In this document: piece after piece, positions 1 through 64,000 of the stretch
How the letters are laid out: the number at the start of each line of letters is the position of its first letter
Numbering within the stretch: the stretch's first letter is position 1
Sequence record: ON184125
From: Escherichia phage PC3
Reading direction: 5' to 3' (one strand)
Length of the DNA stretch: 64,000 bases
The notes under the pieces: generated by a model
The model's database searches: none
What the model saw: only the letters and a program-made list of their open reading frames with translations
Told to the model about the DNA's origin: nothing
Made by a program: the position numbers and the translations under genes

Positions 1-218
1 GATCTGATGATTGCAAATGTAGAACACTGTCTGTTTGATGAGTCGGTTGATGCGTACTGCCAACCACGGTTCGCAAAAGTCGAGCTAACAAATTGTTGGC
101 CGCCGGAAATGGTTTTTCTATATTGACGTAGAAAGTTAATATTCACGCAAGTTCGCGCTCCGCTTGGTCGCGCACCTTATAACACTAAGGTGTTAACTTT
201 CTTTTCAATAAAAAGTAG

Positions 219-247
219 TTTACATCTATGAAAATGCAGTATATTAT
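219..247 (+). promoter_or_regulatory. sigma70-like early promoter candidate (TTTACA, 17-nt spacer, TATTAT)
   Basis: Hexamers with 17-nt spacing about 70 nt upstream of the first + strand gene; sequence reading only. Confidence 0.35.
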
Positions 248-315
248 GTTCTCACTACACAGTCAGAACAACAATATGCCGCGGATACGGTCTTAATAAC
301 GAAAGGGTTTTTATT

Positions 316-1152
316 ATGTCATATATTCTTCATGTGGAATCTGGAACCAAAATTGAAATTGAAGGCAAAGACGTTGCTGCTATTCAGGCTGAAATCAAAG
401 AAGCAGGTCTGATCATCGGAAACGTTACCCTGCGCCGTATGGTTGAAGGTGTTCTTCAGGCTGCCAACGGCTTCGAACTGATTGAAGGTCTGAGCGCCGA
501 AGAGAAGGAAGAAACCCAGCAGGCTCTGGCGCAAGCCCAAGAGCAAGCCCAAGCTGAAGTATCCCTGAAAGTCGCTGAAACCGTCGATGCTGAAGCACCG
601 ATCTCTGCCGATGCATGTGAAGTCCCAGTGTCCGACGCCCCGGTAGACGCGGTTGAAGATGCCGTCAACGCGGCGCTGGAAGAAGGCAATCAGCCGTCCG
701 ACGCGAAAATCGGTTCCTTGGCGTCTTCGATGCTGAAAGAAGCATCGAAGGGTAAGACCCTGACCCCGCAGGCAGCGCTGGTAGAGCGTAAACGCCGTCA
801 CACCAAACGTGAGGAAATGGTTGACTTGGCTCGCGCTTCTAATCACGGTCCGGTCTTGGCGGCGATTGAAGCTGGTGTTGTCCCCGGCGTGTTCCTGAGC
901 TACGTGAACCCAGACATGCGTTGGTTCCAGTTCCCGGTCACCGAACTGGCTAACCCTGAAAACCTTCACGCTCGCACCAATACGTATGTCGACGTTGCGC
1001 CTATCGTTTCCGGTGGCTGGGGCTTCAGTCTGTACGTGAACGGCAAGTCCTTCACCAAACGTCAGAAGATCAAAGAGTCTGATGCTGAGTCTCTGGTTAA
1101 GGCGATCAATGAATGGCTTCCACAGGCTCTGGCTGAAGCGAAAGCTGTGTAA
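316..1152 (+). CDS. hypothetical protein with acidic low-complexity central region
   Basis: 278-aa ORF; its antisense ORFs look spurious; no recognisable catalytic motif. Confidence 0.5.
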   Translation: MSYILHVESGTKIEIEGKDVAAIQAEIKEAGLIIGNVTLRRMVEGVLQAANGFELIEGLSAEEKEETQQALAQAQEQAQAEVSLKVAETVDAEAPISADACEVPVSDAPVDAVEDAVNAALEEGNQPSDAKIGSLASSMLKEASKGKTLTPQAALVERKRRHTKREEMVDLARASNHGPVLAAIEAGVVPGVFLSYVNPDMRWFQFPVTELANPENLHARTNTYVDVAPIVSGGWGFSLYVNGKSFTKRQKIKESDAESLVKAINEWLPQALAEAKAV

Positions 1153-1170
1153 ATTTAAGTTCAGAAACTG

Positions 1171-1198
1171 TTCAATAGATGAAGGGGTTGCTATAATA
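1171..1198 (+). promoter_or_regulatory. promoter candidate (TTCAAT, 16-nt spacer, TATAAT) followed by AGCAGC
   Basis: -10 TATAAT at 1193-1198; the 12-mer TATAATAGCAGC recurs at 10449-10460 upstream of the ligase gene. Confidence 0.35.
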
Positions 1199-1227
1199 GC
1201 AGCTCCTTTTGTTTATCGGAGCAGTTT

Positions 1228-1887
1228 ATGTCCTACTCCCTGAAGGGGCTGATGAAGCGCCCCGTCCACACATTCTTTAAACCACCCGTCGTAAAGGGGA
1301 TCTACCCAGCACGAGGGCAAATCTACTACGTCAAAGGCTCCAATGGTAGCGGTAAATCCACTGTGCCGTCTCAGCTGGCGGAGAGGGATCCTCAGGCGTA
1401 TGTCGTGACCCATAACGGCAAGGTAATGCTGACTGTCTGTCCTTCGTTCAACGTGGTCTGTATCGGTAAATATGACAAGTCGAAGTCCAAGGGGGTTGAT
1501 TCCCTGAAGGACACTGAGCAGATGTTGTTCGCGTTGTCTATTGCTGACCAACCAGAATACTTGAAATATGATGTGATTTTCGAAGGTATCATTCCATCCA
1601 CATTATTGAGTTCTTGGATCCCCCGCCTGACACGCCCACCACGTGAATTGGTTGTGCTCTTTATGGACACTCCCCTTGAAACGTGTATCTCCCGCGTTAA
1701 ATCACGTAACGGCGGTGTGGACTTCAATGAAAGTCTGGTGGTCGAGAAGTGGGAGAGAGTTCATGACCATCGTCAACGACATAAAGACTTGTTCCCTACG
1801 GTAGCTGCGGGTATGATGAAGTCTCACGGCCTAACGGTAGACCAGGCTGTGATGGCATTCCTCTGTCGTGATTTTGGGAGTATCTGA
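1228..1887 (+). CDS. P-loop NTPase / nucleotide or DNA kinase (candidate 5-hydroxymethylpyrimidine DNA kinase)
   Basis: Walker A GSNGSGKST; later IGKYDKSKSKG and IFEG motifs shared with the C-terminal domain of the 44142-45740 ORF; TGATG overlap with the downstream hydroxymethylase. Confidence 0.7.
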   Translation: MSYSLKGLMKRPVHTFFKPPVVKGIYPARGQIYYVKGSNGSGKSTVPSQLAERDPQAYVVTHNGKVMLTVCPSFNVVCIGKYDKSKSKGVDSLKDTEQMLFALSIADQPEYLKYDVIFEGIIPSTLLSSWIPRLTRPPRELVVLFMDTPLETCISRVKSRNGGVDFNESLVVEKWERVHDHRQRHKDLFPTVAAGMMKSHGLTVDQAVMAFLCRDFGSI

Positions 1888-2933
1888 TGGAAATCAAAGC
1901 AATTAACAACAATGACATGCTGAAGCAGGCTGTCTTGGCTATCCGTGAATTCGGGATCGAATCTGATCCTGGTAATGCTGAAATAAATACTGATAGCACC
2001 CGCTTCCTTGATGGCGTGACCATAACCGTCGCCGACATCCGTGACCGCTGGCTATCCGTTGAAGGTCGTAACTCATCGGCTATCGCTGCCATCGGCGAGA
2101 CCTTCTGGGTTCTGTCCGGGCGCGATGACGTTCGCTTCCTGTCCCGCGTATTACCTCGCGCTGCTAACTTTTCGGATGATGGGGTAACATGGCGAGCTGC
2201 TTATGGTCCGCGTCTGTACGCCCATGGCCAGCTGGATAGCGTTATCAACCGCCTGCGCAAGAACCCAAACACTCGCCAGGCGTACCTCACCATCTATGAC
2301 CCGGCTCTAGATTCGGATGCTGGTCTGGCGAAGTTCAGCGAGAGCGGCGAAGCAAAGACTAAGGACATGGTGTGTAACCTGGCTCTGTTGTTCGCCATCG
2401 TTGAAGGTCGTCTGAACCTGACGGTCATCAACCGCTCACAGGATGTTCTGTGGGGGATGAGTTCAATCAACTTCATTGAGTTCTCTATTCTTCAGGAAGT
2501 GATTGCTCGGGTGCTGGACGTTGACGTCGGTCAGTACAAGCTATTCTCTAACAATCTTCATTACTACAACAATGAAGTCAGCCAGAAGCAGCTTGGCAAG
2601 ATTACCAAAGACACAAAAGTCACTGGTGGTTTCATCAACTCCATGATTCACTTCACGAACGTGACCAACCAGAACCATATCCGCAATCTGTTCACTGGTG
2701 TGCTTCATCACTGTGATATCGGCAGCCCGTGGGAAACTGTGGTCGCCCACCTGAAGGAATATGATGCTGATCGTGGCCTGATTGTACAGATGGCGTACTG
2801 TCTGCACTGCAAACTGAACGAAAAGCTCATTAACCTGGACCTGATTCAGGATCATGGCTTGAACACCGCGCTCACCCATTCTCCGGTTGACCGCAAGATC
2901 GTTGATCCTAAGTTCCTGGAAGGTGTAGTATGA
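1887..2933 (+). CDS. thymidylate-synthase-family pyrimidine hydroxymethylase (dUMP/dCMP hydroxymethyltransferase-like)
   Basis: TS-fold motifs by eye: RQAYLTIYDP, candidate nucleophile Cys in MVCNLALLF, RSQDVLWGMSSINFIEFSIL resembling TS RSxD...FNI; substrate cannot be assigned. Confidence 0.7.
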   Translation: MEIKAINNNDMLKQAVLAIREFGIESDPGNAEINTDSTRFLDGVTITVADIRDRWLSVEGRNSSAIAAIGETFWVLSGRDDVRFLSRVLPRAANFSDDGVTWRAAYGPRLYAHGQLDSVINRLRKNPNTRQAYLTIYDPALDSDAGLAKFSESGEAKTKDMVCNLALLFAIVEGRLNLTVINRSQDVLWGMSSINFIEFSILQEVIARVLDVDVGQYKLFSNNLHYYNNEVSQKQLGKITKDTKVTGGFINSMIHFTNVTNQNHIRNLFTGVLHHCDIGSPWETVVAHLKEYDADRGLIVQMAYCLHCKLNEKLINLDLIQDHGLNTALTHSPVDRKIVDPKFLEGVV

Positions 2934-3499
2934 TGTACCCAAATCTTGAATTCTTTACGGGGCGCAAACGCTCCGGCAAGGACTTCTGTTTGGAGTCCCT
3001 GATCAGTTACCACCACTTACAGGGTGATATGGACATACAGCGCCTTTCTTTCTCTGATGAACTGCGCCGTGTAGCCAACTACATCTACCCATGGCTCCCA
3101 GCGGAGGTAGAGGATGCCGTGAAGGACGTTCCTTACGTGCACCCTGATAACCCCAAGGGCTTAACTCCACGGCAGATCTGGCTTCATCTAGGCAGCGATA
3201 CGGGCTTGCGTTATGTACAGCCTGATCTGTTCCTGGCATTCTTCAAGCGCTTCCAGCTTCCTCTGGTAGAGCAGAACCCCCACGTCCATTATATCGTGAG
3301 CGATCTGCGTACCCCTCAGGAATATGAATGGGCGCTGAGTACGAAATGTCCTATCACCCGTATTTCAAAGGCCGACCGTGCTGGTATCATAGAGGACGAT
3401 ATAGAGGCTTTCATTGACCAAATGAAAGTGGACTACGAATTCCTCAATCCATTTGATGGTTGGGAACCGTTCGTTAAATTCTACGGAGAACGTAAATGA
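2930..3499 (+). CDS. deoxynucleoside monophosphate kinase (T4 gp1-like)
   Basis: N-terminal FFTGRKRSGKD P-loop resembling T4 gp1 SGVKRSGKD; ATGA overlap with upstream gene. Confidence 0.65.
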   Translation: MMYPNLEFFTGRKRSGKDFCLESLISYHHLQGDMDIQRLSFSDELRRVANYIYPWLPAEVEDAVKDVPYVHPDNPKGLTPRQIWLHLGSDTGLRYVQPDLFLAFFKRFQLPLVEQNPHVHYIVSDLRTPQEYEWALSTKCPITRISKADRAGIIEDDIEAFIDQMKVDYEFLNPFDGWEPFVKFYGERK

Positions 3500-4050
3500 T
3501 CACAGCAGGGCATATCAAAAGCCTGCTCGAACTCCAAAAGGCCACCAACGTGGCCTACTTTGGGGAAGAGTGGAAGAATGTATGGAGTCAGAACGCAGTC
3601 ATCAACTCTATCTATCGTGAGTGGGCAGAGTTCCTTGATGAAACCACCCGTGACTGGAAGGTCTATGGCAACGACATCGGGTTTGACCATACGAACGCAG
3701 TTTATGAACTGGTGGACGTGGTACACTTCATGTTGTGCTTCATCCTTGTGGACCGCACCAAAGGTGAGATCGAAGAAGAATTTGAAGTCCTTAGTAATCG
3801 CGAATTCACCCCATCTGCTTTGGGTGTTGTAGGGCATCACAATGTTACGTACCGCCTTGGGCAATTCATGAACGATCCTTGCGTTGAGACTCTCATGTTC
3901 TTCCTGTCGTCTGCGTGTTCTTATATGGAGATCGACATTGAGACTTACATACTGGCACACAAACGCAAGAACGATCGCAATCGCCTGCGTGCTGCTGGTG
4001 GCGCGGATTACGATAAGTCTGCAGAAACCCCTCTGACCCTGGAGTTCTAA
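3496..4050 (+). CDS. all-alpha NTP pyrophosphatase (dCTPase/dUTPase-like, T4 gp56-type)
   Basis: EWAEFLDE and ELVDVVHFML motifs typical of MazG/dCTPase-type pyrophosphatases; located in the nucleotide-metabolism cluster. Confidence 0.5.
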   Translation: MITAGHIKSLLELQKATNVAYFGEEWKNVWSQNAVINSIYREWAEFLDETTRDWKVYGNDIGFDHTNAVYELVDVVHFMLCFILVDRTKGEIEEEFEVLSNREFTPSALGVVGHHNVTYRLGQFMNDPCVETLMFFLSSACSYMEIDIETYILAHKRKNDRNRLRAAGGADYDKSAETPLTLEF

Positions 4051-4592
4051 TGTTTACAGTCGTCGTTTCATATCATGCAGACAACGCGGCGAACGCATCC
4101 GCTAATTTCGCCGAGCACATCATCGGCGGCGGTCATAATGTATTCCTTACTGAATACACCAGGCCTGTTAAACCGGGCGACGGTCTTTCGGCGACTGTTA
4201 CGCATAAGATCGCCAGCGAGCAACCAGAGTCTCTGTTCAGGATGATCGAAGAGTATGCCGGTGGTGGCATCAAGATACCAGATGAACTGGTAGACGTCTA
4301 TTTTGAAGGCTCGATCTATTACATCCACGCTATGCCAAAGGATGTAACCATTGAACAGATGATGTATATCCTGAATATAGCACTGAACACTGCGTGCATC
4401 AACCGCACGAACTACAACAATCTGCGCAATATGTACCTAACCGACCGGCATAATGACGATGCGTCACTTGTTGAGACAATGTCCCTGAAGAGCATCCAAG
4501 AGGCGGTTAACATTTTGTCCCAGAAGGTTATGGGTGTAGACTTACTAACGACGATTAACAACAAAGAGGAAGTGAAATGGCCAGTTCATTAA
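4050..4592 (+). CDS. hypothetical protein
   Basis: 180-aa ORF, start overlaps upstream stop; no recognisable motif. Confidence 0.5.
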   Translation: MFTVVVSYHADNAANASANFAEHIIGGGHNVFLTEYTRPVKPGDGLSATVTHKIASEQPESLFRMIEEYAGGGIKIPDELVDVYFEGSIYYIHAMPKDVTIEQMMYILNIALNTACINRTNYNNLRNMYLTDRHNDDASLVETMSLKSIQEAVNILSQKVMGVDLLTTINNKEEVKWPVH

Positions 4593-5662
4593 TGGACCGC
4601 ATGCTGAAGGTTGCTAAGAAACACGATGACCAGGCTTCAGTGCTGTCCAAATCCGACGCTCTGGAACCGTCTATCATCTGTTCTACTGGTATTCCCCTGA
4701 TCGATATCGCATGGTCTGGGCGTATTGACGGTGGTCTGATCTCCGGTATCAAGATGATGGTGGGTGATTCCCGTACCTTCAAAACGATGTTCGGTCTGGT
4801 GGACGTCAAGGCGTACATGGACAAGTTCCCTGATGCTATCTGCGTCTTTGCGGACTCAGAAAAGGGTGCCAACGCCGATTACTGGACCTCTATGGGCATT
4901 GACATGGACCGCGTCCTGTACGTACCGATCGACAACGTTGAACAGACCAAGATCCGCTTGCTGCAGATCCTCCAGGAAGTCAAGAAAGGCGACCATGTTA
5001 TAATCTTCATCGACTCTATCAGCCAACTACCCTCCACCAAGGAAGTTGAAGATGCGATCAAAGGGAACGACACTCAAGACATGACCCGCGCCCGTGCCCT
5101 TAACAGCTTCTGGCGTGTCATGACTCCCGAAATCAACAGCAAAAATCTCGTGTGTGTTTGGATCAACTCCTATTACGATGAGATCGGCAACCAATATGCC
5201 GAGCCTAACATCAAAGGCGGCAAACAGGGCTTCTTATCCTCCAACTTGATCTGGTTTATCACCCGTTCTCAGGTGAAGGAAGACAAAGATCTGCTGGGTT
5301 GGAACTTCAACATAAGCATCATGAAAGGTCGCCATGTCAAAGAGAAAGCCAAGCTCCCTGTGACGGTACTGTACAACGGTGGTATTGATCGCTGGAGCGG
5401 CCTGCTTGAGATCGCTCGTGCTCTGGGTTATGTTGATATGCCGTCTTCCGGTTGGTATGTGCGTACAGCCAAGGGTGGTTTCGATCCTGAGAAGGAAAAG
5501 AAATATCAGAAGCGTCAGATGGATGATGATTTCTGGTATCCGCTGCTGGAGAATGTCAACTTCGCCGATGACGTGAAGAAAATGTTCGGTGTTTCTAACG
5601 GTACTGTTATGCCTGCTAACATGCTGGAGCAAATGGACCATGTTATCAACACAAGCGAATAA
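4577..5662 (+). CDS. uvsX: UvsX recombinase (RecA-like strand-exchange protein)
   Basis: Extended similarity to T4 UvsX from memory: FKTMFGL, FPDAICVFADSE, VIIFIDSISQLPSTKEVEDA, DMTRAR, GRHVKEKAKL, NGGIDRWSGLLEIARALGYV. Confidence 0.92.
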   Translation: MASSLMDRMLKVAKKHDDQASVLSKSDALEPSIICSTGIPLIDIAWSGRIDGGLISGIKMMVGDSRTFKTMFGLVDVKAYMDKFPDAICVFADSEKGANADYWTSMGIDMDRVLYVPIDNVEQTKIRLLQILQEVKKGDHVIIFIDSISQLPSTKEVEDAIKGNDTQDMTRARALNSFWRVMTPEINSKNLVCVWINSYYDEIGNQYAEPNIKGGKQGFLSSNLIWFITRSQVKEDKDLLGWNFNISIMKGRHVKEKAKLPVTVLYNGGIDRWSGLLEIARALGYVDMPSSGWYVRTAKGGFDPEKEKKYQKRQMDDDFWYPLLENVNFADDVKKMFGVSNGTVMPANMLEQMDHVINTSE

Positions 5663-5969
5663 CAGTGGAGGGGGAGGAGACTCCCCCAATAACTACACAA
5701 TCATCGACCCTGGTGCTGATCAGCTGGCGATCATCAAGATCACTTCTGGCAAATTCCGTGGTGTTCAATTCCGGTTCGGCAAGGTGGCCATCAACGAAGT
5801 GGACTGCGAACCCCGCCTGTCTTTCGTGACTGATATATTGAAGAAACCATTGCGTCTGATGTTTGTGAATTTGAAAGAAAATGACTTGTTCACTGAGGTG
5901 TCAGGGGATATCCTTGTAGACCTCATGCAGCGTAATGCTCAGGAATATAATAAATTTTTGGTGGGGTAA
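5640..5969 (+). CDS. hypothetical small protein (start uncertain)
   Basis: ORF between uvsX and the helicase; in-frame ATG at 5640 overlaps the uvsX 3' end; a GGGGGAG/CTCCCCC hairpin lies inside the 5' region. Confidence 0.3.
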   Translation: MLSTQANNSGGGGDSPNNYTIIDPGADQLAIIKITSGKFRGVQFRFGKVAINEVDCEPRLSFVTDILKKPLRLMFVNLKENDLFTEVSGDILVDLMQRNAQEYNKFLVG

Positions 5970-5976
5970 GTGGCCA

Positions 5977-7401
5977 ATGTTACTCGAATCTGTCGTGCTT
6001 TCACAGTTGATTTACAATGAAGATTACCAAAGAAAGATCCTGCCGTACCTGAAAGCCGATTATTTTGACAACGAAGGCGAAAAGGTCATCTTTGGTCTGA
6101 TTGACAGTTATACCTCAGAGTACAATGCCCGCCCGTCTGTCGAAGCACTATCTATAATTCTTGAACGGACAAAGCTGAACGAATATGTGTTTGACCAGGC
6201 GGTATCTGCCCTGGAGAACATCAACGACAACACCTTCAATGAAGAGTGGCTGGCGAAGGAAACCGAGGCTTGGGCGCGACAAAAGGCCGTACACAACGCA
6301 ATCAAGACCGCCGTTAACATCTACGGTGACGAGAAGCGCAAGGACGAGATGAACAACATCCCGACCATGTTGCAGGAAGCCCTGGCTATCCGGTTTGATT
6401 CATATCTCGGTCACATCTATTGGGAGATGGCGGCAGAGCAGTATGACCACATGAACTCCAACGAGGCCAAGATCCCGTTCGCAGTTGAGATCTTCAATAA
6501 GGCGACACGTGGTGGCGTTGGTAAGAAGACACTGAACATCGTAACAGGTGCGATCAACGCAGGTAAGACCACAACGCTGATTGACCTGACCGCAGGGTAC
6601 TCGGAGCAGGGGCTGAACGTCTTTGTCTTCACCCTTGAAGTGGCCGAGAACGTCTGGCGACACCGTCTTGATGCCCGTATCATGCGTCGCGACTTTGAGT
6701 CTTTAGAGAAACTCACAAGGCACGAGTATATTGCAACGATAGAGAAGCTCCGCAGTCGCCAAGATGGTGCGCCCAAGGGTGATATCGTCATCAAGGAATA
6801 TCCTTCCGGTACTGGACACACAGGTTTATTCCGCCGCGATATCCTTGAGTACATCCAGGCAACTGGTCGTGCTCCTGATGTTATCGTTATTGACTATCTT
6901 GGCGAAGCTGCTTCCTCGCGCCTGCCTGCCCACCTGATGCAGAACACGAACGTCTATTACACGTCTGTGGCTCGTGAGTTTCGTGCGCTGGGATTTGAGT
7001 TTGATGTCCCTGTATGGACTGGTATGCAGTTCAATCGTGAGAATCAGAATAGCACTGATGGTGGAATCAGTGATTTGGCAGATGCTATCGGTATTCCGAA
7101 GGTGGCCGACTTCATCATGGCATTCTATGCTCCTGACGAACTGGCGGCGGTCAAGAAAGCCCGAGCCTCAATACTCAAGAACCGTTATGCCAACAAGCAG
7201 AAGCTGAAATCATTCCTGTTTGGTATGGACCAAGACAAACAGATCCTGTTTGACCTGGACTGGAATGAAGTTAAGAAGGACCTGACTGAGGCTGAGGCCA
7301 AATATGTCGAAAACGTACACATCAAACATGACCTCAACAAGTCCGGAGCTGCTGCCAGCGATGAGCAGAAAGCCCAAACGGTCAATAATTGGAAATTCTA
7401 G
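5977..7401 (+). CDS. replicative DNA helicase (T4 gp41 / DnaB family)
   Basis: N-terminus resembles T4 gp41; Walker A TGAINAGKTT; start placed at MLLESVV giving 474 aa (T4 gp41 is about 475 aa). Confidence 0.85.
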   Translation: MLLESVVLSQLIYNEDYQRKILPYLKADYFDNEGEKVIFGLIDSYTSEYNARPSVEALSIILERTKLNEYVFDQAVSALENINDNTFNEEWLAKETEAWARQKAVHNAIKTAVNIYGDEKRKDEMNNIPTMLQEALAIRFDSYLGHIYWEMAAEQYDHMNSNEAKIPFAVEIFNKATRGGVGKKTLNIVTGAINAGKTTTLIDLTAGYSEQGLNVFVFTLEVAENVWRHRLDARIMRRDFESLEKLTRHEYIATIEKLRSRQDGAPKGDIVIKEYPSGTGHTGLFRRDILEYIQATGRAPDVIVIDYLGEAASSRLPAHLMQNTNVYYTSVAREFRALGFEFDVPVWTGMQFNRENQNSTDGGISDLADAIGIPKVADFIMAFYAPDELAAVKKARASILKNRYANKQKLKSFLFGMDQDKQILFDLDWNEVKKDLTEAEAKYVENVHIKHDLNKSGAAASDEQKAQTVNNWKF

Positions 7402-7465
7402 GCAATTCAATAAAGCGGGTCATAGGGTATAATTCTATGATCTGAATGTAAACCAGGAGCACATC

Positions 7466-7801
7466 ATGTCACACAATGATTTTATGGCTGGCCTGGTGCA
7501 GGCCGCCAAACAGGTGTGCCACACCAAACAAGCGATTGAGCTGAGTCCGGAGCAGACTCTGGAGTTCTTCAACAATCGTAAAATCTGGGAGGAATATGGA
7601 ATTGGTATGATATGCCAAGAGGGTGAACTCGTACAGCTGGATCTACCGTCATTTCCCCTTCCAGTGCGCACCAACACAGTGGAATGGTATACGACGGAAG
7701 ATGGTGTAGAGATCATCCCGAAGTTCCAGTATCACTCAATCGTAAACTTCTTTTTACGCCGTTGCGGGACTAATCTGATCCCACAAGGTATGAGATCTTA
7801 A
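7466..7801 (+). CDS. hypothetical protein
   Basis: 111-aa ORF preceded by TATAAT at 7428-7433 and RBS-like AGGAG. Confidence 0.45.
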   Translation: MSHNDFMAGLVQAAKQVCHTKQAIELSPEQTLEFFNNRKIWEEYGIGMICQEGELVQLDLPSFPLPVRTNTVEWYTTEDGVEIIPKFQYHSIVNFFLRRCGTNLIPQGMRS

Positions 7802-7816
7802 CAAGAGGAACACCAA

Positions 7817-8131
7817 ATGTCTGTAGAACAAATCGGCTTTTATGTACTACCATCTGATCCTGAATCCCGTCGCAAGCTGATAGGTGCAATTGAAAACTGT
7901 CGTGCCGCCCAGGTCCGCATCAAGTCGGAACAGACTTTCATTACTGAGACTCTGGCCGAGCTGGCGAAAGACACGGGTATCAAGGCCAGCGACTTGCGCA
8001 AGGTTGTATCCGACCGCGCCAATGGAACTTACCATAAGACGATCGAAACGAGCGAGAAATATCAAGACTTATACGAGTCTCTATTCCCGAACGCCAAGCC
8101 CGATCGAGACCCGAATGTCAGTGGCGAATAA
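7817..8131 (+). CDS. hypothetical protein
   Basis: 104-aa ORF with RBS-like AGAGGAA upstream. Confidence 0.45.
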   Translation: MSVEQIGFYVLPSDPESRRKLIGAIENCRAAQVRIKSEQTFITETLAELAKDTGIKASDLRKVVSDRANGTYHKTIETSEKYQDLYESLFPNAKPDRDPNVSGE

Positions 8132-8224
8132 GTCAATCGAACACCAAGAAGCCCAGTCAAGTACTGGGCTTTTTACTTCAATAACTTTACTTTCAAGAAA
8201 TAATCGCCTAATATTTAATCTGTA

Positions 8225-9451
8225 TTGAAGAGTTACAACTACATCATGAGGCTGGAAATGAACGTCAAAACATTCAATATTCCGATCGACAATGAAGGGT
8301 TGGTAGTTGAGCGACTGAAGAAGCTCGAGCGCACTGCCGAAAGGTTGGGTGTTCCGTTTCCGACTGTGACTTATGGTGAACCCTTCAAAACCCACACCCG
8401 CGACTTCACTGGTGAGATCATTACTCACTGGTGGAAACCTGTTACTCTTGAAGGCGAAGGCATTGACCGCCCCGTCTCTTATGGTGGCTGGAAGATCATC
8501 GGTCAGTTCAATCACGAATATCCAAAGGTTATTCTTAACCGCCTGTCCGACAACATCAATCCTGACTTCATCCGTCGCTTCGAGACAGAGAACGTCTCTT
8601 GGTGTCAGCATTGCAATCTAGCCATCCGTCGCAAGAACACGTATGTGATTGAAAATGAGGAAACGCATACCCAGATGCTGATTGGTAGCACCTGTATGCA
8701 TCATTATGTACCTCATCAGAAATCGCTTGACGCGATTATGTCTTACTATCTGGGGATCCAAGAGTTCTTCATGCCAGAAGAGGACGACCCAGAGGGTATA
8801 TATCGCGTCCAAAATGAGCGCTTCACCGATACCCACAGTTACCTGCGCGCATGCTTCCAGGTGATGCTGGCAGGCGTGGATATCAAGTCTGAACTGTTTG
8901 ACAAAGTACTGGGCTATGTCCGGTCTCACCAGAAACCAAAAGCAGGTTCCGATGAAGAGTATTTCGTAAACAAGGCACACGAATACCGTGAAGATGCCGA
9001 GTCGGAAATGTACCATATGAAGCTCTTCATCAGTGCGCTGTCCGAATCTAATGAGTTCAATGTTCGCCTGAAACGCATGTGTGAACCCGGCTATCACCTC
9101 ATCAAGGATAACAACACAGTCCGCTGGGGTGCCAAGAAGTATTACGATTACATCCATCGTCCTCGTACTGACCGCAAGGCGGAGAACAAATGGGTGGGTG
9201 AAGTCGGTGAAATGCTGGAAGTGCAAGTCAGGTTCGACAAGCGCACCTTTCTCTTCTCCAATGAATATGGTGATAGTTACCTGTTTACTTTCAAAACAGC
9301 AGAAGGCAATACAATTACCTGGAAGACCTCTTATATGGATACAGAGTTCTTGCAGGGCGATATGATCATCCGTGGTCGTGTCAAAGAACTGACTGAGTAC
9401 AACGGCGTTAAACAAACTCAGGTCACTAGAGCCAAATTGAGGAAATTATGA
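8225..9451 (+). CDS. hypothetical protein (Cys/His-rich central segment)
   Basis: 408-aa ORF; WCQHCNL...STCMHHY cluster may bind metal; no family assignment. Confidence 0.55.
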   Translation: MKSYNYIMRLEMNVKTFNIPIDNEGLVVERLKKLERTAERLGVPFPTVTYGEPFKTHTRDFTGEIITHWWKPVTLEGEGIDRPVSYGGWKIIGQFNHEYPKVILNRLSDNINPDFIRRFETENVSWCQHCNLAIRRKNTYVIENEETHTQMLIGSTCMHHYVPHQKSLDAIMSYYLGIQEFFMPEEDDPEGIYRVQNERFTDTHSYLRACFQVMLAGVDIKSELFDKVLGYVRSHQKPKAGSDEEYFVNKAHEYREDAESEMYHMKLFISALSESNEFNVRLKRMCEPGYHLIKDNNTVRWGAKKYYDYIHRPRTDRKAENKWVGEVGEMLEVQVRFDKRTFLFSNEYGDSYLFTFKTAEGNTITWKTSYMDTEFLQGDMIIRGRVKELTEYNGVKQTQVTRAKLRKL

Positions 9452-9564
9452 ATTTGATTGAGTTTGTTCTGAAGTCGTTCGCCTTTGGTCTGATAGCATG
9501 TGGGATGATTACAGCTATGCTTCTCATCATAGCCCTGGTCATCCCCTTTAAGAGGAAACGCTGA
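9448..9564 (+). CDS. small hydrophobic peptide (38 aa)
   Basis: ATGA-coupled to the upstream gene; translation is mostly hydrophobic (single TM helix). Confidence 0.25.
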   Translation: MNLIEFVLKSFAFGLIACGMITAMLLIIALVIPFKRKR

Positions 9565-9776
9565 TGGAATGTTCATGCGGAGGGCAGGGCACAAGTGCTT
9601 ACCTGCCATTCACCACTGTGAAGGAAGCCGAAGCCGCCGGATTTGCCGTAAGCAAGGCTCCCTGTGTAATCGCCACGAAGGATTGCCCGTGCTGTAAGAG
9701 GCACTCTCAGGACGTCTTCTACGCCCCTGATGCGCGTCCGGCTACGGTCAACCTACTCTCACTGATGAGGAAGTGA
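9564..9776 (+). CDS. small Cys-rich protein
   Basis: 70-aa ORF with CSCGG...CPCC motifs. Confidence 0.3.
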   Translation: MECSCGGQGTSAYLPFTTVKEAEAAGFAVSKAPCVIATKDCPCCKRHSQDVFYAPDARPATVNLLSLMRK

Positions 9777-10028
9777 CATGCGCAAGTATTTCAATTGGCT
9801 GTTGGCAAGCCCCTGATGCGCTGAGATCCGTTGTCTAATCGATGCCATTGACGCCAAGGCTGTTTACAAAGCCCTCTCCCGACATCACAAGCGCTAGATT
9901 AATCGCACAGAGGCTCAGGCCGAAATTAAAAATCGTGAAGAAGTCCACAAGGCTCTGGGTTTCATAACAAATAATTCAATAAACTATTCACCCATATAAT
10001 ACATGGGAACTTACAGAAGGAACAGACC

Positions 10029-10370
10029 ATGACTACACTCGTAGAAACATTATTCCCAGGCTGCGTGCTTGGGCGCGGCGGATCCGAAGCCAACGGGCTA
10101 CCGATTGACGTCGAACCTCAGAACTGTGTTATTGTTGACAAGTTTCACGACAACCATTATGTCCTGAACAATCGTCGTGACCACTATCTTGTTTCCGTAG
10201 GAGATTCTTTGGTCAGTCTGCGCATCTGCAAGGCTATGCCAGGATCCGGCTATGGAGCATTCGCCTATATTCACAGCGTGTCAAATGACGAGCTGGGTAA
10301 AGAAGCTCTGGTTGAAAAATTCAAGAGTTGGAAGGATTCTTTCACCTCAATTGAACCTCCGAAGAAATAA
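10029..10370 (+). CDS. hypothetical protein
   Basis: 113-aa ORF with RBS AGAAGGAA and upstream TATAAT at 9995-10000. Confidence 0.45.
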   Translation: MTTLVETLFPGCVLGRGGSEANGLPIDVEPQNCVIVDKFHDNHYVLNNRRDHYLVSVGDSLVSLRICKAMPGSGYGAFAYIHSVSNDELGKEALVEKFKSWKDSFTSIEPPKK

Positions 10371-10483
10371 CTGAGGACTACACACTGACCTCATTATCGG
10401 TCAGGCAAAATCTCACACCCGCCAATAATCTATTGAAGTCCCCAGGGTTATAATAGCAGCACATATAACCCTGGAGACACCAC

Positions 10484-11908
10484 ATGATCCCTATCCTTGA
10501 AATAGTCCACCGACTTCGCGAAACCAAAGGCAGCAATGCGAAGAAAGCTGTGCTGACCGAAGCATTCAAGAACAACCCAGACTTGGCAGACTTCCTGCAA
10601 TATGTCTATGACCCAATGACGTCGTTCTATCGGACTGAGTTGAAGCTCAGCGCGTACCCTCGCATGCTCGTCCGTGAGAAGACTGATGACATCAGCGAAG
10701 TCTATGACGTCCTCGACCAGATGGCACAGCGCCTTGTCGGTGGCCAAAAGGCTGATGCCCTGTTGGCCTCTGTCGCCCTGAAGATGGATCCCCAATACCA
10801 CGAACTCATTCAGATGATCCTAGACCGTGATATCAAGGCGGGTATCGCAGAGAAGGGCATCAACGCTGCATTCAACGCCGCCGGAGGCACTGGACGCCTG
10901 ATCAACATTCTTCCGTATCATCGTTATGACAACATGACGATTGACCTGCTGAAGAAGATGGACTTCAAGCGCGGCGTCTACAGCCAGCTGAAGTCAGACG
11001 GTATGTTCGCCAACATCATATGTCGGTACAATAAAGAGCCTGAGATTCGCTCTCGCTCCGGTTCCCTTATCGCAGGTGGTTCGGTTGATAACCTTTCACT
11101 GGTGTTCAAAGACCTGATCTACGATGCGGGGATTGGTGAGAGTGTGTTCCATGGTGAACTTCTCGTTGTTGACCTCAAGTCTAATACCATCCTGCCTCGT
11201 GCTGTCGGTAACGGTAAACTCAACAGCGTGATTCAGACAGGAGAACCCCTAGAAGATCGTTATCGGGTGATCTACCGGGTGTGGGATGTTGTGCCGTATG
11301 AACAATGGTTCAACGCCCAGCGCGTGGATACCCCGTATGAGCGCCGCTTCGATATTATCCAGCAACTGTTTGATGAAGACGACGGTCTGGTTCAGGTTCA
11401 AGAAACCCGCGTTGTTCACTCATTTGCCGAAGCCGTCGACCACTTCAAAGACGCGCTGGCTCGCAAAGAAGAAGGCACGATATGTAAGGCCGCCGACATG
11501 CCTTGGGAAGATGGGACTTCTTCTGAAGGTCTGAAGCTGAAGATGGAGGTTGAGTGTGACCTTGAAATCGTGGGCTTCAACGAGGCCGACAAGAAGGGTA
11601 AACACGCCAAGACTTTTGGCTCACTGATTTGTAAAACTTCCGATGGCTTGCTTGTTGTTGGTGTATCAGGGATCTCAGATGAGCTGAGACGCCATATGTG
11701 GGAGAACCAGGGCGACTACATTGGCAAGATCGCCGCAGTGCTCTCCAATGGCGTACAGGATAAGACAGATGATGCGATGAAGTCTTTGTTCCTACCTCGC
11801 CTTGTAGAAGTCCGCATTGACAAGAAAGTGGCCAACACACTGGATGAAGTCTATGCGATACAGAAAGCGTACATTGAAAACATCGCATTCCTGTTGGAGT
11901 CTGCATAA
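10484..11908 (+). CDS. ATP-dependent DNA ligase
   Basis: N-terminus resembles T4 DNA ligase; adenylation motif around LKSDGMF (KxDG). Confidence 0.88.
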   Translation: MIPILEIVHRLRETKGSNAKKAVLTEAFKNNPDLADFLQYVYDPMTSFYRTELKLSAYPRMLVREKTDDISEVYDVLDQMAQRLVGGQKADALLASVALKMDPQYHELIQMILDRDIKAGIAEKGINAAFNAAGGTGRLINILPYHRYDNMTIDLLKKMDFKRGVYSQLKSDGMFANIICRYNKEPEIRSRSGSLIAGGSVDNLSLVFKDLIYDAGIGESVFHGELLVVDLKSNTILPRAVGNGKLNSVIQTGEPLEDRYRVIYRVWDVVPYEQWFNAQRVDTPYERRFDIIQQLFDEDDGLVQVQETRVVHSFAEAVDHFKDALARKEEGTICKAADMPWEDGTSSEGLKLKMEVECDLEIVGFNEADKKGKHAKTFGSLICKTSDGLLVVGVSGISDELRRHMWENQGDYIGKIAAVLSNGVQDKTDDAMKSLFLPRLVEVRIDKKVANTLDEVYAIQKAYIENIAFLLESA

Positions 11909-12123
11909 TGAAAGTGTATTTGCTGCAGTATCATGATGGGTGTGACGGTCTACAGGTTCAATCCGTGTCCGGGACGCCAGAGGACGCCCAAAACTCCTTT
12001 CTTGAGAAAGCAGAGGCCTGGGGATTTACCCCAAAAGTGGCGACCCAGCATTTCAGTATTGAGATCTGGGACACAGAGACGGGTTGTTATGTTGATGACC
12101 TGAAAATCGAACTGAAGGGGTGA
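11908..12123 (+). CDS. hypothetical protein
   Basis: 71-aa ORF, start coupled to ligase stop. Confidence 0.4.
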   Translation: MKVYLLQYHDGCDGLQVQSVSGTPEDAQNSFLEKAEAWGFTPKVATQHFSIEIWDTETGCYVDDLKIELKG

Positions 12124-12127
12124 TCTG

Positions 12128-12385
12128 ATGGACGAGCTATTCGCATTGGTGATTGCATTAACGTTCTTACTGTCCTTGATTATCAGCTCGCTTGTGTTGT
12201 TGCTGGTGTGGATAGCTATTCCCGAGATCAATAACCACAAGGCGCTCGTTGTCGTGATTATCCTAGGTCTGAGTGCTTCCCTTACTCTTCACTATTCCAA
12301 ACAGGAGTATAATCCTAACAAATATTACAAGACATTAGCGGACAAGTATCATGAGTTTAAGAATGAAAGAACTTCCGGTAAATGA
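12128..12385 (+). CDS. small membrane protein (2 predicted TM helices)
   Basis: Hydrophobic stretches LVIALTFLLSLIISSLVLLLVWIAI and LVVVIILGLSASL. Confidence 0.4.
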   Translation: MDELFALVIALTFLLSLIISSLVLLLVWIAIPEINNHKALVVVIILGLSASLTLHYSKQEYNPNKYYKTLADKYHEFKNERTSGK

Positions 12386-12602
12386 CAAGAAGTACATGTA
12401 CAAGGTTCTGCTGAGCCTCGGGGTGTCACAATCTGGGCTGGCTCGTTTATTGGATTGTTCTAATGTTGTGAACTACTGGGCGAAGGGTTATCGTGTTGTC
12501 CCCCGCTCCTTCCGTCGCTTCATCCTGGTGTTACAGTTCATCAAGAAGAAAGGGCTGATGGAAGAGTTATTGCAATTTATTAAAGAAGAGGAACGCAAAT
12601 GA
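12351..12602 (+). CDS. HTH (XRE-like) DNA-binding protein
   Basis: LGVSQSGLARLLDCSNVVNYWAKG resembles a Cro/C1-type helix-turn-helix. Confidence 0.4.
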   Translation: MSLRMKELPVNDKKYMYKVLLSLGVSQSGLARLLDCSNVVNYWAKGYRVVPRSFRRFILVLQFIKKKGLMEELLQFIKEEERK

Positions 12603-13294
12603 ACTATACCCGAGCGTTGGTTTCTATCCTTGAAAGGTCTTATTCTCGCAATCTGATTGGGTATTCAGAAAGACACCATAAAGAACCCAGGAGCTTGGGA
12701 GGGACTGATACTGCGGAGAATATTGCTGTTCTAACTGCTCGGGAACATTTCATAGTTCACAAACTTTTGGCCAAGATATTCAGTATGTCTCCTGCATACG
12801 TGAAAATCTTTTCTTTGATGAGAAATATATCAAAATCACAAACTTCACGCCAATACGAAGAGTTCGCTCTCAGAAAATGGGAAAGGGTGAAGACAGCTAA
12901 CAGCACTCCAGAGTTTAAACAAAAATGCAGTGAAAGATTCAAGGGGGTGGCGTTATCCCGTGAACACAGATCGAAAATTTCCGATTCGCTGATGGGCAGA
13001 CCCAAATCAGATTCACAACGTTCCAAATTAAAACAAATCCATTCAAAGCCTTGGGAAAGTCCAAATGCGACACATACCCGCAAATATTGGGCTTTGGCAG
13101 GAATATTCTATGATTGGTGGGTAGCCGATGGTGCCAGGTTAGGCATATGTCGAAATGTAACGATGGTCAAGGAATTGGGGGTGGATCGCGCCGAAATGAC
13201 CGCCAAAAGTTGCATACAAAGATTTCAAAAAGGATGGGTGCCGTACAATGATGAGAATTGGGTTAAGTTTTTCGAGGAAATGAAAAATGCGTGA
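12599..13294 (+). CDS. HNH homing endonuclease
   Basis: HHKEPRSLGGTDTAENIAVLTAREHFIVH HNH motif; C-terminal FQKGWVPYND module shared with the two other endonuclease ORFs. Confidence 0.8.
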   Translation: MNYTRALVSILERSYSRNLIGYSERHHKEPRSLGGTDTAENIAVLTAREHFIVHKLLAKIFSMSPAYVKIFSLMRNISKSQTSRQYEEFALRKWERVKTANSTPEFKQKCSERFKGVALSREHRSKISDSLMGRPKSDSQRSKLKQIHSKPWESPNATHTRKYWALAGIFYDWWVADGARLGICRNVTMVKELGVDRAEMTAKSCIQRFQKGWVPYNDENWVKFFEEMKNA

Positions 13295-13952
13295 GTATAC
13301 CGATTGGGAAAAAATGCAGTTCGAGCGGGCGTTCAACGTTTACTGTGTCTTCATGGCGATCAAGCTGCACTTCACCACTAAGGACTTCGATTACAGCTTG
13401 TATGGACCGATGAATTACAAGTTCGAGACGTTCTTGGCGAAGGAGGCTGTGTGCAAACAGTTTGCTCGCCTTGCCCGTCGGTTCGAGTCATCACAGGGTG
13501 AAGTGGTAGAGAACTACATCATCGCCAACTTCATCAAATCACCCAAGACCTGGGTGACGACATTGCTTACACGCCAGGCTCAGGCCAATTATGATGAATA
13601 CCGTAAGCTGTACGAGAACTTCACATATAACTTCCTTGAGGAGTTCGAGCGGGAGATGATCCCTGCCATAAGGGAGCGCAACTGCACCTTCATTGAGTAC
13701 ATCAAGGGGACGGGTACAGGTCATCCACCGTTGCTGACAGACATCATCATCAAGAAGTTCCCGATTTGGTTCCTTGTCGGTCTGAACAAGATCGTTGGTT
13801 TCATTCATCTATACGATACGATTCTGCGTGATGACATCTACTGGAACTCAGAGGCGTTCTTGCTCAGGAAGACGAATGCTGTGGTTCCGGATGAGGATAC
13901 CACATATTCAAAACAGAGACTCCGTGAGCTAATACAAGCCCACGGAATCTGA
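13287..13952 (+). CDS. hypothetical protein
   Basis: 221-aa ORF. Confidence 0.5.
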   Translation: MREYTDWEKMQFERAFNVYCVFMAIKLHFTTKDFDYSLYGPMNYKFETFLAKEAVCKQFARLARRFESSQGEVVENYIIANFIKSPKTWVTTLLTRQAQANYDEYRKLYENFTYNFLEEFEREMIPAIRERNCTFIEYIKGTGTGHPPLLTDIIIKKFPIWFLVGLNKIVGFIHLYDTILRDDIYWNSEAFLLRKTNAVVPDEDTTYSKQRLRELIQAHGI

Positions 13953-15899
13953 TTACCATTCCCACAGGATGCGGGAATTATCTGTTTTGTTCTCAGGCTC
14001 AAGATATGAGCTGTTGAAGTTATTGGTCGTGTTGATCCTCTTAGAAGCATCCACATTCTGCTGTACTGGCATCACGACGCTGGCCGGAGGCGGTGAATAG
14101 CCGCCTTGTACTTGCTCAATATTAGACAGCGCCCTCCCTTGTGATGGCATGGCCCCGCCCAGAGTACCACCCCCGATAGAACCATACGCAGCTTTCAGCT
14201 GAGAGGTGCGGTCATTAGTCATATTCTTGTAATCTGAAGACGCACCAGAAGGTATTGGAGTCAGCGTTTGTGGATCGATGTTCGGTTGTGCTGGCGTCTG
14301 TGGCTGCTGGGTCTCTGTCACATCAGGAGACGGATTCTCATCAGTGTCAATCAGCATAGACTGGCGAGCCTCATCCATCTTCTGCTTCGCAGCCTGTCCA
14401 CCCAGAGCGTCAGGGATGATGCTGACGAACTTGTCAACGATATCGAACATCGCATTGGTGATTGTGTTCAGCATGTTGAAGAAAGGTTTCTTCACATTTT
14501 CGGCAAATCCCTTCTTGATTTCGTCAATAACCTTGTTGGCCACACCCATGCCCTCGTCGATCACACTACTGATACCCCCTGTGATCCAGTCTACCAGCTT
14601 CATCAACTCGGACTGTAGGTTGTCTGCTAACTTGCCAGGGATATCCGTAAGAGACGTGTCTCTCCCGATCCCTGCAAACAAGTCGTTGCTAATCCAGTCG
14701 ATAATACCATTCAGCCAACGAGCGGGAGCCTCAGTGATCATGAGGGTGTATTTGCGCAGGGTTTCACCCGCCTCGGTATCAAAGCCAAAGATCTTGGACA
14801 CCCAGTCAAATAGATCACCAAATCCACCAACCAGTTCTGATATCCCCGCCCGTACTCGGTCAACTATCGTGACAGCACCTTTACCCAGGATCTCCTTCGC
14901 ATCAATGAAGCCTTTACCGAAGTCCCAGATCATAGACAGGAGAGCCAGTGGGCCGACTTTCAGGAACTTGAACACCTTCCCAAATGGGCCCAGAAGTTTG
15001 GTGATACCTTCTCCCAGCTTGGAGAACATGCCGAGGAAAGTCCCGACAACACCACCGATGATCTTGAACGGCTTGAGCAAGAAGCCCTTCAGTGCATTCA
15101 GGCCAAGCATGGCCGCCACCGCCGCCCCGATACCGGAGGAATCGTCTTTCTGGTCATCGTCTTTGGGTATAACAGAACCCGCCTGAGGATGACCACCCGT
15201 TTCTTTGTCGGTTTCCCCACGGCGCATCTCGTCCTTCTCACGCCACTTCTGGTCTTCATCAAAGATGCGTGTCAACACTCCAACGATATGACCGCCCGTG
15301 CGCCCAATCTTGTTTTCAATGCTATACAAGCGAGTAAGGGTGTCATCGGAGTTCTTTTTCAGTTCAGCAACATCGTCACGAACCTCGATCATCACTCCGT
15401 CGATCATGTTCAAGAATGATCCCACGCGGACCAGAGACACACTCTGCTCGTCCATGCGCTTGAGGGTGTCATCATTGGCAGACTTCAGCTGGTCTGAGAT
15501 CAGGTTAAGATACTCCAGGGACGTGTCATCTGTTGGCATGCGGGTGATCTCACCGAGGCGGTCAATCTTGCCTGCGATATTCTCCAGTTCCCGATTGCCT
15601 TCGTTACCCACATCGACAGTATCCTTCATCCATACGCTGAAGTCGCGGGTGAAGATCGGAGACATGCGAGCGAATCCCATGACGATCTCATTGACTGTCG
15701 GGATACGGATTTCAAATGGCTTGGACTCGGCCTTGGTGCCCTGTTTAGTGGCAGATTCCAGCTTGGCCAGATTCTTGTTCATCCGGTCAAGCTGTCTGTT
15801 GGTTTCATTCTGAGCGCGGAGTTGTTTGCGCTGCATCATCTCCGCCTTGATCTTGTCTAGAACTTTGACAACATCATTGTTCGTTGCTTCCTGTGCCAT
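13953..15899 (-). CDS. virion structural protein, tape-measure/hub-like (coiled-coil N-terminus, Gly-rich hydrophobic core)
   Basis: 648 aa; N-terminal heptad-like region; GIGAAVAAMLGLNALKGFLLKPFKIIGGVVGTFLGMF segment typical of tape-measure or baseplate-hub proteins. Confidence 0.5.
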   Translation of the reverse strand: MAQEATNNDVVKVLDKIKAEMMQRKQLRAQNETNRQLDRMNKNLAKLESATKQGTKAESKPFEIRIPTVNEIVMGFARMSPIFTRDFSVWMKDTVDVGNEGNRELENIAGKIDRLGEITRMPTDDTSLEYLNLISDQLKSANDDTLKRMDEQSVSLVRVGSFLNMIDGVMIEVRDDVAELKKNSDDTLTRLYSIENKIGRTGGHIVGVLTRIFDEDQKWREKDEMRRGETDKETGGHPQAGSVIPKDDDQKDDSSGIGAAVAAMLGLNALKGFLLKPFKIIGGVVGTFLGMFSKLGEGITKLLGPFGKVFKFLKVGPLALLSMIWDFGKGFIDAKEILGKGAVTIVDRVRAGISELVGGFGDLFDWVSKIFGFDTEAGETLRKYTLMITEAPARWLNGIIDWISNDLFAGIGRDTSLTDIPGKLADNLQSELMKLVDWITGGISSVIDEGMGVANKVIDEIKKGFAENVKKPFFNMLNTITNAMFDIVDKFVSIIPDALGGQAAKQKMDEARQSMLIDTDENPSPDVTETQQPQTPAQPNIDPQTLTPIPSGASSDYKNMTNDRTSQLKAAYGSIGGGTLGGAMPSQGRALSNIEQVQGGYSPPPASVVMPVQQNVDASKRINTTNNFNSSYLEPENKTDNSRILWEW

Positions 15900-15910
15900 G
15901 GGTCACCTCG

Positions 15911-17299
15911 TTAAACCTTCTGTGCTTGGCCTTTCTCAATCGCCTGAGGAGTAGTGGTGGAAGCAGTTGTCTGATTGGTCTGAGGTGGAAGCACCTGCTC
16001 CAGCAAACTGTCCTTGGCAATCTCAGCGATGCACTGATAATCTTTGGTCAGGCGGGAAATCTTGTGACGCACTTTGGTCACGATATAGTGGCCTGTCGAT
16101 AGCTTACTTAACTCTGCCAGCTTTTCGTTCTTCTTAGGACGGTTGGACTGGTCTTCGACGTAGAACACCTGACCGACGTTCAGGCGGTTATCACCAACGA
16201 GCAACACGCGCATCACAGTGCTGGCAAGACTGAAGTTGATAACACGACGAGCATAATCAATCTGCTCTGCTCCATCCGGCTGGGCTTCAATGTAACGGAC
16301 GTTCTGACGATTGAATTCATCTGAGAACATCGGGAACGGATCAAGGTGAGCCGTCTCTGCAAACCACTCAGTATAGATGCGCTGTGTTGGGGTGACTGTC
16401 TTGGTCTCAAAGTCGTAGACGCGCTCGTTCACCGCCAGGACATCGCGGTAGTTTGCCATGAACTGGTCACGCGCCAGCTTCTTCTCTGCCTTGATGATCG
16501 TGCGCATAAAGCGCTCAGAGTTGAAGTTGTTATCCTGCATGAGCGGCGCGTCCTGAGGATCACGGAACAACTTGTTCTGCTGAGCTAGTTCCTGCTTCTC
16601 TTCTGCTGTCAATGACTGGCTACCCTGGTTGAACAACGTCGTCAGGCTCTTGAAGTGATAGCCATTGAAGTCTTCATAGAAAACGAATGGCATGAACAAT
16701 TCGTCATAAGAACGGCTCGCCATATAATCAATAGATCGCAGCACAGGCCAGAGCGGGGTGGCGAACCGCTCTTGAATTCCATATGACGGGTCGATGTCTT
16801 CGAACTTGGTGCGCGACTCCAGCTGATTGAAGATTGTCTTCGCCATGTCAGAATACGAACCGTCAAGACCGAGGGAGCATCGGATCATGCTGTCCTTATA
16901 GGCATCGGTGGTCACCATGTGCAACCAGAATGCTTTCTTGGACGAGCTGTTGGACTCATCAGCTACGCGCCCAACACGCGCTACGCGCAGGGAGAGAGTG
17001 GTGTATTCCGAGGCCGCCGGACTCTTGAATGACACCACAACTTCTTCACCACCCAAGATAGGCATTGTGTCAAGAATGTCCCACCCTTCTTTTATCAAGA
17101 CATTGGCTGTAAGTGATGGAGATGACTTCCCTTCAAGACCCAGATCCTGGAAGACGTTGAACTCCTCAAACAACGCCGTCAGGTCATATGGCGTTGGTGA
17201 TCCACCCTGGGGTGTATGAGGGAGGATCGCCATATACTTCAGGTCAAATGTTGTTGACGGTGTTACAATACCGTCTTGGGTCTCTCTGTTTTCGATCAT
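15911..17299 (-). CDS. hypothetical protein (probable tail/baseplate component)
   Basis: 462-aa ORF in the same minus-strand operon as the neighbouring structural-looking genes. Confidence 0.5.
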   Translation of the reverse strand: MIENRETQDGIVTPSTTFDLKYMAILPHTPQGGSPTPYDLTALFEEFNVFQDLGLEGKSSPSLTANVLIKEGWDILDTMPILGGEEVVVSFKSPAASEYTTLSLRVARVGRVADESNSSSKKAFWLHMVTTDAYKDSMIRCSLGLDGSYSDMAKTIFNQLESRTKFEDIDPSYGIQERFATPLWPVLRSIDYMASRSYDELFMPFVFYEDFNGYHFKSLTTLFNQGSQSLTAEEKQELAQQNKLFRDPQDAPLMQDNNFNSERFMRTIIKAEKKLARDQFMANYRDVLAVNERVYDFETKTVTPTQRIYTEWFAETAHLDPFPMFSDEFNRQNVRYIEAQPDGAEQIDYARRVINFSLASTVMRVLLVGDNRLNVGQVFYVEDQSNRPKKNEKLAELSKLSTGHYIVTKVRHKISRLTKDYQCIAEIAKDSLLEQVLPPQTNQTTASTTTPQAIEKGQAQKV

Positions 17300-17850
17300 T
17301 TCGCCAACTCCTGCTCCAGCTGATTGACAAACGAAGACACATAATCTGGGTCGAGTACTTGGATGTTCCGTTTGGCTTCATTCTTACTGATTGCATCATC
17401 ATGGTATGAAACTGCCGTCAGACCATAGTTAGCAATTATGGACGGCTCATCTAGGTCTAGGTTATATGCAAATTTGATAGCACGGGCGTCGGTCACATTG
17501 TTGAACTGGTCGACATAATAGGCTGTATCCCACATACCATCGATGCCGTAATCTGCAGTCAGTTCTTCAATAATACGGCGTTCCGGTTTCGGCCAGTCCT
17601 TATTGATGTCCATGATGCCGTTTATCAGACAAGGTATCCAAAACAACTCGAAGGATCCGTAAACGCGTTCTGCGAAAGACCTTGGGGTTTCCCCCTCTTG
17701 GATCGTATACGGCAGGAGAAGCCCTTCGATGTCCTTAATTTTCTGTAAGATCATCACCCGGCGCGTTAAGTTCTGTAACAACACCTGATCATTCTCTTGG
17801 ACATCTTGCAATTGATGCCAAACAAGTGGAAACTTCTCAAAATATTTCAT
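17296..17850 (-). CDS. hypothetical protein
   Basis: 184-aa ORF with 4-nt overlap to the downstream gene. Confidence 0.5.
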   Translation of the reverse strand: MKYFEKFPLVWHQLQDVQENDQVLLQNLTRRVMILQKIKDIEGLLLPYTIQEGETPRSFAERVYGSFELFWIPCLINGIMDINKDWPKPERRIIEELTADYGIDGMWDTAYYVDQFNNVTDARAIKFAYNLDLDEPSIIANYGLTAVSYHDDAISKNEAKRNIQVLDPDYVSSFVNQLEQELAK

Positions 17851-17861
17851 GGCATCCTCTC

Positions 17862-18830
17862 TTAGAAGCTATCGCCTTCGGTTTCAAAGCGCCCTTTGTG
17901 TAGAGGCTCCAGTTCGATGAAGGTCATGTCAACCTGCGTGGACACGATACCATCATCTTTGTGAACCGCGTATGAACTGTCCGGCGTCTCGTTGACGAAC
18001 ATGTTGGAAAGTACACAAGTGGAGATGCGGTGCAGCCACTGGTTACGCTCCCCATTGACCATGAACGTAATGTCGAATGTTGAAGGATGCAAGTAAAACG
18101 CGCTGGAATTCTTGTTGTACTTGTACTCTGGGTACATGTGCATCTTGAACATGCGGATGATCTCACGGACCATCTTGGCTTCCTTCTGAGATCGCGGCGT
18201 GAATTTGAATGTAAATGGAATCTCACGGTTGCGAACACCCTGGAAGATCATCTCCACATATGGGTTGGTCATGGTGCCTGTGAACAACTCAAGGGTGTCA
18301 TGGGCGTTAATGCTCGGCAGGAATGGAATAGCCTCCGACGCAGATTGGATAGCCTTGGTGGCAGCGAATCGCCCCATCTCCTTCCCGACGTTGAGCGCAT
18401 CACCCAGTTTAAACTGAGTCATGTCTTGGGCGGCGCGGGAAAGGAACTGTGCTCCCATACCAGCCAACCCCAGCTCGCTACCGTTCCAGCCAACACCATA
18501 GTTGGTTGTAATGTACTCGGGCATACAAAGTACGATAGACTCGTTTGAACGAACGTGACGCGCCCATGCATATTTGGTGATGGAACCAGACTTGGACCCA
18601 TAGACCACAGGAGTATTCCCCAGAGGGTTCTGTATTGGGTTCTCGATAGTCTGAGTAGCCGTGTTGCCATAAGATGAACCGGAGATACGGTTGATGTTGA
18701 ATAGGACATAGTGTCCTAAAGTCTTACCCCCAGTAACGTCTAGGGGATAAGACAATTGCTTCTGAGCCTGGGACAATCCCTTCGTGTTCAGAACCTTGAT
18801 CTTATCGATTGTCTTCTTGAAGTCGGCCAT
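17862..18830 (-). CDS. hypothetical structural protein
   Basis: 322-aa ORF divergent from the gp4-like gene. Confidence 0.5.
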   Translation of the reverse strand: MADFKKTIDKIKVLNTKGLSQAQKQLSYPLDVTGGKTLGHYVLFNINRISGSSYGNTATQTIENPIQNPLGNTPVVYGSKSGSITKYAWARHVRSNESIVLCMPEYITTNYGVGWNGSELGLAGMGAQFLSRAAQDMTQFKLGDALNVGKEMGRFAATKAIQSASEAIPFLPSINAHDTLELFTGTMTNPYVEMIFQGVRNREIPFTFKFTPRSQKEAKMVREIIRMFKMHMYPEYKYNKNSSAFYLHPSTFDITFMVNGERNQWLHRISTCVLSNMFVNETPDSSYAVHKDDGIVSTQVDMTFIELEPLHKGRFETEGDSF

Positions 18831-18880
18831 GGTCTCAGCCCTTAAATAGATAGAGTGTTATGGCTATTTAGGACTAGATT

Positions 18881-19495
18881 ATGAGCAACTATCTTCAGGG
18901 GAAGTACACCCCAGTTAATCCCAAGAAGTATCAGGGGAATGTGAATAACATCATCTTCCGCTCTTCGCTGGAGTTGGTGGCTTTCAAGTTCTGTGATATG
19001 AACTCCGCGATAGTGAAGTGGTCTAGTGAGGAGACCGTAATCCCTTACATTTCCCCAGTCGACGGGCGCACCCATCGTTACTTCATGGACCTCAAAGTCT
19101 GGACGCGCCGTGAAGGGCAAGAGGAACTACAGGTCACCCTCATTGAGATCAAGCCCAAAGACCAGATCAAGCAGCCGAAGAAGACTCCGAACATGAAGGA
19201 GTCGACATTCAACAATGCGATGCGAACCTGGTTGGTCAATTCTGCCAAGTGGGAGGCCACCCGCGAACTGTGTGCCAAGAAGAACTGGAAGTTCATTATA
19301 TGGACTGAAGAGCATCTTGTTCCGGGTGAAGATCCGGATGTTCGTAAACAGTTTGAGCTGAAGTCGAAAAAGAAACGGGATATGGAGATGCAAGATCGCC
19401 GACATGCCGAACGTGTCAGGGTGCTGAAGGAACAGATGCGGAAGGAGATTAAACCCGCCCCAACGGAGCGGGATGATGGACTGCTCTTACCTTAA
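18881..19495 (+). CDS. head completion nuclease-like protein (T4 gp4-like, PD-(D/E)XK fold)
   Basis: YQGNVNNIIFRSSLELVAFKFCD...WSSEETVIPY...FMDLKV...LIEIKP pattern recalled from gp4-type proteins. Confidence 0.45.
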   Translation: MSNYLQGKYTPVNPKKYQGNVNNIIFRSSLELVAFKFCDMNSAIVKWSSEETVIPYISPVDGRTHRYFMDLKVWTRREGQEELQVTLIEIKPKDQIKQPKKTPNMKESTFNNAMRTWLVNSAKWEATRELCAKKNWKFIIWTEEHLVPGEDPDVRKQFELKSKKKRDMEMQDRRHAERVRVLKEQMRKEIKPAPTERDDGLLLP

Positions 19496-19704
19496 CTTCT
19501 CTTGTGGCCAGGGGCGTAACAGGTATGCCTGTCGCGCCCAATTTGCCAGCCGTCTGATCGCGCCTGTTTGACACACTCACCCCAAGTCTCACCAGTGTAT
19601 TGTTTGAACCCGCACTTGGGGTGATGCTCTTCCCAAGCCCAACTGCATGCCTTGCAATCTGAGCATTCACAATAAAGATCGATGGTGTAACCTGAAATGA
19701 TCAT
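19492..19704 (-). CDS. small Cys-rich protein (zinc-ribbon-like)
   Basis: 70-aa ORF containing CECSDCKAC and later Cys/His residues. Confidence 0.3.
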   Translation of the reverse strand: MIISGYTIDLYCECSDCKACSWAWEEHHPKCGFKQYTGETWGECVKQARSDGWQIGRDRHTCYAPGHKRS

Positions 19705-19706
19705 GA

Positions 19707-20114
19707 TCAGTCTTCTAGGTGATCGTAGATCTTCTGGCGGAACGCATTACCACCAGCACAACCCTTGGCCAGCAGGTGGGTGCCGCCCGTACCGATCACG
19801 CTGATTGTTGAGAAGCCCAGGATGCGACCTGTGATGGACTGATCAACCTTCACTGTCTCCACCTTACCGATGCGCAACTCATCAGCATCACGACGGATGA
19901 AACCACGTTTGACGATGACGCGCTTGTTAGTCACAGCGAATTCAGTTGTCAATACATTTAAAATTGTTGGTATCAGAAATAACAAGCTGAATCCAAATGT
20001 TGGGATAAACGTTAAAATAACCAGAACGTAAATCCAAAAACCGCTCCACCAAGTCGGGCGGGTGAAGGCAATAACGTGCTCGTCTTTGCCGAGCATACGA
20101 TCTACATAACGCAT
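19707..20114 (-). CDS. membrane protein with bacterial PH-like domain
   Basis: Two predicted TM helices followed by VTNKRVIVKRGFIRRD... region. Confidence 0.4.
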   Translation of the reverse strand: MRYVDRMLGKDEHVIAFTRPTWWSGFWIYVLVILTFIPTFGFSLLFLIPTILNVLTTEFAVTNKRVIVKRGFIRRDADELRIGKVETVKVDQSITGRILGFSTISVIGTGGTHLLAKGCAGGNAFRQKIYDHLED

Positions 20115-20124
20115 GATAAATTCC

Positions 20125-20634
20125 TTATTTGTCAGGGTTCACTAAAACAGGGGTGGATACCAGTTCGCCGCTCTTCACAGAATGCTGGACTACAACAATC
20201 TGATCGACCATGCGATATACTTCAATCCCAGCAGCCAGCATTTCAATAATGCCGTCTATGATACGATATGGTCGGTCATAGAACACTTTAGCGATCTTGC
20301 CACTGTCGATAATACGACGGGTGCACTCTGGGCATGGACTATGAGTGACAAACATCACCAGGCCACAACAGTCTTCAGTGTGCTGGGGGAGTTTGCTCAG
20401 AGCATTCTCCTCGGCGTGGATAACACCCACCGATACCAGTTGACCGTCTACTTCCTTCTCACAGACATTAGGAGCGCCAGGAGCAGTCCCGTTCCAACCG
20501 ATAGACAGGGGCTGGTCAACACGCGGGTCAACGATAACACAGCCGACCTTCAGGCGCTGGGCATAGCTGGACAGAGCGTATGCATGAGCCGATCGCATAT
20601 GCGCAAACAACATACGGGGTTTGATAGTCATCAC
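20125..20634 (-). CDS. deoxycytidylate (dCMP) deaminase
   Basis: Zinc-binding deaminase motifs HAEENAL and HSPCPECTRRII. Confidence 0.85.
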   Translation of the reverse strand: MMTIKPRMLFAHMRSAHAYALSSYAQRLKVGCVIVDPRVDQPLSIGWNGTAPGAPNVCEKEVDGQLVSVGVIHAEENALSKLPQHTEDCCGLVMFVTHSPCPECTRRIIDSGKIAKVFYDRPYRIIDGIIEMLAAGIEVYRMVDQIVVVQHSVKSGELVSTPVLVNPDK

Positions 20635-20945
20635 ATCACCAGTTTCTTTTCAAGGAGGAAGATCATGTCGTCTTGGTCTGCACGACCAAAGATCTGACCC
20701 ATGGCGACCATCTGGTGGACTTCCCTGACAATGATTTCTTTGCCAGGAGTAACTTCATCCAGGTCCATGATAGTGCTGACGCGGTCTACCATGCGCGGCG
20801 GGTGATTAATGTAGCGCTGCAGGTACTTCTCGCGAGTGGCAATCAGGTTGTTCAGCTCGGCGATTTCAGACTCTTCTTCTGAGAAGCGCTTTTCCTTCGC
20901 CTGTAGTTCAGCCAGACGCTCATACATTTCTTTTAATGGGGTCAT
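20631..20945 (-). CDS. hypothetical protein
   Basis: 104-aa ORF, 4-nt overlap with dCMP deaminase. Confidence 0.45.
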   Translation of the reverse strand: MTPLKEMYERLAELQAKEKRFSEEESEIAELNNLIATREKYLQRYINHPPRMVDRVSTIMDLDEVTPGKEIIVREVHQMVAMGQIFGRADQDDMIFLLEKKLVM

Positions 20946-21014
20946 TTCCGGTTCCTCTTAATAAACGAAGGGAAGTATATACTCCCCCTTCTTCAATAAC
21001 CGCTGAATCTTTAT

Positions 21015-21353
21015 TCAGAGATAAGATTTACCGAGTTCGGTCAGGCGATAGAACGTCACCTCAGTGTTCGGCCAGTTCACGTAAGAACCGTCATGAACCA
21101 TTGAGCCAGCTGGTTCGATCAACCCCTTGGCGAGCAGGGAAGCCCCTGTGCGGGTGTCCCATGGGTCGCCTTTGACGGAGGTGAAACCACCAGTGTTCGG
21201 GCATACCTGGAACGTCCAGGCGGTGTTGCCCTTGTCATTGGTCCAGGATTTGGGATGCAAGTACCATTCACCATAACGGCAATGACCTTTCTCAAAGTTC
21301 TCCATCCCGTAGAGAACCAAGAGTTGGTGTCCTGTAATACGCGGCTTTTTCAT
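21015..21353 (-). CDS. hypothetical protein
   Basis: ORF trimmed to internal Met (MKKPRITGH) that is ATGA-coupled to the upstream gene. Confidence 0.4.
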   Translation of the reverse strand: MKKPRITGHQLLVLYGMENFEKGHCRYGEWYLHPKSWTNDKGNTAWTFQVCPNTGGFTSVKGDPWDTRTGASLLAKGLIEPAGSMVHDGSYVNWPNTEVTFYRLTELGKSYL

Positions 21354-21667
21354 GACAATACTCCTTTCAGAGCTAAAACGGAAAGCACACCAATAATCAA
21401 CCATGTCGGGATAATCGGCTTGCAGTTCATGTGGGTTTCTCCACCTTCGATGTTTGGACTTCCTTGTATAAGAACGTGTTCACAGGAAGCTCTGAACGTC
21501 ATTACACAGCCCATCAACACAATCGGCCTGATATAATAACCCGTTTTAGTTTGCTTCACGATACATGGAGAGGAGAAGCGCAGATATGGATCCCCTTTCC
21601 GGTAGCCTGTGATTGTGACCTTCTGCACTTCAGAAGGCACCTTTTGGCCAGGAAAATAAATTTTCAT
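21350..21667 (-). CDS. hypothetical protein with C-terminal TM helix
   Basis: 105-aa ORF. Confidence 0.4.
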
Positions 21668-22242
21668 ATTTCAATCCCCAGATTGGTGTATAACAACTCA
21701 GACAGGGTTACAGGACGCTTGAATTGTTCCCAACTACAGTTCAGGTATTCACGTTCTTCACGCATTTCACTGTGAAGATGACCATGGATATTATACGCCC
21801 AGCGGTCCAATTGATAAGGAACGTGAGTGGTCAGCACACGACCAACCGGAGTATCACGCTCATACATCGCACCAAAGGAGCTAATCCATCCCTCTTGATA
21901 CAGCTGCATCAACATCTTGAATCTGTCATGGTTGCCTTGCGCCACCCTGATGATAAAGTTCGGTCGCCAGTCATCGGGAACCGGGCGGCGCTTGAACTCA
22001 TCAATATTCCTCTTGGCACCCTCGCGCATCAGGCGAATGAACCCCTCAGCCCCGATGAAGCAGATGTCCCCAGCCAGTTCAAGGACGTCTCGGGACTTCA
22101 GCCCCTGAAAGATACTGTCGATAACTGCAGCATCATGCGCCTCTTGGGTATCGAACCCACGGGGCTTGAAGACCTTCTTGTGTCCGAGGTGGGTGTCGCC
22201 CAGATATTTTACAATTCCTGCCATTATGGTCTCCTCAACCAT
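21664..22242 (-). CDS. calcineurin-like metallophosphoesterase
   Basis: GDTHLGH, GNHD and GHLH motifs. Confidence 0.7.
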
Positions 22243-22652
22243 TCTAAAATCGATACGTTCACAAACCCCTTATGCCAGCGATGGGGTTTATGGCCTCTGT
22301 TGTGTTCGAGCAAACACGTGTCCGGTGGGACACTGAAGTGGATGCCGTCGATGTCGTAGTAATGCCCATCAATCAGAGTATACACATGACCTTCGGTCTG
22401 ACTGTAATGGATCTCTGCTTGGGGATACACGTGCTTCAGAAGTAGAGCAACCTGGTAACACTTCCCGTTCTTCCCCACGTACTCGACATCCACCTGTTGT
22501 GGAAACACATCTTTGACAAGGTTTATCAATCTCGTGATGTCATTTACAACAACCGAACGTTTCATATCGCCTCTCCCGAGGATTCGTTGGTGAACCAATG
22601 ATACTCTATCCCGGATATAGAAAAGCCCCTCACGGGGCTTGATCGTCTTCAT
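22224..22652 (-). CDS. hypothetical protein
   Basis: 142-aa ORF. Confidence 0.45.
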
Positions 22653-22932
22653 CAGGGAATATACGCCATCGACTTATTCCATACCACTCACCGATAGAGT
22701 TCCATGTCCTTTCCCCAGGCCAGCCACCGACCGTGTAGTAATGCGCTACCAGCCGCCAGTAAGGAAGAGAGGCCATGTTCACGCCGCCGTCGGCCTTTAG
22801 GCAGGCCAAGTACCAATTCGTGAGACTGAACGCCTGAAATAACGGATGAAGGAACATGAAGTATAGGTAGCCCAATATGGCTGCGAACACCCCAGCTATT
22901 ACGATAGCGCCAATAACTGTGAAGAATATCAT
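22630..22932 (-). CDS. small membrane protein
   Basis: Hydrophobic N-terminus FFTVIGAIVIAGVFAAILGYLYFMF. Confidence 0.4.
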   Translation of the reverse strand: MIFFTVIGAIVIAGVFAAILGYLYFMFLHPLFQAFSLTNWYLACLKADGGVNMASLPYWRLVAHYYTVGGWPGERTWNSIGEWYGISRWRIFPDEDDQAP

Positions 22933-23561
22933 TCTTTCACCTCCAGCCCCATCAGATCTTCCATGGTCTTCTGAATACGCAGCCAGTCAAGCGCAGCGTC
23001 ATAACGAGGGTCATGATAGACCATACCTTCCAGTTCCCAAGCCTTGATGCCAGCGTAGCGATCCTGTTGACCAACACCCTTCAGCCAGCTCACGATGTCG
23101 AAGGTGTGGTGGTAGTCCCAAGGTTCGTTGGAGTCCTGCTTACATGTCACCTCAATGATGTGCTGAGCCTTGCGCAGATCGAACAAGTTACGGTCACACC
23201 AGTCAACCGAGCGCGGGTCTACCCCAAGACGATGACAACCCTTGCGGATTTCATCGGCCAGCTGGAAGATAGAGATGTCCTGCTCAGTCGGGTACAGACT
23301 GACGGCGCGAGCCGCATCACACGGGTTGCGCTTGCCCGTGCCCAGCCACCATTCAACTGTCCCAGCGTCCTTCACGCGACCAAGTTCGAGCTGCTCTTTG
23401 ACATTCAGCTTAATGAACGTCGTGCGCTCCTCAACCAGCTGCTGAAGAGTATAACGCTTGGTCAGGTCAGCGATGGTGTGCGCCCAGGACAACATGACTG
23501 CATCATCCCAGCGCCCCAGGGTTTCGCTGTCGGCAACTGCAAGGAAATTAGACTTGTACAT
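22929..23561 (-). CDS. DEDD-family 3'-5' exonuclease (DexA-like)
   Basis: Exo I LAVADSETLG, Exo II NLFDL, Exo III YHHTFDIVSW. Confidence 0.6.
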   Translation of the reverse strand: MYKSNFLAVADSETLGRWDDAVMLSWAHTIADLTKRYTLQQLVEERTTFIKLNVKEQLELGRVKDAGTVEWWLGTGKRNPCDAARAVSLYPTEQDISIFQLADEIRKGCHRLGVDPRSVDWCDRNLFDLRKAQHIIEVTCKQDSNEPWDYHHTFDIVSWLKGVGQQDRYAGIKAWELEGMVYHDPRYDAALDWLRIQKTMEDLMGLEVKE

Positions 23562-24176
23562 TTACGCCTCCTCGTCGATGATTTCTTGCTCATCTTCGAC
23601 AATCATGATACCTTCTGTGTCCAGATGAGAAAGTTCCATCAGATCATCATCGAATCCGTCTCCTTCCCTGATATAGAAGACTGGGACGACACGACGGCGG
23701 GTCTCTTCATACACGCTTTCAGAGATTCGATTGATATGGCGCACTACACTGTAGAGGTTCAGGCCACCAATGCCACAGCCGATAGCAGGCAGGCCGACAT
23801 AGACAGTTTCGTCTTTAGTTGCTTCCACAATTTCATGCACCTGCTCAAACAGGGTCTGAACAGAACTGATGACTGACGGCATTCGAGCGTTCGGACCTGG
23901 ATAAAACTGAGTGTAGAGGTTCGCGCCCCAAACGCCCTTGCTGTGGTCAAATGCATAGGACATACCACCCAGGCGTTGCTCTGGACCACGAGGGTCGTTA
24001 GCATCGACTTCACGCAGGGCTGGGAAGTTGTTACCGATGTGCAGGGCAATACCCGCGCCCATGGTAGACCAACAGTTGGCACCGTGGGCAAAGATGTCGA
24101 TCAGATTGAAGCTACAGGCGGCTTTCAGTAGATCGCCACCATTGATTACATATGTGGTCATGCGTACTGTCTCCAT
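23562..24176 (-). CDS. macro-domain-like protein (ADP-ribose binding/processing candidate)
   Basis: HGANCWSTMGAGIA and LPAIGCGIGGL resemble macro-domain Gly-rich motifs. Confidence 0.45.
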   Translation of the reverse strand: METVRMTTYVINGGDLLKAACSFNLIDIFAHGANCWSTMGAGIALHIGNNFPALREVDANDPRGPEQRLGGMSYAFDHSKGVWGANLYTQFYPGPNARMPSVISSVQTLFEQVHEIVEATKDETVYVGLPAIGCGIGGLNLYSVVRHINRISESVYEETRRRVVPVFYIREGDGFDDDLMELSHLDTEGIMIVEDEQEIIDEEA

Positions 24177-24400
24177 TCAATAATGCTGTTGTCAACACAT
24201 GACACCTGGATGATGCCTGTGCGGTGGTGATAATCAGTCATCTGCATGATAAAGTTGTTCCCATTGCGGATAATGGTGTTGACAACGATACCCTTGGCAG
24301 CAAGGCGTATTACAATGGCAGTGCAAAGGCGGTCCATGTAACCGGACACAGAACCTGGTTCGAAGCATCGCTCGAACAGATTTTCAAATTCTGGGCTCAT
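24158..24400 (-). CDS. hypothetical protein
   Basis: 80-aa ORF. Confidence 0.35.
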   Translation of the reverse strand: MSPEFENLFERCFEPGSVSGYMDRLCTAIVIRLAAKGIVVNTIIRNGNNFIMQMTDYHHRTGIIQVSCVDNSIIEWRQYA

Positions 24401-24425
24401 TTGATGTTACCAAACAAGAGGTCGA

Positions 24426-24448
24426 GGCGGTAATAATACCGCCTTTTT
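24426..24448 (+). terminator. hairpin with TAATAATA loop followed by T-run
   Basis: GGCGG-TAATAATA-CCGCC then TTTTT; loop sequence shared with hairpins at 39256 and 42094. Confidence 0.4.
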
Positions 24449-24450
24449 CT

Positions 24451-24861
24451 TCAATAGAGGTCTTCGGAAAAGAGTTCGCGGAAAGGGGTTGTCTTCAGGC
24501 GCACCTGATTGATCTGTCCAGCTTCACGGGCTACGATGCACGCCTCTTCACGAGTGAGGAAGTTGCCCTGGTTGTCGATGAATCCCTGTTCGCGGGTATG
24601 GGTGGATTTAATGACGCCTGCTTCTTTCAGGATCTTGAGCTGGCTGTTCATGAATCGGCTGTGGTGACGGTCAGCAACGACGATTACATCACCATATTTG
24701 TTGGCGGCAGCGACCACACGGCGCTCCCAGGCACCTTCGACAGGAAGGTCACGGGTGTACAATGGAATCATCGTATCACCGATGTCATCCCCCTTCACCT
24801 GTGAGAACAACTTGCCTTCAGTGCCCGTTGGGAGTTCACGAAAATATCCCAGTAATTTCAT
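24451..24861 (-). CDS. hypothetical protein
   Basis: 136-aa ORF. Confidence 0.45.
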   Translation of the reverse strand: MKLLGYFRELPTGTEGKLFSQVKGDDIGDTMIPLYTRDLPVEGAWERRVVAAANKYGDVIVVADRHHSRFMNSQLKILKEAGVIKSTHTREQGFIDNQGNFLTREEACIVAREAGQINQVRLKTTPFRELFSEDLY

Positions 24862-25177
24862 AATCTATTCAATCCAAATTTCAGGTTCAGAGATGTCGAC
24901 CATATCCACTGTCTGGTTCTTCAGATCACGGAAACAGTCGCCGAGGAATTGTATTTTGCCGTCGGTCAGGAACAGATGGCAAATGATGCTGGATCAGTTT
25001 CATTCACCAGCAGGCTCGGTGTGAACGTAGGCTCAATAACATTGTTGTTCCACGACCACATCGGACCTTGGGCATCACCCTTTACGCGATATGGGTGAAG
25101 TATATCACACCCAGGACAATGAAAATACAAGGAATCATCCGTAGACAGAAGTTTAGGGCTCAGAAGCTATGTTATGA

Positions 25178-25465
25178 TCAACCATCTACAGTGGCTTCAG
25201 GAACGTAGGGGCGCAGTTCACCAACCAGTTTCGGAAAGAGTGCAAGCCCAAACAGATTGAAAGAACGCATGGTGCCTACCATTGCAACATCTTCCCCTTC
25301 CTCGATATCTTTCAGGGCGCACATTGGGTAATATTCATCGACCTCTGGGTCTTCCGTCTCACCATAGAGACCAAACGCTACCTCTTCTTTGATAAAGCGA
25401 GGAACCAGGAAATCAAATAGGAAAATGATGAATACCACAGGTGCTGCAGAACGGAGATAGAACAT
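25178..25465 (-). CDS. small membrane protein
   Basis: Hydrophobic stretch AAPVVFIIFLFDFLV. Confidence 0.3.
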   Translation of the reverse strand: MFYLRSAAPVVFIIFLFDFLVPRFIKEEVAFGLYGETEDPEVDEYYPMCALKDIEEGEDVAMVGTMRSFNLFGLALFPKLVGELRPYVPEATVDG

Positions 25466-25507
25466 AGCACAACCCTCGCAGGTGAGGAGGGGCGAACCCC
25501 TCCGATG

Positions 25508-26839
25508 TTATAGGCCAAGAGCCTTTTCAAGGTCATCAAGGTCTTCAGTGTAAAGATCGATGTCCTCTTTCTTACTTAATTCCTTATATTGTGCTTCAAG
25601 GTTCTCAATCTGCTTGAGTAGGCGCTCACGGGCGTCCAGAGTAATAGACGACAGAGGCATCTTGAACAACTCGTCAAGATCACCACCAAAGTCCGGGTAG
25701 TCCTGCATGAACAGAGACTTCAGCACGTCAATCTTTTGGCGGAGATCAACACGCGTCGCCCATTCAATGAACACCGCCCGGTCACCCAGCTTGCGGATCC
25801 TGTCTGCCATGTCCTTCAACAGATACTGGCGACGGTCTTCGTACCGTGACAGGCGATAATTGAAGAACGGCAGCAACATGTCCCGCCAACCAGAATAACG
25901 ATGAATAACACCGTCTTCATCCCAGGCTGTCCAAACAGGCTTGGTGGCTGAATACAGTTTGAACATCTGCTCAACCTGCTCGTCACTCAGCTTAGAGAGT
26001 TCGCCGCGCTTAAACACAACCGTGATATCCCAGCCATCTTCGGTCGTGTCGTTGGCGTACTCGGTGAGGATACCTGCCTTGTACAGAGGCAGCAACACCT
26101 TGGTCTCATAGGTTTTGGCAAACCAGCCCACTGGGACTTCGGTGATATGCAGGGTCGTGGCATTGACCCGACGGAAGATACCACGACTGTATGCTCTTCC
26201 TTCCTCAGTATAGCCTGTCTCTCCTTTGAAGCCGTTCCAGTACGGTTTTAAGTCTTTCGGGTCTTCGCCACGGAGAAGCGCTCTCAGGGCATTCAGCACG
26301 GACTTAACGCAATGACACGGGGTGTCGGTGGAATATCCGGTGCCGATACCATTGATCCCATTCACCAGGAACATGGGTAGGATGGGCAGAAAGAACTTCG
26401 GCTCCAGCCTTTCTTCACCAAGGTAGTTGTATTCCAAGATACCCTCATCCTCCTTGCGGAAGATCTTGCGGATAACGTCAGATACAGCGACGGATATGTA
26501 TCGGGCAGATGAAGCATCACGCCCCATGATAGAACCAAACTGGCCATCGCGGTCAAAGTACGGGATGTTGTTCGTGCCTGGGAACCCCTGAGCCATGTTC
26601 ACGATAGTGCCGCTCATGTTCTCACCACCAGACTTGTAGTTGGTGCGAGCGGCGGCGAACATACCAAGGCGGTCAACAATCTCCTCCTTGTTGTACTCAA
26701 GAGCAGCGAAAAGGATCTTGCGCTGGCTTGGCTTGAGGCTGTCAATCAGCTGAGGGATTTGACGGATGCTGTTGACCACAGAAAACTGTTTATGGTCAGT
26801 GTTGACAAAGTCCGTTACAGTAATGCTCTTAGCAACCAT
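25508..26839 (-). CDS. DNA topoisomerase II medium subunit (T4 gp52-like, GyrA-type)
   Basis: N-terminal region resembles T4 gp52 (PSQRKILFAALE); start moved to internal Met at 26839 with GAGG RBS, giving 443 aa (T4 gp52 is 442 aa). Confidence 0.85.
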   Translation of the reverse strand: MVAKSITVTDFVNTDHKQFSVVNSIRQIPQLIDSLKPSQRKILFAALEYNKEEIVDRLGMFAAARTNYKSGGENMSGTIVNMAQGFPGTNNIPYFDRDGQFGSIMGRDASSARYISVAVSDVIRKIFRKEDEGILEYNYLGEERLEPKFFLPILPMFLVNGINGIGTGYSTDTPCHCVKSVLNALRALLRGEDPKDLKPYWNGFKGETGYTEEGRAYSRGIFRRVNATTLHITEVPVGWFAKTYETKVLLPLYKAGILTEYANDTTEDGWDITVVFKRGELSKLSDEQVEQMFKLYSATKPVWTAWDEDGVIHRYSGWRDMLLPFFNYRLSRYEDRRQYLLKDMADRIRKLGDRAVFIEWATRVDLRQKIDVLKSLFMQDYPDFGGDLDELFKMPLSSITLDARERLLKQIENLEAQYKELSKKEDIDLYTEDLDDLEKALGL

Positions 26840-26840
26840 C

Positions 26841-28739
26841 TTATTCATCCTCAGTTTCAAATAGGCAAACATCGCTAAACCAGGTTTTGCGGTAATCGGC
26901 GGCCTCGTCACCGAAGCCATTCTTCAGTGACTGTTGATAGCCATCGTCCAGCGTGACCGTCGTAGTATACGCATCCAGGTTGTTTAGAATACGTTTGAAG
27001 TCTTCAGTGCTGTTACCACCCAGACCTTTCAGATATTTCTTCTTCGTGATCTTCTTGGCATCAGGCGTCTTCAGGAACTCCTCATACTCTGCGTTGTTCA
27101 TGAACTCATGCATCACCTTGCCACACCACACACGCATGTAAGGGGTGCGCAGGAGCTTCAGCCTGCCCTGACGGACGTACTCCGGCCAGTAGGTGCAATA
27201 CAGGGTGATCAACAACCCACGGATGTGAATGCCGTCATCGTCCGCATCGGTAGCCACAACAGTCTGTGGGTAACGGGTGATGTCAAGGGGCTGGCCTGGT
27301 ACTGCACCGCCGTGGATCGTACACAGGTTCTTGAACTCTTCATTGTTCATCACCTTTGAGCGCGGGGCGTTCAGGCAGTTGATGAACTTACCACGAAGCG
27401 GGAACAACCCGATCTTCTTGGTGTCGCGGGCGTTCAGGATAGGATTGGAGGCACTATCACCCTCTGTCAGCAACAGGGAGCATCCGCTGCGGTCACCACG
27501 GGCGGTCGCCGGGTAATACTTCTCAATCTCACGATAATCCCGCTTGCTGATGTCCTTCTTGGCCTTTTCAAACTCAGCATCATCCTGCTCATTGCGCAGG
27601 GAAGCCAGTTCTTTGCTCAGACCAGCCGTAACGAACTCAAGCGCCTTGCGGATCAGTTTATCGCTGGGCTTGTACGACGTACCGAACTGGCTTACAGGAG
27701 TGGTCATGCGCTCCTTGGTCTGGCTGTCAAAGCGCGGGTTGTTGATGTCGGCGGCGATGAACAAGGACATGTGGTTCTTGATCATTGCTGGCTTCAGTTC
27801 GGTCTTGAACTTCTTCACCAGCTGGGGACGAATCGCTGCCACGATCTGGTCAGCAACATAATCAACGTGAGGACCACCGATGTGGGTGGCAATAGAGTTC
27901 ACGTATGATGCGTGCATGAACGTACCGGATGAAGGGGCTACAGCAACAGACCAATCCCCGGTTTCGTCAACAGCCGAACCAGCATGGAAGTAATCAACGA
28001 AGTGGCCAAAGCGGTCAATCCGGATTTGCTTCCCATTGAGAACAATCTTCAGGCGCGGGTTACACGCAGCCACTTCAAACGCGCGGCGATAGATCATCAG
28101 CAGGTTGTTCTGGTCAAGTCCTTTGACGCCCAGACGAGCATAGTCAGGGATCCAGGCGATGGATGTGCCGGGACTGTTCACGTTGCTGATGACTGGGTTA
28201 GATTTCTTGCTCATGTTGTCTTCAAACGTCTGAGTATAAGACTTCTTGCCGTCATTAGTCGTGACGCGGAACCATTTGGAGAACACGTTGACGAGGGACG
28301 CCCCTTCGCCATTCTGACCACCGGACTTCTGGTTGTTGTACTCTTCGTCTTCGTCGTTGAAGTTCGATCCTGCAAACAATTCTGAAAATAACATTTCTGG
28401 CAACCACATACCAGATTCATGCTTGACCACAGGGATACCCCCGTTGTCAGCAACGATGATTTGACCGTTCATCGGGGAAACTGTGACGGTGATTTCCGTC
28501 AGGGATTTACCCTCAGGGGTCTTGCTGTGGTCAACACAGTTGGTGATGATTTCATCAAACTGTTTGATAAGAGCGGGGTTATATTCAAAATTGTCTTTAA
28601 ACACAACTTTGTCTTTGCTGAGATCATATACCCAAGCCATCCCGACAGAAGAACGGATACTCCCTAGATGGCGCTCTGGGCGAAGGAGTATATGCTCGAT
28701 GTGTGAGAGCTTTTTGTATTTTCTGTTTACATCAACCAT
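26841..28739 (-). CDS. DNA topoisomerase II large subunit (gp39/gp60-type, GyrB-like ATPase plus Toprim)
   Basis: GHKL ATPase N-terminus and Toprim LLLTEGDSA motif; uninterrupted 632 aa. Confidence 0.9.
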   Translation of the reverse strand: MVDVNRKYKKLSHIEHILLRPERHLGSIRSSVGMAWVYDLSKDKVVFKDNFEYNPALIKQFDEIITNCVDHSKTPEGKSLTEITVTVSPMNGQIIVADNGGIPVVKHESGMWLPEMLFSELFAGSNFNDEDEEYNNQKSGGQNGEGASLVNVFSKWFRVTTNDGKKSYTQTFEDNMSKKSNPVISNVNSPGTSIAWIPDYARLGVKGLDQNNLLMIYRRAFEVAACNPRLKIVLNGKQIRIDRFGHFVDYFHAGSAVDETGDWSVAVAPSSGTFMHASYVNSIATHIGGPHVDYVADQIVAAIRPQLVKKFKTELKPAMIKNHMSLFIAADINNPRFDSQTKERMTTPVSQFGTSYKPSDKLIRKALEFVTAGLSKELASLRNEQDDAEFEKAKKDISKRDYREIEKYYPATARGDRSGCSLLLTEGDSASNPILNARDTKKIGLFPLRGKFINCLNAPRSKVMNNEEFKNLCTIHGGAVPGQPLDITRYPQTVVATDADDDGIHIRGLLITLYCTYWPEYVRQGRLKLLRTPYMRVWCGKVMHEFMNNAEYEEFLKTPDAKKITKKKYLKGLGGNSTEDFKRILNNLDAYTTTVTLDDGYQQSLKNGFGDEAADYRKTWFSDVCLFETEDE

Positions 28740-29562
28740 TATTATCTCCGTAAAATTTCAACCAGGCGGGATCTTCTTTTGGTATCCAACCTTTCTGAAA
28801 TTTAGATATACAAGTTTGAGCTGTGGCCTTAGAACAAACAGAGCTTAACCCGGTTTCTTTCAACATTAAACAATAACGGTTCTTCACTTTGTCTTCACCG
28901 TTACTATACCACCATTCAAAGAATTCACCAGCCAAGAGCCATTGTCGGGATTTACCCGTCTTTACGACAGTCGGGTGTTCCCAAGGTTGTATGTTATTCA
29001 TGGGATTGTTCTGGCGCCACATAGCAGAATACCTCTCCCTTTCTTCTGGTCGCCTCATCCGTTCGGTGACTGATTTGGTAAGATTGGCTTTGTGTGCTTC
29101 GGAGTGTGGTATCCCTTTCCTGGATTTTGACAACCTGCGCCTTGATTCGTCATTCCAAGTGTAACCTCTCAAACTATCCGCACGTTTCTTCTGTACTTCT
29201 GGGTTCAATGAGTTTTTCTTGGATTGCTTACGACAACGTTCCTTTTGTTCATCAGATGACATCACTTCTTTCATTCTGGTGGAATTATTTCTCCTCAATT
29301 CCCCAAACTCTTTGTTGTTCCTAGACATGTTGTTCATCCCAGTCCATGCCTTCCTGATACCGGGGTTGAGTGGTTTTGTTCTCCAAAGTAAGTGATGTAC
29401 GACATAATGTTCTTCTGGTGTCAACCATACAAGATTAGAGAAGTGGTTAGTGCCACCCAAGCACACAGGGATTATATGGTGGCGTTCTTGATAAACGCCA
29501 TCCATTTTACCTCTCTGTATTGCTCTCTGTATGAGAGCGTCTAAGATGATTTCGTATTTCAT
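28732..29562 (-). CDS. HNH homing endonuclease
   Basis: HHIIPVCLGGTNHFSNLVWLTPEEHYVVHH motif; C-terminal FQKGWIPKED module. Confidence 0.8.
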   Translation of the reverse strand: MKYEIILDALIQRAIQRGKMDGVYQERHHIIPVCLGGTNHFSNLVWLTPEEHYVVHHLLWRTKPLNPGIRKAWTGMNNMSRNNKEFGELRRNNSTRMKEVMSSDEQKERCRKQSKKNSLNPEVQKKRADSLRGYTWNDESRRRLSKSRKGIPHSEAHKANLTKSVTERMRRPEERERYSAMWRQNNPMNNIQPWEHPTVVKTGKSRQWLLAGEFFEWWYSNGEDKVKNRYCLMLKETGLSSVCSKATAQTCISKFQKGWIPKEDPAWLKFYGDNNG

Positions 29563-30140
29563 AAGCCAAATTTGCTACGCCACTTTTCAACCTTGTGTTC
29601 AATAGCGTGCTCCACTTTAATGCGAGTGGCCATCAAAGAGGATCCACGGATCGCCCCTTCCCCACACCCCATGCGCGCAACATGCTTGATTAGGTCATTG
29701 ACGAGTTGATCCAATCTGTCTTGACTGCGATAAGGCTGGTTACACAATCGGATAATCCGGCCATGATAATGATGGATAAGATTCAGATGCTTTTGAGGAT
29801 CACGATCAATCAGACGGAACCAGTCTTCTTCCAACAGATTAGAAGAAATATCGTTCACTATCGCCATGTGGTTGATGACAGAGTCGATCATTTCGGCCTT
29901 GTTCATAGAGCCGCGCATTTGGACGTCGTCATAATCCATGACGTACAGAAGGTCAATAGCAGAGATAATGACATCAGCAACTTCGCCATTCAACGGCTCG
30001 GAAGATACTATGCCATGAAACACATCAGACAGTTCACAGATCTCTTCACCTAGTTTGTTCAGAACAAACACAGGCGAACGGTCTGGGGTATGAGCAGTGC
30101 AGTCATAAGAAGTGTCGACGATAGTGTGTAGAAATTTCAT
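29559..30140 (-). CDS. MazG-like all-alpha NTP pyrophosphatase (candidate)
   Basis: LGEEICELSD and EVADVIISAIDL resemble the MazG EExxE/ExxD pattern. Confidence 0.4.
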   Translation of the reverse strand: MKFLHTIVDTSYDCTAHTPDRSPVFVLNKLGEEICELSDVFHGIVSSEPLNGEVADVIISAIDLLYVMDYDDVQMRGSMNKAEMIDSVINHMAIVNDISSNLLEEDWFRLIDRDPQKHLNLIHHYHGRIIRLCNQPYRSQDRLDQLVNDLIKHVARMGCGEGAIRGSSLMATRIKVEHAIEHKVEKWRSKFGL

Positions 30141-30640
30141 TTCAAAGTTCCTTGTATGCGGAGACGATTAATGTGGGCAATGATATAGTCCATAGAGTTT
30201 TGAAAACTGTATTTCCCGTTCTGAACATATGCATGGATCAGGGGTAGGCGACTGTACGCCAATCTGATTTTCAGACGTTCAGGCATTGTCTGGAGTTTCA
30301 TACTAGTTGCAAATAGGATATCGCGCTTGAATTCTTCGGTGGACGGGTCCAGGACAATGACGCGAGAAGCCGCCAATCCCTGTCCATATTGCTTGGCCTC
30401 ATAACCGTCGAGCAGGCGCAGGTTGTCATCCCTATACTTCAGCCAATACCAGTACCCCTCCATGGAGTTGAACACACCATGTTCATGGGTAGTCATTGGA
30501 TGATGGGTAAAATGCGAGAGGAAGCGCCCGAGTTCCGTCTGGCTCCGGCTATAGATGTTGAAGTGATTCTTACCCTCTGTTGCAGGGGTCATCTTGTTCT
30601 GTGGAACGTTCATTAACAGCATCATGATGTAGTTTCTCAA
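30137..30640 (-). CDS. hypothetical protein
   Basis: 167-aa ORF. Confidence 0.5.
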   Translation of the reverse strand: MRNYIMMLLMNVPQNKMTPATEGKNHFNIYSRSQTELGRFLSHFTHHPMTTHEHGVFNSMEGYWYWLKYRDDNLRLLDGYEAKQYGQGLAASRVIVLDPSTEEFKRDILFATSMKLQTMPERLKIRLAYSRLPLIHAYVQNGKYSFQNSMDYIIAHINRLRIQGTLK

Positions 30641-30667
30641 ATCAAAGTATTGCTGTGTGTAGTGAAA

Positions 30668-30865
30668 TTACTTCTTCATGCAGCCCATATAACTACAGGC
30701 CAAGCCGATAGCGGCGAATACGATAGCCAGGACAAATCGGGTTATCTGCATTTGTGGTATTGTGAGCAGCCCGATCACGTTTTCGATCGTCAGGAAGAAA
30801 CACACCCCAGCGACGACACCGAATTTGAACGAGTTTCGTTCTTTGTAGATCTTGAACCTGAACAT
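30668..30865 (-). CDS. small membrane protein
   Basis: 65-aa ORF, two hydrophobic helices. Confidence 0.3.
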   Translation of the reverse strand: MFRFKIYKERNSFKFGVVAGVCFFLTIENVIGLLTIPQMQITRFVLAIVFAAIGLACSYMGCMKK

Positions 30866-30910
30866 ATGCGCCTCCTGATTGAAGCGGGGAGTTTCCTCCC
30901 CTGTAACTAT

Positions 30911-31411
30911 CTAGCCCAGAAACACTACTAAAGTCAAATTAGTGAGGGCGCTGCGACCTTCCCGCAGCATTTCATGCGCAGATGCAAGGCGCTTGGGGTC
31001 ATGCAACGTATCAGAGAACACGATGATGTTTGCTTTATCGATGTCCGTGCCCATGTAATGGGAGATGGTTGTCGTGTGCTGTTTCTTGTCTACATCGGGC
31101 AATGATACATCCGCGCCTGCTCGGGAGCGGAAGAAAGAATCGCGTTCACTAACGCTATGGAAGACACCCATGATGTTGAGGTTGTTCTCTGTCTGGAAAT
31201 CATAGGACAGAATCTTCTTCAGCGCGGCGGTGTGCCCAGTCTGGCGCAGCATGCGATAGTACAGTATGTTTCCAGGACAGGTGGGGTCCGTCACACCTCC
31301 CCTCGATTGGCGATCTTTCTGGATTTCATACGCATCCAGGATAAGTTGTTGGACCATTTCAATATGGGCAGTCAGGGAGATTTCGACTTTACGTTTGACC
31401 ATGGATTTCAT
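30911..31411 (-). CDS. hypothetical protein
   Basis: 166-aa ORF. Confidence 0.5.
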   Translation of the reverse strand: MKSMVKRKVEISLTAHIEMVQQLILDAYEIQKDRQSRGGVTDPTCPGNILYYRMLRQTGHTAALKKILSYDFQTENNLNIMGVFHSVSERDSFFRSRAGADVSLPDVDKKQHTTTISHYMGTDIDKANIIVFSDTLHDPKRLASAHEMLREGRSALTNLTLVVFLG

Positions 31412-31479
31412 TTGGTGTATCCTCAGTTAGGTTCCGCTCATGGGGAACGGGTCCATTATACACCAAATGCTGGAAATGA

Positions 31480-31501
31480 AAAAGAGGCCGGAGCCTCTTT
31501 T
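31480..31501 (-). terminator. rho-independent terminator (AAAAGAGGC-CGGA-GCCTCTTTT)
   Basis: 9-bp GC-rich stem, tetraloop, T-run on the minus strand; core GAGGCCGGAGCCTC shared with 33557-33578. Confidence 0.6.
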
Positions 31502-31754
31502 AGTCTTCATATTTGCCTGTCCTGAAGTTCCACTTTCGCGCATTCTTCAGGTCCAGGTCTTTGAAGATGTTTCCAAAGATCTTTTGGAAGGAGGTCTGCT
31601 CTTGTTCTTCCTCAAGATCCTTGGGCTTCTTGACAGGCTCTTTCACCATACCGCCTTCGGGTTTCCCCACATCGGCGGTCGTGGTTCCAGGGGCTGTCGA
31701 GTCTTCAAGGAAGTCCTGGAAGCCTTTCATGATTAGATCGCAGCCATTTCGCAA
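31500..31754 (-). CDS. hypothetical protein
   Basis: 84-aa ORF. Confidence 0.35.
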   Translation of the reverse strand: MRNGCDLIMKGFQDFLEDSTAPGTTTADVGKPEGGMVKEPVKKPKDLEEEQEQTSFQKIFGNIFKDLDLKNARKWNFRTGKYED

Positions 31755-32554
31755 CGAGTAGAGGTCACAGAGTGGCCGTCAGCGTCTTCAACAACACACC
31801 AGTACTCACCCTCGTTTTCGGCAGCAACTGCAGTGATAACCAGGCTCGCAGTTGCAGCAGTGGGGTTAGTGCCAGCATCGATCACCTCACCTTCACCACC
31901 AGGGACATCAGAGAAGTACCAAGTATGTGTGTATGGGGTAGTGCCGCCTGTAGCAGCGATGGTGAAGGTTGCGGATTCACCTGTTGTTACATCCTGAGAA
32001 GCGGCCAGATCGGTAGATAGAGACAGAGCGCCAGCCACTGTGATGACGGTAGAGTCGGTGTGGTCACCTTCGATGGTTACACCGTAAACAGTCACTGAAC
32101 CCGGCGCCAGCAGCTTGAATTTACCACCACCGATGTGCACAGCTTTGGTCAGATCGCCAGAGTACCAGTTGACACCCTGGTAGGTCGCGTTCTCCGGAGC
32201 GACGACCGCCTTCAGTTCAACAACCTGACCGACTTCACCATTAGCAGTTTCAGGGGTGATGGTCAGGCCAGTGGTCAGCACAGCGCTTGGGTCGTGGATT
32301 TCATAAGACAGCTGGAAGCCAACGGGCTTGGTTGGATCCACTTTGGTGACGCCATCGGCCTGCAAATTGCTCTTGGTCAGCAGTGCATCCAGACCTTTAC
32401 ACTCAGTCAGGATCTCGTCTGGGTCTTGGTTAAGACTGGTCTTTTCCCAACCCCGAGCAGTACCTGTTACAGTGTGAAGACGCTCAGTTTCCGGTTTGTT
32501 GCGAACAACTTCCGGTGCTACTAATACAGTGATCGTTGGCATGGTTTCCTCCAC
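31733..32554 (-). CDS. Ig-like domain protein (possible capsid or tail decoration)
   Basis: Ig-fold signatures ATFTIAATGGTTPYTHTWYF and GEYWCVVEDADG. Confidence 0.5.
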   Translation of the reverse strand: MEETMPTITVLVAPEVVRNKPETERLHTVTGTARGWEKTSLNQDPDEILTECKGLDALLTKSNLQADGVTKVDPTKPVGFQLSYEIHDPSAVLTTGLTITPETANGEVGQVVELKAVVAPENATYQGVNWYSGDLTKAVHIGGGKFKLLAPGSVTVYGVTIEGDHTDSTVITVAGALSLSTDLAASQDVTTGESATFTIAATGGTTPYTHTWYFSDVPGGEGEVIDAGTNPTAATASLVITAVAAENEGEYWCVVEDADGHSVTSTRCEMAAI

Positions 32555-32913
32555 TCATCCAAATCGTTGTTCAGAGCCATCATCAGCTCATTATCTGGTT
32601 CGTATGAACCGGAACATAAATCATCGCGCCATACGCCTAATGTCAACAAAGCAGCCTTGAGGCGTGGCAACTGGGGCTTATCCACCTTCAAAACGAGCAT
32701 GTGGCAAGCGGCCTCTGTTTCGAACGTATTGAAGACAGTAATCAATTGATTGAGAATCAACCGAGGACTCTTACCAGGGACAAATCTCTTCAATGATTGA
32801 TTAATTAGCGAAATCCGCTGAATGTCTACCAGCAGTTCATCCCACGAGACAGAATCTACAATATAATGCCTCAGTGCATAATCCATCAAGTTGCTTTCGT
32901 CAACGATAGGCAT
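32521..32913 (-). CDS. hypothetical protein
   Basis: 130-aa ORF. Confidence 0.45.
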   Translation of the reverse strand: MPIVDESNLMDYALRHYIVDSVSWDELLVDIQRISLINQSLKRFVPGKSPRLILNQLITVFNTFETEAACHMLVLKVDKPQLPRLKAALLTLGVWRDDLCSGSYEPDNELMMALNNDLDEWRKPCQRSLY

Positions 32914-32943
32914 ATTGAATAAGTTCAGCTGTTGTACACCGGC

Positions 32944-33369
32944 TTATTTAATCTGCAATTTTTCGATCAGCTTCGCAATCAGCTGAATGCGATCTTCTTC
33001 TGTGATACCCAGCGGCGCAGCCAACAACTTGAGATCGTCAACCCCCAACAGGTTCAGAGTCTCGACTGTGATGTTGGTTTCAATCACAGCCCCGGTTTCA
33101 AACGGCTTGCCGAACTTGTCGCGACCATAACGCTTGAGGGTCGCAGCCAGCCCTGGAAGCTCCTGGAGGAGTTCCTTCGTGCCGTCTTGGTATTCGCACA
33201 CCCAACCGTACCCGCCAGCGTAGACGACGCCTCCGTCTCCCCCTGGAGGGATGTTATCGATGGCGCGTTGTAGGTAGGTAGGCAACACACCTTCCTCCTT
33301 CGCCTGGATGTCATCGACTGGGGCTTCAGTTTTAATTTCAACTTTCTTGACTTCAGGTTTCTTCGCCAT
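32944..33369 (-). CDS. hypothetical protein
   Basis: 141-aa ORF. Confidence 0.45.
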   Translation of the reverse strand: MAKKPEVKKVEIKTEAPVDDIQAKEEGVLPTYLQRAIDNIPPGGDGGVVYAGGYGWVCEYQDGTKELLQELPGLAATLKRYGRDKFGKPFETGAVIETNITVETLNLLGVDDLKLLAAPLGITEEDRIQLIAKLIEKLQIK

Positions 33370-33556
33370 GTTTGGTTCTCCTATAGACTGTTACGTATTT
33401 ACCACAGCAATTGCAGCAGTATACGTGCATCGCGTATCCTTCGTCTGTGAAGTCGCAACCACCACAGCGACAGAACAATTTCACGAACTGTTGGTCATGA
33501 ACTTCACGGGGAGGAAAGTTCTTGTGGGAGTATTCCCTGGTCTCGCCTTCGAACTG

Positions 33557-33578
33557 AAAAGGAGGCCGGAGCCTCCTT
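33557..33578 (-). terminator. rho-independent terminator (AAAAGGAGGC-CGGA-GCCTCCTT)
   Basis: GC-rich stem, T-run on the minus strand directly downstream of the 33594 gene end. Confidence 0.6.
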
Positions 33579-33593
33579 GGTGGATGGGTTTGG

Positions 33594-35156
33594 TTACTTG
33601 TACAGACCTGTCACGTCAATAGACTTGTGCTGGCGGTTGTACTCAGCAGTGTAGTCATCCAACACCAGGTATTCACAGCAGCGGATCTTGCTGGAGCCAT
33701 AGTCGTTGGTAATAGACACGATGTCTTTCGGGTTCAGCTTACAGCGAACAACGCGCTGGCCAACAGAACCGAAGCACTGTTTCAGATAGGCCAGGGAGCA
33801 AACGTGCAAACCGTATGAACACAGGTCAGAGTTGTTGTCGTTCACGAATGAGCGAGCCATCCGCACGATAGTGCCTGGGGCGTTGCTGATCGTGTTGCTG
33901 TGCTTGTCCATGTAGTTGCCGCGCACCGATTTGTAGAGGATGATGTCACCATCGTCGTCAATTTCGATGTCAGAGTACGCCATGAACTCATAGATGCGCC
34001 CAGACTGAACCAGAGAAGCTGACGGGTTCTGGAACATTTTGTCCATAAACTTCGCCATGCGGTCCAGGTTGTGGAAGTCACCCTTCAGCATCAGCGCCAG
34101 TACACGCTTGGCGATGGATGTGCCTGTGATGTCATGACCGGACCAGCGGACACGGTTGTCAGACACGTCTACCAGACCAGCAGCGTACTTCGCGATGGCT
34201 TCACGAGGGCGCATCAGCGAGTATGCCAGCTTCACGTCTTTGTCTTTGATCGCCTGTACGATGCGGTCATAGGCCGGGTGTGAAGTGGTGATCGTTTCCG
34301 GCTTGCCGTCAATCGCGATAACAACGCTGTCAGGCAGAATCAGGATCTGGTGTTCGTTCAGGAACACGTCCAGGTCTTTCGCTCCGAAGTCCTGCTTGGT
34401 CTTCTTGTCATCAGCCACTTCTTCAACATCTTTGATGGCGACGGTGAATTCTACAGAAGACAGAGCCAGACGCAGGGTGCGACCGAGGATGCCATCAAAG
34501 TAACCAACACGGCGACGGGCATCCAAGGATCCACGAATAGGATAGGTTTCCCCGTCAACCACAACGCTGATTTCAACGTTGCTCGGAACTTTGTCCGCAC
34601 CTTCTGACAACGCCACAGAAATTTCTGCCATCTTGCCGATATCTTCAACATCGAAAGCGCGACTATCACCTTCCACAGGAGTCAATTCAGACTTTTCAAA
34701 GAAAGCCCCTTTGAAATTGTCGTCGTTAGTGAGACACAGATACTTGTTGTGGTTCGGCAGATATGCCCCAACATACCATTCTGTGCCATCTTTGTCTTTG
34801 GCCGTGCCGCCCGGTTGGACCTCGAACACTTCTTGTTCTTCCGGCTTGATAGGAGAGATCACAGTTACCTTGTTTTTCTCCTCGGTAATCCGGACCAACA
34901 GGGCACGGGCGATCGTCTTGGCGCTTACAGCAAAGAACTCAGCCAGGGCACGGTTGCTTTCACCAGCCTTGCTCTTCATCTGAATCTGCTGAATCTCTTC
35001 AGTGGTAAGAGATTTCAGCGATAACGGGTTGACACCGAGTTCCGTGTCTGCAACACGTTGTACAGTCGAGCGGGGTATGCCCAACAGAGTAGCAATTGCG
35101 CTCTGGCTTTTGCCTTCCTTCAAATGCTTCAGGATCTTTTCTTCAATCTTGTTCAT
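33594..35156 (-). CDS. rIIB-like protein (candidate) with N-terminal HTH
   Basis: Immediately downstream of the rIIA-like gene on the same strand; start moved to MNKIEEKILKH; HTH-like SQSAIATLLGIPRSTVQRV. Confidence 0.35.
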   Translation of the reverse strand: MNKIEEKILKHLKEGKSQSAIATLLGIPRSTVQRVADTELGVNPLSLKSLTTEEIQQIQMKSKAGESNRALAEFFAVSAKTIARALLVRITEEKNKVTVISPIKPEEQEVFEVQPGGTAKDKDGTEWYVGAYLPNHNKYLCLTNDDNFKGAFFEKSELTPVEGDSRAFDVEDIGKMAEISVALSEGADKVPSNVEISVVVDGETYPIRGSLDARRRVGYFDGILGRTLRLALSSVEFTVAIKDVEEVADDKKTKQDFGAKDLDVFLNEHQILILPDSVVIAIDGKPETITTSHPAYDRIVQAIKDKDVKLAYSLMRPREAIAKYAAGLVDVSDNRVRWSGHDITGTSIAKRVLALMLKGDFHNLDRMAKFMDKMFQNPSASLVQSGRIYEFMAYSDIEIDDDGDIILYKSVRGNYMDKHSNTISNAPGTIVRMARSFVNDNNSDLCSYGLHVCSLAYLKQCFGSVGQRVVRCKLNPKDIVSITNDYGSSKIRCCEYLVLDDYTAEYNRQHKSIDVTGLYK

Positions 35157-35187
35157 CTTGTAGTTCCCACGTTGGTTAACAGGACTA

Positions 35188-37944
35188 TTATGCCCTGATA
35201 ATGGAATTTGAAATAACGTCCAAGTAATCCGAAGAATTTTCAATCGGGTTCAGGGCGCTTGGTTTGTAATTCTCTTTCAAGAACCGGACAACACGATGAC
35301 GTTCTACGGTCATGCGGTTCGCCTTTTTCGCGTTCCGTGTTGGCGTCTTCAGTAAATCAAACGGCACGAATCCATGAATCCTCAGAACTTCCGATGCGTG
35401 ACTGAAGATTTGCAACATGCGTTGTTCAGCGCGGAACACCCTTTCATCCCGCTCATTGGTGTACAGATTCAGATTCAGAGTGCTGATCGTATCCTGGAAA
35501 TGTTTGAAGCGGCGAACCTCATGAAGGGAAACACTACGCTTCGACATCGCCTGATAATGGCGGATAGTTTGTTCGTCCAAGATATCGTCAACATAATCCA
35601 GCATTTGGTTATACCGATTAACCAGCTGATTATAACGCCCGTCTTCCCCTTCACCGAACGCCTGTTTTACCAGATGACACCCGTATTTCAGGCGATTAGA
35701 ACCAAGGTGAAGTCTCTGATGAGATTTCAGCAACCGTATCGCGTTGTGGCGTTCCAGCATCGGCCTGGCATTCTCCAACATAATCTTCAGAATCTCATCA
35801 ATCGGTATGAAGACCTCTGGGAACTTCTTCATCATTGGCACGGATTTACGGCGAGCCAGGAAGATCCTCTTGTGAACGTTCAGCATGTCGCTGATATACA
35901 CTGGCTTGCCATCTTCATCCGCGTGAACGGCATGTTTGTAGAGAGACTCGCGAATACCCCGCGCCGCATCTGTGGTCAACGTTCTGCCCATCACCTGGTG
36001 GATACACTCATAGCCAGACACCTCAATATAGACGATGCGCTCGCCCTTGTTGATGATATCTGAGATCTGGTCGCCCGTCAGTTCTTCTTGCAGGCAGATA
36101 TCGAAGTTTCTGGACGTGAACGGAAACAGGCCAGGGTCTTTGGTGACCGGGGGCGTGACATACGTCAGTTCGTTCATGAACTTAACTTCAGCAGGCTCCA
36201 GCACCGCACTCAGCCAATCGACGAACTTGTCAGCGAAGCACAGATAATCAACCGTCGTTTCTTCTTTGCCAATCCAAGTTTCAAAGAAATCATAGAGAGC
36301 CTGAGAATTCTTGAACGCAGGGTTATCCTTAGATTGGTTGCGCTTGGTGACATAGGATGTGTTCGGCTTGGCCACGATGACTATCGTCCCTGTATCTTTC
36401 AGCTGCTTGATCTTCAGGTTACGAGCACGAACACTATCTTCGATCACCACAGTAACATGCTGGCCGCGATCAATCCAATTCTGGATTTCTGAGATAGTCA
36501 AAGTACTGGACTCACCCCAGTCATAGAAGATCTCCATAGAGAACGGCGACGACAATTCATTGAACGGCGCGGTGTGGTCATAGTCACGGTCGATCTCAAC
36601 AGGCAGCGGGTAACGGTAATATGAATCATGAAAGCGCTTGTCTGCTGGGTATTCCTTTTCAACCATCTTACGGAACCCACTGCCGAACATTTCACTCAGT
36701 TTTACCTTCTCCATATACAGGGCAAGAGGACCGCGCTTACACGCCAGCTCCAGGTCACGCATCTTTTCTGTCAAGATTGCATTGGCGGTGCCCTTAAACT
36801 CCTCAGAGAGCGTCTCACGCGTGAATTCGTCATATGAAAGGTCTTCACGCGACGGTGGTACGTTCAGCGAGCCAAGTTCGAAGAACGTATAGGACGATGG
36901 AAACTTGCTCATGATGGAAGCAGTGTCCGGGTCCAGCTGGTCCAGGTCAATCGGGTACGACACACCACCCATTACAGCGTAGTGGGTGTTCCCCTGGCCT
37001 TTCGGCTGGATGTACGTGTTGTTGACCTTGAATTCATAACTGATATCTTCCCAGCTGAAGCGGTATGAAGCGTTCTCAACAATTGGACGTTGTTCAGGGC
37101 GCATAACACGACCAAGGCGAACCAGTTCATCAGAGAATGCGGAGAAGCGAGCGTTCTTCACCGGGATCTTCACCGTCATGCCGTTGAACTCATCGGTGTC
37201 TTCCGGCTTAGGATCACGGGTTTCAAGATCTTTGGTGATCAGATCAACAGTCGGGATGCGCTTGGCATTCAGGTACATCAGGAAGCGATGGAGTTTACCG
37301 TCCATGCGGCTTTCCACAGTGAACGAATCCGATACCGCAAATGGTGATTTGGAGCCAAGACCGAATGCCCCAATCTGATCATCATCTTCTTCCTTCGTAC
37401 TGTGGAAAAGAGTGGTATACAACCCAGGCGTACGAATGATTTCACCATCTTCGCGACGGAACACTAGACCACCATTATAGAACGCAGGCACGCCGATGAC
37501 CTCAGCTGAGTCAGGGATCTCGTCTTCCTTGACCACCATGTTGCCTTCCAGCAACACTTCATCTTCCTGCGCTGGGATAGGCTCGCCAATGATCTTCTCG
37601 AGTGGCAGACCGATGCCGTAATCACGGATTTCCAGCCATGGTTCAAAGTCGTCAGGCAGATGGACGATGACTGGTGTACCCTTCGGTGCCAGGAACTTAC
37701 TATGGCGCTGTGGAGGGGGAGTGAGAGGCGCGTAGTGGGATGCTACCATACGGTGCATACGATCACGCATGCCATGGGAGTCGATGGCGTTACAGACGGT
37801 TTCGCGCAGGGCTGCAGCCTCTTTGTAACGATACAATGATGAGAACAGAGTCTCAAACATCTTATCGTTCATCTTCACGTTGAACGCCTGCCCCTGAATG
37901 GAAGACGACGAGCGGATAAAGTGCTCGGACTTGCGCATTTTCAT
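35188..37944 (-). CDS. rIIA-like protein with GHKL-type ATPase N-terminus
   Basis: ETVCNAIDSH, DYGIGLP and GAFGLGSKS motifs resembling Bergerat-fold ATPase boxes; 918 aa. Confidence 0.5.
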   Translation of the reverse strand: MKMRKSEHFIRSSSSIQGQAFNVKMNDKMFETLFSSLYRYKEAAALRETVCNAIDSHGMRDRMHRMVASHYAPLTPPPQRHSKFLAPKGTPVIVHLPDDFEPWLEIRDYGIGLPLEKIIGEPIPAQEDEVLLEGNMVVKEDEIPDSAEVIGVPAFYNGGLVFRREDGEIIRTPGLYTTLFHSTKEEDDDQIGAFGLGSKSPFAVSDSFTVESRMDGKLHRFLMYLNAKRIPTVDLITKDLETRDPKPEDTDEFNGMTVKIPVKNARFSAFSDELVRLGRVMRPEQRPIVENASYRFSWEDISYEFKVNNTYIQPKGQGNTHYAVMGGVSYPIDLDQLDPDTASIMSKFPSSYTFFELGSLNVPPSREDLSYDEFTRETLSEEFKGTANAILTEKMRDLELACKRGPLALYMEKVKLSEMFGSGFRKMVEKEYPADKRFHDSYYRYPLPVEIDRDYDHTAPFNELSSPFSMEIFYDWGESSTLTISEIQNWIDRGQHVTVVIEDSVRARNLKIKQLKDTGTIVIVAKPNTSYVTKRNQSKDNPAFKNSQALYDFFETWIGKEETTVDYLCFADKFVDWLSAVLEPAEVKFMNELTYVTPPVTKDPGLFPFTSRNFDICLQEELTGDQISDIINKGERIVYIEVSGYECIHQVMGRTLTTDAARGIRESLYKHAVHADEDGKPVYISDMLNVHKRIFLARRKSVPMMKKFPEVFIPIDEILKIMLENARPMLERHNAIRLLKSHQRLHLGSNRLKYGCHLVKQAFGEGEDGRYNQLVNRYNQMLDYVDDILDEQTIRHYQAMSKRSVSLHEVRRFKHFQDTISTLNLNLYTNERDERVFRAEQRMLQIFSHASEVLRIHGFVPFDLLKTPTRNAKKANRMTVERHRVVRFLKENYKPSALNPIENSSDYLDVISNSIIRA

Positions 37945-38020
37945 AGTATAGAAATCCTATCAATGTCAAAGGGGAACATATTGGTTGAGTGGGTATAATA
38001 CGGTGGGTGTCTTCAATTGA

Positions 38021-38043
38021 AAAAGCCCTCGGCTGAGGGCTTT
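38021..38043 (-). terminator. rho-independent terminator (AAAAGCCCTC-GGCT-GAGGGCTTT)
   Basis: GC-rich hairpin with T-run on the minus strand downstream of the 38051 gene end. Confidence 0.55.
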
Positions 38044-38050
38044 GTTCAGA

Positions 38051-38479
38051 TCAATCTTCGGTGGCGAATCGCGCCTGGAAGTCGAATGTTGGGCGCTGGG
38101 CACCAGGTTCCAACTTCTCTTCCAGATAGCCGATGATGGTGCGAGTGACCGACACAGGCTCTTTGCGTGGGTTGACTGGAGTAGCCAGCGCGATGATAGA
38201 GGACTGCTGCTCTTCTACACGCGTGTATTCCACATTAAAGTGATAGCGAGAACCAAAGGCCGCCACTTCGACTTTAACGATTTGTAGATCTTTCAGGTCA
38301 GTGCTGCTCAGGGTTCCCACGTTCAACTGTGAGCGCAGGTGCTCAACAATGTTGGAGTACACATACTGTGGGGTGATCAGCTGTTCAATAGAACTCATAA
38401 CATATCCTCTACTTTTGGGTTCGGTTTTACTTAATCGAGCGACCTCTGCTCGAAGGAAGATTATCTCGTCGGTCATCAA
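38051..38479 (-). CDS. hypothetical protein
   Basis: 142-aa ORF. Confidence 0.45.
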   Translation of the reverse strand: MMTDEIIFLRAEVARLSKTEPKSRGYVMSSIEQLITPQYVYSNIVEHLRSQLNVGTLSSTDLKDLQIVKVEVAAFGSRYHFNVEYTRVEEQQSSIIALATPVNPRKEPVSVTRTIIGYLEEKLEPGAQRPTFDFQARFATED

Positions 38480-38736
38480 ACATCACCCATGATCTGGCCA
38501 ACTTTGGAGTGTCTGTAGAAAGATCCTTCAGACACTCCTCACTTACGTTTGCGCTTGTTCTTTCCATGAGTCTTCGCCTTCTTCTTGCGGGTTACAGATG
38601 GACGACCATGTCCCGGTTCGCCGGGTGTGCCACCCTGAGTGTAACGACGCCCCCACATGTCATCACCACGATGCGCGGCGACGATTTCCATTTCTGACAG
38701 CGCTAGCATAGCAGCAACAGCCCGCAGATGATTTCT

Positions 38737-39273
38737 TCATTTCGTTTCCCCCTTGGCAGCATAGGACAGTGCCTGAACAATCATTACAGCCAGATCGATC
38801 GGCGAGTAGGTGCTGTTCAGATCTTCTCGAACACTCTGCTCGATTTCTTCATCAGACTGGACCACAGGACAGTTCTTTCCCTGGCGACGGCGTTCTGTGT
38901 TGATCATATCACGCAGGAGCAGATTGGTGAAGGAGTACTCGTCAAAGTTCTCCAGGTATTTCTGAATCCCAGTGGATACAGGGGTTGGCTCCGGCTCCTT
39001 TGCCCCAGGATCTTTCAGGGCAGCAACAGTGGCATCAATATCCCACAGAGGGTTCATCAGTAACAGAAGATTAACTGTTTCTCCTGACTCTGAAGTCGGG
39101 TTATTTCCCAGCACCTTGTAAAGATTCTTCAGGGTGCTGTCAAAGGTCAGAACGGTCTGTGCCAGTTCTTCATAAGTTGGTTTGGTAGTCATCAGCGTTT
39201 GCTCCGGCGTTTGTTCTTCATCTTTCTTGGCTTGTCTGTCATGTTCCTGTCCACGAAAAAGGGGATAGAGCAA
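38737..39273 (-). CDS. hypothetical protein
   Basis: 178-aa ORF. Confidence 0.45.
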   Translation of the reverse strand: MLYPLFRGQEHDRQAKKDEEQTPEQTLMTTKPTYEELAQTVLTFDSTLKNLYKVLGNNPTSESGETVNLLLLMNPLWDIDATVAALKDPGAKEPEPTPVSTGIQKYLENFDEYSFTNLLLRDMINTERRRQGKNCPVVQSDEEIEQSVREDLNSTYSPIDLAVMIVQALSYAAKGETK

Positions 39274-39292
39274 TAATACCCTATCCCCTTTT
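39256..39292 (-). terminator. long hairpin (AAAAAGGGGATAG...CTATCCCCTTTT) with CAATAATACC loop
   Basis: 13-bp stem flanked by A/T runs on both sides; sits between two minus-strand genes. Confidence 0.5.
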
Positions 39293-39304
39293 ATTGAAGA
39301 ACGA

Positions 39305-39718
39305 TTAGTCTTCAGATTCTACTTTGCCGCCTCGTAGATCCCGAACTGGTTTACCGTCCGGTGTCATCACATAAATGGTGTTGATTGTCTCAAACCAAGA
39401 CAGCTGGTCAACACCCTCGGTGTATGGGGTCACCGGAACAGAAGTCTTGACCTCTTTGCCTTTCGTGTTCGGATGTTCAACCACATCCAAGAACGCACAT
39501 TTCCCGCTCGGAAGGATCACACCATCAGTAAACAGCACGATCTTCTTGCGAGGGTTGCTGGCCTCACCCAGGCACACCACCAGATGATGGATCATCTCGG
39601 GGCGGTCAATCAACATGTCGTCTTTGATAATCCCTTGCTTGATAGCAGAGATCACCACTTCATCCAACAGAGCCTGCTGTTGGTCCAGTGTCAGGGATTC
39701 AGTGAGTTTCACGCTCAT
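39305..39718 (-). CDS. hypothetical protein
   Basis: 137-aa ORF. Confidence 0.45.
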   Translation of the reverse strand: MSVKLTESLTLDQQQALLDEVVISAIKQGIIKDDMLIDRPEMIHHLVVCLGEASNPRKKIVLFTDGVILPSGKCAFLDVVEHPNTKGKEVKTSVPVTPYTEGVDQLSWFETINTIYVMTPDGKPVRDLRGGKVESED

Positions 39719-39722
39719 GACA

Positions 39723-40292
39723 TCAGCCTTTGAAGTTAATCGGTTTCTGAATACCAGCGTCGAACGCGGCCTGGGTACGGGTATCGCTCACCACCTGGCA
39801 GGTCTTGTCAAGGTCGATGCGCGGGTAGCCGAACACACCAGCAATCAACGAACCAGGGAACTGAGCCAGCTTGGTTTCGTATATTGCGCAGATATCCAGC
39901 TTCTTGGTCTGGCTGATGCGGAATTCATCACGCCCAGAACTGATCACCACCTGGATCTCTTTGTACAGGCTGGAATCGAACTGAATATTCTGCTCTTGGA
40001 TCCACTGCATGACGGCCTTGGAACCATCAGCGCCATAACGCCCTTCGAACGTGCCTTTGATCACTTCCTTCAGACCGTCTTTATACATGTCAGGAATCTG
40101 CGCCGTCTCTTGAACTTTGAGCGTGTAGTTGCTCAGGTAGTTCTCGGAGTCTTTGTTGAACTTCTTGACCTGCTGCTCAGTGCGGTTGAAGTCGTTGAAG
40201 TAGCTGATGACTGTACCGATGCCGAGAATCACTACACCCAGCAAAGCCAAACCAATTATCCAACCTGTTGCAATACCCTTAGATTGAGACAT
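39723..40292 (-). CDS. LemA-like membrane protein (candidate)
   Basis: N-terminal TM helix followed by a soluble domain with LemA-like composition; weak assignment. Confidence 0.35.
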   Translation of the reverse strand: MSQSKGIATGWIIGLALLGVVILGIGTVISYFNDFNRTEQQVKKFNKDSENYLSNYTLKVQETAQIPDMYKDGLKEVIKGTFEGRYGADGSKAVMQWIQEQNIQFDSSLYKEIQVVISSGRDEFRISQTKKLDICAIYETKLAQFPGSLIAGVFGYPRIDLDKTCQVVSDTRTQAAFDAGIQKPINFKG

Positions 40293-40310
40293 TCTTACTT
40301 CCTCTTTTGA

Positions 40311-41426
40311 TTAAAAATTAAACGGATAACGACGACGGCCACCATTGTACTCCATTCGCTGCAATATGAAAATTGCGGTGAATGGTAAGCAGCCCAGCAG
40401 AACAACAACCACAACTTCCCAGGTCTTGAGTTCCCGCCACTTCAGGTACTCCATTTCCTTCATCTCAACGCGGTTGTAGCCTTTGGTGATGTTAGCGACA
40501 ACATCAGCCATGACACCGACGCCCATGTCGTGGCCTGTGAGAGTCATGCCATTGCGAGAGTGTAGTTCACGGTTATGCATACCATCAGCGAACGAAGTGC
40601 TCTTACCCCAGTTGATCTTCAGATCTTTGCTGATGTCGGTCACGACGATAACGTCGTTCTTTTTACCACCATCCCAAGCATAGACCAAGCCCTGGAAGTA
40701 TTCAACTGGCTGACCGGATGTCACAACCCAGACGATATTGACCTGACGTGAAGCACCTAATGTTTTCAGAGTATTGTTCAGATAGTCGTTCCAGTATGTG
40801 GTCGGTAACGCCAGGCCGGACACATTCAACACACGAGTGACACGATAGTAGTCATAGACCTCAGGGTACTTGGGAATCTTGTCTTTGAAGCGTTCAGCAA
40901 ACTGCTGGTCTGAGCGGGAGAACAGAGAGTCTTTGTTACCCAGTACATAGTTCATGTAGGAATGCTCACGGGCTGCGGGTTCGCCGATCTGAACCTGCGC
41001 CCAGCGCGGGGGCTGACCAAGACCGCGACGATCAATGCGGTCAATCGTCAGATTACCGACAGTCGTCAACACATCCCAGTCCACGTCATATGAATGCTCA
41101 TAACATGTACTGCAATGACGCGTTTTTGTACAAGATCGGTTATTTCCTGAACCTGTACAAGATGTGGTGTAGTAGCAGTTGCATTCATATGAATGCTCAC
41201 AGCTCACCTTATTCCGCTCCTTTGCAGTGACGTACCCGTTCAGGATCTCAACATCCCCTGAACTGCCAAGGGAGAACGCAGCATAAGCCCCCGCCTGAAT
41301 CAGACAGGATAGCACCACTACAATCGCGGTCGCTATCAGAGTCTCTTTCGGCTCATGGGTCTTGCGGTGGTAGATCACAAACAAGATAGCCAGTACCAAT
41401 GGCACACCAAACAGGAGGTAGATCAT
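40311..41426 (-). CDS. membrane protein with Cys-rich extracytoplasmic domain
   Basis: N- and C-terminal TM helices; CEHSYECNCYYTTSCTG...CSTC cluster. Confidence 0.45.
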   Translation of the reverse strand: MIYLLFGVPLVLAILFVIYHRKTHEPKETLIATAIVVVLSCLIQAGAYAAFSLGSSGDVEILNGYVTAKERNKVSCEHSYECNCYYTTSCTGSGNNRSCTKTRHCSTCYEHSYDVDWDVLTTVGNLTIDRIDRRGLGQPPRWAQVQIGEPAAREHSYMNYVLGNKDSLFSRSDQQFAERFKDKIPKYPEVYDYYRVTRVLNVSGLALPTTYWNDYLNNTLKTLGASRQVNIVWVVTSGQPVEYFQGLVYAWDGGKKNDVIVVTDISKDLKINWGKSTSFADGMHNRELHSRNGMTLTGHDMGVGVMADVVANITKGYNRVEMKEMEYLKWRELKTWEVVVVVLLGCLPFTAIFILQRMEYNGGRRRYPFNF

Positions 41427-41662
41427 TTGGATTCACCGACGAGCTGCGCCTTGGTCATCCCAAGGAGTTGATCTTTATGCTCAGGATTGGCACCGTTCTT
41501 TAACAACAAATCCCAACGCTCTTCATGGTACTGTGGGTCCAGTGCTTCATCAAATGTGATGTGGTGGCGGAACATAATAGTTGCCACTGAATGGACACAG
41601 TGAGCGATTGCGCGCTTCATTGTTCGAGTATTCTTGTTCATCTTGTACACCCTCCGACACAA
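41423..41662 (-). CDS. hypothetical protein
   Basis: 79-aa ORF. Confidence 0.35.
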   Translation of the reverse strand: MCRRVYKMNKNTRTMKRAIAHCVHSVATIMFRHHITFDEALDPQYHEERWDLLLKNGANPEHKDQLLGMTKAQLVGESK

Positions 41663-41862
41663 ATGATATTCAGTTCGCCACGGACAAACCCATTCTTACC
41701 GGAGGATTTGTTGCCGTTCAGCATTTTCCACAGCCCATCAGCGTCGCCCAATTCCGGCATCTGATACTGTACCACAGGGGTCTTGCGATCTTCTTCGAGC
41801 ATTACAGACACCATAGATTCGATATCCAGGGAGTCCATATCTTCAATTCGTTGCATTGCCAT
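41638..41862 (-). CDS. hypothetical protein
   Basis: 74-aa ORF. Confidence 0.35.
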   Translation of the reverse strand: MAMQRIEDMDSLDIESMVSVMLEEDRKTPVVQYQMPELGDADGLWKMLNGNKSSGKNGFVRGELNIICVGGCTR

Positions 41863-41874
41863 AGTGAAATCCTC

Positions 41875-42072
41875 TTAATAGAGTTTGGTGTATGTTTGTT
41901 TGACACGCATAAAAGTGCTCATATATTTTTGTGATCCCACCAAATGAGCAAACGCAATTTCTGCCGAACTCTTGTCCTTGAACTCCAGAACGGAAGTGTC
42001 TACTGCAATAGATTGATTCTTCCCGTCGAAGCCAACGGTTGTCACTAAGATCTTATAATCTTGGGTTTCCAT
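41875..42072 (-). CDS. hypothetical protein
   Basis: 65-aa ORF with RBS-like AAGGA upstream. Confidence 0.35.
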   Translation of the reverse strand: METQDYKILVTTVGFDGKNQSIAVDTSVLEFKDKSSAEIAFAHLVGSQKYMSTFMRVKQTYTKLY

Positions 42073-42093
42073 GATGTATATCCTTGCAAAAGA

Positions 42094-42128
42094 AAGGGGA
42101 ACGGGCTAATAATAACCCATTCCCCTTT
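42094..42128 (-). terminator. hairpin (AGGGGAACGGG...CCCATTCCCCT) with TAATAATAA loop plus T-run
   Basis: Downstream of small ORF 42154-42321; followed on the minus strand by TTTCTTTT. Confidence 0.45.
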
Positions 42129-42153
42129 ATTGAAGGAAGCAACCCCAGTCAGA

Positions 42154-42321
42154 TTACTTTTTCTTCAGCTCGTCCAGTTTGGCTTCGATCTGGTCCAGAA
42201 TCTCTTTGCCTTTCTGAACAATCACTTCACCATCTTGCGCGTGTTTACGGAAGACCAGAGCACCAGCGATGAAGCCGACAACCGCGCCAGGAAGCGCATA
42301 AACCAGCAGATCTTGTAACAT
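42154..42321 (-). CDS. small protein (55 aa), below the ORF-track size cut-off
   Basis: GAGG RBS 8 nt upstream of ATG; hydrophobic N-terminal half, charged C-terminus. Confidence 0.35.
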   Translation of the reverse strand: MLQDLLVYALPGAVVGFIAGALVFRKHAQDGEVIVQKGKEILDQIEAKLDELKKK

Positions 42322-42357
42322 GATAATATCCTCGCTTTATAGGCGAGGATATTTATA

Positions 42358-43584
42358 TCAGCGTTTCAAGAGTGTCATGAGGTTGACGCTGCTGGACTTC
42401 GGTTTATCAATCTTCGGTTTACCCAATTCTCGATACACCTGGTCAGGCTCCCAGCGCGTACCCTTTTGCAGGTGCCAGATATGCAGAGGAACACCAGTCT
42501 CAAAGAACACAGGCATCTTCCACTTCTGGACGCCTGGAACGTGCCCTGCAGGAGCCTTTTCGCACAACAGGGTATCTGGCAGCCAGAGCGAACGGGCTTC
42601 CCAGAGCGCTGCGCAGGAGTATTCAGGCCAGACGCGTTCCATGTAGTCTATCTCATCCCAGGTACGCTCTGCGTCCCACCCGATGTAACGAGTATTCTTC
42701 AGTCGGAAGAATTTCTTCAGCCAACAAGCACCGGAGGTTTCAAAGTTCAGGCGGTTGATGAACGTCAGGTGCCCGAACTCAGCCACACAATCCTGGAACG
42801 CCTGCTCAAGGTCGGCCTCAAGGATGTCACACTCTTCATCCGTGATAGGGCAACTGTTGATCTTTTTCTTCCCGTGTTTAGTCACCCAATCGTCACGGTT
42901 GGACAAGAACGCCGCGCCATTACGGTTGGACTCGCTTCCATCACGATCACGCAACATGAAGCCAGGGACGTCAATGGTGTATTCGTTCCCGAAGACCATG
43001 TTCAGGGCTTCCAGGAAGTTCCAGGCGCTCAGGCGACCGAAGTATTTCCAGGACATCGCCGTGTCCCACAGCTGGGTGAATTGTTCTGTCTTATCGATGC
43101 ACACCAACATCCCACGGAAAGCGTCATATTGAGTACGGCCAGCCAGCCAGTCAATATAGGACTGAACACACGGAATCATCTTGGACTTGCGGTAGCGACA
43201 GTCGGTATCGAATCGCATGCGATCAAAGTTCAGATTATACCAATCAGAGAAGCGCTGCATCTCTTCCTTAGACTGAGGCGGCACAGGGAACTCACTGTAG
43301 ATCGTCCACGGCCCGACGGCGTTATAGCAACAACCCCACAGGAATGCCATCCAGATCTTGCGCTCGACTTTCTGTTCGAGGCTGATGCCTTCAGTGACTT
43401 CGATCGCATAGTCCATCAGACGCATCTGCTGGTTGTGCTCTTCTGTGTAGGACAGCGCCTCCACCCAAGCCTTGAGCAAGTACATGCGATTCTCAGGCTT
43501 GCGATAATCAACAGCCAGGTCAATCGGGTACTTCCATTCAGCCGGAGGCGTATAGCCCGTCGGCATTTTAGATAAATGATGCAT
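42358..43584 (-). CDS. hypothetical protein (408 aa)
   Basis: Long ORF with no motif recognisable by eye; candidate accessory enzyme. Confidence 0.55.
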   Translation of the reverse strand: MHHLSKMPTGYTPPAEWKYPIDLAVDYRKPENRMYLLKAWVEALSYTEEHNQQMRLMDYAIEVTEGISLEQKVERKIWMAFLWGCCYNAVGPWTIYSEFPVPPQSKEEMQRFSDWYNLNFDRMRFDTDCRYRKSKMIPCVQSYIDWLAGRTQYDAFRGMLVCIDKTEQFTQLWDTAMSWKYFGRLSAWNFLEALNMVFGNEYTIDVPGFMLRDRDGSESNRNGAAFLSNRDDWVTKHGKKKINSCPITDEECDILEADLEQAFQDCVAEFGHLTFINRLNFETSGACWLKKFFRLKNTRYIGWDAERTWDEIDYMERVWPEYSCAALWEARSLWLPDTLLCEKAPAGHVPGVQKWKMPVFFETGVPLHIWHLQKGTRWEPDQVYRELGKPKIDKPKSSSVNLMTLLKR

Positions 43585-43945
43585 CTTTCGCTTCCTCTTC
43601 AGGAGCCACAGCTTCAGGCTCAGGAGCCAGCTGAATATCTTCCGGCTTCACGAACCCCATCGGACGTTCCCACATATCGATAAAACGACGGTCAGCGGTC
43701 ACGAACCACAGACGGGCTGCAGTGTGGGTCTTACCCGAGATGAACATCTGAGCGTTCGTCTGGGTACGGAACGGAGCAGCCTGCAACCACTTTCCGAAGT
43801 CTTTGGACGACGGATTGGCATTCAGCTGGAACTGAGGGATGACGCAGTTCTTTTCAGGAATCAGGCGCACGGCAGTAATGTGCTTGGCGTTTCCGGTGTA
43901 GTCGATCGCAACAGCCACAGCATCGCGAGGGATTTGAATTTTCAT
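43568..43945 (-). CDS. hypothetical protein
   Basis: Start moved to internal Met that is ATGA-coupled to the upstream small gene. Confidence 0.4.
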   Translation of the reverse strand: MKIQIPRDAVAVAIDYTGNAKHITAVRLIPEKNCVIPQFQLNANPSSKDFGKWLQAAPFRTQTNAQMFISGKTHTAARLWFVTADRRFIDMWERPMGFVKPEDIQLAPEPEAVAPEEEAKDASFI

Positions 43946-44145
43946 TTTGGTTCCTTGAATATTTTGTAACCAGCAGCGCCGATAGACATCACCGCGCCAA
44001 TACAGTACATCACAGTCACGTTCAACTTCTCTGAGGTTGTTAAGTCCAGAGGGGTGAAATGATAGGCTAGGGCAGTACACATTGAAACGGCTGCCATAAC
44101 CAGACCAATGAACAACAGATAATTAGACAACCGTTTCATGATCAC
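43942..44145 (-). CDS. small membrane protein
   Basis: 67-aa ORF, two hydrophobic helices. Confidence 0.35.
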   Translation of the reverse strand: MIMKRLSNYLLFIGLVMAAVSMCTALAYHFTPLDLTTSEKLNVTVMYCIGAVMSIGAAGYKIFKEPK

Positions 44146-45740
44146 CCCTTCTTCATCAGGTCAAGGAGAGAGCGCGACGCTGCCTTCGTTGCTTCTGGCT
44201 GGGCGCTCGCCTTGGTTTTAGTTTTGGATGCCTTCTGCGGCTTCTCAGGCACTCTGTGCGCCAAAGGGTTGCTACCCTTAATCTTGCGCAACATTGGTGT
44301 GGTGTCGCAATATTTTTGAAACTCTTCTTTGGACAACCCTCTCAATCCAACAAAATCTATAATAAAACTACCAATAAAGTGGAGAGGGGCATCGAAGAAT
44401 TTCAGTATATTCCAACCAACTGCCTTTACACCATTTTCATTCGCTGCCTTTGCAATGAACAACTCATTCTGAGAGTCTGGTTCAAGTTCGTATCCGATGG
44501 CAGCGTACTCACTCATGATCTTGACGTGATCCTTGGTGTATTGTTCATTTCTTCCCCAGCCAGTGTCCTTCGCCGCCTTACCAGAACGACCGATGATACG
44601 TTTGTCGTAATCTTCCCGCGCTTGGTAAATAAAGGAGATGAATGCCATGTTGTTGAACCCCAAGTCCTGGTGTACGAACTCGGGACGCCATCGATGGCTC
44701 TGCATCATAGGTTCCCCCTCCAAGATGATAGTTGCATCTTTGAACTTTATTTTGAGATACTTCAACAACGAATTGGCCATCTCAGAAGACTTGAGAGTGG
44801 AGTGTATGAAATCCATAGAAGTCCATGATGCTAGACCTGATTTGTTGGACACTGTATACTTGCCGATGAACACCAGATTGATTTCCTTGAACCAAAACCC
44901 AACCTGGATCATCTTCTTGTCGAATTCGTATTCTATGAGTTCTGGCTCATATTTGGTTCTCAACCACTCAAGGAATTGAACGACACGAGTCCCCTTTCCC
45001 GTTCCACTTGTCCCGCGAATAACGACAATACCCGGCGTCACGCTAGAATTTATCATAGTCATAAAACGTTTGTCCTCTTTGGGAATCCAACCATCTTTAA
45101 ACATGGCGATCATATTACGAAAGACGCTCTCATCGCCCTTTAGATTACGATACTCTGTGTCCAGTAGTTTAGAATACCACAATCCGATAGATTTGTAACC
45201 ACATCCTCGTTTTGGTATACAGGTAGGATTCACAGTACCACCGTTATTCACCCATCTATCATAGATCCTACGGGCGTCCTTCCAAACCCACCAATAACCA
45301 TTTGAAACCATGAATGGGTAGGGAGAATTACCCCTGTTCTCCTTTATTGATTTTATTACACGCTCCCGGTATTCTGGATCATCCCAAGGATTTATACCAG
45401 ATTTGTATTTCTTGCCAGTCCTGGCCAACGCCGCCTTAAATTGGTTTGGTATGATAGAATTGTCTCCTCCCAATTTCAGGTTCAGACATAATGGGTCCAA
45501 CAGTAACTCTTCCGTAACAATAATAGACTCCAGGTCGGATGCCTCCAACCTGGTTTCAAACTTTTCTATTATCGTCTTTAAGAATTCAGAAGCGGGGTGA
45601 GATTCCAACAACCTTTTGATGATAACACCAGAACCCATATAGGGGTCTTGTTCGGGGGCGCATGAACAAGACCGAATCCCGACGTAGAATCTCCCAGTTG
45701 GGACATGGGTTATCCTATATGTGTAATGGTAGCGAGCCAT
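44142..45740 (-). CDS. GIY-YIG homing-endonuclease domain fused in frame to a P-loop kinase domain
   Basis: N-terminus YTYRITHVPTGRFYVGIRS...YMGSGVII (GIY-YIG); FKDGWIPKEDKRF module at about aa 215; C-terminal half has Walker A GTSGTGKGT, IGKYTVSNKSG and ILEG, paralogous to the 1228-1887 kinase. Confidence 0.7.
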   Translation of the reverse strand: MARYHYTYRITHVPTGRFYVGIRSCSCAPEQDPYMGSGVIIKRLLESHPASEFLKTIIEKFETRLEASDLESIIVTEELLLDPLCLNLKLGGDNSIIPNQFKAALARTGKKYKSGINPWDDPEYRERVIKSIKENRGNSPYPFMVSNGYWWVWKDARRIYDRWVNNGGTVNPTCIPKRGCGYKSIGLWYSKLLDTEYRNLKGDESVFRNMIAMFKDGWIPKEDKRFMTMINSSVTPGIVVIRGTSGTGKGTRVVQFLEWLRTKYEPELIEYEFDKKMIQVGFWFKEINLVFIGKYTVSNKSGLASWTSMDFIHSTLKSSEMANSLLKYLKIKFKDATIILEGEPMMQSHRWRPEFVHQDLGFNNMAFISFIYQAREDYDKRIIGRSGKAAKDTGWGRNEQYTKDHVKIMSEYAAIGYELEPDSQNELFIAKAANENGVKAVGWNILKFFDAPLHFIGSFIIDFVGLRGLSKEEFQKYCDTTPMLRKIKGSNPLAHRVPEKPQKASKTKTKASAQPEATKAASRSLLDLMKKG

Positions 45741-46045
45741 TACACAGCATCCTCAATACGCCAGCTCACGCCGCCCAGCCAAGGTGCCCAGAACACAGCA
45801 ACCTGTGGGCAGCCATTCTCTTCAAACTTAACTTTATACTGGTCGTCGAAGTTATAGAAGATTTCATCCGCTTCAGAGCGCTGGCCGATCTTCACCAGTA
45901 CATCATGAAGAGCCTTGGCTGCACCGATAGGAGTTGGAGTCTCCTGCTGGCGAATGAAGTTGTTCACATGGTTAATCACGCTATCCATGTCGCTATCACC
46001 GGAACGCTTGTCTGGGGTTTCCCCAAACTTGGATTGTTCTTGCAC
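45740..46045 (-). CDS. hypothetical protein
   Basis: 101-aa ORF. Confidence 0.4.
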   Translation of the reverse strand: MQEQSKFGETPDKRSGDSDMDSVINHVNNFIRQQETPTPIGAAKALHDVLVKIGQRSEADEIFYNFDDQYKVKFEENGCPQVAVFWAPWLGGVSWRIEDAV

Positions 46046-46054
46046 GATGTCCTC

Positions 46055-46834
46055 CTATCGGACGTATTGATAATGACTAATCAGGCGGTTAACCACTTCA
46101 ACAATATTGTAATTCAGGAAGTCGAAGTGATTCTGGCCTTCTACTGGTTTAATATAAAGCATGTCTTCCGAATTCGAAAGATCCAGTTTTTCATAATTGC
46201 CCTGAGGAACAAAGATGACAAAGATGTTGTTCAGGCCGCACGGCTCGACATACTTCGGATTGTCATCAATCAGGACATCGCCAGCCAGCAGATGCTTTTC
46301 GTCGGTGCTGACAAATCCGTTGAAGATACCAGGGAACTTGTCGTAGACAAACTGGCGCTTGCTGCGCTCGTGTTCCGGCTCACACTTGGACACTGCGATG
46401 AATTCAACATTGTCGAAATCTTCGAGCAAGATATCCTTCAGATTTACCAGGAACTCGTAAGCGCCGGGGAGCGGGTTCATCTTGGCGTACAAGTCAGGGC
46501 GACGCCACCAGTCCATAGGATCGTTACCGCTTGGCACACGTTGTTTGTGCATCCCCAATTGTACTTCATGGTATAGCCACGCCGGATGCGCACGTTCACG
46601 CATCAGAATAGCCAGGTCGCCAGCATGGGACATATAACACTCTTTGGTAATCGGCTGGAACTGGTATGACTTATGTTCCCCCGTAGCGATAGCAGCGGCG
46701 GCGATGTTCTCTTCGTTAAACCACTGCACCCAAGGGGAGAGGCTGTCGACCAACGTCAGGTCAACATCCACGAGGACGCGATACAGGCCACCGACCTTTG
46801 ATTTCATATCATAGATACAAACCAGGTTGTTCAT
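46055..46834 (-). CDS. HAD-superfamily phosphatase (5'/3'-deoxyribonucleotidase-like)
   Basis: HAD motif I VLVDVDLTLVD (DxDxT/V). Confidence 0.55.
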   Translation of the reverse strand: MNNLVCIYDMKSKVGGLYRVLVDVDLTLVDSLSPWVQWFNEENIAAAAIATGEHKSYQFQPITKECYMSHAGDLAILMRERAHPAWLYHEVQLGMHKQRVPSGNDPMDWWRRPDLYAKMNPLPGAYEFLVNLKDILLEDFDNVEFIAVSKCEPEHERSKRQFVYDKFPGIFNGFVSTDEKHLLAGDVLIDDNPKYVEPCGLNNIFVIFVPQGNYEKLDLSNSEDMLYIKPVEGQNHFDFLNYNIVEVVNRLISHYQYVR

Positions 46835-47181
46835 TTGTCTTCCTCAACTTTATCGTAGCCTGTAGCAACACACTGTTCTTCGGTACAATCTGCATACAGA
46901 ACGACGGAGGCCTGCTTCACGTAGGTGATGCAGTGGTAAGTTTCGTCTTCCTGGATGGAATCGTCATAATTGCAGACAGTTTGGAGCGGACCCGGAGTAG
47001 TGTTGTCCAGTGCTGCATGCGCCTTGATGGTGTCTTCCATCTTGGACACGGCCTGCTCATTGGTGAACGTCGGCGTGTCAAGGTCTACAGTAGAAGCAAC
47101 GCCCAGAAGGGTGGAACACGCAGTGGTAGAGAAAGCCAGAGCACACACCAGAAGAATCTTATTGAGTTTCATTTCAATCAC
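46831..47181 (-). CDS. putative lipoprotein
   Basis: Signal-peptide-like N-terminus with lipobox-like FSTTAC; several Cys in the mature part. Confidence 0.4.
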   Translation of the reverse strand: MIEMKLNKILLVCALAFSTTACSTLLGVASTVDLDTPTFTNEQAVSKMEDTIKAHAALDNTTPGPLQTVCNYDDSIQEDETYHCITYVKQASVVLYADCTEEQCVATGYDKVEEDK

Positions 47182-47202
47182 CTGTTTGTCAAAGGGTTAA
47201 CA

Positions 47203-47220
47203 GGGGGAATTATATCCCCC
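47203..47220 (-). terminator. hairpin GGGGGAAT-TATA-TCCCCC downstream of the DNA polymerase
   Basis: Perfect 7-8-bp stem between the polymerase stop (47235) and the next gene start (47181). Confidence 0.4.
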
Positions 47221-47234
47221 TTTGGTTTATTGAA

Positions 47235-48816
47235 TCAACCTTTCTTCTTTTGCATCATGGCAAGAAGGTTCACACGGCGCTTGTGTGACCAGCCGACCAC
47301 GTCGAGGATAGACTGAATCGGATCAATGAAGGACTTCTCAAAGGCCGCCTGATAATCCACCCATTTGCCCAGACCAAGCTCCTCGGGGAAGAACTCAGGA
47401 TATGCAAAGTAGTTCTGCCCAAACGGGTTGCCCGGCTTCAATAACACCATCTGTACCTTATCACCCGACTCGATCATCGGTAGACCCAGATCTTCGTTCT
47501 TCTCAACCAGACGGTTGTAGCCCACACACGCCTTGGCAGCAAAATGAGCACCAGATATAAACGAGCCGTCAGCAGCCACACACTTCTCTATGTCGGACAC
47601 GCCTGACGCCTTGGCGATATCGTCTACAGAGAGTTTCATGTACTCCTCTTTGTACTGGGAGATGAGCGTCTGTACTTCCTCTTCGGTGCCGAGTAGGATC
47701 TTCTCATAACACTTGACAAGACGCTCACGACACCATTCCGGCGTGGTGGACTTGCGGGCTTCCAGACCTTTGAACTTGATCTTCGGCTTCTCATACTTGA
47801 TACCCTCACTGTCGTACACGGCCATGGCATACATCTTCTTGGCTCGCCAGACAGCGGCTGACGCAATGACCTCACGCTCCCATACCATACGCTGTTCAAA
47901 TCCGTTCATGGTGTTACACAGAAGCTGTGCCCACTCATTGGTCTTCGGCTGGTAGTTGTCTTTGATCCATTGGTCGATATTATCAACCATAGCATGATGG
48001 TCAGTAACATCAGGCCACAACTGCTTGACAAGACGCTCAATGCAGATGTAGTTGGAGTCGGTATCACCTGCGATGACGAAGTCCTGGCCTGTTGTACCAC
48101 ACAGCTTGTTCAGATAGTCATCAGTGTAACGCTTGTTCCACTTGTTGATCAGCTGACCGGATGTGGTGATGGCTTCGGCAATGTTGAGGTTGAAGTACTC
48201 TTTGAACCAGACGTTCGAGATCGCGCCATAACCTGCGTTCATCAAGATCTTCAGACCTTGCTGTAGGGTATCTTGAGCGACGCCCAGGTCTTCCCACTTC
48301 TTCATCACTTCGGTCAGGGCATCAAGATCAATGTTCTTGTGCTCTTCATACCACTCTGGGTCATAGTAGCGAGACTTCATGGCAGACTCAAGATGGAAGT
48401 CGCCCTTCGACATCTCTTTACACCAGCCAGCCCACTGCTCATACTTCAGACCCTTGGCCTTCTCTACTTTACGGTCGCTGTAGATACCACGCATGATTTC
48501 AGACAGGAACGACATCTTCTCGTTGCTGAAGAATTGAACGTTCGGTGTGAACGACACGTTGTAGCGGCGCAGGGTTTCAAAGTGGAACTCACCCAGGGCA
48601 ACCAACTCATCAACAACCTGCAGGCGTTCGTCAACCGCACGCAACAGCTTGTCGTGAAGGGCTTTCATCAACCGACGTTTGTGCATCGGCGTTGCCATGT
48701 TATTCATCTGAGCAGCCAGCTCTTCACACATAGCCTCAATAATCTCGCGGCGCTGGTGTTTGTCGCCAACGATAGTCTCAGGACCGAGGTTGTACTGCTG
48801 AATGATGTGTGGATAT
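47235..48816 (-). CDS. DNA polymerase (family B) exon 2: second half of motif A through C-terminus
   Basis: Starts with YPHIIQQYNLGPETI matching T4 gp43 YPSIIRQVNISPETI; contains motif C VIAGDTDSNYICIE; both exons together are 3000 nt in frame. Confidence 0.85.
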
Positions 48817-49281
48817 CGCTTGTGTTCAGGGATGCTCGCTATTTCATCCCCCGTGTTCGTCATTCAGTTTACCGAACACTGCTGTATGTCACCATACAGG
48901 CCAGACTATATCACAATCTCCAGAACTGTCTAGAGATTCTCTCCATTTCGAGGCGCTTGCCCCTACTCTACTCGCTTCAGATCAGACGCTTAGTCGTCGG
49001 TCTTGCTTTCGATAGTCGTTGAACCTTGTCGCCCACTACTTCAAGGAAATCATCTGGGTTTAACCCAGCGTAACCAAAGAGTCGTTTGAAGTTTCTTGCC
49101 AACTTGCCCCACTCATTCTGGCAAACATTTCCTTCATGACCTTACTCCTTCACCGAGGTTACAGAGTATTTAGATCTTCGTGGCCGACCTTGGCTGCTGA
49201 TTATCTCTAAAGAGACTTCCCAGCAATTAAGAGAGTTATTCGATGGTTGTCGCCAACCAAAGCCCCTATGCTGCTAACTTA
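48817..49281 (-). mobile_element. group I self-splicing intron, ORF-less (~465 nt), inside the DNA polymerase gene
   Basis: Interrupts motif A between DLNSL and YPHII; 5' exon ends in U that can pair (U-G) with intronic GGGG guide; intron ends in G; GGGTTAAACCCAGATGA, ACGACTAAGCG and GATATAGTCTGGCC resemble T4 td intron P3 and P7 elements from memory. Confidence 0.7.
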
Positions 49282-50699
49282 AGGGAGTTCAAATCTTCCG
49301 AGAAGACCCAGAAGTAGATTCCTGGTGTCACATCCATGACGTATGCACCCTCAAAGTCGGTCGGACCATCGTATACACGCTGGATCTTAGGCACTATCCC
49401 CTTCTCGTACAGGCGATAGTAGCACATGGCCAGCCACGGAGCCACAGTGCCCAGACCGTCTTCATAGTTGGACTTGGTGCGGTAGGCCAGGACGAACATC
49501 AGTTGGAGCAGGCGCAGCTTCTGTTCAAGTCGCCATACCAGCTTAACGTCTTTGATACCATATCGGGTGTGTTTGCAGTAGTCGTTGAAGTACAGATCAA
49601 AGAGCGACTTGCTCTCACTGTAGTCCATCTTCTTCTCACCCAGCTCACAATACGCAATCCAGTCAAGAGAGTAGCGTTCACGGGTGGTGTACGTGTGTTT
49701 CTTGTAGATCTGCATATAATCGAGCATAGGGCAACCCACGAACTGATACGTCGTGATATCGCCCTTCTTATCGCGAATGATACGCTTCTTAATGATACCC
49801 CAAGGACTGAGGCGCGACGTTTCAGCCTCACCCAGAACCTGATTCATGCGCTCAACAAGATAAGGGCTATCAAACGTCTCAATGTTCCAGCCTGTCCAGC
49901 CGTCGAACTGACGCTGTGACCAGAAGTCAAGGAAAGATCGCAGCAGATCCTGCTCGGTGACAAACTCCTTGTACTCCACCTCAAGTCCACCGATCTCCGC
50001 GTCTTCTGGATCGTATCTGAACTTCGCACGATCCTTCGCGCACGGCATACCCCACACCATGAACTTATTGGTCGCCATGTCCTGAAGCTGGATCAGGGTA
50101 ATGGGGAACGCCGCATTCATGTCTTGGGTGATCTTACCGTTGCTGTCAATGATAGGGAACTGATCAGTGACGTTGTTGCTGATAAAGGAACTGGGAAAGT
50201 GCTCACGGATGAAGTCATGGTTGGCCAGTACCTGCTGATGGAAGCGGCGAATGCGCGCCTCATTCCCTTTGAACGTCTGCTGCTCAATGGTTGGGTGAGG
50301 GAATGGACCTTTGGTCATCTTTCCATCTTTCCACCCGGCGGAGAACACTTCGATATCGAGGTTAGCAATATGGATGTTGGAGTAATCCGGCTCAATCTTT
50401 CCAGGAAAGCTATGGGCGATGAACTGGTATGCATAATCGGTCTGCCCGTAAATGGCTGCACCCTGGACTTCCTTGTACTCTTCAAGGTAGTTGTCAGCAG
50501 TGCGCATGTCAGGGAACTTCTTGGAGACCAGGGGTTCGTTGAGCAGGCCGACCTTTTCAACATTTGAATAATCAGCCGTGGGTAAATAGAGAGTGGGTTC
50601 GAATTTCTTTTTCAACAGACGGCGATTACCCATGTCATCTGCAATTCGAATCAACAGGTCATTGCCCCTGCGGGCAACGTTCGTATAGAAAACGGTCAT
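49282..50699 (-). CDS. DNA polymerase (family B) exon 1: N-terminal and 3'-5' exonuclease domains through first half of motif A
   Basis: N-terminus resembles T4 gp43; Exo I HIANLDIEV; ends ...GAYVMDVTPGIYFWVFSEDLNSL then stop in the unspliced frame. Confidence 0.85.
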
Positions 50700-50778
50700 G
50701 TAATTCTCCAGGTTATCCGTGCCGTTAGCACGTGGGTATATTTAACCATAGAGCCATTCATTGACCAAGGAGTTTATT

Positions 50779-51351
50779 ATGGCAATCCCCCTCGTTGGTA
50801 TGATCCCAGGGGCGCTCAAGCAACTCTGGAACCTCGGGACTGATTTGATCCAATATAAGCGGGAAGTTGTACAGGCCAAACACGACGTCAAGCTGGAGGC
50901 CATCAAGTCCTCCTCAGATTGGGAGCTGTCTAAGATTACCGAAGTCGGCGGGTCTTGGAAAGACGAATTCTGGACTATCGTGTTGGCCATACCCGCCATC
51001 CTCGTCATGACTGCTCCGGTTGTGGAACTGATTCTGTTCCCTGGTGAGTATCATAAAGGGGATTTCATCAAAGCAGTAATCGGTGGCCTTCAGGCACTAG
51101 ATACCGCACCTGAATGGTATACCTATTCGTTATTGACAGCAATTAGTGCATCATTCGGTATCAAAGGCTACAACCACTACAAAAGCAACAGGCGAAAAGC
51201 CCAAGCTATGGATGCTCTCAAGCAATTTGGGGTTCGGGTCGTACAGAAAGATCCCACTGTTGTTACTCAGTCGGGTTCTCCCGATCTTGAGTCTGCTCCC
51301 CCAGCTGGGTCTACTGCGACCTCTGGTGCGTGGCCTGATCTGAAGAAATAA
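50779..51351 (+). CDS. membrane protein (holin-like candidate)
   Basis: Start placed at ATG 50779 after AAGGAG RBS; hydrophobic helices near both ends. Confidence 0.4.
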   Translation: MAIPLVGMIPGALKQLWNLGTDLIQYKREVVQAKHDVKLEAIKSSSDWELSKITEVGGSWKDEFWTIVLAIPAILVMTAPVVELILFPGEYHKGDFIKAVIGGLQALDTAPEWYTYSLLTAISASFGIKGYNHYKSNRRKAQAMDALKQFGVRVVQKDPTVVTQSGSPDLESAPPAGSTATSGAWPDLKK

Positions 51352-51357
51352 GTTCAA

Positions 51358-51381
51358 GGGGAGGAAACTCCCCTTTCTTTT
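51358..51381 (+). terminator. rho-independent terminator (GGGGAG-GAAA-CTCCCC then TTTCTTTT)
   Basis: Perfect 6-bp GC stem, GAAA tetraloop and T-run immediately after the 51351 stop. Confidence 0.7.
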
Positions 51382-51393
51382 GGTGTTTAGGGA

Positions 51394-51606
51394 ATGAATG
51401 TGGTAAACAAGAGATTGCTCGTCACCCAAGGCGGGGCGACGATAGTGCGCGGAAGGATCTATGAACAAACACAGCTGGGTGATCACAAGACACGCCTGAC
51501 TATTAAGGCTCCCGATGGTGGTTGGCCAACAAAGGTGATTGTCCCAGACGGTCTCATAGAACGAGGGTCGGCGGTGTATAAAGGAGCGGAGTTCAAAATT
51601 TATTAA
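51394..51606 (+). CDS. hypothetical protein
   Basis: 70-aa ORF. Confidence 0.4.
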   Translation: MNVVNKRLLVTQGGATIVRGRIYEQTQLGDHKTRLTIKAPDGGWPTKVIVPDGLIERGSAVYKGAEFKIY

Positions 51607-51692
51607 AATATTTATTGAATAAAGTTTACTTCTTCAATAACTGGCGTATACTTCTAATTGTAGTACGAACAAACAACAATCTGAAGAGAAGG

Positions 51693-52010
51693 AAATACAT
51701 CATGGCAATCACAAAAGAACAATTTGAAGCACAACTGGCTAAATCTAACAAAGAAACCGTTGTTGCTACCTTTAAGTTCCACGCAGTGAGAAACGCAGAA
51801 GCGCTTATGATTGCCCAGTCTTGTACTCCAGACTCAACTTTCAACTCTGTCGTCTCTTCGGCTTTGTTTGACAACCCAGCGTGTGGGCTGGTTCCGGCTT
51901 CCTTCCTGAAAGCCCTACACAAAGCATTCAACGATTTTATGGTGGTTGACGCGGTTGAAGAAGTTTGCTCCCGCTTGACATTCAAAGATTCTAAATTCAT
52001 CTTTGTCTAA
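51693..52010 (+). CDS. hypothetical protein
   Basis: Start placed at MAITKEQ with GAAGGAAA RBS. Confidence 0.45.
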   Translation, partial: KYIMAITKEQFEAQLAKSNKETVVATFKFHAVRNAEALMIAQSCTPDSTFNSVVSSALFDNPACGLVPASFLKALHKAFNDFMVVDAVEEVCSRLTFKDSKFIFV

Positions 52011-52053
52011 TTACAAAGCCCCTCCGGGGGCTTACTTTGAACTGAAGGGCTAT

Positions 52054-52608
52054 ATCATGACAATACCAAAAACTGCTGTCCGTATCGCTGTTGAGCCTCT
52101 GTTATCACAGGCTGAAGAAGCTGCCGAGCAGTACGCGAACAAAATCATCAAGAACGTGATGGACGACCTGGCCGCCAACGGCTGGGATCTTCAGAAGTGC
52201 GCCCCTTGGCCGTCAACTGTCGGCGTCCGGATGGGTCACCACGATTACCACCGCATGAAGGCAAAACAGTCCTTGTATATGAGCCTGACTACCGACAATA
52301 ACCCGCCAAACCGCTCTTATCAGGTCGGTGCGCCGAACATCGTCAAGGCCGATCCAGAGCGCCAACGTCTGTTCATCAAGGAAGCCCGTCGCAACGCTGC
52401 CTATCAGTATGAGTCTTTCATCTGTAAACTGGAAGACAAGATTGGCGGTCATAGCGCGGCTGTCCTCGACGGTTCCCACATTTGGGGACATTCAATCCTG
52501 ATCGTGACTACTCCGGAAGGGGTTCAGCGCTGGAAGACTCAGACGATCATCAATGTGTCTAAGCTGGGCAAACTCTTTAACCAATATCCAACTCGCAAGG
52601 TGAAATAA
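52054..52608 (+). CDS. hypothetical protein
   Basis: Start placed at MTIPKTAV; 184 aa. Confidence 0.45.
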   Translation: MMTIPKTAVRIAVEPLLSQAEEAAEQYANKIIKNVMDDLAANGWDLQKCAPWPSTVGVRMGHHDYHRMKAKQSLYMSLTTDNNPPNRSYQVGAPNIVKADPERQRLFIKEARRNAAYQYESFICKLEDKIGGHSAAVLDGSHIWGHSILIVTTPEGVQRWKTQTIINVSKLGKLFNQYPTRKVK

Positions 52609-52967
52609 TGGAAAACAAAATCAAATTGACCTGGCGCGTCGCCCCTGAACCAACGGGGCGCTATCGCTCCTTTGAGCGCCGCGCATGGCCGTCAGCCGAG
52701 TACAAGAACGGCGCTTGTGCGGCCTATATGTCTCACGAAGAAAGCTATGAACCATCTGTTCACCGAAACGCGACTGATCTCGTCATTAAACTTCACATCG
52801 CCAAATGGGATCAGAAAGAAGACGGGCGCTGGGGATTCAAATGGCGTGTGTTGAACAAGCGCGCTTCTTCCATTGCAGAAGCCAAACAAATCGTGGAAGA
52901 GTTCCTGAATGGTCAGGCGAAGAACTCTGTGGTGCACCCGGACTACCGTGGAGGGGAAGTGAAATGA
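52608..52967 (+). CDS. hypothetical protein
   Basis: 119-aa ORF coupled to the upstream stop. Confidence 0.45.
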   Translation: MENKIKLTWRVAPEPTGRYRSFERRAWPSAEYKNGACAAYMSHEESYEPSVHRNATDLVIKLHIAKWDQKEDGRWGFKWRVLNKRASSIAEAKQIVEEFLNGQAKNSVVHPDYRGGEVK

Positions 52968-52992
52968 AGAAAGGGGCTTAATGCCCCTTTTG

Positions 52993-53451
52993 TTATTCTT
53001 CCCAGAAGTCGTCATCGTCACCGACGGCGGCCAGTTCCGTGTCCAGGTCTTCATCACTGAATGGTGGCAGCACGCCATTCTGGATCAGATAATCCATCTC
53101 ATCGTCTTCCAGCTGCAGGTCAGTGGCAATATACAGCGCTCCACTGCCCTCTTCGTCCGTCTCGATGCTATACGAAGTGTATGGCACCCCATTCACCGTG
53201 ATGATGATAGACGTTGGATCCTCGGGATCTACGTGAGCCTCGAACGGTACGCCGTCAATCGGTGCATCTTCCAGGAAGGTGGCAAGGGCTACGGCGGCGC
53301 GGACAACATCAGTGCCTTCAACGCCTGCATAGATCTCTTCCGCGCCCGTCTCTTCACGATCAAACAGCTCAATCGTGATACCGTCTTGAACACCAGTCCA
53401 TACAGGGATGTCATTGGTGTATTCTGATTCAAACAATTTGGAGGTTGGCAT
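52993..53451 (-). CDS. hypothetical acidic protein
   Basis: 152-aa ORF with strongly acidic C-terminus. Confidence 0.45.
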   Translation of the reverse strand: MPTSKLFESEYTNDIPVWTGVQDGITIELFDREETGAEEIYAGVEGTDVVRAAVALATFLEDAPIDGVPFEAHVDPEDPTSIIITVNGVPYTSYSIETDEEGSGALYIATDLQLEDDEMDYLIQNGVLPPFSDEDLDTELAAVGDDDDFWEE

Positions 53452-53595
53452 GTTGGGTTCCTCAGTGGGTTAGCCATATGGGGTATTTAGGCTTCCCGCT
53501 TGGCGAGGCCTGGTTTGTACAGGACGCCTCTCGGAAATATTGGAGGAAGGTTTTCATAGATACCCCACACGGATTGTATGGGGTATTCAGGAGGG

Positions 53596-54870
53596 TCAGG
53601 AAGGGGTGAAGTCGTTTACAGGAACTGTTTCAGGGATAGCCAGCTCAGGGCATGCTGCCTTCATCGGCTCTATGTATGGCTTGCTACCCACAATCCAGAA
53701 CAGAGTGTTCTCATTGAGCACCTCTGGCTTGTTCTGCTGGATCCAGGTCATGACCTTGCCTTCATAGCGAGGATGCAATTCGATATCACCCCACTGATAT
53801 TCCATCAGGTCATTGTAACGAACCCAATTAGTGGTGTGAAGATCCCAATGGTGTACCTCAAAGCGAGGAAGCACGACCTCTGGCTCTTCCTTCTGCCTGA
53901 TACCACTTAGGAGGCCAGCCAGAGAAACGCTCTTAGAGGCATGCTGAAGCTCCTTCTTGCCGTGTACATAGTCTGGGTTGTCGTGATAGCGACGGGTGAA
54001 GTCGACAATGTGCGGCAGATTGGCATGTTTGCCGATGATACGCAGACGGCTCTCAATGAAGTCCAGGCGGTTCGGACCGATGCCAATCAGATACACACGC
54101 TTCAGATTAGGCTTCGGATGCATTGCCAGCCCGGTCAGAATGCTTGTGCAAGAGTTGCACGATCCGGCTGGGATAATCAGATCGGTAATATGGTCAGGGA
54201 TGTTGGCAACCTGCTCGCCACCCAGCATATGGAAGCCAGCGATGCGCTCAGGAGAATGCGCTGTATGGTCGAGGGTGATACCATATTCCAGATAATACGC
54301 CTTTGGATTCTGTTGTTCGATCAACTTCTTACAGCGCGGCTGGATCGTGCTGTTGTAACCCGAGCCGACGAAGTTGAACTCACTACCAAACCAGGCTGAC
54401 ATTGCCACCATGTCGTGGTTCATACAGGTGGTGGGTTTGGTCGCTCCGAGTACAGTGGTTGTCTTGCCGCCGAAGTGCCGAGAGACTGCCGTCGCCATAG
54501 GGGACTGCGGACTACCAACGACAGTACCATGGATGATGTCAGGGGAGCCTCCAGTCTTCAGGTGCTCAACCATCAACCAGATGGCCTGGCGCAACTTACT
54601 GCCATTGATGCCCTGCTTGCCATTCATATAACAAGATAGCGGCGCGAAGTAATCTTCACGCTTGAACCAGACCTGCTGGTTAGTTTCGGGGTTGGCGACG
54701 AGTTCACACGGAGTGTGTTTGTAGAGGTAGTCTTCCCAGTGAATATGTTCACGATGAAGAGAGAGGACATCAAAAATCGTTTTGTATGGACCTTTCCCTA
54801 ACGTGTGGAACGGGATATACGTGCGGAACGGGATATATGGAGCGAGGGGTTGTGCAGCGAATTTGTTCAT
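53596..54870 (-). CDS. PLP-dependent fold-type-II enzyme (ACC deaminase / D-cysteine desulfhydrase-like family)
   Basis: KREDYF...NGSKLRQ (candidate PLP-lysine motif like KRED...GGNKxRKLE), SPQSPMATAVSRHFGGK, DLIIPAGSCNSCTSILTG, LFWIVGSKP align by eye with ACC deaminase motifs. Confidence 0.65.
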   Translation of the reverse strand: MNKFAAQPLAPYIPFRTYIPFHTLGKGPYKTIFDVLSLHREHIHWEDYLYKHTPCELVANPETNQQVWFKREDYFAPLSCYMNGKQGINGSKLRQAIWLMVEHLKTGGSPDIIHGTVVGSPQSPMATAVSRHFGGKTTTVLGATKPTTCMNHDMVAMSAWFGSEFNFVGSGYNSTIQPRCKKLIEQQNPKAYYLEYGITLDHTAHSPERIAGFHMLGGEQVANIPDHITDLIIPAGSCNSCTSILTGLAMHPKPNLKRVYLIGIGPNRLDFIESRLRIIGKHANLPHIVDFTRRYHDNPDYVHGKKELQHASKSVSLAGLLSGIRQKEEPEVVLPRFEVHHWDLHTTNWVRYNDLMEYQWGDIELHPRYEGKVMTWIQQNKPEVLNENTLFWIVGSKPYIEPMKAACPELAIPETVPVNDFTPS

Positions 54871-54939
54871 TCTATTTCTCCTGTAGACATTGGCTTATCA
54901 TAGCGTATCTACAGGAGTATAGAAAAGGAGAATCTCGGC

Positions 54940-55584
54940 TTATTTCTTGAATAAACGAAGGAACTTCATCATGTTTTCCATGAAAGTCGGCTTCTTGACC
55001 TTTTGTTTTACCGGAGCGCCCTGATCATTCAGAACACGATTGGCCGGAGGAGTTGGATTCAAAGATTTAATTGCCTGATTCAAATCGGAATTATCCACGA
55101 CACCCACTTCTTCACCGACCGTAACGCATGGTTTGATTAGAACGGATTTCTTAGACTGCTCATACTGATGAGCGATATCCAGATATTTCTTGCGCTCTGC
55201 GTAGAAATCAACAGACTTGACCTTGCGACGACGCCAATTGGCGCTTTCTTCGCCATAGAAATCATATCCGTTTCTGATCAGCCAGTGCACGGCTTGTTCA
55301 AACGAACCGAAGACCATAAGTGGAGCGCCCTGGCCTTTCTCAGATTGTTCCAGGCTACCATAACCCATCAGCACAACCTGGCCTTTGATACTCAAATCAA
55401 ACGTCATACCAAGGTTCGGGATGTTTTTATCGCGGCGGAAGAACCCGCCATCACGGTAGACGTAAACAGGCGACAGGAACTCATTCAGAGTGCGCTTGAC
55501 ACCCTTGTATTGGAAGAGTCTGACAATTGGAGGGGTGTCATGGGAAATCACTTCGTTCAATTCCCAGATAGAAACATTACGCAT
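54940..55584 (-). CDS. hypothetical protein
   Basis: 214-aa ORF. Confidence 0.5.
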   Translation of the reverse strand: MRNVSIWELNEVISHDTPPIVRLFQYKGVKRTLNEFLSPVYVYRDGGFFRRDKNIPNLGMTFDLSIKGQVVLMGYGSLEQSEKGQGAPLMVFGSFEQAVHWLIRNGYDFYGEESANWRRRKVKSVDFYAERKKYLDIAHQYEQSKKSVLIKPCVTVGEEVGVVDNSDLNQAIKSLNPTPPANRVLNDQGAPVKQKVKKPTFMENMMKFLRLFKK

Positions 55585-55606
55585 TAGTGTATCCTCAAAT
55601 CTATGA

Positions 55607-55636
55607 TAGGGGGTTAACGGTTAAATTTTAAACCCC
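55607..55636 (-). terminator. hairpin GGGGGTT...AACCCCC with AT-rich loop
   Basis: 7-bp G/C stem followed by TTTG on the plus strand; lies between the tRNA region and the 55584 gene start. Confidence 0.4.
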
Positions 55637-55954
55637 CTTTGTATCATTGAACAAACTATGATAAAGGAGGACATGCTTGGGCCGATAAGAAGATAATAAG
55701 ACAGGGATAAAAAGAAAGCCGGATAGGATATCCGGCTATACCACATCGATGGGATGGGTTGAAAGACTACACGCTTGCACTGGTACTACCCTATGGGAGA
55801 GCGCGTCAGGAGTCGAACCTGAAGTCGTCGACGTAGAGAAAGCTATTTGCATTTCACTATCCTCGCCTCGATTTTCTTAACTTCCTAAACACCCCGATTA
55901 CGAGAGAGTCGACATGCACATCTTCTAACTCTTCAGGAAGTCACGCCCGTAATT

Positions 55955-56043
55955 TGGCGGAAGGTGAAGGATTCGAACCTTCGGGGGCTAAAAGCCCCAC
56001 TCGATTAGCAGTCGAGTCCCTTAAACCTCTCGGGCAACCTTCC
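55955..56043 (-). tRNA. tRNA-Ser (anticodon GCU), type II with long variable arm, CCA encoded
   Basis: Manually folded cloverleaf: acceptor GGAAGGT/ACCTTCC, anticodon stem CTCGA/TCGAG with loop CTGCTAA, variable-arm stem GGGC/GCCC, T-arm GAAGG-TTCGAAT-CCTTC. Confidence 0.8.
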
Positions 56044-56296
56044 AATTTGGACGGGCTTCACACCCGATTGAGCATTTGATCTGCCGTAGCCCAACTCCCC
56101 GCGCTTCTCAGCGCCGATTGGTTAACTGGCGACCAGTGCCTTCTGGTTCGATCTCCTGGAACTTTACAGGCTTTGCGCCCGACCATTTCTGGAAGTTGGG
56201 GCATCGTTTCCGATGCGGAGTCATCCCCATTTTATACACAGCTGGCTGCAACGCTTACTGTGTTTGTCGGAGTGTTATGTTTCACACCCCTTAACA

Positions 56297-56373
56297 TGGT
56301 GATCCTGATTGGGTTTGAACCAATGACCAATGAATTATGAGTTCACTGCTCTAACCGACTGAGCTACAGGACC
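56297..56373 (-). tRNA. tRNA with CAU anticodon (Met or lysidine-modified Ile), CCA encoded
   Basis: Acceptor GGTCCTG/CAGGATC (one G-U), D-arm GCTC-AGTCGGTTA-GAGC, anticodon loop CTCATAA, T-arm ATTGG-TTCAAAC-CCAAT. Confidence 0.75.
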
Positions 56374-58395
56374 AAATTATTGTGTACCAACCAAGGACTG
56401 TCAACCCTTTATCCCGTTTGTGTATGATCAGTTCATGCATGCCTGTTTGTGCGCCTCACGGCATGCGCTTCTGTGGGTCTTTGGCTTGCACCATAGCCTC
56501 GCCACAGGCGTTTATTTTTCCAGGGCTTTCCACTTACAAGTCTTAACCAGACCGGGATACGGGCTTGTAAGATCGGGTTGGACACAACTTTGATAGCTCT
56601 GGTACTAAAGATCCCGCGTCACCCATAGACATGGTTTATAAAATCCAGAGCCATCAAAGTTGCAACCAAATGTTACAACTCGCAGCTTCCATGTAGAAGC
56701 AACTTGTCCTCTAACGCTCGGACCAAACTAGGCTGGCTGGTTGATTCAGAGCCGCTGGTTGCTCCAGCAAGCATGGGTTGATAGCCCGGCAACATAGAAT
56801 CACCCAAAGATGAAGAACATTCATGACTCACATCACACCACGAATGGCCTGAAAGAGAATCGAACTCTTTAAATGCTCTTCATTTTGTGAACTTGAGAAT
56901 ACTACGCCTGTCTCGGGTTTCCCCTTAGTTCGGCCTCCCAGTCCTCGCCGCGCCGGGTAGCTAACCCTGATGGCTCGTCTGCTACTGAGTTCTTCTTGGT
57001 GCCCACCAGTGTCCGGAATGTGTAGGCATCGCAATCTGCAAGGCATGGTCTATTTCACCCAATGCTCTCTCAAGTTCACAAATCGAAGTGCCCTGACTCA
57101 ACAGTATGGCCCAATATGCTGTTATCGTCCACCGGATTGGCCGTCCAATTTGTAGATCAACCTTTGGGTTTAAGATAAATTGTCAAGGCACTTCGATTTG
57201 TGTGCCCTTCACCTGCCAGGGGTCAGGGCTGATGGCAAGACTTCGCTCACATCTTTCAAGATACTCGTGAGAATATCCTCAAAGATGTGGGCCGTTTTAG
57301 GGAGTCGAACCCAAATGTTCAGCCAGCGCTGACCTTACATCCCATCTGACTCAGGCAACCCGCCTCTGCTTACTCAGGAGCTTATCCCCTTTGTGCAGTC
57401 AGATGTAACGGCATTTTATTTAACAATTCATTCAACTGATAACTTCAGGGGACCACTCTCATCTCCCCACATTTCGACCGCCCGGGACGGTTTAGTGGTA
57501 CGTCACTTGGTCTGTTACATGGTAGGAGCCGATTCTCCCTCGAATTACCTCTTGTTCGTATGCCTACAAACAATTTCACAGATTGCTGACAAGTTATCAT
57601 GTGAATGAATTGTCATTGTATGCCCTGACTTATTAATCACATCTCAGGGCCGCGATGCGCCAGATTCTGTTACAGGGAACTGGAATACCCCGCTGACTTA
57701 TAGGCTATTACGCCGCCATCAGAACTTCCGAATCATTAGCATTTATTTGCTTGGTCAGTTTCTAAAAACCCGCAAAGTCACGCACAACGAAAACGAAAAC
57801 CTGTTTGAGTCCTAAACGTACCTGTCTTAGTCTCACAACGCTATGAGTGGCCAGGACTCAAACAGCTTGCCGTTCAGTGGGTTAACTATACTTTGTAACC
57901 CGTTATTGATAAACCTTTTATTTTTGTTGGTGAGGGTGTCACCATCGATTTACCGGAACTTACGCATCCGGCCTCGCCTGTTGGTGATCCTTCGAATCCG
58001 GGAAGATCAGTAGGAACTATGAATCAAGTTAATTCAACCAACAGGAACCTTGTTGCCCTTTGACGCAACATTATGAACCCTCTATGGAAGACTCATAATG
58101 TTGTGGCGTGATGGAGATTAGCGCCCCCGACCTCCCCTTATATGTTGGTGTCGACTTGCCAACGGGGTGCTCTCTATTTCTGAGCTAATCACGCTACAAC
58201 AGGGAGTTTCGTTCTCCGACGGTCAAGTGCGTCCACTGACACCATGCAAGGTGGATATTGACTTATGGAGTCGGAGTCCTCGTCCTAGGACTGTGCTCGG
58301 CCTCAACCTTTACACCGCTGGTAGCCCGACCCTTTACACCATAAAATTTACTATACTACAGCCCAGCTAATTTGAAAAGTCCTCTCCTCTTTGAG

Positions 58396-58542
58396 CTACA
58401 CTGCCCACAGCAGTGCGGACGAACCTTCACTCAAAACCGGATGCGCCGAAGTGGGCGTCTGTTTACCGGACTGATCGGGTAGACCCAGGAGAGTAAAGGT
58501 AATCCCGATCAGGAGGATGAGGAGTAACATCATGTAAAACAT
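58396..58542 (-). CDS. small hydrophobic peptide (48 aa), below the ORF-track size cut-off
   Basis: Strong SD GGAGGG 6-8 nt upstream of ATG; MFYMMLLLILLIGITFTLLGL predicted TM helix. Confidence 0.35.
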   Translation of the reverse strand: MFYMMLLLILLIGITFTLLGLPDQSGKQTPTSAHPVLSEGSSALLWAV

Positions 58543-58599
58543 AGTGTTCCCTCCCTTCCATGCAACTAACTTTACTGCAATTATTTATTGAATAAAGCG

Positions 58600-59169
58600 T
58601 TATTTTAACACTTCTAACTTCACAATACGACGCAGAAGGTAAACATATTCGCCAGCAGCTTCATGCGTCATATAATGGGTAGAAGGTGTGGAATGAGTGT
58701 TCTGGGTTTCTTTTAATCCAACGCGTTCAGCCCAACCATTAATAGAGTTCCCATAGAAACCGATAATCGCGCCAAAATAAATGCGCCCGCTTTCTGGCTC
58801 TAAAACGTAGTTGACAGTGAAGCAAATGTCAGAACGAATAGACTCCAGTTTCATACCAACACGACCTTCAGAGAATTCGTTACGAACATATAAATGACGG
58901 AAGCGATCGCGCCGTGCTTGTGATGATTCTTCCAATTCTTGTCGAAGTGAAGAAGTTATGTCAATATTAAATGAAAATGTTGGATTTCGTAAATCAGAAC
59001 GGGCCAACTCTAACGCAGATTCAATAACGCGACGGAAATTGATACTTTTACCTGTCAGGCGTTTCACTTCATCGGTGATTGTTTCAAAAGGGATTTTCGT
59101 GGCGCGTTCCCCTTCGTATTTTGCTAACAAAGGAACAATGTGTTTCATGATTGCTGTGTTAATGTGCAT
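58600..59169 (-). CDS. hypothetical protein
   Basis: 189-aa ORF. Confidence 0.5.
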   Translation of the reverse strand: MHINTAIMKHIVPLLAKYEGERATKIPFETITDEVKRLTGKSINFRRVIESALELARSDLRNPTFSFNIDITSSLRQELEESSQARRDRFRHLYVRNEFSEGRVGMKLESIRSDICFTVNYVLEPESGRIYFGAIIGFYGNSINGWAERVGLKETQNTHSTPSTHYMTHEAAGEYVYLLRRIVKLEVLK

Positions 59170-59534
59170 TCCGGAGCCTCACTGGATTGATTAAATGTCT
59201 CCGTTATTATATTGGGAGTATGTTTATTGAATATAAACACAGGAATGACCAATAAAATAATGACAGTGATTATTAATAGGTAAAAACTACTTTTCTATAA
59301 CATCAAGAAACTGTATCCTAACGCAGTGCCCTTCGAGTTGTGAGTGTTAACGAACAACGAGAAGCAGCCTCCATGGCTGTGGAATGGTGCTGCCCGCACA
59401 GGGCGGTGTTACGAGCGAGGGCGTCAGCCCCCTCGCGAGTTATATTCGAATAAATTAAACGCGCGCGAGCGTTTTGATTCCCGTTGGCTAAATATCTTCA
59501 ACACCATATTCAAACTCAGGTGATGGAGATTATC

Positions 59535-61313
59535 ATGGCCACGCAAACAGTCCCTTCACTCGATGTCAGGGCTTTCGAGTATCTTATCAAGAAGCGCATG
59601 AAAGCTGATCCAACTTTCAAGGATTATGACTTTGAAGGTTCTGGTCTCAGTGCAATCGTGCGTATCTTGGCCTCGGATGCCAACTCTATCGGGTTCATGC
59701 AGAACATGCTGAATGGCGAAAGCCATCTTCACTCTGCTCAACAGCGTTCTAATGTCGGTCTGGCGGCGGGGTTCTTGTCTTACACCCCTCACAACTACCA
59801 GGCAGCGTTCCTGTACGCAAACGTCACAGTCACTCCATATGACGCCAGCACGGCTCCAGACACGATTGTAATGGATCGCCGCGCGATGTTCATTGGGGTG
59901 AAAGATGGCAAATCCTATAACTTCACGGTTGACCAACCTGTGAGCGCCTCTCTTGTAGACGGCTCTTACAAGTTCGAGAACATCAAACTCATACAGGGTA
60001 ACTGGCTGTACAAGTCCTATGATGTGGAAGGCAGCGCGATCTCTACCTATGTGATCCCATCTTCTTCCGTGGACATCGACCATATGGTGGTGCAGGTGCA
60101 GGAATCTGAGACATCTGACGTGCGGTCTACCTTCTCACGATATGTCAGCCCGTTCGATTTGAGCCAGTATGCGCAACTCTACTTCGTTGAGCTGGGGTTG
60201 GACGGGTTGTACACGTTCGAATTCGGTGATGGGTATATCTGTAAGCGAGTAGAAGACGGGAACGTCGTGTACCTCCAGTATCTGGAGACAGCTGGTGCAG
60301 ACGGCAATGACATCACTGCCTTGTCCTCCGCGTCTTCCATCGGGGGATTCAACCTTGTAGATGTTGAGCTGGTGTCAGAACGTTCTTCTGGTGGTAAGGA
60401 CCCAGAGAGCATTGAGGACATCAAGCGCCTTGCTCCGCTGGCTTATCAGGCTGAGGGTGCGGCGGTGGCCGAAGTCGATTATGCTGTGTTGACCGAGCGT
60501 CTGTTCTCCAACGTCTCCCGCGCCAAAGCATATGGCGGCGACACGCTCTCTCCGCCCGACTCCGGATACGTTTACATTGCTGTGATACCTTCTGTTGGTG
60601 AGGCGCTCTCGGACGCTGAGAAGGCAGATATCGTGGCGACGTTAGACAAGTACAATGTGGGCACGATCACACCCAAGATTGTCGACGCTGAACTGACTTA
60701 TGTTGATGTCACCACCCGCGTGTTCTGGGATCCGACTTCCACGTCCTATACCGAAGAGCAGTTGAAGACAGTCGTGAAGAACGGTGTTGTCAACTGGGGC
60801 TTGGGGAACCTAGAAGGATTCGACGAACTGTTCGATAAAGAGCAGTTACAGTCGGCCATCACCGACATGGACAGATCGATAGTGTCAAACATCACTTCTG
60901 TGAAGTACAAGCGCCATTTCAAGCCAGACTATGGGGTACTGGACAGCTTCACGTTCGATTATGGGCGCTCGATTGCGTCTGGTTCTGTGCGTATCAGTGG
61001 GTTTAAGCCGCTTCCGGCCGAGGTCGACTTCACTTACTACATGCGCGACGTCAGTGGTGTCCTGAATATGTACAAGGTGAGTACAACAGACACGACCAAG
61101 GAATATCTGGTACAAGCTGTTGGAACAGTTGATTATATGACTGGCGTTGTTGAACTCCAGCGTATCATAGTATCCAACTACAACACTGAGGGTATGACAA
61201 TAATTGTGTCTCCAGACGGTCTTGACCAGAACATTCAGGCCACACAGAATCAGGTGCTCCGCATCGGTGCTGTAACTGTGGAGCCGGAGGTGCGTTATGT
61301 CCAAAGATCTTAA
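59535..61313 (+). CDS. baseplate wedge protein (gp6 / baseplate J-like candidate)
   Basis: 592 aa from ATG 59535 with GGAG RBS; size and position before tail-fibre genes fit a myovirus baseplate wedge subunit; family call by context. Confidence 0.45.
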   Translation: MATQTVPSLDVRAFEYLIKKRMKADPTFKDYDFEGSGLSAIVRILASDANSIGFMQNMLNGESHLHSAQQRSNVGLAAGFLSYTPHNYQAAFLYANVTVTPYDASTAPDTIVMDRRAMFIGVKDGKSYNFTVDQPVSASLVDGSYKFENIKLIQGNWLYKSYDVEGSAISTYVIPSSSVDIDHMVVQVQESETSDVRSTFSRYVSPFDLSQYAQLYFVELGLDGLYTFEFGDGYICKRVEDGNVVYLQYLETAGADGNDITALSSASSIGGFNLVDVELVSERSSGGKDPESIEDIKRLAPLAYQAEGAAVAEVDYAVLTERLFSNVSRAKAYGGDTLSPPDSGYVYIAVIPSVGEALSDAEKADIVATLDKYNVGTITPKIVDAELTYVDVTTRVFWDPTSTSYTEEQLKTVVKNGVVNWGLGNLEGFDELFDKEQLQSAITDMDRSIVSNITSVKYKRHFKPDYGVLDSFTFDYGRSIASGSVRISGFKPLPAEVDFTYYMRDVSGVLNMYKVSTTDTTKEYLVQAVGTVDYMTGVVELQRIIVSNYNTEGMTIIVSPDGLDQNIQATQNQVLRIGAVTVEPEVRYVQRS

Positions 61314-62151
61314 TAACGGACACAATGGGGTGAAATATGAAACCCCATTGTTTTACCAGAATGAATTCCCAGTATTCATCGAGTTTATGGATACGTTCTT
61401 CAACTGGTTGTATCGCCAGCAGGGATTCACCGAAGAGGAGATCTTGGCGTATCTGGCAGACACTGGTGGTTGGGTGAACCCAAATACGGATCAGTCTCCT
61501 ATTGAGCAGTTGATTGACATCAAGAAGCGCAAGACGCCAGGTACTGAGGCCAAAGACTTCTTGGAAGACAAGTTCCTGAAGCGCACGTTTGAGAACATGA
61601 TGGCGCTAGATTTCGAAGATTTGCTGGACGTGGACGGTCGGCTATTAATCTCAATGGAAGACAAGAACGAACGCATCGACGATTGGTATGCTGATTTTGG
61701 ATTCCAGAGAACGGTTGATAAGTCCTTCCTGGAGTTCGGGAAGTTTGTGCCAGTTGGTTCGGACAGTTTAGTGACTTCAGACGGAGACACACTCTCTGTA
61801 TATGTCGAGGGAACTGAACGCCGGACACTGGACCATGTACGCTGGTTGAAGTTGCTTAAACACATTTATCGCATTCGCGGGACGAAGAAAGCGATTGAAT
61901 TGTTCTTCTGGATTTACTTTGGTTGCCCAGTGAGTGTGTATTATCCCAAGGAAGCAATTGGTGGCCTAGATGACAACTTTGAATGTGACGGCGCGACAGG
62001 AATGCGTGACGATTACTACTATGATGAATTCACGTATGTGATAAGAGTTCCTGGCAACGTATCTGATTTTGAAGGTGTGTTTGATCGCGTCTTCCGTCAG
62101 CATTTCCATCCTGCTGGGTTTACTGTATTCCTAGAAAGTTCAAGGAGTTAA
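61297..62151 (+). CDS. baseplate/tail-associated protein (hypothetical)
   Basis: 284-aa ORF overlapping the upstream gene end within a structural operon. Confidence 0.45.
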   Translation: MSKDLNNGHNGVKYETPLFYQNEFPVFIEFMDTFFNWLYRQQGFTEEEILAYLADTGGWVNPNTDQSPIEQLIDIKKRKTPGTEAKDFLEDKFLKRTFENMMALDFEDLLDVDGRLLISMEDKNERIDDWYADFGFQRTVDKSFLEFGKFVPVGSDSLVTSDGDTLSVYVEGTERRTLDHVRWLKLLKHIYRIRGTKKAIELFFWIYFGCPVSVYYPKEAIGGLDDNFECDGATGMRDDYYYDEFTYVIRVPGNVSDFEGVFDRVFRQHFHPAGFTVFLESSRS

Positions 62152-62153
62152 AA

Positions 62154-63344
62154 ATGGCCGATTTTCTGAGTCGATACACAGGTCAGCAGATTGATGCAAT
62201 CCTTTCTTCTGTTGACGATAAGATAAGCAAGACTGATGTTATCAACGATTTCGCTGTTGATGATCCGTTGTTCCCTCCTTCGGCTCATTTGACATACGAG
62301 CTGAAGCGTTCTGTGGATAATATCTACGACACACTGGAAAACAAAGTGATCCGTACCGACGGTGGTGAACAAACGATCAACGGGAACAAGACTTTTGCTG
62401 CGTTGTTGACCGCCAACGGCGGCCTGACTGTTCCGGCTGGAAAGAAACTGTCTATCATGGATGAACCTATGGTAGCGACAGATGGTGTTAACCTGAGCAT
62501 GTTGAGAAAGCATGGTGTCAGTGAAGACACTACCCCACCTGGTTCTGGTTTGGCTGGGGAGTTGTTGGCATCCGGATATTACAAATTCAATTTGGATTTC
62601 ACCAGATTGTCTGCGTATACCGGATCAACGATGCCGACTTCAATTCCAGTACAAACAGATTCTGGAGCGCGTTATTGGACAATGACTGCATTTTTTGATG
62701 CGTTGTTTGCAGATAACCGATTTAATGGATATGTGACAACGACAGCGTATGACGCAGATATGCTGAGTCTAGAGTCCCAGATTAATAACATCAACACGTC
62801 GTTGAACGGGAAAGTCAACACATCGACTTACAACACGAAGATGGCGTCGTTGGATTTGAGCATCTCCAATATCAATACGTCTCTGGGTAATAAAGTCGAG
62901 GTCAGCACGTACAACACGAAGATGGCATCTCTGGATAACAGCATCAGTTCTCTTTCCAGTGATAAAGTTAATGTATCAACGTATAATGCCAAGATGACCT
63001 CTGTCGACAATAGTTTAGGGAACGCCGTTTATCGTACCAAAACGAATTTGTCTTCTTACACGGTTTCGGCTTCTGGGACGACGGCTCTTCCAGATTTTGA
63101 TTTGGTGAACCTTTGTCAAATACTGGTGACCGCGCAATGGGGAACAGGTAACGTTGTTGATACATATCGAGTAACCATAACTCGCGACGGAACGATCAAA
63201 TCGGAGTTGTTAGTTCAGAAGTCCACTTCTGGTACAGTGACGTTCACAGGGGCTGTGGTGGGTGGTAAATTGAGAATTTCCGTTGTTAATGCGAATACGA
63301 CGACTGCGTGCTCCGTTGACTACAATCTAGTCGCTTCTTTCTAA
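62154..63344 (+). CDS. tail fibre protein with internal tandem repeats
   Basis: N-terminal YTGQQIDAIL typical of tail-fibre N-termini; three ~28-aa repeats INTSLNGKV..STYNTKMASLD. Confidence 0.55.
   Translation: MADFLSRYTGQQIDAILSSVDDKISKTDVINDFAVDDPLFPPSAHLTYELKRSVDNIYDTLENKVIRTDGGEQTINGNKTFAALLTANGGLTVPAGKKLSIMDEPMVATDGVNLSMLRKHGVSEDTTPPGSGLAGELLASGYYKFNLDFTRLSAYTGSTMPTSIPVQTDSGARYWTMTAFFDALFADNRFNGYVTTTAYDADMLSLESQINNINTSLNGKVNTSTYNTKMASLDLSISNINTSLGNKVEVSTYNTKMASLDNSISSLSSDKVNVSTYNAKMTSVDNSLGNAVYRTKTNLSSYTVSASGTTALPDFDLVNLCQILVTAQWGTGNVVDTYRVTITRDGTIKSELLVQKSTSGTVTFTGAVVGGKLRISVVNANTTTACSVDYNLVASF
62781..63010 (+). repeat. ~84-bp imperfect tandem repeats (about 3 copies) inside the tail-fibre gene
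   Basis: Near-identical DNA blocks ...ATCAA(C/T)ACGTC...ACAACACGAAGATGGC(G/A)TC...TGGAT at 62787 and 62871, with a third degenerate copy. Confidence 0.6.
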
Positions 63345-63396
63345 AGTGAAAACTAAATACCCCTAGATGAAACGAACACATTTAGGGGTATTTGAA

Positions 63397-64000
63397 ATGG
63401 CTAATAAACCAACACAGCCTGTTTTCCCTCTCGGTCTGGTGGCTGAAGAGCAGTCTACTTTGGCTGGTGTCGTCAACACGGGTACGATTGAGCATGGACC
63501 AGATGCTGTCCTGACTTTACCCGAGGGTAATGCCAGCGCAGGACTCCCGTCTTCCGTTCGCTACAATGCCGACTCCGACGAATTTGAGGGCTTCTATGAA
63601 AATGGTGGATGGTTGCCGCTGGGTGGCGGTGGTATCCGCTGGGAAGTCCTTCCGCATGCCTCTACGGTAACGCTCACTGAAGGGCGAGGCTATCTCATTA
63701 ATAATACCACAGGGGCATCTACAGTGGTTCTCCCTTCCCCTACGCGTATTGGGGATTCCGTTACTATTTGTGATGCTTATGGGAAATTTGCCACTTACCC
63801 ATTGACTGTGTCTCCTTCTGGAAATAATTTGTATGGCTCCACTGAAGACATGGCTATAACAACTGATAACGTATCAGCAACGTTCACTTGGTCTGGACCT
63901 GAACAAGGTTGGATTATTACATCCGGCGTCGGTCTTGGCCAAGGTCGCGTCTACAGTCGTGAAATCTTTACAAAAATTTTGGCGTCTGAAACAAGTTCTG
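63397..64000 (+). CDS. tailspike/tail-fibre protein, N-terminal anchor domain (partial, runs off window end)
   Basis: Open frame from ATG 63397 to the window end; SSVRYNADSDEFEGFYENGGWLPLGGGGIRWE resembles the conserved N-terminal domain of tailspikes in ViI-like phages, from memory. Confidence 0.6.
   Translation, partial: MANKPTQPVFPLGLVAEEQSTLAGVVNTGTIEHGPDAVLTLPEGNASAGLPSSVRYNADSDEFEGFYENGGWLPLGGGGIRWEVLPHASTVTLTEGRGYLINNTTGASTVVLPSPTRIGDSVTICDAYGKFATYPLTVSPSGNNLYGSTEDMAITTDNVSATFTWSGPEQGWIITSGVGLGQGRVYSREIFTKILASETSS

Follow-up and report, generated by a model that had tools for sequence, protein, structure and literature searches.

A homologous helical module on HNH and GIY-YIG homing endonucleases of an Escherichia phage, and its fusion to a DNA kinase

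How does one protein segment come to be attached to unrelated nucleases in a single phage genome? The question is raised by a 64,000 nt stretch of Escherichia phage PC3 (ON184125), referred to here as the window, which matches the final 64 kb of Escherichia phage PH4 (Ackermannviridae, LIMEstone1-related) at 100% identity. Three genes are concerned: ORF1 (12599-13294, + strand), ORF2 (28732-29562, - strand) and ORF3 (44142-45740, - strand). The original prediction described them as free-standing homing endonuclease genes, two HNH and one GIY-YIG, in which a near-identical C-terminal targeting module has been shuffled between nuclease domains within the genome. The three reading frames and the peptides quoted for them are present at these positions.

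The shared helical module

The module is an all-helical region of about 85-100 aa. It occupies about aa 140-231 of ORF1 (13016-13291, +), about aa 173-276 of ORF2 (28735-29046, -) and about aa 119-230 of ORF3 (core 151-229; 45051-45386, -). In a search with a profile of 54 HNH-linked modules, from which all window sequences were left out, ORF3 is matched at E 1.9e-11. The converse profile, built from 54 GIY-YIG-linked modules without the fused proteins, finds ORF1 at E 4.3e-22 and ORF2 at E 1.1e-20. The best unrelated six-frame ORF in the window has an E value of at least 0.36. Several PHROG profiles match the three proteins alike; phrog_25551, for example, matches ORF1 (E 1.3e-14), ORF2 and ORF3 (E 5.1e-5). 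The module is a true homologous domain on unrelated nuclease folds.

It is not near-identical. Pairwise identity among the three modules is 26-40%, and in a three-way alignment the ORF2 copy is 40% identical to that of ORF1 and 30% to that of ORF3. What looked near-identical is only the best conserved signature of the domain, the 13-16 aa motif F-x-x-G-W-x-P-x-x-D-x-x-W; in the module alignment (n = 76 sequences) F85, G88, W89, P91, D94 and W97 show little or no variation. The module is also not all that is shared, since ORF1 and ORF2 are paralogues whose homology extends from end to end (BLASTP E 2e-38).

The AlphaFold2 model of the ORF2 module has six helices (pLDDT 95.5, pTM 0.80). Its core looks like a tri-helical helix-turn-helix; the likeness of the model to DNA binders of this type is weak, and every one of its top low-rmsd analogues is a tri-helical domain that binds DNA. 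In the three ORFs and the family proteins searched, the module is covered by no Pfam or NCBIfam model, and neither Foldseek nor sequence comparison detected similarity to solved structures. In BFVD, the structural matches are phage homing endonucleases only, of both classes and including the SegG type. Fold and position suggest that the module probably binds DNA.

Modular DNA-binding regions are common to homing endonuclease families, as the NUMOD motifs show (Sitbon & Pietrokovski 2003, cited in PMC2330249 and PMC1564403), and domain shuffling is documented among phage homing endonuclease genes (PMC10448857). That nuclease families share binding modules is already established. Like the NUMOD motifs, which are short modules C-terminal to the nuclease in GIY-YIG, HNH and LAGLIDADG enzymes, the module follows the nuclease domain, and sub-threshold NUMOD3-like motifs lie just upstream of it in ORF1 and ORF2. 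However, it is not NUMOD1, 2, 3 or 4, and it exceeds a NUMOD motif in size, with about 90 aa and six helices.

HNH genes beside replication genes

The PH4 record gives ORF1 (231 aa; phrog_655 'homing endonuclease', E 9.6e-53) as a 'homing endonuclease', and ORF2 (276 aa) matches the same PHROG at E 2.7e-66. The HNH region spans aa 1-66 of ORF1 (12599-12796, +), with the H-N-H motif at about aa 23-45, and aa 1-64 of ORF2 (29371-29562, -). These assignments rest on PHROG and family profiles (aa 2-61 of ORF1, E 1.5e-23; ORF2, E 2.8e-27), as the Pfam scores lie below gathering thresholds: HNH at aa 23-45 of ORF1 (16.8 bits; cut-off 21.4), and HNH_5 and HNH at aa 24-47 of ORF2.

Both genes are precisely absent from related phages. 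The insertion point of ORF1 coincides exactly with the gp59 helicase-loader start codon; phage ZQ1 has 3 nt in place of window 12602-13298, with flanks 98.7-99.0% identical, and divergence in gp59 is limited to the first 100 nt, beside ORF1. ORF2 overlaps both of its neighbours, a MazG-like gene on one side and the gene for the topoisomerase II large subunit on the other. The topoisomerase gene (26841-28739, -) had been placed before the HNH gene; ORF2 is in fact transcriptionally upstream, overlapping its start by 8 nt. Phage LHE287 has 83 nt in place of window 28722-29565. In ZQ1 all that is left of ORF2 is its module, which forms an intact ORF of 89 aa.

The 5' end of the topoisomerase gene by ORF2 (28300-28721, -) is a divergent tract. 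Between PH4 and LHE287, which lacks the endonuclease gene, nucleotide identity here is 77-91%, against 99-100% in the other 100-nt bins on both sides (the other flanks are about 99% identical overall); the encoded proteins share 127/150 residues in the tract and 200/200 beyond it. Divergence is limited to the first ~430 bp of the gene, and the tract is a putative co-conversion or target-immunity tract. Presence/absence polymorphism together with the divergent downstream tract supports the view that ORF1 and ORF2 behave as free-standing homing endonuclease genes, and to this extent that part of the prediction stands.

Dickeya phage LIMEstone1 carries an annotated endonuclease gene, F-LimI, at the ORF2 site upstream of topoisomerase II, where the region is 91.7% identical in nucleotides; its F-LimXI is 93.6% identical to ORF3 in protein. 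From position and similarity we infer that these are homologues at the same sites. The table in PMC3296691 places F-LimI under GIY-YIG, whereas its homologue ORF2 carries an HNH motif.

The fused gene ORF3

ORF3 encodes 532 aa (phrog_15209 over aa 35-532) and joins a GIY-YIG nuclease, the module and a 5-hmdU DNA kinase in one frame; its AlphaFold2 model has three folded domains. The SegB-like nuclease domain (aa 1-95; 45456-45740, -) matches phrog_314 (E 1.4e-23 over aa 1-227). It retains the class-conserved residues Y8, Y19, G21, E71 and N87, and the beta-beta-alpha-beta-alpha core is folded in the model. The module follows, with helices at 156-165, 182-192, 205-215 and 224-232 in the full-length model and an insertion of ~25 aa relative to HNH-linked copies, common only to fused or GIY-YIG-linked copies. 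The kinase domain (aa 236-531; 44145-45035, -) has the P-loop GTSGTGKGT and matches PF18747 (HMUD2) at E 1.3e-156, with 520.8 bits against a cut-off of 25; its C-terminal tail is disordered. Because the module is internal and the kinase domain comes next in frame, ORF3 is neither free-standing nor C-terminally tagged. The PH4 GenBank CDS starts at 45638 and thus leaves out the GIY motif.

The kinase belongs to a thymine-hypermodification cluster, alongside ADDT amino-acid:DNA transferase, DUF7254 and NT5C genes. Its counterpart in Kuttervirus CBA120 is orf243, which we take, by the shared gene number, to be the same gene as ViI gp243; the latter phosphorylates 5-hmdU in DNA in vitro (PMC8989533). 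ORF3 aa 236-531 is in the same family and gene cluster, but is 45-50% identical to the unfused kinases and carries a 235-aa endonuclease-derived N-terminal extension. PMC8989533 reports 5-HMUDK fusions whose partners are PLP enzymes and aGPT-Pplase rather than nucleases. The shared module is ordinary for such genes; in-frame fusion to a hypermodification kinase is the unexpected part, and no earlier description of a nuclease-module-kinase fusion was found in the literature searched. In PMC3296691 (2012), F-LimXI is listed among the free-standing GIY-YIG endonucleases, as SegB-like, and its kinase half goes unmentioned in that listing.

Better known GIY-YIG enzymes resemble ORF3 in part. I-TevI, from the T4 td intron, has a tripartite DNA-binding domain and is laid out as a nuclease, a flexible linker and, at the C-terminus, a helical DNA-binding element whose last part is a helix-turn-helix (PMC2330249). 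The ORF3 model has the same order of nuclease, low-confidence linker and helical domain; however, neither sequence comparison nor Foldseek gives a match to a solved structure, no zinc finger was detected, none of ORF1-3 is intron-encoded, and ORF3 runs on into the kinase. The ORF3 nuclease matches the T4-type Seg endonucleases (34% over aa 4-131 by tblastn), of which SegB confers preferential inheritance on flanking markers (PMC2330249). The module model also has a structural match in a SegG-type protein of a T4-like Shigella phage (TM 0.73, E 5e-3), a link consisting of the predicted-structure match alone, at 20% identity; tblastn from the module consensus gave no match in T4. We know of no Seg protein fused to a neighbouring enzyme.

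The same open frame is found in six phages and the fused form in 28 phage records, and fused clusters make up 7/64 kinase clusters in a collection of 5.8 billion proteins; all unfused kinases are at most 50.5% identical. The site exists in three states: without an endonuclease (CBA120), with a separate SegD-like endonuclease (AV101 and RPN242), and fused (PH4, LIMEstone1, KpS110 and CAU_YEP3). Metagenomic contigs with the fused gene have the same hypermodification gene neighbourhood. Between PH4 and the family member P0006, nuclease plus module (64.7% identity) and kinase (63.4%) have diverged in step. Values of dN/dS lie at 0.06-0.18 in the nuclease and 0.04-0.07 in the kinase, and in the module at 0.11-0.37 apart from one nearly identical pair; all three parts are under purifying selection. 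In a neighbour-joining tree of kinase domains the fused proteins form two deep clades which are not clearly sisters, and the tree fits one ancient fusion or two independent fusions alike. Among close phages the cassette has been swapped whole, and the exchanged stretch breaks off sharply at the ORF3 start codon on one side and at aa ~491 on the other; pSal-SNUABM-02 and CAU_YEP3 have nucleotide-identical kinase parts joined to nuclease parts at saturated divergence.

Exchange in the module family and competing explanations

The module was found in 149 cluster representatives (E <= 1e-3) in a library of 1.84 billion proteins. Its carriers are almost exclusively homing nucleases: among 151 family members the partner is HNH in 58 and GIY-YIG in 57. 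Pfam assigns NUMOD3 to 47 of 148 module proteins, HNH to 29, and GIY-YIG families to 18, 14 and 10; the module is the extreme C-terminus in 130/148. Nearest-neighbour modules share a nuclease class in 74/93 cases, against 46 +/- 6 with shuffled labels, in a test on representatives clustered at 50% identity, which is blind to very recent exchanges elsewhere in the family. The remaining 19/93 pairs cross classes, and this distribution supports several switches of nuclease class across the family. The modules nearest to that of ORF3 are GIY-YIG-linked (P0006, 62%; P0016, 54%), with P0072 and P0050 also among the best matches; those nearest to ORF1 and ORF2 are HNH-linked and come from other phages. 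Taken with the 74/93 same-class neighbours, this indicates that the exchanges are old and family-wide; since each module's nearest relatives are joined to the same nuclease type in other phages, there is no sign of shuffling inside this genome.

Recent shuffling within the genome would explain why all three genes have the module and why FxxGW(I/V)Px(E/N)D looks alike in them; cross-class pairs do occur, and recombination between endonuclease DNA-binding regions is described in other phages (PMC10448857). It is nevertheless very improbable, given the 30% identity between the ORF3 and ORF2 modules (24% and 23% in BLASTP of ORF3 against ORF2 and ORF1), the insertion in ORF3 and the class-matched best relatives. 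The fused gene with its module is also found in Dickeya, Klebsiella and Yersinia phages and in metagenomic contigs, so the fusion predates PH4. What survives of the shuffling proposal is one module on unrelated folds, moved several times over the history of the family. Coincidence of composition or of a short motif, with no common ancestry, could be read into the weakest comparisons, as BLASTP gives E 2e-4 for ORF3 against ORF2 but 0.022 against ORF1, and a profile of ORF1 and ORF2 finds ORF3 at E 0.012 only. It is refuted by the cross-class profiles, and the PHROG matches, the confident helical fold and the BFVD matches in both classes leave it practically no weight.

The module might instead contact proteins (replisome or host factors) or serve autoregulation, with the NUMOD3-like linker recognising DNA. 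This is improbable, as the module sits where I-TevI-type enzymes have their DNA-binding domain (PMC2330249), occurs almost only on homing nucleases and has DNA-binding domains as its low-rmsd analogues. A somewhat better case, though still an unlikely one, can be made that the endonuclease part of ORF3 has been domesticated as an N-terminal domain of the kinase (a DNA tether or modification sensor), or that the kinase is made separately from M227 or M229. An extension that binds DNA would suit a kinase whose substrate is polymeric DNA (PMC8989533), and the age of the fusion, with purifying selection along its whole length, points the same way. A mere tether, however, could do without the GIY-YIG residues and the low nuclease dN/dS, and the whole-cassette swaps and the pSal-SNUABM-02/CAU_YEP3 mosaics are as endonuclease-driven exchange predicts. 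As for a separate kinase, GAGG lies 9-17 nt upstream of M227/M229 and M229 is invariant in 7/7 fused clusters, so that either codon could be an internal start; but M229 aligns with a conserved hydrophobic position in the W-x-x-F motif of the last module helix, and its invariance does not need a start-codon role.

The likely explanation is that ORF1 and ORF2 are F-LimI-type HNH homing genes, that exchange of the module is old, and that ORF3 is an endonuclease fused to a kinase. A close parallel is with the T5orf172 and IPA-HNH genes of phage ICP1, in which binding domains are exchanged, which adjoin essential genes, and which have sharp conserved/divergent boundaries like those at ORF2/topoisomerase and around ORF3. 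They belong to other nuclease and binding-domain families, and fusion to a host enzyme of the ORF3 kind is not among the features described for them (PMC10448857).

ORF1 and ORF2 would each act from a position immediately upstream of, overlapping and apparently translationally coupled to a replication gene. In both proteins an N-terminal HNH domain is followed by a basic linker with the NUMOD3-like motifs and by the C-terminal module. On the model of I-TevI-type enzymes, the most likely role of module and linker is to anchor the protein to an extended DNA target within the endonuclease-less allele of the downstream gene; the nuclease would cut nearby, and repair would copy the endonuclease gene together with the adjoining part of that gene. 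ORF3 may have arisen when a GIY-YIG endonuclease gene with the module was inserted between the DUF7254 and 5-hmdU DNA kinase genes and lost its stop codon, so that the endonuclease came to extend the kinase in frame at its N-terminus. The fusion would since have been inherited and exchanged as a single unit, with all three parts under selection. The presence of the module about equally often on GIY-YIG nucleases elsewhere would then reflect old, occasional exchange across the family, not inside this genome.

A helical module in HNH and GIY-YIG endonucleases

The three homing endonuclease ORFs of the original prediction lie where it placed them, and each contains the peptide by which they were linked. 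ORF1 (12599-13294, +; 231 aa) and ORF2 (28732-29562, -; 276 aa) are HNH genes; ORF3 (44142-45740, -; 532 aa) is the GIY-YIG ORF. A 3-kb stretch around ORF3 is 100% identical to Escherichia phage PH4 (ON184126; Ackermannviridae, Aglimvirinae) and 91-98% identical to E. coli, Salmonella, Enterobacter, Yersinia and Dickeya phages, LIMEstone1 among them. The window corresponds to positions 91896-155895 of the PH4 GenBank record, in which all three ORFs are already annotated as homing endonucleases. A 2012 description names the LIMEstone1 homologues F-LimI (upstream of topoisomerase II) and F-LimXI ('SegB-like, free-standing') (PMC3296691).

ORF1 and ORF2 align over their full length (BLASTP E 2e-38, 30% identity); they are evidently paralogues and not different proteins with a common tail. 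BLASTP alignment of ORF3 with ORF2 and ORF1 is limited to 75-113 residues (E 2e-4 and 0.022, respectively). A profile of ORF1 and ORF2 ranks ORF3 top of the 744 six-frame ORFs of the window, yet at an E-value of just 0.012. Judged within the window, the similarity is at most suggestive.

When the 106-aa module was the sole query, a word-indexed homologue search returned a single fragment, and an exhaustive profile search was used instead. The three-segment profile matched 149 of 1.84 billion representative proteins at E <= 1e-3. One of these, P0002 (1614 aa, 15 matched stretches, unrelated Pfam matches), was set aside as an apparent repetitive artefact, leaving 148 family members. The segment ends 15 or fewer residues from the C-terminus in 130 of them. 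In six members (P0007, P0011, P0012, P0053, P0135 and P0142) the module is internal or falls in at least two matched stretches, and the C-terminal extensions have no Pfam match; tandem modules or additional fusions could explain them. Among the 148 members, Pfam detects NUMOD3 in 47, HNH in 29 (as well as a few HNH_3, HNH_4 and HNH_5), GIY-YIG in 18, SegE_GIY-YIG in 14, LEM-3_GIY-YIG in 10 and HMUD2 in 2. No Pfam family covers the segment itself in these members, and no NCBIfam family does so either. In ORF1 and ORF2, Pfam NUMOD models have no match inside the module; sub-threshold NUMOD3 matches lie upstream of it (ORF1 aa 119-133, ORF2 aa 133-150). Iterative profiles assign 58 of 151 members to the HNH class and 57 to the GIY-YIG class, with 36 other or short.

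The two nuclease classes were compared through their modules. A profile of 54 HNH-linked modules, with window sequences excluded, matches ORF3 at E 1.9e-11. The reciprocal profile of 54 GIY-YIG-linked modules, with fused proteins excluded, matches ORF1 at 4.3e-22 and ORF2 at 1.1e-20; the next-best window ORF in these searches is at 0.36 or worse. These values therefore rule out compositional coincidence as the source of the shared segment, an alternative raised with the original prediction. On sequence grounds the module is a real domain. Its most conserved part is the motif from which it was first recognised, in which F85, G88, W89, P91, D94 and W97 are invariant or nearly so across 76 sequences. 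The ORFs, their peptides and their homology are thus real, and the prediction went too far in its details: the segments were called near-identical, and the aligned modules are 30-40% identical.

AlphaFold2 predicts an all-helical fold of six helices for the ORF2 module (76-sequence alignment; pLDDT 95.5, pTM 0.80). Nothing was found for this module in the PDB, either by sequence search or by Foldseek, and its resemblance to solved tri-helical helix-turn-helix domains (homeodomain-, Myb- or transposase-HTH-like) is weak. In a viral structure library the module matches phage homing endonucleases only, and these belong to both nuclease classes; among them are a GIY-YIG enzyme of KpS110, an enzyme of SegG type from a T4-like Shigella phage and several fragments of 94-124 aa. 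A tblastn search with the module consensus, too insensitive for a survey of phages, did not reach T4; T4 SegG itself is at most a possible carrier of the module. Since the model is helical and the library matches are confined to homing endonucleases, the best inference is a putative DNA-binding, HTH-like role. The position of the module, C-terminal after nuclease and linker, matches the plan of I-TevI-type enzymes, which consist of a nuclease, a linker and a C-terminal DNA-binding region (PMC2330249).

Module sharing between homing endonuclease families is established (PMC1564403), as is domain shuffling among phage endonuclease genes (PMC10448857). Here, the nearest neighbour is on the same nuclease class for 74 of the 93 classified modules; shuffled labels give 46 +/- 6 same-class neighbours, and never more than 67 in 2000 permutations. 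The remaining 19 modules have cross-class nearest neighbours, at 32-47% identity. This points to a module that mostly co-evolves with its nuclease and changes partner now and then. The nearest relatives of the ORF3 module are GIY-YIG-linked (P0006, 62%; P0016, 54%), and those of the ORF1 and ORF2 modules are HNH-linked copies in other phages. An insertion of roughly 25 aa in the ORF3 module is otherwise present only in its GIY-YIG-linked relatives. Shuffling of one module between nuclease domains within this genome, as originally proposed, does not agree with the preponderance of same-class neighbours or with the class-matched relatives of all three modules in other phages. The interpretation is right for the protein family and wrong for this genome and for ORF3.

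ORF1 and ORF2 as free-standing elements

Pfam HNH and HNH_5 match ORF1 (aa 23-45) and ORF2 (aa 24-47) where the H-N-H stretch is expected, but do not reach the gathering cut-offs (16.8 and 15.7 bits vs 21.4; 18.1 vs 27.5). The phrog_655 'homing endonuclease' family matches ORF1 at 9.6e-53 and ORF2 at 2.7e-66. Each gene is its own ORF with short overlaps with its neighbours, and neither is in an intron or intein. ORF1 is flanked by a small ORF and gp59, and ORF2 by a MazG-like gene and topoisomerase II. The original prediction placed an HNH gene immediately downstream of the topoisomerase II large-subunit gene; in the direction of transcription ORF2 is upstream, and its last 8 nt overlap the topoisomerase start.

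Comparison of insertion sites with relatives lacking the HNH genes agrees with mobility of both genes: ORF1 is absent from phage ZQ1 and ORF2 from phage LHE287, and the adjacent genes are divergent. At the ORF1 site, window 12602-13298 is represented by just 3 nt in ZQ1, and the start codon of the gp59 helicase loader stands where the endonuclease ATG would be. In LHE287, 83 nt take the place of ORF2 and its junctions (28722-29565). In 100-nt bins, PH4 and LHE287 are 97-100% identical outside the ~430 bp of the topoisomerase gene adjoining ORF2, where identity is 77-91%; the topoisomerase proteins are identical at 127 of 150 residues in the divergent part and at 200 of 200 beyond it. Divergence is milder in the first 100 nt of gp59 (94% vs 98-100%). 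A free-standing homing endonuclease with its putative target in the downstream gene would be expected to leave one-sided divergence of this kind.

ZQ1 has a 556-bp deletion (window 29002-29557) that removes the HNH and linker parts of ORF2; positions 1333-1602 of its sequence (L007) correspond to window 28732-29001. The two alignment blocks overlap by 5 nt, read as ATGAA microhomology. The remnant is an intact, unannotated module-only ORF of 89 aa. It has kept its overlaps with the MazG-like stop and the topoisomerase start. Short stand-alone module ORFs, which make up 18 of the 148 family representatives, could be products of decay that are retained for translational coupling, or could have their own function. 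Just upstream of the ORF1 region, window 11900-12115 (ORF 11908-12123, +) is unalignable between PH4 and the ~99%-identical ZQ1 and A221.

The nuclease-module-kinase ORF

ORF3 had been described as free-standing with a C-terminal module. Its frame in fact runs on for another 300 aa as a PF18747 kinase (HMUD2, 5-hmdU DNA kinase 2). The match spans aa 236-531 (E 1.3e-156; 520.8 bits vs a cut-off of 25) and model positions 2-298 of 298, and the P-loop GTSGTGKGT is present. The same open frame, from nuclease to kinase, is found in six phages. In the nuclease part, Y8, Y19, G21, E71 and N87 are at least 90% conserved in an alignment of 51 sequences (ORF3, its fused homologues and GIY-YIG-class family members). 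This part matches phrog_314 at E 1.4e-23 and is modelled as a beta-beta-alpha-beta-alpha core (pLDDT 71-92). ORF3 itself draws no match from the Pfam GIY-YIG models at E <= 1, but its relatives P0016 and P0006 are matched by SegE_GIY-YIG. The full-length protein was modelled with AlphaFold2 (mean pLDDT 70) from 33 sequences, only 8 of which underlie the endonuclease half; the model has a folded GIY-YIG core at residues 1-88, a low-confidence linker at 89-148 and the module at 150-232; the kinase begins five residues after the module, and the C-terminal tail is disordered. The PH4 CDS starts 34 codons late (45638), so that the GIY motif is lost from the annotation. Public records of ORF3 are inconsistent, and call it 'homing endonuclease' in some cases and 'P-loop nucleotide kinase2' in others. 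From its predicted domains it is both: a Seg-like GIY-YIG nuclease, the module and a ViI-gp243-type kinase in one frame.

The fused form occurs in 28 phage records; unfused kinases are all at most 50.5% identical to it. In a 5.8-billion-protein collection, 7 of 64 kinase clusters are fused (38-99% identity), and two of these are on metagenomic contigs with the same gene neighbourhood (L012, L013). Between PH4 and P0006 the two parts have diverged in step, with 64.7% identity in nuclease plus module and 63.4% in the kinase. Pairwise dN/dS among the six phages is 0.06-0.18 for the nuclease, 0.04-0.07 for the kinase and 0.11-0.37 for the module, bar one nearly identical pair (PH4 vs pSal-SNUABM-02; 1.29 at dS 0.019). 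In a rough neighbour-joining tree of kinase domains (midpoint-rooted, no support values, 16 unfused sequences omitted by a strict P-loop pattern), fused kinases form two deep clades outside the main unfused clade. The fusion may have arisen once or twice; the tree fits either.

A separately initiated kinase is possible, because Met229 is invariant in all fused clusters and is preceded by GAGG 9-17 nt upstream. Met229 also aligns with a conserved hydrophobic residue of the module's last helix, and this position accounts equally well for its conservation; as an ancestral kinase start it was downgraded on that ground. The fusion itself may be a persistence strategy, domestication or mere tolerated read-through. 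A functional chimera, in which a still-active homing endonuclease is welded in frame to the kinase that the phage requires to hypermodify thymidine and spreads with it as one cassette, or in which the module loads the kinase onto DNA, is a tentative and rather doubtful reading.

The hypermodification locus and its alleles

The ORF3 kinase lies in a predicted thymidine-hypermodification cluster. The other members are an ADDT amino-acid:DNA transferase (42358-43584, -; PF18724, E 7e-60), recorded as 'hypothetical protein' in PH4, DUF7254 (45740-46045, -) and the NT5C-like deoxyribonucleotidase NT5C (46055-46834, -). The counterpart of the kinase at this locus in CBA120 is orf243, which is taken to correspond to ViI gp243. 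The latter phosphorylates 5-hmdU in DNA in vitro (PMC8989533); for the fused form this activity is a predicted one. Further along, a group I intron (48882-49269, -; Rfam RF00028, full model, 58.6 bits, E 6e-14) splits the DNA polymerase gene between CDS pieces 47235-48863 and 49266 onwards. At 388 nt, the match is too short to hold an endonuclease ORF as well; in the polymerase gene of LIMEstone1, by contrast, I-LimII and I-LimIII are reported to be intron-encoded.

The site between DUF7254 and the kinase exists in three states among relatives. CBA120 has nothing there, RPN242 and AV101 have a separate SegD-like GIY-YIG endonuclease that lacks the module, and PH4, LIMEstone1, pSal-SNUABM-02, KpS110 and CAU_YEP3 have a single ORF of 529-532 aa. 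PMBT18 has an equivalent fused ORF annotated from a later start. Dickeya phage Coodle has the unfused allele too, yet its kinase is annotated 'F-LimXI'. Between PH4 and RPN242 the flanks are 99.7% and 97.5% identical and window 44268-45737 is unalignable; the exchange has sharp edges, one at the ORF3 start codon and the other near aa 491 (about 40 codons before the stop). Elsewhere in the compared regions RPN242 and AV101 share ~99% identity with PH4, whereas their kinases at this site are only 50% identical. In pSal-SNUABM-02 and CAU_YEP3 the kinase parts are nucleotide-identical, and the nuclease parts attached to them have diverged to synonymous saturation. Both this pattern and the unalignable stretch suggest that cassettes are still being exchanged at the ORF3 locus.

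Module sharing as such is known biology, here extended to a domain absent from catalogues. As stated, the finding changes little; it is another example of the known 'beads on a string' build of homing endonucleases. The module family is well defined: it has 149 representatives and a confidently predicted fold, and HNH and GIY-YIG enzymes use it about equally often. A Pfam or NCBIfam model of it would better annotate phage homing endonucleases and the short remnants now called 'hypothetical protein'. The GIY-YIG/5-hmdU-kinase fusion is the sole element for which no description was found in the literature searched, which is weak evidence, as most subscription-journal papers lay outside its scope. 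For work on thymidine hypermodification in Limestonevirus and PH4-like phages, it means that the gp243-type kinase carries a predicted nuclease. The ORF3 locus, with three states of a single site in phages that otherwise share ~99% identity across the compared regions, is a clean natural test system for endonuclease-driven allele replacement in DNA-modification genes. If ORF3 is a functional chimera, deletion of the selfish element would cost the kinase its translation start, and endonuclease and kinase allele would spread jointly. In either variant, this would be a route to persistence or domestication of homing endonucleases distinct from introns and inteins, and it would tie their dynamics to the diversification of DNA-hypermodification genes.

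Follow-up and report, generated by a model that had tools for sequence, protein, structure and literature searches.

The window, that is, the whole stretch of 64,000 nucleotides analysed here, matches the genome of Escherichia phage PH4 (ON184126.1, Ackermannviridae) at 100% over 20 kb, with one difference in 64,000 bases. Genome-wide counts refer to the 155.9-kb PH4 genome; positions are those of the window unless given as record positions, which follow the PH4 record. Five intergenic hairpins, hpA to hpE, are located in short gaps flanked by co-directional minus-strand early genes. The original prediction divided them into two families, hpB and hpC with a common core and hpA, hpD and hpE with similar loops, and each was indeed found at, or 1–2 nt off, the position given for it. 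The hairpins, with refined limits, and two features discussed with them are as follows.

20968 to 20999, minus strand: a sibling of hpA, TTATTGAAGA followed by the hairpin AGGGGGAGU-AUAU-ACUUCCCUU carrying TATACT at its apex; Torf031 is its orthologue in phiSboM-AG3.
24425 to 24456, minus strand: hpA, an 8-bp hairpin (24425–24444), AGGCGGUA-UUAU-UACCGCCU, with TATTAT (24438–24433) at the apex, preceded by TATTGAAGAA (24456–24447).
31455 to 31480, minus strand: promoter-like site directly 3' of hpB and overlapping its U-tract, TTCATTTC (31480–31473), N12, TATAAT (31460–31455).
31480 to 31501, minus strand: hpB, predicted intrinsic terminator downstream of PH4_000155, AAAAGAGGC-UCCG-GCCUCUUUU, its tetraloop being of the C(UNCG)G type (dG −15.2, z −3.8).
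33559 to 33578, minus strand: hpC, predicted intrinsic terminator downstream of rIIB, AAGGAGGC-UCCG-GCCUCCUU(UUC), its tetraloop likewise of the C(UNCG)G type.
39257 to 39298, minus strand: hpD cassette, TTCAATAA box (39298–39291), N12, TATTAT (39278–39273) at the apex of a 16-bp hairpin (39292–39257) ending in UUUUU.
42093 to 42134, minus strand: hpE cassette, TTCAATAA box (42134–42127), N12, TATTAT (42114–42109) at the apex of a 16-bp hairpin (42128–42093), then CUUUUG.

When folded as minus-strand RNA, all five hairpins are far more stable than shuffled sequence (dG −14.8 to −30.8 kcal/mol, z = −3.7 to −6.1), and all five have the G+C-rich stem on the transcribed strand that is expected of intrinsic terminators. 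A U-tract directly follows the stem on that strand in hpB (UUUUU), hpC (UUUUC), hpD (UUUUU) and hpE (UUUCUUUU). The minus strand 3' of hpA reads CUCGACC and lacks a U-tract; a T-tract is found there on the plus strand, and hpA folds at −17.6 on the plus strand vs −14.8 kcal/mol on the minus strand. For hpD the minus strand is favoured (−27.6 vs −18.1 on the plus strand), as it is for hpE (−30.8 vs −22.6), this difference of 8–9 kcal/mol being due to G.U pairs found only on the minus strand.

The hairpins themselves are ordinary and have already been catalogued as terminators. The list of rho-independent terminators predicted in phiSboM-AG3 (Table S2 of Anany et al. 2011, PMC3121705) includes orthologues of hpA (Torf021), hpC (Torf002) and hpE (Torf248), those of hpB and hpD being absent from it, and the site after hpB corresponds to the early promoter Porf009 predicted in the same study (PMC3121705). 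The GenBank records of KWBSE43-6 and Mooltan carry 'terminator' features at the orthologues of hpA, hpB, hpC and hpD. All these lists concern orthologous sequences and keep promoters and terminators separate. Neither the arrangement of TTCAATAA at N12, nor the −10-like hexamer placed in the loop, nor the UNCG loops are remarked on in them.

The core ascribed to hpB and hpC is real: the 14-mer GAGGCCGGAGCCTC, read on the transcribed strand as GAGGC-UCCG-GCCUC, has two exact occurrences in the 155.9-kb genome, both at these hairpins. The suggestion that it is conserved beyond the needs of termination did not hold: the core amounts to a short G+C stem topped by a C(UNCG)G tetraloop, and the stem co-varies in relatives. 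In KWBSE43-6, the hpC stem GAGGC/GCCUC has become GGGGC/GCCCC (A-U to G-C), and A-U to G.U changes also occur. Both hairpins have a four-nucleotide U-N-C-G loop and a C-G closing pair. In 12 relatives from three clades, including eight Aglimvirinae, one Kuttervirus and one Taipeivirus, UCCG and UUCG are the only loops seen, with variation confined to the N position. Of the genome's 33 strong tetraloop hairpins, nine have UNCG and seven GNRA loops, and a column-permutation null for these 33 gives P = 0.20 for at least one pair identical in the loop and the five nucleotides of stem top. The GAGGC/UCCG pair alone is thus no more alike than chance allows, in contrast to the second family, which lies well beyond chance. 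For the whole genome, eight identical pairs of stem top plus loop were observed vs 0.22 expected, a number reached in none of 20,000 permutations.

Judged by their sequences, hpB and hpC would be ordinary intrinsic terminators composed of an A-tract, a G+C stem of 5–6 bp closed by C-G, a UNCG tetraloop (UCCG) and a U-tract, and the common 14-mer may be simply the residue of pairing a short strong stem with an extra-stable UNCG loop. Hairpins of the C(UUCG)G/UNCG type were reportedly first noticed in intergenic regions of phage T4. The likeness, one of sequence, extends to the C-G closing pair, the U-N-C-G loop, the short G+C stem and the location in phage intergenic regions; the PH4 hairpins differ in using UCCG. 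As for the site directly 3' of hpB, its TATAAT is kept in three clades, and an alternative parse is TTTTCA-N16-TATAAT.

The second family was defined by loops containing TAATAATA. This word is exact in two of the three members; hpD has CAATAATA, which reduces the common word to AATAATA. Nor is it properly a loop sequence: it is mostly paired, and on the minus strand, the transcribed one, a UUAU tetraloop forms the tip of hpA, hpD and hpE alike. On that strand the supposed loops read TATTAT, and the plus-strand TAATAATA may be a −10 hexamer in reverse reading.

Two members of this family, hpD and hpE, are paralogues with about 45 of 53 positions in common, including 14 nt of 5' flank. In their orthologues from 12 phages of three clades, the TTCAATAA box, the N12 spacing and T1, A2 and T6 of the hexamer are all invariant, and the apical hexamer is TATTAT, TAATAT or TATATT only. 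The stems have changed in the three clades through compensatory substitutions and indels; in the Taipeivirus hpE, a G has been lost from the 5' arm and a C gained beside the loop, with N12 kept. In a helix test of the two hairpins, 91% of cells are paired, vs at most 70% with the partners slid, and five pairs have changed on both sides; none of 500 shuffles reaches the observed score. Given the paralogy of hpD and hpE, these counts are not independent events, and closely related genomes supply much of the evidence for conservation. The second family does carry sequence beyond what termination needs, as originally suggested: T1, A2, T6 and the 12-nt distance to the box are fixed in three clades, and the stems drift.

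The arrangement is also enriched genome-wide. The sequence TTCAATAA-N12-TAnnnT occurs 10 times vs 0.08 expected; nine of the sites are intergenic, eight of them with their ends 29–81 nt short of the next start codon on the same strand and one more than 1 kb from such a codon. The box alone is found 32 times (5.5 expected), 21 of these intergenic and spread over 17 intergenic regions. The box–hexamer spacing is exactly N12 at ten sites, other variants having N11, N13 or N14. In a set of 58 hairpins, an apical hexamer matching TATAAT in at least five of six positions is in the sense orientation in 14 cases and antisense in three. Other members of the class and related sites in the window are listed below.

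1171 to 1209, plus strand: TTCAATAG (1171–1178), N13, TATAAT (1192–1197) at the apex of a 13-bp hairpin (1181–1209), then a T-tract.
7406 to 7444, plus strand: TTCAATAA (7406–7413), N14, TATAAT (7428–7433) at the apex of a hairpin (7416–7444).
9975 to 10000, plus strand: TTCAATAA (9975–9982), N12, TATAAT (9995–10000), the hexamer being enclosed by a stem of just 5 bp (CCCAT/ATGGG).
37995 to 38043, minus strand: predicted terminator AAAGCCCUC-AGCC-GAGGGCUUU (38043–38022), then TTCAATTG (38021–38014), N13, TATTAT (38000–37995); downstream of rIIA.
47202 to 47234, minus strand: TTCAATAA (47234–47227), N12, TATAAT (47214–47209) in the loop of AGGGGGA-TATAAT-TCCCCCT; Porf237, a predicted early promoter, in phiSboM-AG3.
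59206 to 59231, minus strand: TTCAATAA (59231–59224), N12, TATAAT (59211–59206), without a strong hairpin.

In the phiSboM-AG3 orthologue of 1171–1209, the predicted promoter Porf067 and terminator Torf069 overlap (PMC3121705), and in KWBSE43-6 the orthologue of the terminator at 37995–38043 is annotated as 'terminator' and followed by TTTTTCAATTG. The box and hexamer also occur where there is hardly any hairpin or none (record 47275, window 59231) and so are not merely part of the hairpin.

A sigma-70 −35 consensus was not found 16–18 bp upstream of the hexamer at the TTCAATAA sites, the conserved element there being TTCAATAA at N12. Read as TTCAAT, the box gives a 14-bp spacer and does not fit a sigma-70 −35, and the hexamer at the canonical 17-bp distance from TTCAAT is without consensus. 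Initiation would therefore need an additional factor or −35-independent recognition. Ackermannviridae phages of this type carry hypermodified thymidines, for which reason sigma-70 rules may not transfer directly.

We favour, with some confidence, the view that the five hairpins are stem-loops of early minus-strand transcription units, those of the first family being predicted intrinsic terminators and hpD and hpE predicted composite terminator–promoter cassettes, and that their likeness arises because ordinary transcription signals are compactly nested. Termination, initiation and a factor reading the box are what we infer from the observed structure, conservation, spacing, enrichment and orientation of the hairpins. 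At the RNA level, the 16-bp hairpin of hpD or hpE with its U-tract would halt transcripts arriving from upstream. At the DNA level, the −10-type hexamer in the apical loop (TATTAT, fitting TAnnnT), with the conserved TTCAATAA box 12 bp upstream, would allow transcription to restart inside the 3' arm; the restarted transcript would lack the 5' arm and hence would not terminate at its own hairpin.

This model does not cover all three members of the second family, as hpA falls outside it: its −10-like apex lacks both the TTCAATAA box and, on the gene strand, the U-tract. In relatives the hpA apex reads TATTAT, TATCAT or TATAAT, the last being the perfect hexamer of Mooltan.

A similar design is known from the PeSL (promoter-early stem-loop) cassettes of T4-type phages, in which the −10 variants TAYWAT, TAWWAT and TATTAT occur (Arbiol et al. 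2010, PMC2839356; Comeau et al. 2014, PMC4122927). Both combine, in the gaps that separate early genes, a promoter (predicted here) with a terminator stem-loop, the latter placed between the upstream element and the −10 or over the −10. Both may also adjoin genes that differ between close relatives; for the present hairpins, indels end nearby about as often as expected of events in intergenic DNA. The order box, 5' arm, −10-like hexamer in the loop, 3' arm is found in hpD, hpE and the sites at 1171–1209, 7406–7444 and 47202–47234; at hpB the promoter-like site lies directly 3' of the terminator. The differences concern the hosts of the elements (T4-likes there, Ackermannviridae here), the upstream element (a TTGACA- or TTTAC-type −35 at N17 there, TTCAATAA at N12 here) and their dynamics: inter-cassette recombination and mini-circles are a feature of PeSLs, and the sequences analysed here offer no such evidence. 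Near-identical copies here are limited to hpD and hpE, the other members sharing just the box and hexamer. We read hpD and hpE as probable terminator hairpins with a nested predicted promoter in a PeSL-like layout.

The spacing also recalls the MotA-dependent middle promoters of T4, in which the MotA box is located 12 ± 1 bp from the −10 (Hinton 2010, PMC2988021). There a phage box replaces the −35 at this distance upstream of a sigma-70 −10 of the form TAnnnT, and TTCAATAA would do so here; the sequences differ, the box here being TTCAATAA and not (a/t)(a/t)(a/t)TGCTTtA. No homologues of MotA or AsiA are reported in ViI-like phages (Kutter et al. 2011), and a Pfam scan of ten proteins of the phage gave no MotA- or AsiA-like domain. 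It is conceivable, and we put it forward only tentatively, that TTCAATAA-N12-TAnnnT represents the class of phage-specific promoters, early or middle, that has been missing in Ackermannviridae. The box (about −32 to −25) would then be read by an activator that the phage encodes, in a 'sigma appropriation' like that of MotA/AsiA but with no homology in sequence, and many of the promoters would be nested in terminator hairpins so as to insulate and then re-prime each early gene.

A simpler reading takes all five hairpins for plain intrinsic terminators or RNA-stabilising 3' hairpins without any promoter role, with the likeness of the A+T-rich loops and TTCAATAA explained only by common descent (old duplications) and by the A-rich leader of bidirectional terminators. 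The annotation or prediction of the orthologues as terminators, the paralogy of hpD and hpE and the pairing of the A-tract of the box (AATAAA) with the U-tract all agree with it. We nevertheless regard it as rather unlikely, since it leaves unexplained the invariance of T1, A2 and T6 with N12 kept despite stem indels, the 14:3 sense bias of −10-like apical hexamers, the occurrence of box and hexamer without a hairpin and the change from TATTAT to a perfect TATAAT in the Mooltan hpA.

The original prediction of a protein-binding or RNA-processing site can be cast as a site acting at the RNA level: a phage protein would recognise UUCAAUAA together with a hairpin whose loop is of the UAUUAU type, and the site would serve in nut-like boxA/boxB antitermination or be cut by a processing endoribonuclease. 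The arrangement, in which a hairpin of variable stem and conserved loop comes after a conserved 8-mer, does resemble the lambda nut sites, and the motif is strand-specific. What makes this reading improbable is that the distance of the hexamer from the box is fixed in nucleotides but its structural place is not (apical in hpD and hpE, just 3' of a stem at record 77026, stemless at record 47275), that the variation of the hexamer is exactly that of −10 elements (TATAAT, TATTAT, TATATT, TAATAT, TATCAT, TATGAT), that U-tracts follow the hairpins, unlike in boxB, and that no Rfam match was obtained at these sites. A sequence-specific function of the second family would likely reside in a sigma-bound −10 element at the DNA level, nested in a terminator, and not in an RNA-processing site.

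Still less credible is a small mobile or recombinogenic repeat (shuffled in the manner of PeSLs or REP/MITE-like) whose spread across the genome would relocate genes. The near-copies hpD and hpE (about 45 of 53 positions), the three exact copies of AACCCCGC-TTCG-GCGGGGTT elsewhere in the genome and several indels between relatives that end 0–33 nt from hpA, hpC, hpD and hpE could be taken as its traces. However, both paralogues occupy the same loci in all three clades, which makes the duplication old and speaks against recent spread, and a second cassette does not flank the inserted genes beside hpA and hpD. Of about 11 indel events, four or five have an end no more than 33 nt from one of the five hairpins, which is near expectation among events in intergenic DNA, as roughly one-third of the intergenic DNA in the 20-kb region is estimated to lie that close to them. 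Of the propagation originally proposed, the paralogy of hpD and hpE thus gives weak support, and neither ongoing mobility nor an excess of breakpoints was seen. Finally, a DNA hairpin promoter comparable to those of the N4 virion RNA polymerase, with the inverted repeat extruded as a cruciform in supercoiled DNA and −35-independent initiation at a single-stranded −10, would account for the −10-like hexamer lying exactly in the non-template-strand loop without a −35 consensus, but is very hard to credit given the stemless members and the two or three G.U pairs in the hpD and hpE stems, which are A.C mismatches on the other DNA strand and point to selection at the RNA level.

Biocontrol and therapy make wide use of Ackermannviridae (ViI-like phages), and next to nothing has been established about the signals that govern their early and middle transcription: early promoters of ViI-like phages were not identifiable by informatics (Kutter et al. 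2011), and a 2024 review of the family leaves promoters and terminators unmentioned. The combination TTCAATAA-N12-TAnnnT, often placed in terminator hairpins, provides a concrete and directly testable candidate promoter class, which may improve both the annotation of Ackermannviridae genomes and the engineering of these phages, and the predicted cassettes would extend the PeSL-type design of a terminator with a built-in promoter past the T4-like phages.

Between positions 24000 and 44000, the window is 100% identical to the genome of Escherichia phage PH4 (ON184126.1; Ackermannviridae, Aglimvirinae). Our genome-wide counts refer to the full PH4 genome of 155,895 bp and 191 annotated genes, in which the window corresponds to record positions 91896-155895 with all bases but one identical; the single difference, T at window position 28371 versus C in ON184126.1 (record position 120266), lies inside the topoisomerase II large-subunit gene. 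The five hairpins named by the original prediction were all found in their places, and RNA folding makes each of them much more stable than shuffles. All five occupy short gaps in the early region (home to rIIA, rIIB and topoisomerase II, among others), each between co-directional genes on the minus strand, which makes this the transcribed strand. Generic promoter and terminator scans were too noisy, with counts not above shuffles, and a custom hairpin census was used in their place; Rfam matched only two tRNAs and one group I intron in the whole window, none of them at the five hairpins.

31501-31480, minus strand: hpB, AAAAGAGGC-UCCG-GCCUCUUUU
33578-33559, minus strand: hpC, AAGGAGGC-UCCG-GCCUCCUU, then UUC
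24444-24425, minus strand: hpA, AGGCGGUA-UUAU-UACCGCCU
39292-39257, minus strand: hpD, 16-bp stem with a UUAU cap
42128-42093, minus strand: hpE, 16-bp stem with a UUAU cap

An exact core had been noted in hpB and hpC, and the 14-mer GAGGCCGGAGCCTC is, indeed, present in the genome at these two places only. It belongs to a C(UNCG)G hairpin, GAGGC-UCCG-GCCUC, with an A-tract on the 5' side and a U-tract on the 3' side. The loops of eight Aglimvirinae relatives differ only at the N position, UCCG becoming UUCG, and one A to G change in their hpC stem gives a G.U pair valid only in minus-strand RNA; UUCG loops are also found at the orthologous sites of Kuttervirus Mooltan and Taipeivirus KWBSE43-6, the latter with a compensatory double change in the hpC stem (GGGGC/GCCCC). 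Among the strong intergenic hairpins genome-wide, UNCG makes up 9 and GNRA 7 of 33 tetraloops; UNCG hairpins are classical in phage intergenic regions, where Tuerk et al. 1988 reportedly noticed them. A column-permutation null gives P = 0.20 for at least one pair identical in the 5-nt stem top and loop, so the identity of hpB and hpC alone is unremarkable. The genome holds eight such pairs versus 0.22 expected, and recurrent hairpin types are therefore a general property of PH4. The sequence-specific function once proposed for all the look-alike hairpins thus falls away for hpB and hpC, which are explained by ordinary predicted terminator design with a UNCG loop, and is kept, as a putative promoter, for hpD and hpE of the remaining family, with their conserved box, spacing and TAnnnT hexamer. 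Another terminator, AACCCCGC-TTCG-GCGGGGTT, has three exact copies outside the window (L002:2564-2583, L002:5397-5416 and L002:23595-23616), two of them after tail-spike genes with the 3' flank CTTATTAT in common; related CCCCGC stems with other loops lie at record positions 24087, 31808 and 49826.

The second family (hpA, hpD and hpE) had been grouped by loops containing TAATAATA. Only hpA and hpE carry this word exactly, hpD having CAATAATA, and in the minus-strand fold it is largely paired rather than looped. The stems of hpD and hpE contain G.U pairs that exist on the minus strand only, which makes them 8-9 kcal/mol more stable there than on the plus strand. Along their helix 91% of cells pair, versus at most 70% with the partners slid, and five pairs are altered on both sides, and 0 of 500 shuffles attain the observed score, to be read with the caveat that hpD and hpE are paralogous and the genomes related.

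A k-mer census of the transcribed strand places TTCAATAA in 17 intergenic regions and GGTATTAT in six; the former, hereafter the box, has 32 genome copies versus 5.5 expected. Listing the sites exposed the pattern TTCAATAA-N12-TA(T/A)(T/A)AT, and the general form TTCAATAA-N12-TAnnnT occurs 10 times in the genome versus 0.08 in Markov-simulated genomes. Nine of the 10 sites are intergenic, eight of these ending 29-81 nt before the next same-strand start codon and the ninth more than 1 kb away. In hpD and hpE the 12-nt spacer is taken up by the hairpin and TATTAT stands in the apical loop, a layout repeated at window positions 1171-1209, 7406-7444 and 47202-47234 and record positions 33884 and 34145. 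Plus-strand TAATAATA, read on the opposite strand, is thus a -10-type element. Apical hexamers matching TATAAT in at least five of six positions are sense in 14 cases and antisense in three, among 58 strong hairpins in one-directional contexts. On balance, the probable reading of hpD and hpE in the second family is that a conserved TTCAATAA box precedes a -10 promoter element housed within a terminator hairpin.

At the hpD and hpE orthologues of 12 phages from three clades, neither the box nor the 12-nt spacer length varies, and the hexamer is TATTAT, TAATAT or TATATT, always TAnnnT. When the sequences are aligned from the box without gaps, the only columns free of variation are those of the box and T25, A26 and T30, the counterparts of T-12, A-11 and T-7 in a -10 element. 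In Taipeivirus hpE, one G is missing from the 5' arm and one C from the 3' arm, and an additional C beside the loop keeps the spacer at N12. Such conservation, as read from the aligned sequences, supports a putative spacing constraint at the DNA level.

Plus-strand promoters with AATAAT in the loops (e.g. TTGCAA-N18-AATAAT, 42084-42113) were rejected: they are weak and unconserved as a class, and apex hexamers favour the sense strand. Nor is the box a canonical sigma-70 -35 element, because TTCAAT would leave a spacer of 14 bp and no sequence at 17 bp is conserved, the hexamers 16-18 bp upstream being without consensus. In a second promoter-like class, TTTACT(T)-N16/17-TATAAT or TATACT, the -35 is T4-early-like and TTCAATAA lies within the spacer, 6-8 nt ahead of the -10 (window 51633, plus strand; L002:23656, L002:35165, L003:18665 and L003:23991).

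The misfit is hpA, which is without the box; 5' of its stem stands TATTGAAGAA, which is TTCTTCAATA in reverse complement. The minus strand offers no U-tract, and a T-tract lies on the plus strand, where hpA folds slightly better; a plus-strand TTCAATAG-N12 promoter was rejected, there being no TAnnnT downstream. Its apex in relatives is TATTAT, TATCAT (EspM4VN and Shigella phage phiSboM-AG3, hereafter AG3) or a perfect TATAAT (Mooltan), and its TATTGAAGA leader recurs in a sibling hairpin at 20968-20999. The role of hpA may be that of a promoter lacking the box, of a hairpin that stabilises RNA or of a terminator for antisense transcripts.

The paralogues hpD and hpE have about 45 of 53 positions in common, including CGTTCTTCAATAAA in most relatives, and all three clades have both copies, each at its same locus. 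Indels between PH4 and its relatives have their ends at or close to hpA, hpC, hpD and hpE, and inserted genes are not bracketed by two cassettes of box and hairpin; the association of indels with hairpins is suggestive and not above expectation for intergenic events, because much intergenic DNA adjoins hairpins. One of these indels is a deletion immediately beyond hpC in which a small zinc-ribbon gene lost its 5' part. An unannotated 43-aa ORF (MKLFCRCGGCDFTDEGYAMHVYCCNCCGKYVTVYRRTKHGEET; window 33353-33484, minus strand) lies in the 224-nt 'intergenic' stretch that follows hpC and is the C-terminal part of a Cys-rich protein that is 101 aa long in relatives (ChubbyThor gp43); the 5' part of this gene is absent from PH4, A221 and AV101, the deletion ending directly against the U-tract of hpC. 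Homing-endonuclease genes in or beside the topoisomerase II genes (window 26820-26843 and 28721-29566) separate PH4 from relatives by presence or absence, at breakpoints unrelated to the hairpins.

Several other features of the genome emerged. A group I intron (window 48882-49269, minus strand; Rfam 58.6 bits, E 2.7e-12) lies in the 402-nt gap between the annotated DNA polymerase ORFs PH4_000178 and PH4_000179, and a self-splicing intron appears to interrupt the polymerase gene. Two tRNA genes at the Rfam threshold (window 55958-56043 and 56300-56373, minus strand) lie, with further tRNA-like hairpins, in a 3-kb stretch without annotated CDS (~55585-58599). The hairpin GTTCC-CCAUGAGC-GGAAC (window 31431-31448, minus strand), in the predicted 5' leader of the histone-like protein gene PH4_000154, is kept in Aglimvirinae, Kuttervirus and Taipeivirus with varying flanks and may be a leader regulatory element. 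The genome's most intergenic-specific word, CTAAATAC(C), with 10 of 10 CTAAATAC copies intergenic (in the window at 53490, 49173 and 18871, minus strand, and 63353 and 59488, plus strand), is, by analogy with T4 TATAAATA, probably a gp55-type late promoter of Ackermannviridae. The start context (T)ATATCATG or TACATCATG recurs upstream of many start codons (e.g. window 42076, minus strand), and TATATCATG, which has 10 genome copies, is present in eight intergenic regions.

Some of these elements have been annotated before. The AG3 rho-independent terminators Torf002 (gggggcttcggcctcc), Torf021 (ggcggtatcattaccgcc) and Torf248 (ggggaatgggttaatattagcccgttcccc) of Table S2 in Anany et al. 2011 (PMC3121705) equal hpC, hpA and hpE, respectively, and the early promoter Porf009 (TTttCA-N16-TATAAT) in the same table is the site directly 3' of hpB. 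Porf067 and Porf237, of the box class, are sigma-70 promoters predicted there with other -35 assignments, Porf067 overlapping Torf069 (PMC3121705). 'Terminator' features in the KWBSE43-6 and Mooltan GenBank records sit at the orthologues of hpA, hpB, hpC and hpD. Kutter et al. 2011 were unable to identify early promoters in Ackermannviridae and knew of no MotA/AsiA homologue there. The box equals the T4 MotA box in geometry, 12 bp +/- 1 from the -10 element (PMC2988021), but differs in sequence; a Pfam scan of ten early proteins gave no MotA/AsiA-like candidate, and PH4_000064, annotated as 'transcription factor', is an HU-type DNA-binding protein. In the literature, family review included, we found no transcript-start data for Ackermannviridae and no description there of the TTCAATAA motif or of cassettes like the promoter-early stem-loop (PeSL) of T4-type phages, the closest described system; a full-text search for TTCAATAA returned unrelated primer sequences only. 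The hairpins were, then, already listed as terminators, and the putative nested-promoter architecture with its box is, as far as we found, undescribed for Ackermannviridae, though PeSL-like in kind. With such an architecture, the hairpin RNA and U-tract, annotated as a terminator by others, would end early transcripts arriving from upstream, and RNA polymerase would restart at the nested promoter, initiating within the 3' arm; the new transcript would not include the 5' arm and hence would read through the hairpin.

Follow-up and report, generated by a model that had tools for sequence, protein, structure and literature searches.

A tandem MazG-like protein of Ackermannviridae, encoded away from the 5-hmdU cluster, as a probable single-chain pseudo-dimer

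Introduction

Ordinary MazG enzymes work as tight dimers of identical chains in which each pocket draws on both chains, one giving the metal-binding acids and the partner giving residues of its C-terminal region. Small MazG-like proteins of known structure include YpjD from B. subtilis (2GTA), SSO3215 from S. solfataricus (1VMG), and MazZ from cyanophage S-2L (7ODY). E. coli MazG is a dimer of 263-aa chains with acidic motifs in both domains, and work by Lee et al. in 2008 reportedly ascribed unequal catalytic roles to its two MazG domains. The pocket of MazZ is completed by C-terminal residues of the partner chain, and guanine is read by I56 and D60, of which D60 contacts the 2-amino group (PMC8342488, from which the roles of MazZ residues E34, E35, and E38 used below are also taken). 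Trimming of the dGTP and dCTP pools has been reported for cyanophage MazG, and (p)ppGpp is depleted by Atd1, a MazG-like phage enzyme that also confers protection against TIR effectors (bioRxiv 10.1101/2022.06.09.495361).

Members of the Ackermannviridae (ViI, CBA120, LIMEstone, and relatives) are common therapy and biocontrol phages whose nucleotide metabolism has been partly mapped. These phages are reported to replace thymidine only, via 5-hmdU and its hypermodification (PMC5889632, PMC8989533, and PMC3184105). The literature searched contained no functional or activity work on the protein family described here or on MazG in Ackermannviridae. Here, we describe a MazG-like gene found in 64,000 nucleotides of Escherichia phage PC3 (ON184125), a stretch that is referred to as the window throughout.

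Results

A conserved gene in the early region

The MazG-like gene occupies exactly positions 29559–30140 of the window on the minus strand, as the first-pass annotation had proposed, starts with ATG, and encodes 193 aa. In the record of Escherichia phage PH4 (Ackermannviridae; ON184126.1), of which the window is the final 64 kb, it is annotated as CDS PH4_000151, a “hypothetical protein”. Full-length homologues of the protein are found in approximately 276 Ackermannviridae records, and a set of 50 homologues covers 48 to 98% identity; the ORF represents a genuine phage gene and is conserved. Some orthologues bear the label “viral tegument-like protein”, which was treated as an annotation artefact.

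The gene is located in the early region that runs from rIIA/rIIB to topoisomerase II, where it follows a NADAR-like gene and precedes topoisomerase II. The upstream neighbor (30137–30625, minus strand, 162 aa) is predicted to have a NADAR/YbiA fold, with an AF2 model of pLDDT 95.1 for which Foldseek returned YbiA (2B3W; E = 5.6e-4, probability 1.00) and the NADAR structures 8BAT (probability 0.99) and 8BAU (probability 0.97). Its stop codon overlaps the ATG of the MazG-like gene (ATGA), and an upstream ORF of similar size occurs at the same position in the Ackermannviridae-like contigs examined. The MazG-like gene would be an early-region gene translationally coupled to this neighbor. A scan for promoters and terminators gave sites no more numerous than in shuffled sequence, and we therefore make no operon claim beyond the ATGA overlaps.

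On the other side, an HNH homing endonuclease gene (28732–29562, minus strand; PHROG 655, E = 2.7e-66), annotated as F-LimI in LIMEstone1, separates the MazG-like gene from the gene for the topoisomerase II large subunit. Start and stop codons overlap here as well (ATGA), the ATG being that of the HNH gene and the stop that of the MazG-like gene. The adjacency to a homing endonuclease that had been pointed out earlier is thus real, but it is incidental: the HNH gene is absent from this position in the syntenic relatives L003, L005, and Erwinia phage phiEa2809, and represents an insertion.

The synteny upstream of topoisomerase II is kept in both Ackermannviridae-like and T4-like contigs, and the latter carry, at the same position upstream of the large subunit gene, a gene for a shorter MazG-like protein with a single module. 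The 193-aa protein would descend from a small MazG-like gene at that position. Such one-module relatives occur in T4-like phages, in Vequintavirinae, and in a T5-like phage. The equivalent slot in T4, between cef and 39.2, is taken by goF, which was considered as a diverged relative and rejected (hhalign probability 0.1%); a fused 206-aa relative likewise showed no BLASTP similarity to GoF.

Membership of the MazG superfamily

A profile search matched the protein to PHROG 1247, “MazG-like pyrophosphatase”, with E = 1.6e-35, although direct scans of the 193-aa sequence against Pfam, including PF03819 (MazG) and PF01503 (PRA-PH), and against NCBIfam gave no family at E ≤ 1. The alignment places the first putative metal-binding motif, EExxE, at residues 32–36 (EEICE; E32, E33, and E36; 30033–30047, minus strand), aligned with MazZ E34/E35/E38, and the second, ExxD, at residues 53–56 (EVAD; E53 and D56; 29973–29984, minus strand), aligned with MazZ E50/D53, with a spacing of 16 residues between the two. 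Every acidic ligand is kept, so that the absence of metal-binding residues on alignment, which the first-pass annotation had named as a refutation, is not observed. None of the five residues varies among 26 homologues (down to 49% identity), and they are close to invariant in syntenic homologues that share 24 to 30% identity with the protein. The motif by itself is weak evidence, as the 388 open frames in the window with a length of 60 aa or more contain an E..E-x12-28-E..D pattern 12 times and its stricter EE..E variant twice, whereas the profile evidence lies far beyond chance.

Comparison of a profile of 26 family members with the one-module relatives gave hhalign probabilities of 99.4 to 99.6%. 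Eleven of 31 remote relatives match Pfam MazG, and a Seunavirus member reaches its gathering score (22.9 against 22). The one-module profile also matches the solved MazG-like structures 2GTA, 5IE9, 1VMG, 2Q73, and 7ODY (E = 5e-4 to 0.03). Searches of PDB sequences with the protein or its family profile gave weak matches, to MazZ with E = 0.3 for the single sequence and 0.16 for the profile and a spurious one to IMPDH; the one-module profile matched MazZ with E = 0.025. On these profile and alignment data, the protein is a member of the MazG/all-alpha NTP-pyrophosphohydrolase superfamily, so that the family proposed in the first-pass annotation holds, and it is the second enzyme of this superfamily in the window, beside a gp56-like gene discussed later.

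The AF2 model of the protein (pLDDT 93.4 and pTM 0.91) is confident and all-helical, with eight helices (2 × 4). Its best PDB matches in Foldseek are the dimeric dUTPases 5MYD, 5MYI, and 5MIL, with probabilities of 0.75 to 0.98, E values of only 0.18 to 0.6, and TM scores of 0.40 to 0.55. The viral fold matches are NTP pyrophosphohydrolases, including a putative dUTPase of PhiW-14.

Internal duplication and a putative composite active site

Both halves of the protein match the one-module MazG-like family (approximately 105 aa) in the same order, and the register is visible. The N-module (residues 5–97; 29850–30128, minus strand), predicted to be a four-helix unit with the metal-binding acids, matches the one-module family with an hhalign probability of 99.6% (E = 9.7e-25); for alignment A1 against the one-module alignment A4, the probability for this module is 99.4%. 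The C-module (residues 109–193; 29562–29816, minus strand), a second and degenerate MazG-like unit, gives 96.6% (E = 4.8e-10) with a score of 54.4, compared with a mean of 10.6 (sd 2.2; maximum 17.6) in 100 column shuffles and 11.4 for the reversed sequence. Direct hhalign comparison of the N-half with the C-half was not significant (P = 0.35–0.9), so that the case for duplication depends on the match of each half to a third family, itself gathered using the full-length profile. As judged from these profile alignments, the protein is an internal duplication consisting of two fused copies of a small MazG module, a feature that is new here.

The two copies have degenerated in complementary ways. 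K29, EExxE, and ExxD are retained in the N-module, from which the NQPxR loop and the KxxKW lysines have disappeared. In the C-module, NQPxR and KxxKW persist, whereas all acids are gone, with HYHGR in place of EExGE, no ExxD, and no acid conserved there in distant homologues. In the one-module relatives, the loop, (I/L)N(Q/K/R)PxR, lies between EExGE and ExAD. In the 193-aa protein, it is found in the C-module only (NQPYR, residues 134–138; 29727–29741, minus strand), where N134, Q135, P136, and R138 are invariant. The KVEKW segment of the last helix (K183, K186, and W187; 29580–29594, minus strand) corresponds to the KxxKW end of the one-module family and is invariant in A1 and in distant homologues. 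The invariant residues of the protein coincide exactly with the two complementary sets.

Because of this complementary loss, the chain is expected to adopt a pseudo-dimeric fold in which the two modules probably share a single composite active site; by analogy, the conservation pattern appears to fit the two-chain pocket of MazZ. Catalysis, which we infer from the conserved residues, would consist of cleavage of the α-β phosphoanhydride at the composite site to yield NMP and PPi. The loss of catalytic acids from half of the protein, together with the resemblance of the model to 5MYD, 5MYI, and 5MIL, would also suit a catalytically dead binding or regulatory protein comparable to these signaling dUTPases, that is, the moonlighting, derepressing dimeric dUTPases of staphylococcal phages. 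We regard this as highly improbable, considering that invariance across the family, down to 24 to 30% identity, extends to the five N-module acids as well as to the basic loop and the KxxKW helix, which is the pattern of a working site.

Relation to the 5-hmdU cluster

The other superfamily member in the window, at 3496–4050 on the plus strand, is a gp56-like enzyme of the dimeric dUTPase/dCTPase family, also of the all-alpha NTP pyrophosphatase type (Pfam dUTPase_2, E = 6e-9; PHROG 173, E = 4.5e-40). It is contained in a 5-hmdU cluster (1228–4592) together with a 5-hmdU DNA kinase gene (1228–1887; HMUDK, PF18748, E = 3.6e-109), a thymidylate-synthase-like gene identified by homology (1887–2933), and a gene that related records annotate as dNMP kinase (2930–3499). 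The gp56-like gene is a published candidate dUTPase/dTTPase (PMC3184105).

The first-pass annotation had taken the presence of two such enzymes as consistent with the exclusion of more than one canonical dNTP from phage DNA. This idea is not borne out: thymidine is the only nucleoside reported to be replaced in Ackermannviridae, and the MazG-like gene lies 25 kb away from the gp56-like gene and its cluster, in the early region. Phage phiEa2809, itself one of the Ackermannviridae, has the gp56-like gene and no MazG-like gene, either at the syntenic site or elsewhere (no match at E ≤ 1e-3). The groups that dominate the one-module matches (Aeromonas, Cronobacter, Enterobacter, and Proteus) are not among the ten groups that most frequently match the 5-hmdU kinase. 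The phyletic pattern of the family is uncoupled from 5-hmdU, and the MazG-like gene is not part of the thymidine replacement module. Telling the gp56-like dUTPase/dTTPase candidate apart from the MazG-like protein averts the wrong inference that a second base is excluded.

The earlier idea comes closest to a workable form if the MazG-like protein hydrolyzes dTTP and/or dUTP and shares thymidine exclusion with the gp56-like enzyme. The phage does have a 5-hmdU pathway, as indicated by the kinase and the thymidylate synthase homologue; CBA120 does not incorporate labeled thymidine, for which a dTTPase has been postulated (PMC3184105); hmU phages induce dTTPase activity (PMC8989533); and an analogous enzyme with the dimeric dUTPase fold, from phage 15599, has been demonstrated to be a dTTPase/dUTPase (PMC13458397). 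The fold matches to dimeric dUTPases and to the PhiW-14 protein point the same way. However, the demonstrated and postulated dTTPases are gp56-like, and one such enzyme is already present in the cluster from which the MazG-like gene is so distant. The distributions do not agree either: as in phiEa2809, no match to the MazG-like protein at E ≤ 1e-3 occurs in the 66 Vibrio phage records that have a match to the gp56-like gene (HMUDK being matched by 45 Vibrio records), while the one-module relatives are found mainly outside the groups most often matched by HMUDK. We consider a dTTP- or dUTP-specific role quite unlikely.

Substrate and neighboring genes

A hint about the substrate is provided by D63 (29952–29954, minus strand), a candidate base-contacting residue located seven residues past the ExxD aspartate. 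It does not vary in either A1 or the one-module alignment A4. D63 and I59, both invariant, align with the guanine-reading residues D60 and I56 of MazZ, and the D63 column holds Ser in 1VMG and Ala in 2Q73. This one aligned Asp/Ile pair hints at a guanine nucleotide (dGTP, GTP, or (p)ppGpp), which is our leading guess. The window's annotation in PH4, in which most genes are labeled “hypothetical”, names neither purZ nor datZ.

A less specific role would be that of a generic house-cleaning enzyme acting on oxidized or deaminated dNTPs, or of a trimmer of the dGTP/dCTP pool, with no dedicated part in base replacement or defense. House-cleaning has been proposed as the default for the superfamily (Moroz 2005, cited in PMC8342488) and also for Mtb MazG (PMC10014863). 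It would suit a one-module family that is spread widely over unrelated lytic phages and a gene located among replication and early genes. Against this, the strong conservation of the candidate pocket-lining residues D63, I59, and NQPxR suggests a specific substrate, and the gene has been lost in some lineages; we judge a purely generic role to be unlikely.

The protein might instead be a counter-defense enzyme of the Atd1 type, for which early hydrolysis of (p)ppGpp or another defense nucleotide would blunt abortive infection, perhaps with the adjacent NADAR-like gene. The activity of Atd1, the alignment of D63 and I59 with the guanine-reading pair, the translational coupling to a NADAR-fold gene, and the position in the early region with a distribution independent of DNA modification all favor this possibility, as does the finding that phage NADARs are anti-DarTG1 factors (PMC11825919). 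In Aeromonas phage AhSzw-1, moreover, the gene for a one-module relative overlaps a Prs-like gene; with a NAMPT-like gene nearby, the locus looks like one for NAD+ reconstitution. On the other hand, Atd1 comes from Pectobacterium phage PcCB7V, a Certrevirus, and the best 60 tblastn matches of a Vequintavirinae member include no Pectobacterium phage. Magic-spot nucleotides are not hydrolyzed by cyanophage MazG (Rihtman 2019, cited in PMC8342488). The pair is not obligate, given that phiEa2809 keeps the NADAR-like gene without a MazG-like gene, and the adjacency could reflect mere shared early-gene history. On balance, a counter-defense role is somewhat unlikely. If the substrate is a guanine alarmone or defense nucleotide, the MazG-like gene and its NADAR neighbor would be a conserved counter-defense pair in Ackermannviridae.

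In a more specific form of this idea, the two overlapping genes would constitute an early counter-defense cassette, in which the NADAR protein strips guanine ADP-ribose from phage DNA (anti-DarT1) and the MazG-like enzyme breaks down a nucleotide that otherwise triggers or executes abortive infection, either a guanine alarmone or one derived from ADP-ribose or NAD. Such a cassette is very doubtful, and the literature searched contained no paper in which NARP1 and MazG appear together. If it is true, the one-module relative whose neighbors in a T5-like phage are Prs-like and NAMPT-like genes would indicate an undescribed general link between the MazG-like family and NAD+/ADP-ribose immunity.

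Discussion

Set beside the observed homology, duplication, conservation pattern, and synteny, the reading that we consider likely is that of a MazG-type pyrophosphohydrolase that forms a pseudo-dimer and is encoded by an early gene outside the 5-hmdU module. The protein would be an Mg2+-dependent NTP (or alarmone) pyrophosphohydrolase built from tandem four-helix MazG-like modules of approximately 100 aa. As an enzyme, it is an ordinary addition to a known kind. The fused pseudo-dimer would be a clean natural case of a homodimeric enzyme that was duplicated and whose copies then degenerated in complementary ways, and it predicts one composite active site that is sensitive to mutations in both halves.

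Among described systems, the dimeric dUTPases and dCTPases (dUTPase_2; T4 gp56 and the C. jejuni and trypanosomal enzymes) belong to the same superfamily, and the window's enzyme at 3496–4050 falls within this group. These proteins, including the staphylococcal phage Duts (5MYD) and the dTTPase/dUTPase gp18 of phage 15599, resemble the MazG-like protein, as modeled, in being larger, all-helical single chains of approximately 160 to 190 aa and are its best structural matches in the PDB, yet the similarity is moderate. The MazG-like protein, in contrast, has no match to the dUTPase_2 profile (PF08761) and is encoded outside the 5-hmdU cluster.

Atd1 is similar by description, being MazG-like, encoded outside nucleotide-modification clusters and near counter-defense genes, and active on a guanine nucleotide; it is described as a single catalytic domain, whereas the present protein has two modules. 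Two MazG-like modules in one polypeptide are also found in tandem MazG proteins of the E. coli type, but here the second module lacks the acids entirely and the first lacks the basic elements.

The small MazG-like enzymes (PF03819; YpjD, SSO3215, and MazZ) share with the protein a module that is predicted here to have four helices, EExxE...ExxD with the 16-residue spacing, the lysine before the first motif, and the basic C-terminal helix. They are homodimeric or tetrameric, whereas the present protein holds two modules in one chain, the second without any acidic ligand, and lacks a direct Pfam match. The Asp seven residues past ExxD is common to the protein and MazZ; a PurZ/DatZ context does not appear in the annotation here.

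The closest true relatives are the one-module proteins of PHROG 1247, such as those of Aeromonas phage 44RR2.8t and the Klebsiella jiaodaviruses and gp209 of Salmonella phage PVP-SE1, with which the protein has the PxR, EExGE, NQPxR, EPLxGExAD..D, and KxxKW motifs in common. These proteins of approximately 95 to 115 aa carry all motifs in a single module and are presumably homodimers; compared with them, the Ackermannviridae protein appears to be a fused, sub-functionalized duplicate.

Identity of the MazG-like protein

The window is identical to positions 91896–155895 of Escherichia phage PH4 (ON184126.1; Ackermannviridae, Aglimvirinae), where the gene studied here, PH4_000151, is labeled “hypothetical protein.” The open reading frame given in the first-pass annotation was confirmed with exact ends (29559–30140, minus strand, ATG start, 193 residues). 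Its ATG overlaps the stop of the upstream gene (ATGA at 30137–30140), and its own stop overlaps the ATG of a downstream HNH endonuclease gene (ATGA at 29559–29562). The EExxE/ExxD-type motifs that had suggested a MazG-like enzyme correspond to EEICE (residues 32–36) and EVAD (residues 53–56). By itself this is weak proof because the bare motif is not rare in the window: the 388 open frames with 60 or more residues contain the loose form of the acidic motif 12 times and the strict EE..E form twice.

The protein gave no direct match in Pfam or NCBIfam and matched PHROG 1247 (“MazG-like pyrophosphatase”) with an E value of 1.6e-35. We collected 50 homologues with 48–98% identity, all of about 190–208 residues except for one 147-residue fragment; in an alignment of 26 of these, the metal ligands are in place, E32, E33, E36, E53, and D56 being invariant. 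When 1.8 billion representative proteins were searched exhaustively with a profile, only 34 relatives emerged, in two groups: a few full-length homologues (24–39% identity) and some 25 proteins with a single module of about 100 residues. Pfam MazG was matched by 11 of the 31 remote relatives, and a Seunavirus relative attained the Pfam threshold (22.9 versus 22 bits). A profile of the one-module family (relatives of about 105 residues) matched the YpjD structures 2GTA and 5IE9 (E = 5e-4) as well as 1VMG, 2Q73, and MazZ (7ODY; E = 0.016–0.03).

The AlphaFold2 model of the full-length protein is of high confidence (pLDDT 93.4, pTM 0.91) and has eight helices. Among solved folds, it comes closest to dimeric dUTPases from staphylococcal phages (5MYD, 5MYI, and 5MIL; probability 0.75–0.98, with E values of only 0.18–0.6 and TM-scores of 0.40–0.55); the Trypanosoma brucei dUTPase is also among the best solved-structure matches. 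Matching viral models are NTP pyrophosphohydrolases, including a putative dUTPase of PhiW-14. On this evidence, membership in the all-α NTP-pyrophosphohydrolase superfamily is well supported, and the MazG-like identity proposed earlier stands. Automated annotation has already assigned the MazG label in many related records; the new findings are that the protein is a tandem whose two halves have degenerated in complementary ways and that it probably descends from a small early gene of T4-like phages.

Tandem architecture

One-module relatives share a PxR motif, K..EExGE, the loop sequence (I/L)N(Q/K/R)PxR, EPLxGExAD with an Asp seven residues further on, and a terminal KxxKW. In the PH4 protein, this set is distributed over two halves. 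In profile–profile comparisons, residues 5–97 matched one-module positions 1–92 (probability 99.6%, E = 9.7e-25), and residues 109–193 independently matched positions 13–104 (96.6%, E = 4.8e-10, score 54.4). Controls for the C-terminal half scored 10.6 ± 2.2 (100 column shuffles, maximum 17.6) and 11.4 (reversed sequence). The register is discernible by eye when HYHGRIIRLCNQPYRSQD is aligned with EEIGEVSKALNQPHRCDE, and the eight predicted helices correspond to two four-helix modules. A direct comparison of the N- and C-terminal halves was not significant, and the one-module set was itself retrieved using the full-length profile; both points are the chief caveats on the duplication argument.

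The N-module retains K29 and all acidic residues and has SDVFHGIVSS at the position of the NQPxR loop and LEEDW at that of KxxKW. The C-module has HYHGR at the EExGE position, is devoid of ExxD, and retains N134, Q135, P136, R138, K183, K186, and W187. The residues retained in either module are all invariant. In MazZ, the ion ligands and K31 of a pocket come from one chain, and K76, N80, W85, and R94 come from the other (PMC8342488). The complementary pattern of loss in the PH4 sequence is what would be expected if a homodimer with two such trans-built sites had been fused and only one site retained.

Gene neighborhood, distribution, and origin

On the minus strand, the gene order is rIIA; rIIB (33594–35156); a MotB-like histone-like protein (30911–31411; “histone family DNA-binding,” PHROG 4164, E = 3.5e-76); a 65-residue ORF (30668–30865; “putative membrane protein” in related records); a 162-residue protein (30137–30625) directly upstream of the MazG-like gene; the MazG-like gene; the HNH endonuclease (28732–29562), which overlaps both flanking genes; and the large (26841–28739) and medium (25508–26848) subunits of topoisomerase II. 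The large subunit is encoded by a single 632-residue ORF, unlike in T4, where it is divided between gp39 and gp60. The MotB-like gene starts the closely spaced run that contains the MazG-like gene. The top sigma-70-like site of the region (31455–31482, 10/12 matches) lies just upstream of it; the number of such sites in the region is not beyond chance. Further homing endonuclease genes occur at 12599–13294 (plus strand) and about 44032–45528 (minus strand).

By tblastn, the MazG-like gene is present in 278 phage records, nearly all of which bear the names of typical Ackermannviridae hosts. Divergent Ackermannviridae-like contigs carry full-length homologues (26–29% identity) in the same genomic place, and since none of them has an HNH gene at this site, the homing endonuclease is a lineage-specific insertion.

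In T4-like contigs, a one-module relative has the same neighborhood as the PH4 gene, flanked by cef on one side and by a Zn-ribbon (39.2-like) gene and the gene 39 homologue on the other. The one-module gene occupies 6001–6324 in extracted stretch L007 and 6001–6621 in L008 and L009 (own coordinates), and some T4-like contigs encode it as a fusion with an unrelated N-terminal domain of about 100 residues. Further one-module relatives are present in Vequintavirinae and in other phages. T4 goF, which occupies the same slot, was considered as a diverged relative and rejected, having no similarity to the MazG-like family. Because one-module relatives occupy the same neighborhood, the most plausible view of the Ackermannviridae gene is that it arose by duplication and fusion from an ancient early gene also found in T4-like phages.

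Relation to base replacement

The plus strand at 1228–4592 holds a complete pre- and post-replicative 5-hmdU module: a 5-hmdU DNA kinase (1228–1887; PF18748, E = 3.6e-109), a thymidylate-synthase homologue that is a candidate dUMP hydroxymethylase (1887–2933; PF00303, E = 2.3e-15), a dNMP kinase (2930–3499; assigned from the label that this neighboring gene carries in records of related phages), a gp56-like enzyme (3496–4050; Pfam dUTPase_2, E = 6e-9), and a phage ACT-like protein (4050–4592; PF24021, E = 3.5e-79). Orthologues of the DNA kinase are named “terminase small subunit” in many RefSeq/pharokka records of Ackermannviridae and Vibrio phages, which looks like a propagated misannotation. 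Close to the DNA polymerase genes, the PH4 record also lists a 5'(3')-deoxyribonucleotidase (record 137950–138729; window about 46945–47724, minus strand), which could provide a dTMPase-type activity such as has been described for hmU phages.

Thymidine is not incorporated by CBA120, as Kutter et al. showed; they proposed a dUMP hydroxymethylase function for its thymidylate-synthase-like protein and suggested that its dUTPase, corresponding to the gp56-like enzyme, doubles as a dTTPase (PMC3184105). In phage 15599, an enzyme with the dimeric-dUTPase fold was later shown to hydrolyze dTTP and dUTP but not 5-hmdUTP (PMC13458397). In Ackermannviridae, thymidine is the only nucleoside reported to be replaced (PMC5889632, PMC8989533, PMC11721090).

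The MazG-like gene is uncoupled from the 5-hmdU pathway in both directions. In Erwinia phage phiEa2809, which carries the gp56-like gene, no MazG-like gene is present at the syntenic site, where a NADAR-like gene directly adjoins topoisomerase II, and no copy was detected elsewhere in this phage. Among Vibrio phage records, 66 match the gp56-like gene and 45 the 5-hmdU kinase, and tblastn detected no match to the MazG-like gene in any of them. Conversely, most one-module relatives come from Vequintavirinae and from T4-like phages of Aeromonas, Cronobacter, Enterobacter, Proteus, and Klebsiella, groups that, except for Klebsiella (also host to Ackermannviridae), are outside the ten most frequent groups matching the kinase. 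The first-pass annotation was right that the phage has a second member of the NTP-pyrophosphatase superfamily besides the one at 3496–4050, there called dCTPase-like. Its suggestion that two such enzymes point to exclusion of more than one canonical dNTP is not supported, because the gene is uncoupled from 5-hmdU and thymidine alone is reported as replaced. A dedicated dTTPase role for the MazG-like protein is possible but less likely.

Candidate substrate and the NADAR-fold neighbor

In the alignment with MazZ, numbered with an offset of 6 relative to PMC8342488 that was confirmed by six residue identities, PH4 K29, E33, D56, I59, and D63 correspond to MazZ K31, E35, D53, I56, and D60. D60 lies 3.0 Å from the guanine 2-amino group, and in the authors' view, guanine specificity is marked by I56 and D60 (PMC8342488). 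The I59 and D63 equivalents are invariant in both the PH4 and one-module families; at the D63 position, Ser or Ala occurs in other MazG proteins of solved structure. The phage MazG-like enzyme Atd1 hydrolyzes (p)ppGpp and protects from TIR effectors (bioRxiv 10.1101/2022.06.09.495361). Based on the matching markers and this precedent, a guanine nucleotide would be our leading, albeit tentative, guess for the substrate.

The 162-residue upstream protein, labeled “hypothetical” or “virion structural protein” in databases, has no Pfam match. Its high-confidence AlphaFold2 model (pLDDT 95.1) resembles Escherichia coli YbiA (2B3W; E = 5.6e-4, probability 1.00) and the NADAR structures 8BAT and 8BAU (probability 0.97–0.99) in Foldseek searches, and judging from this predicted fold, it is likely an AdfN-type anti-DarTG1 ADP-ribosylglycohydrolase. 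Phage NADARs (AdfN and T4 gp30.3) strip ADP-ribose off DNA guanine and defeat DarTG1; reports of them come from T-even and T5-like phages and from Vequintavirinae (PMC11825919, PMC11543638), and the AdfN paper (PMC11825919) makes no mention of Ackermannviridae.

In Aeromonas phage AhSzw-1 (NC_047950.1; positions 5001–7903 of extracted stretch L012), a 95-residue one-module relative with all family motifs overlaps a Prs-like gene (Pribosyl_synth) by 4 nt, with a NAMPT-like gene (NAPRTase family) two genes away. These associations and the NADAR-fold neighbor permit, without establishing, a counter-defense reading of the PH4 protein. In its arrangement, the AhSzw-1 locus resembles a NARP1-type NAD+ reconstitution locus.
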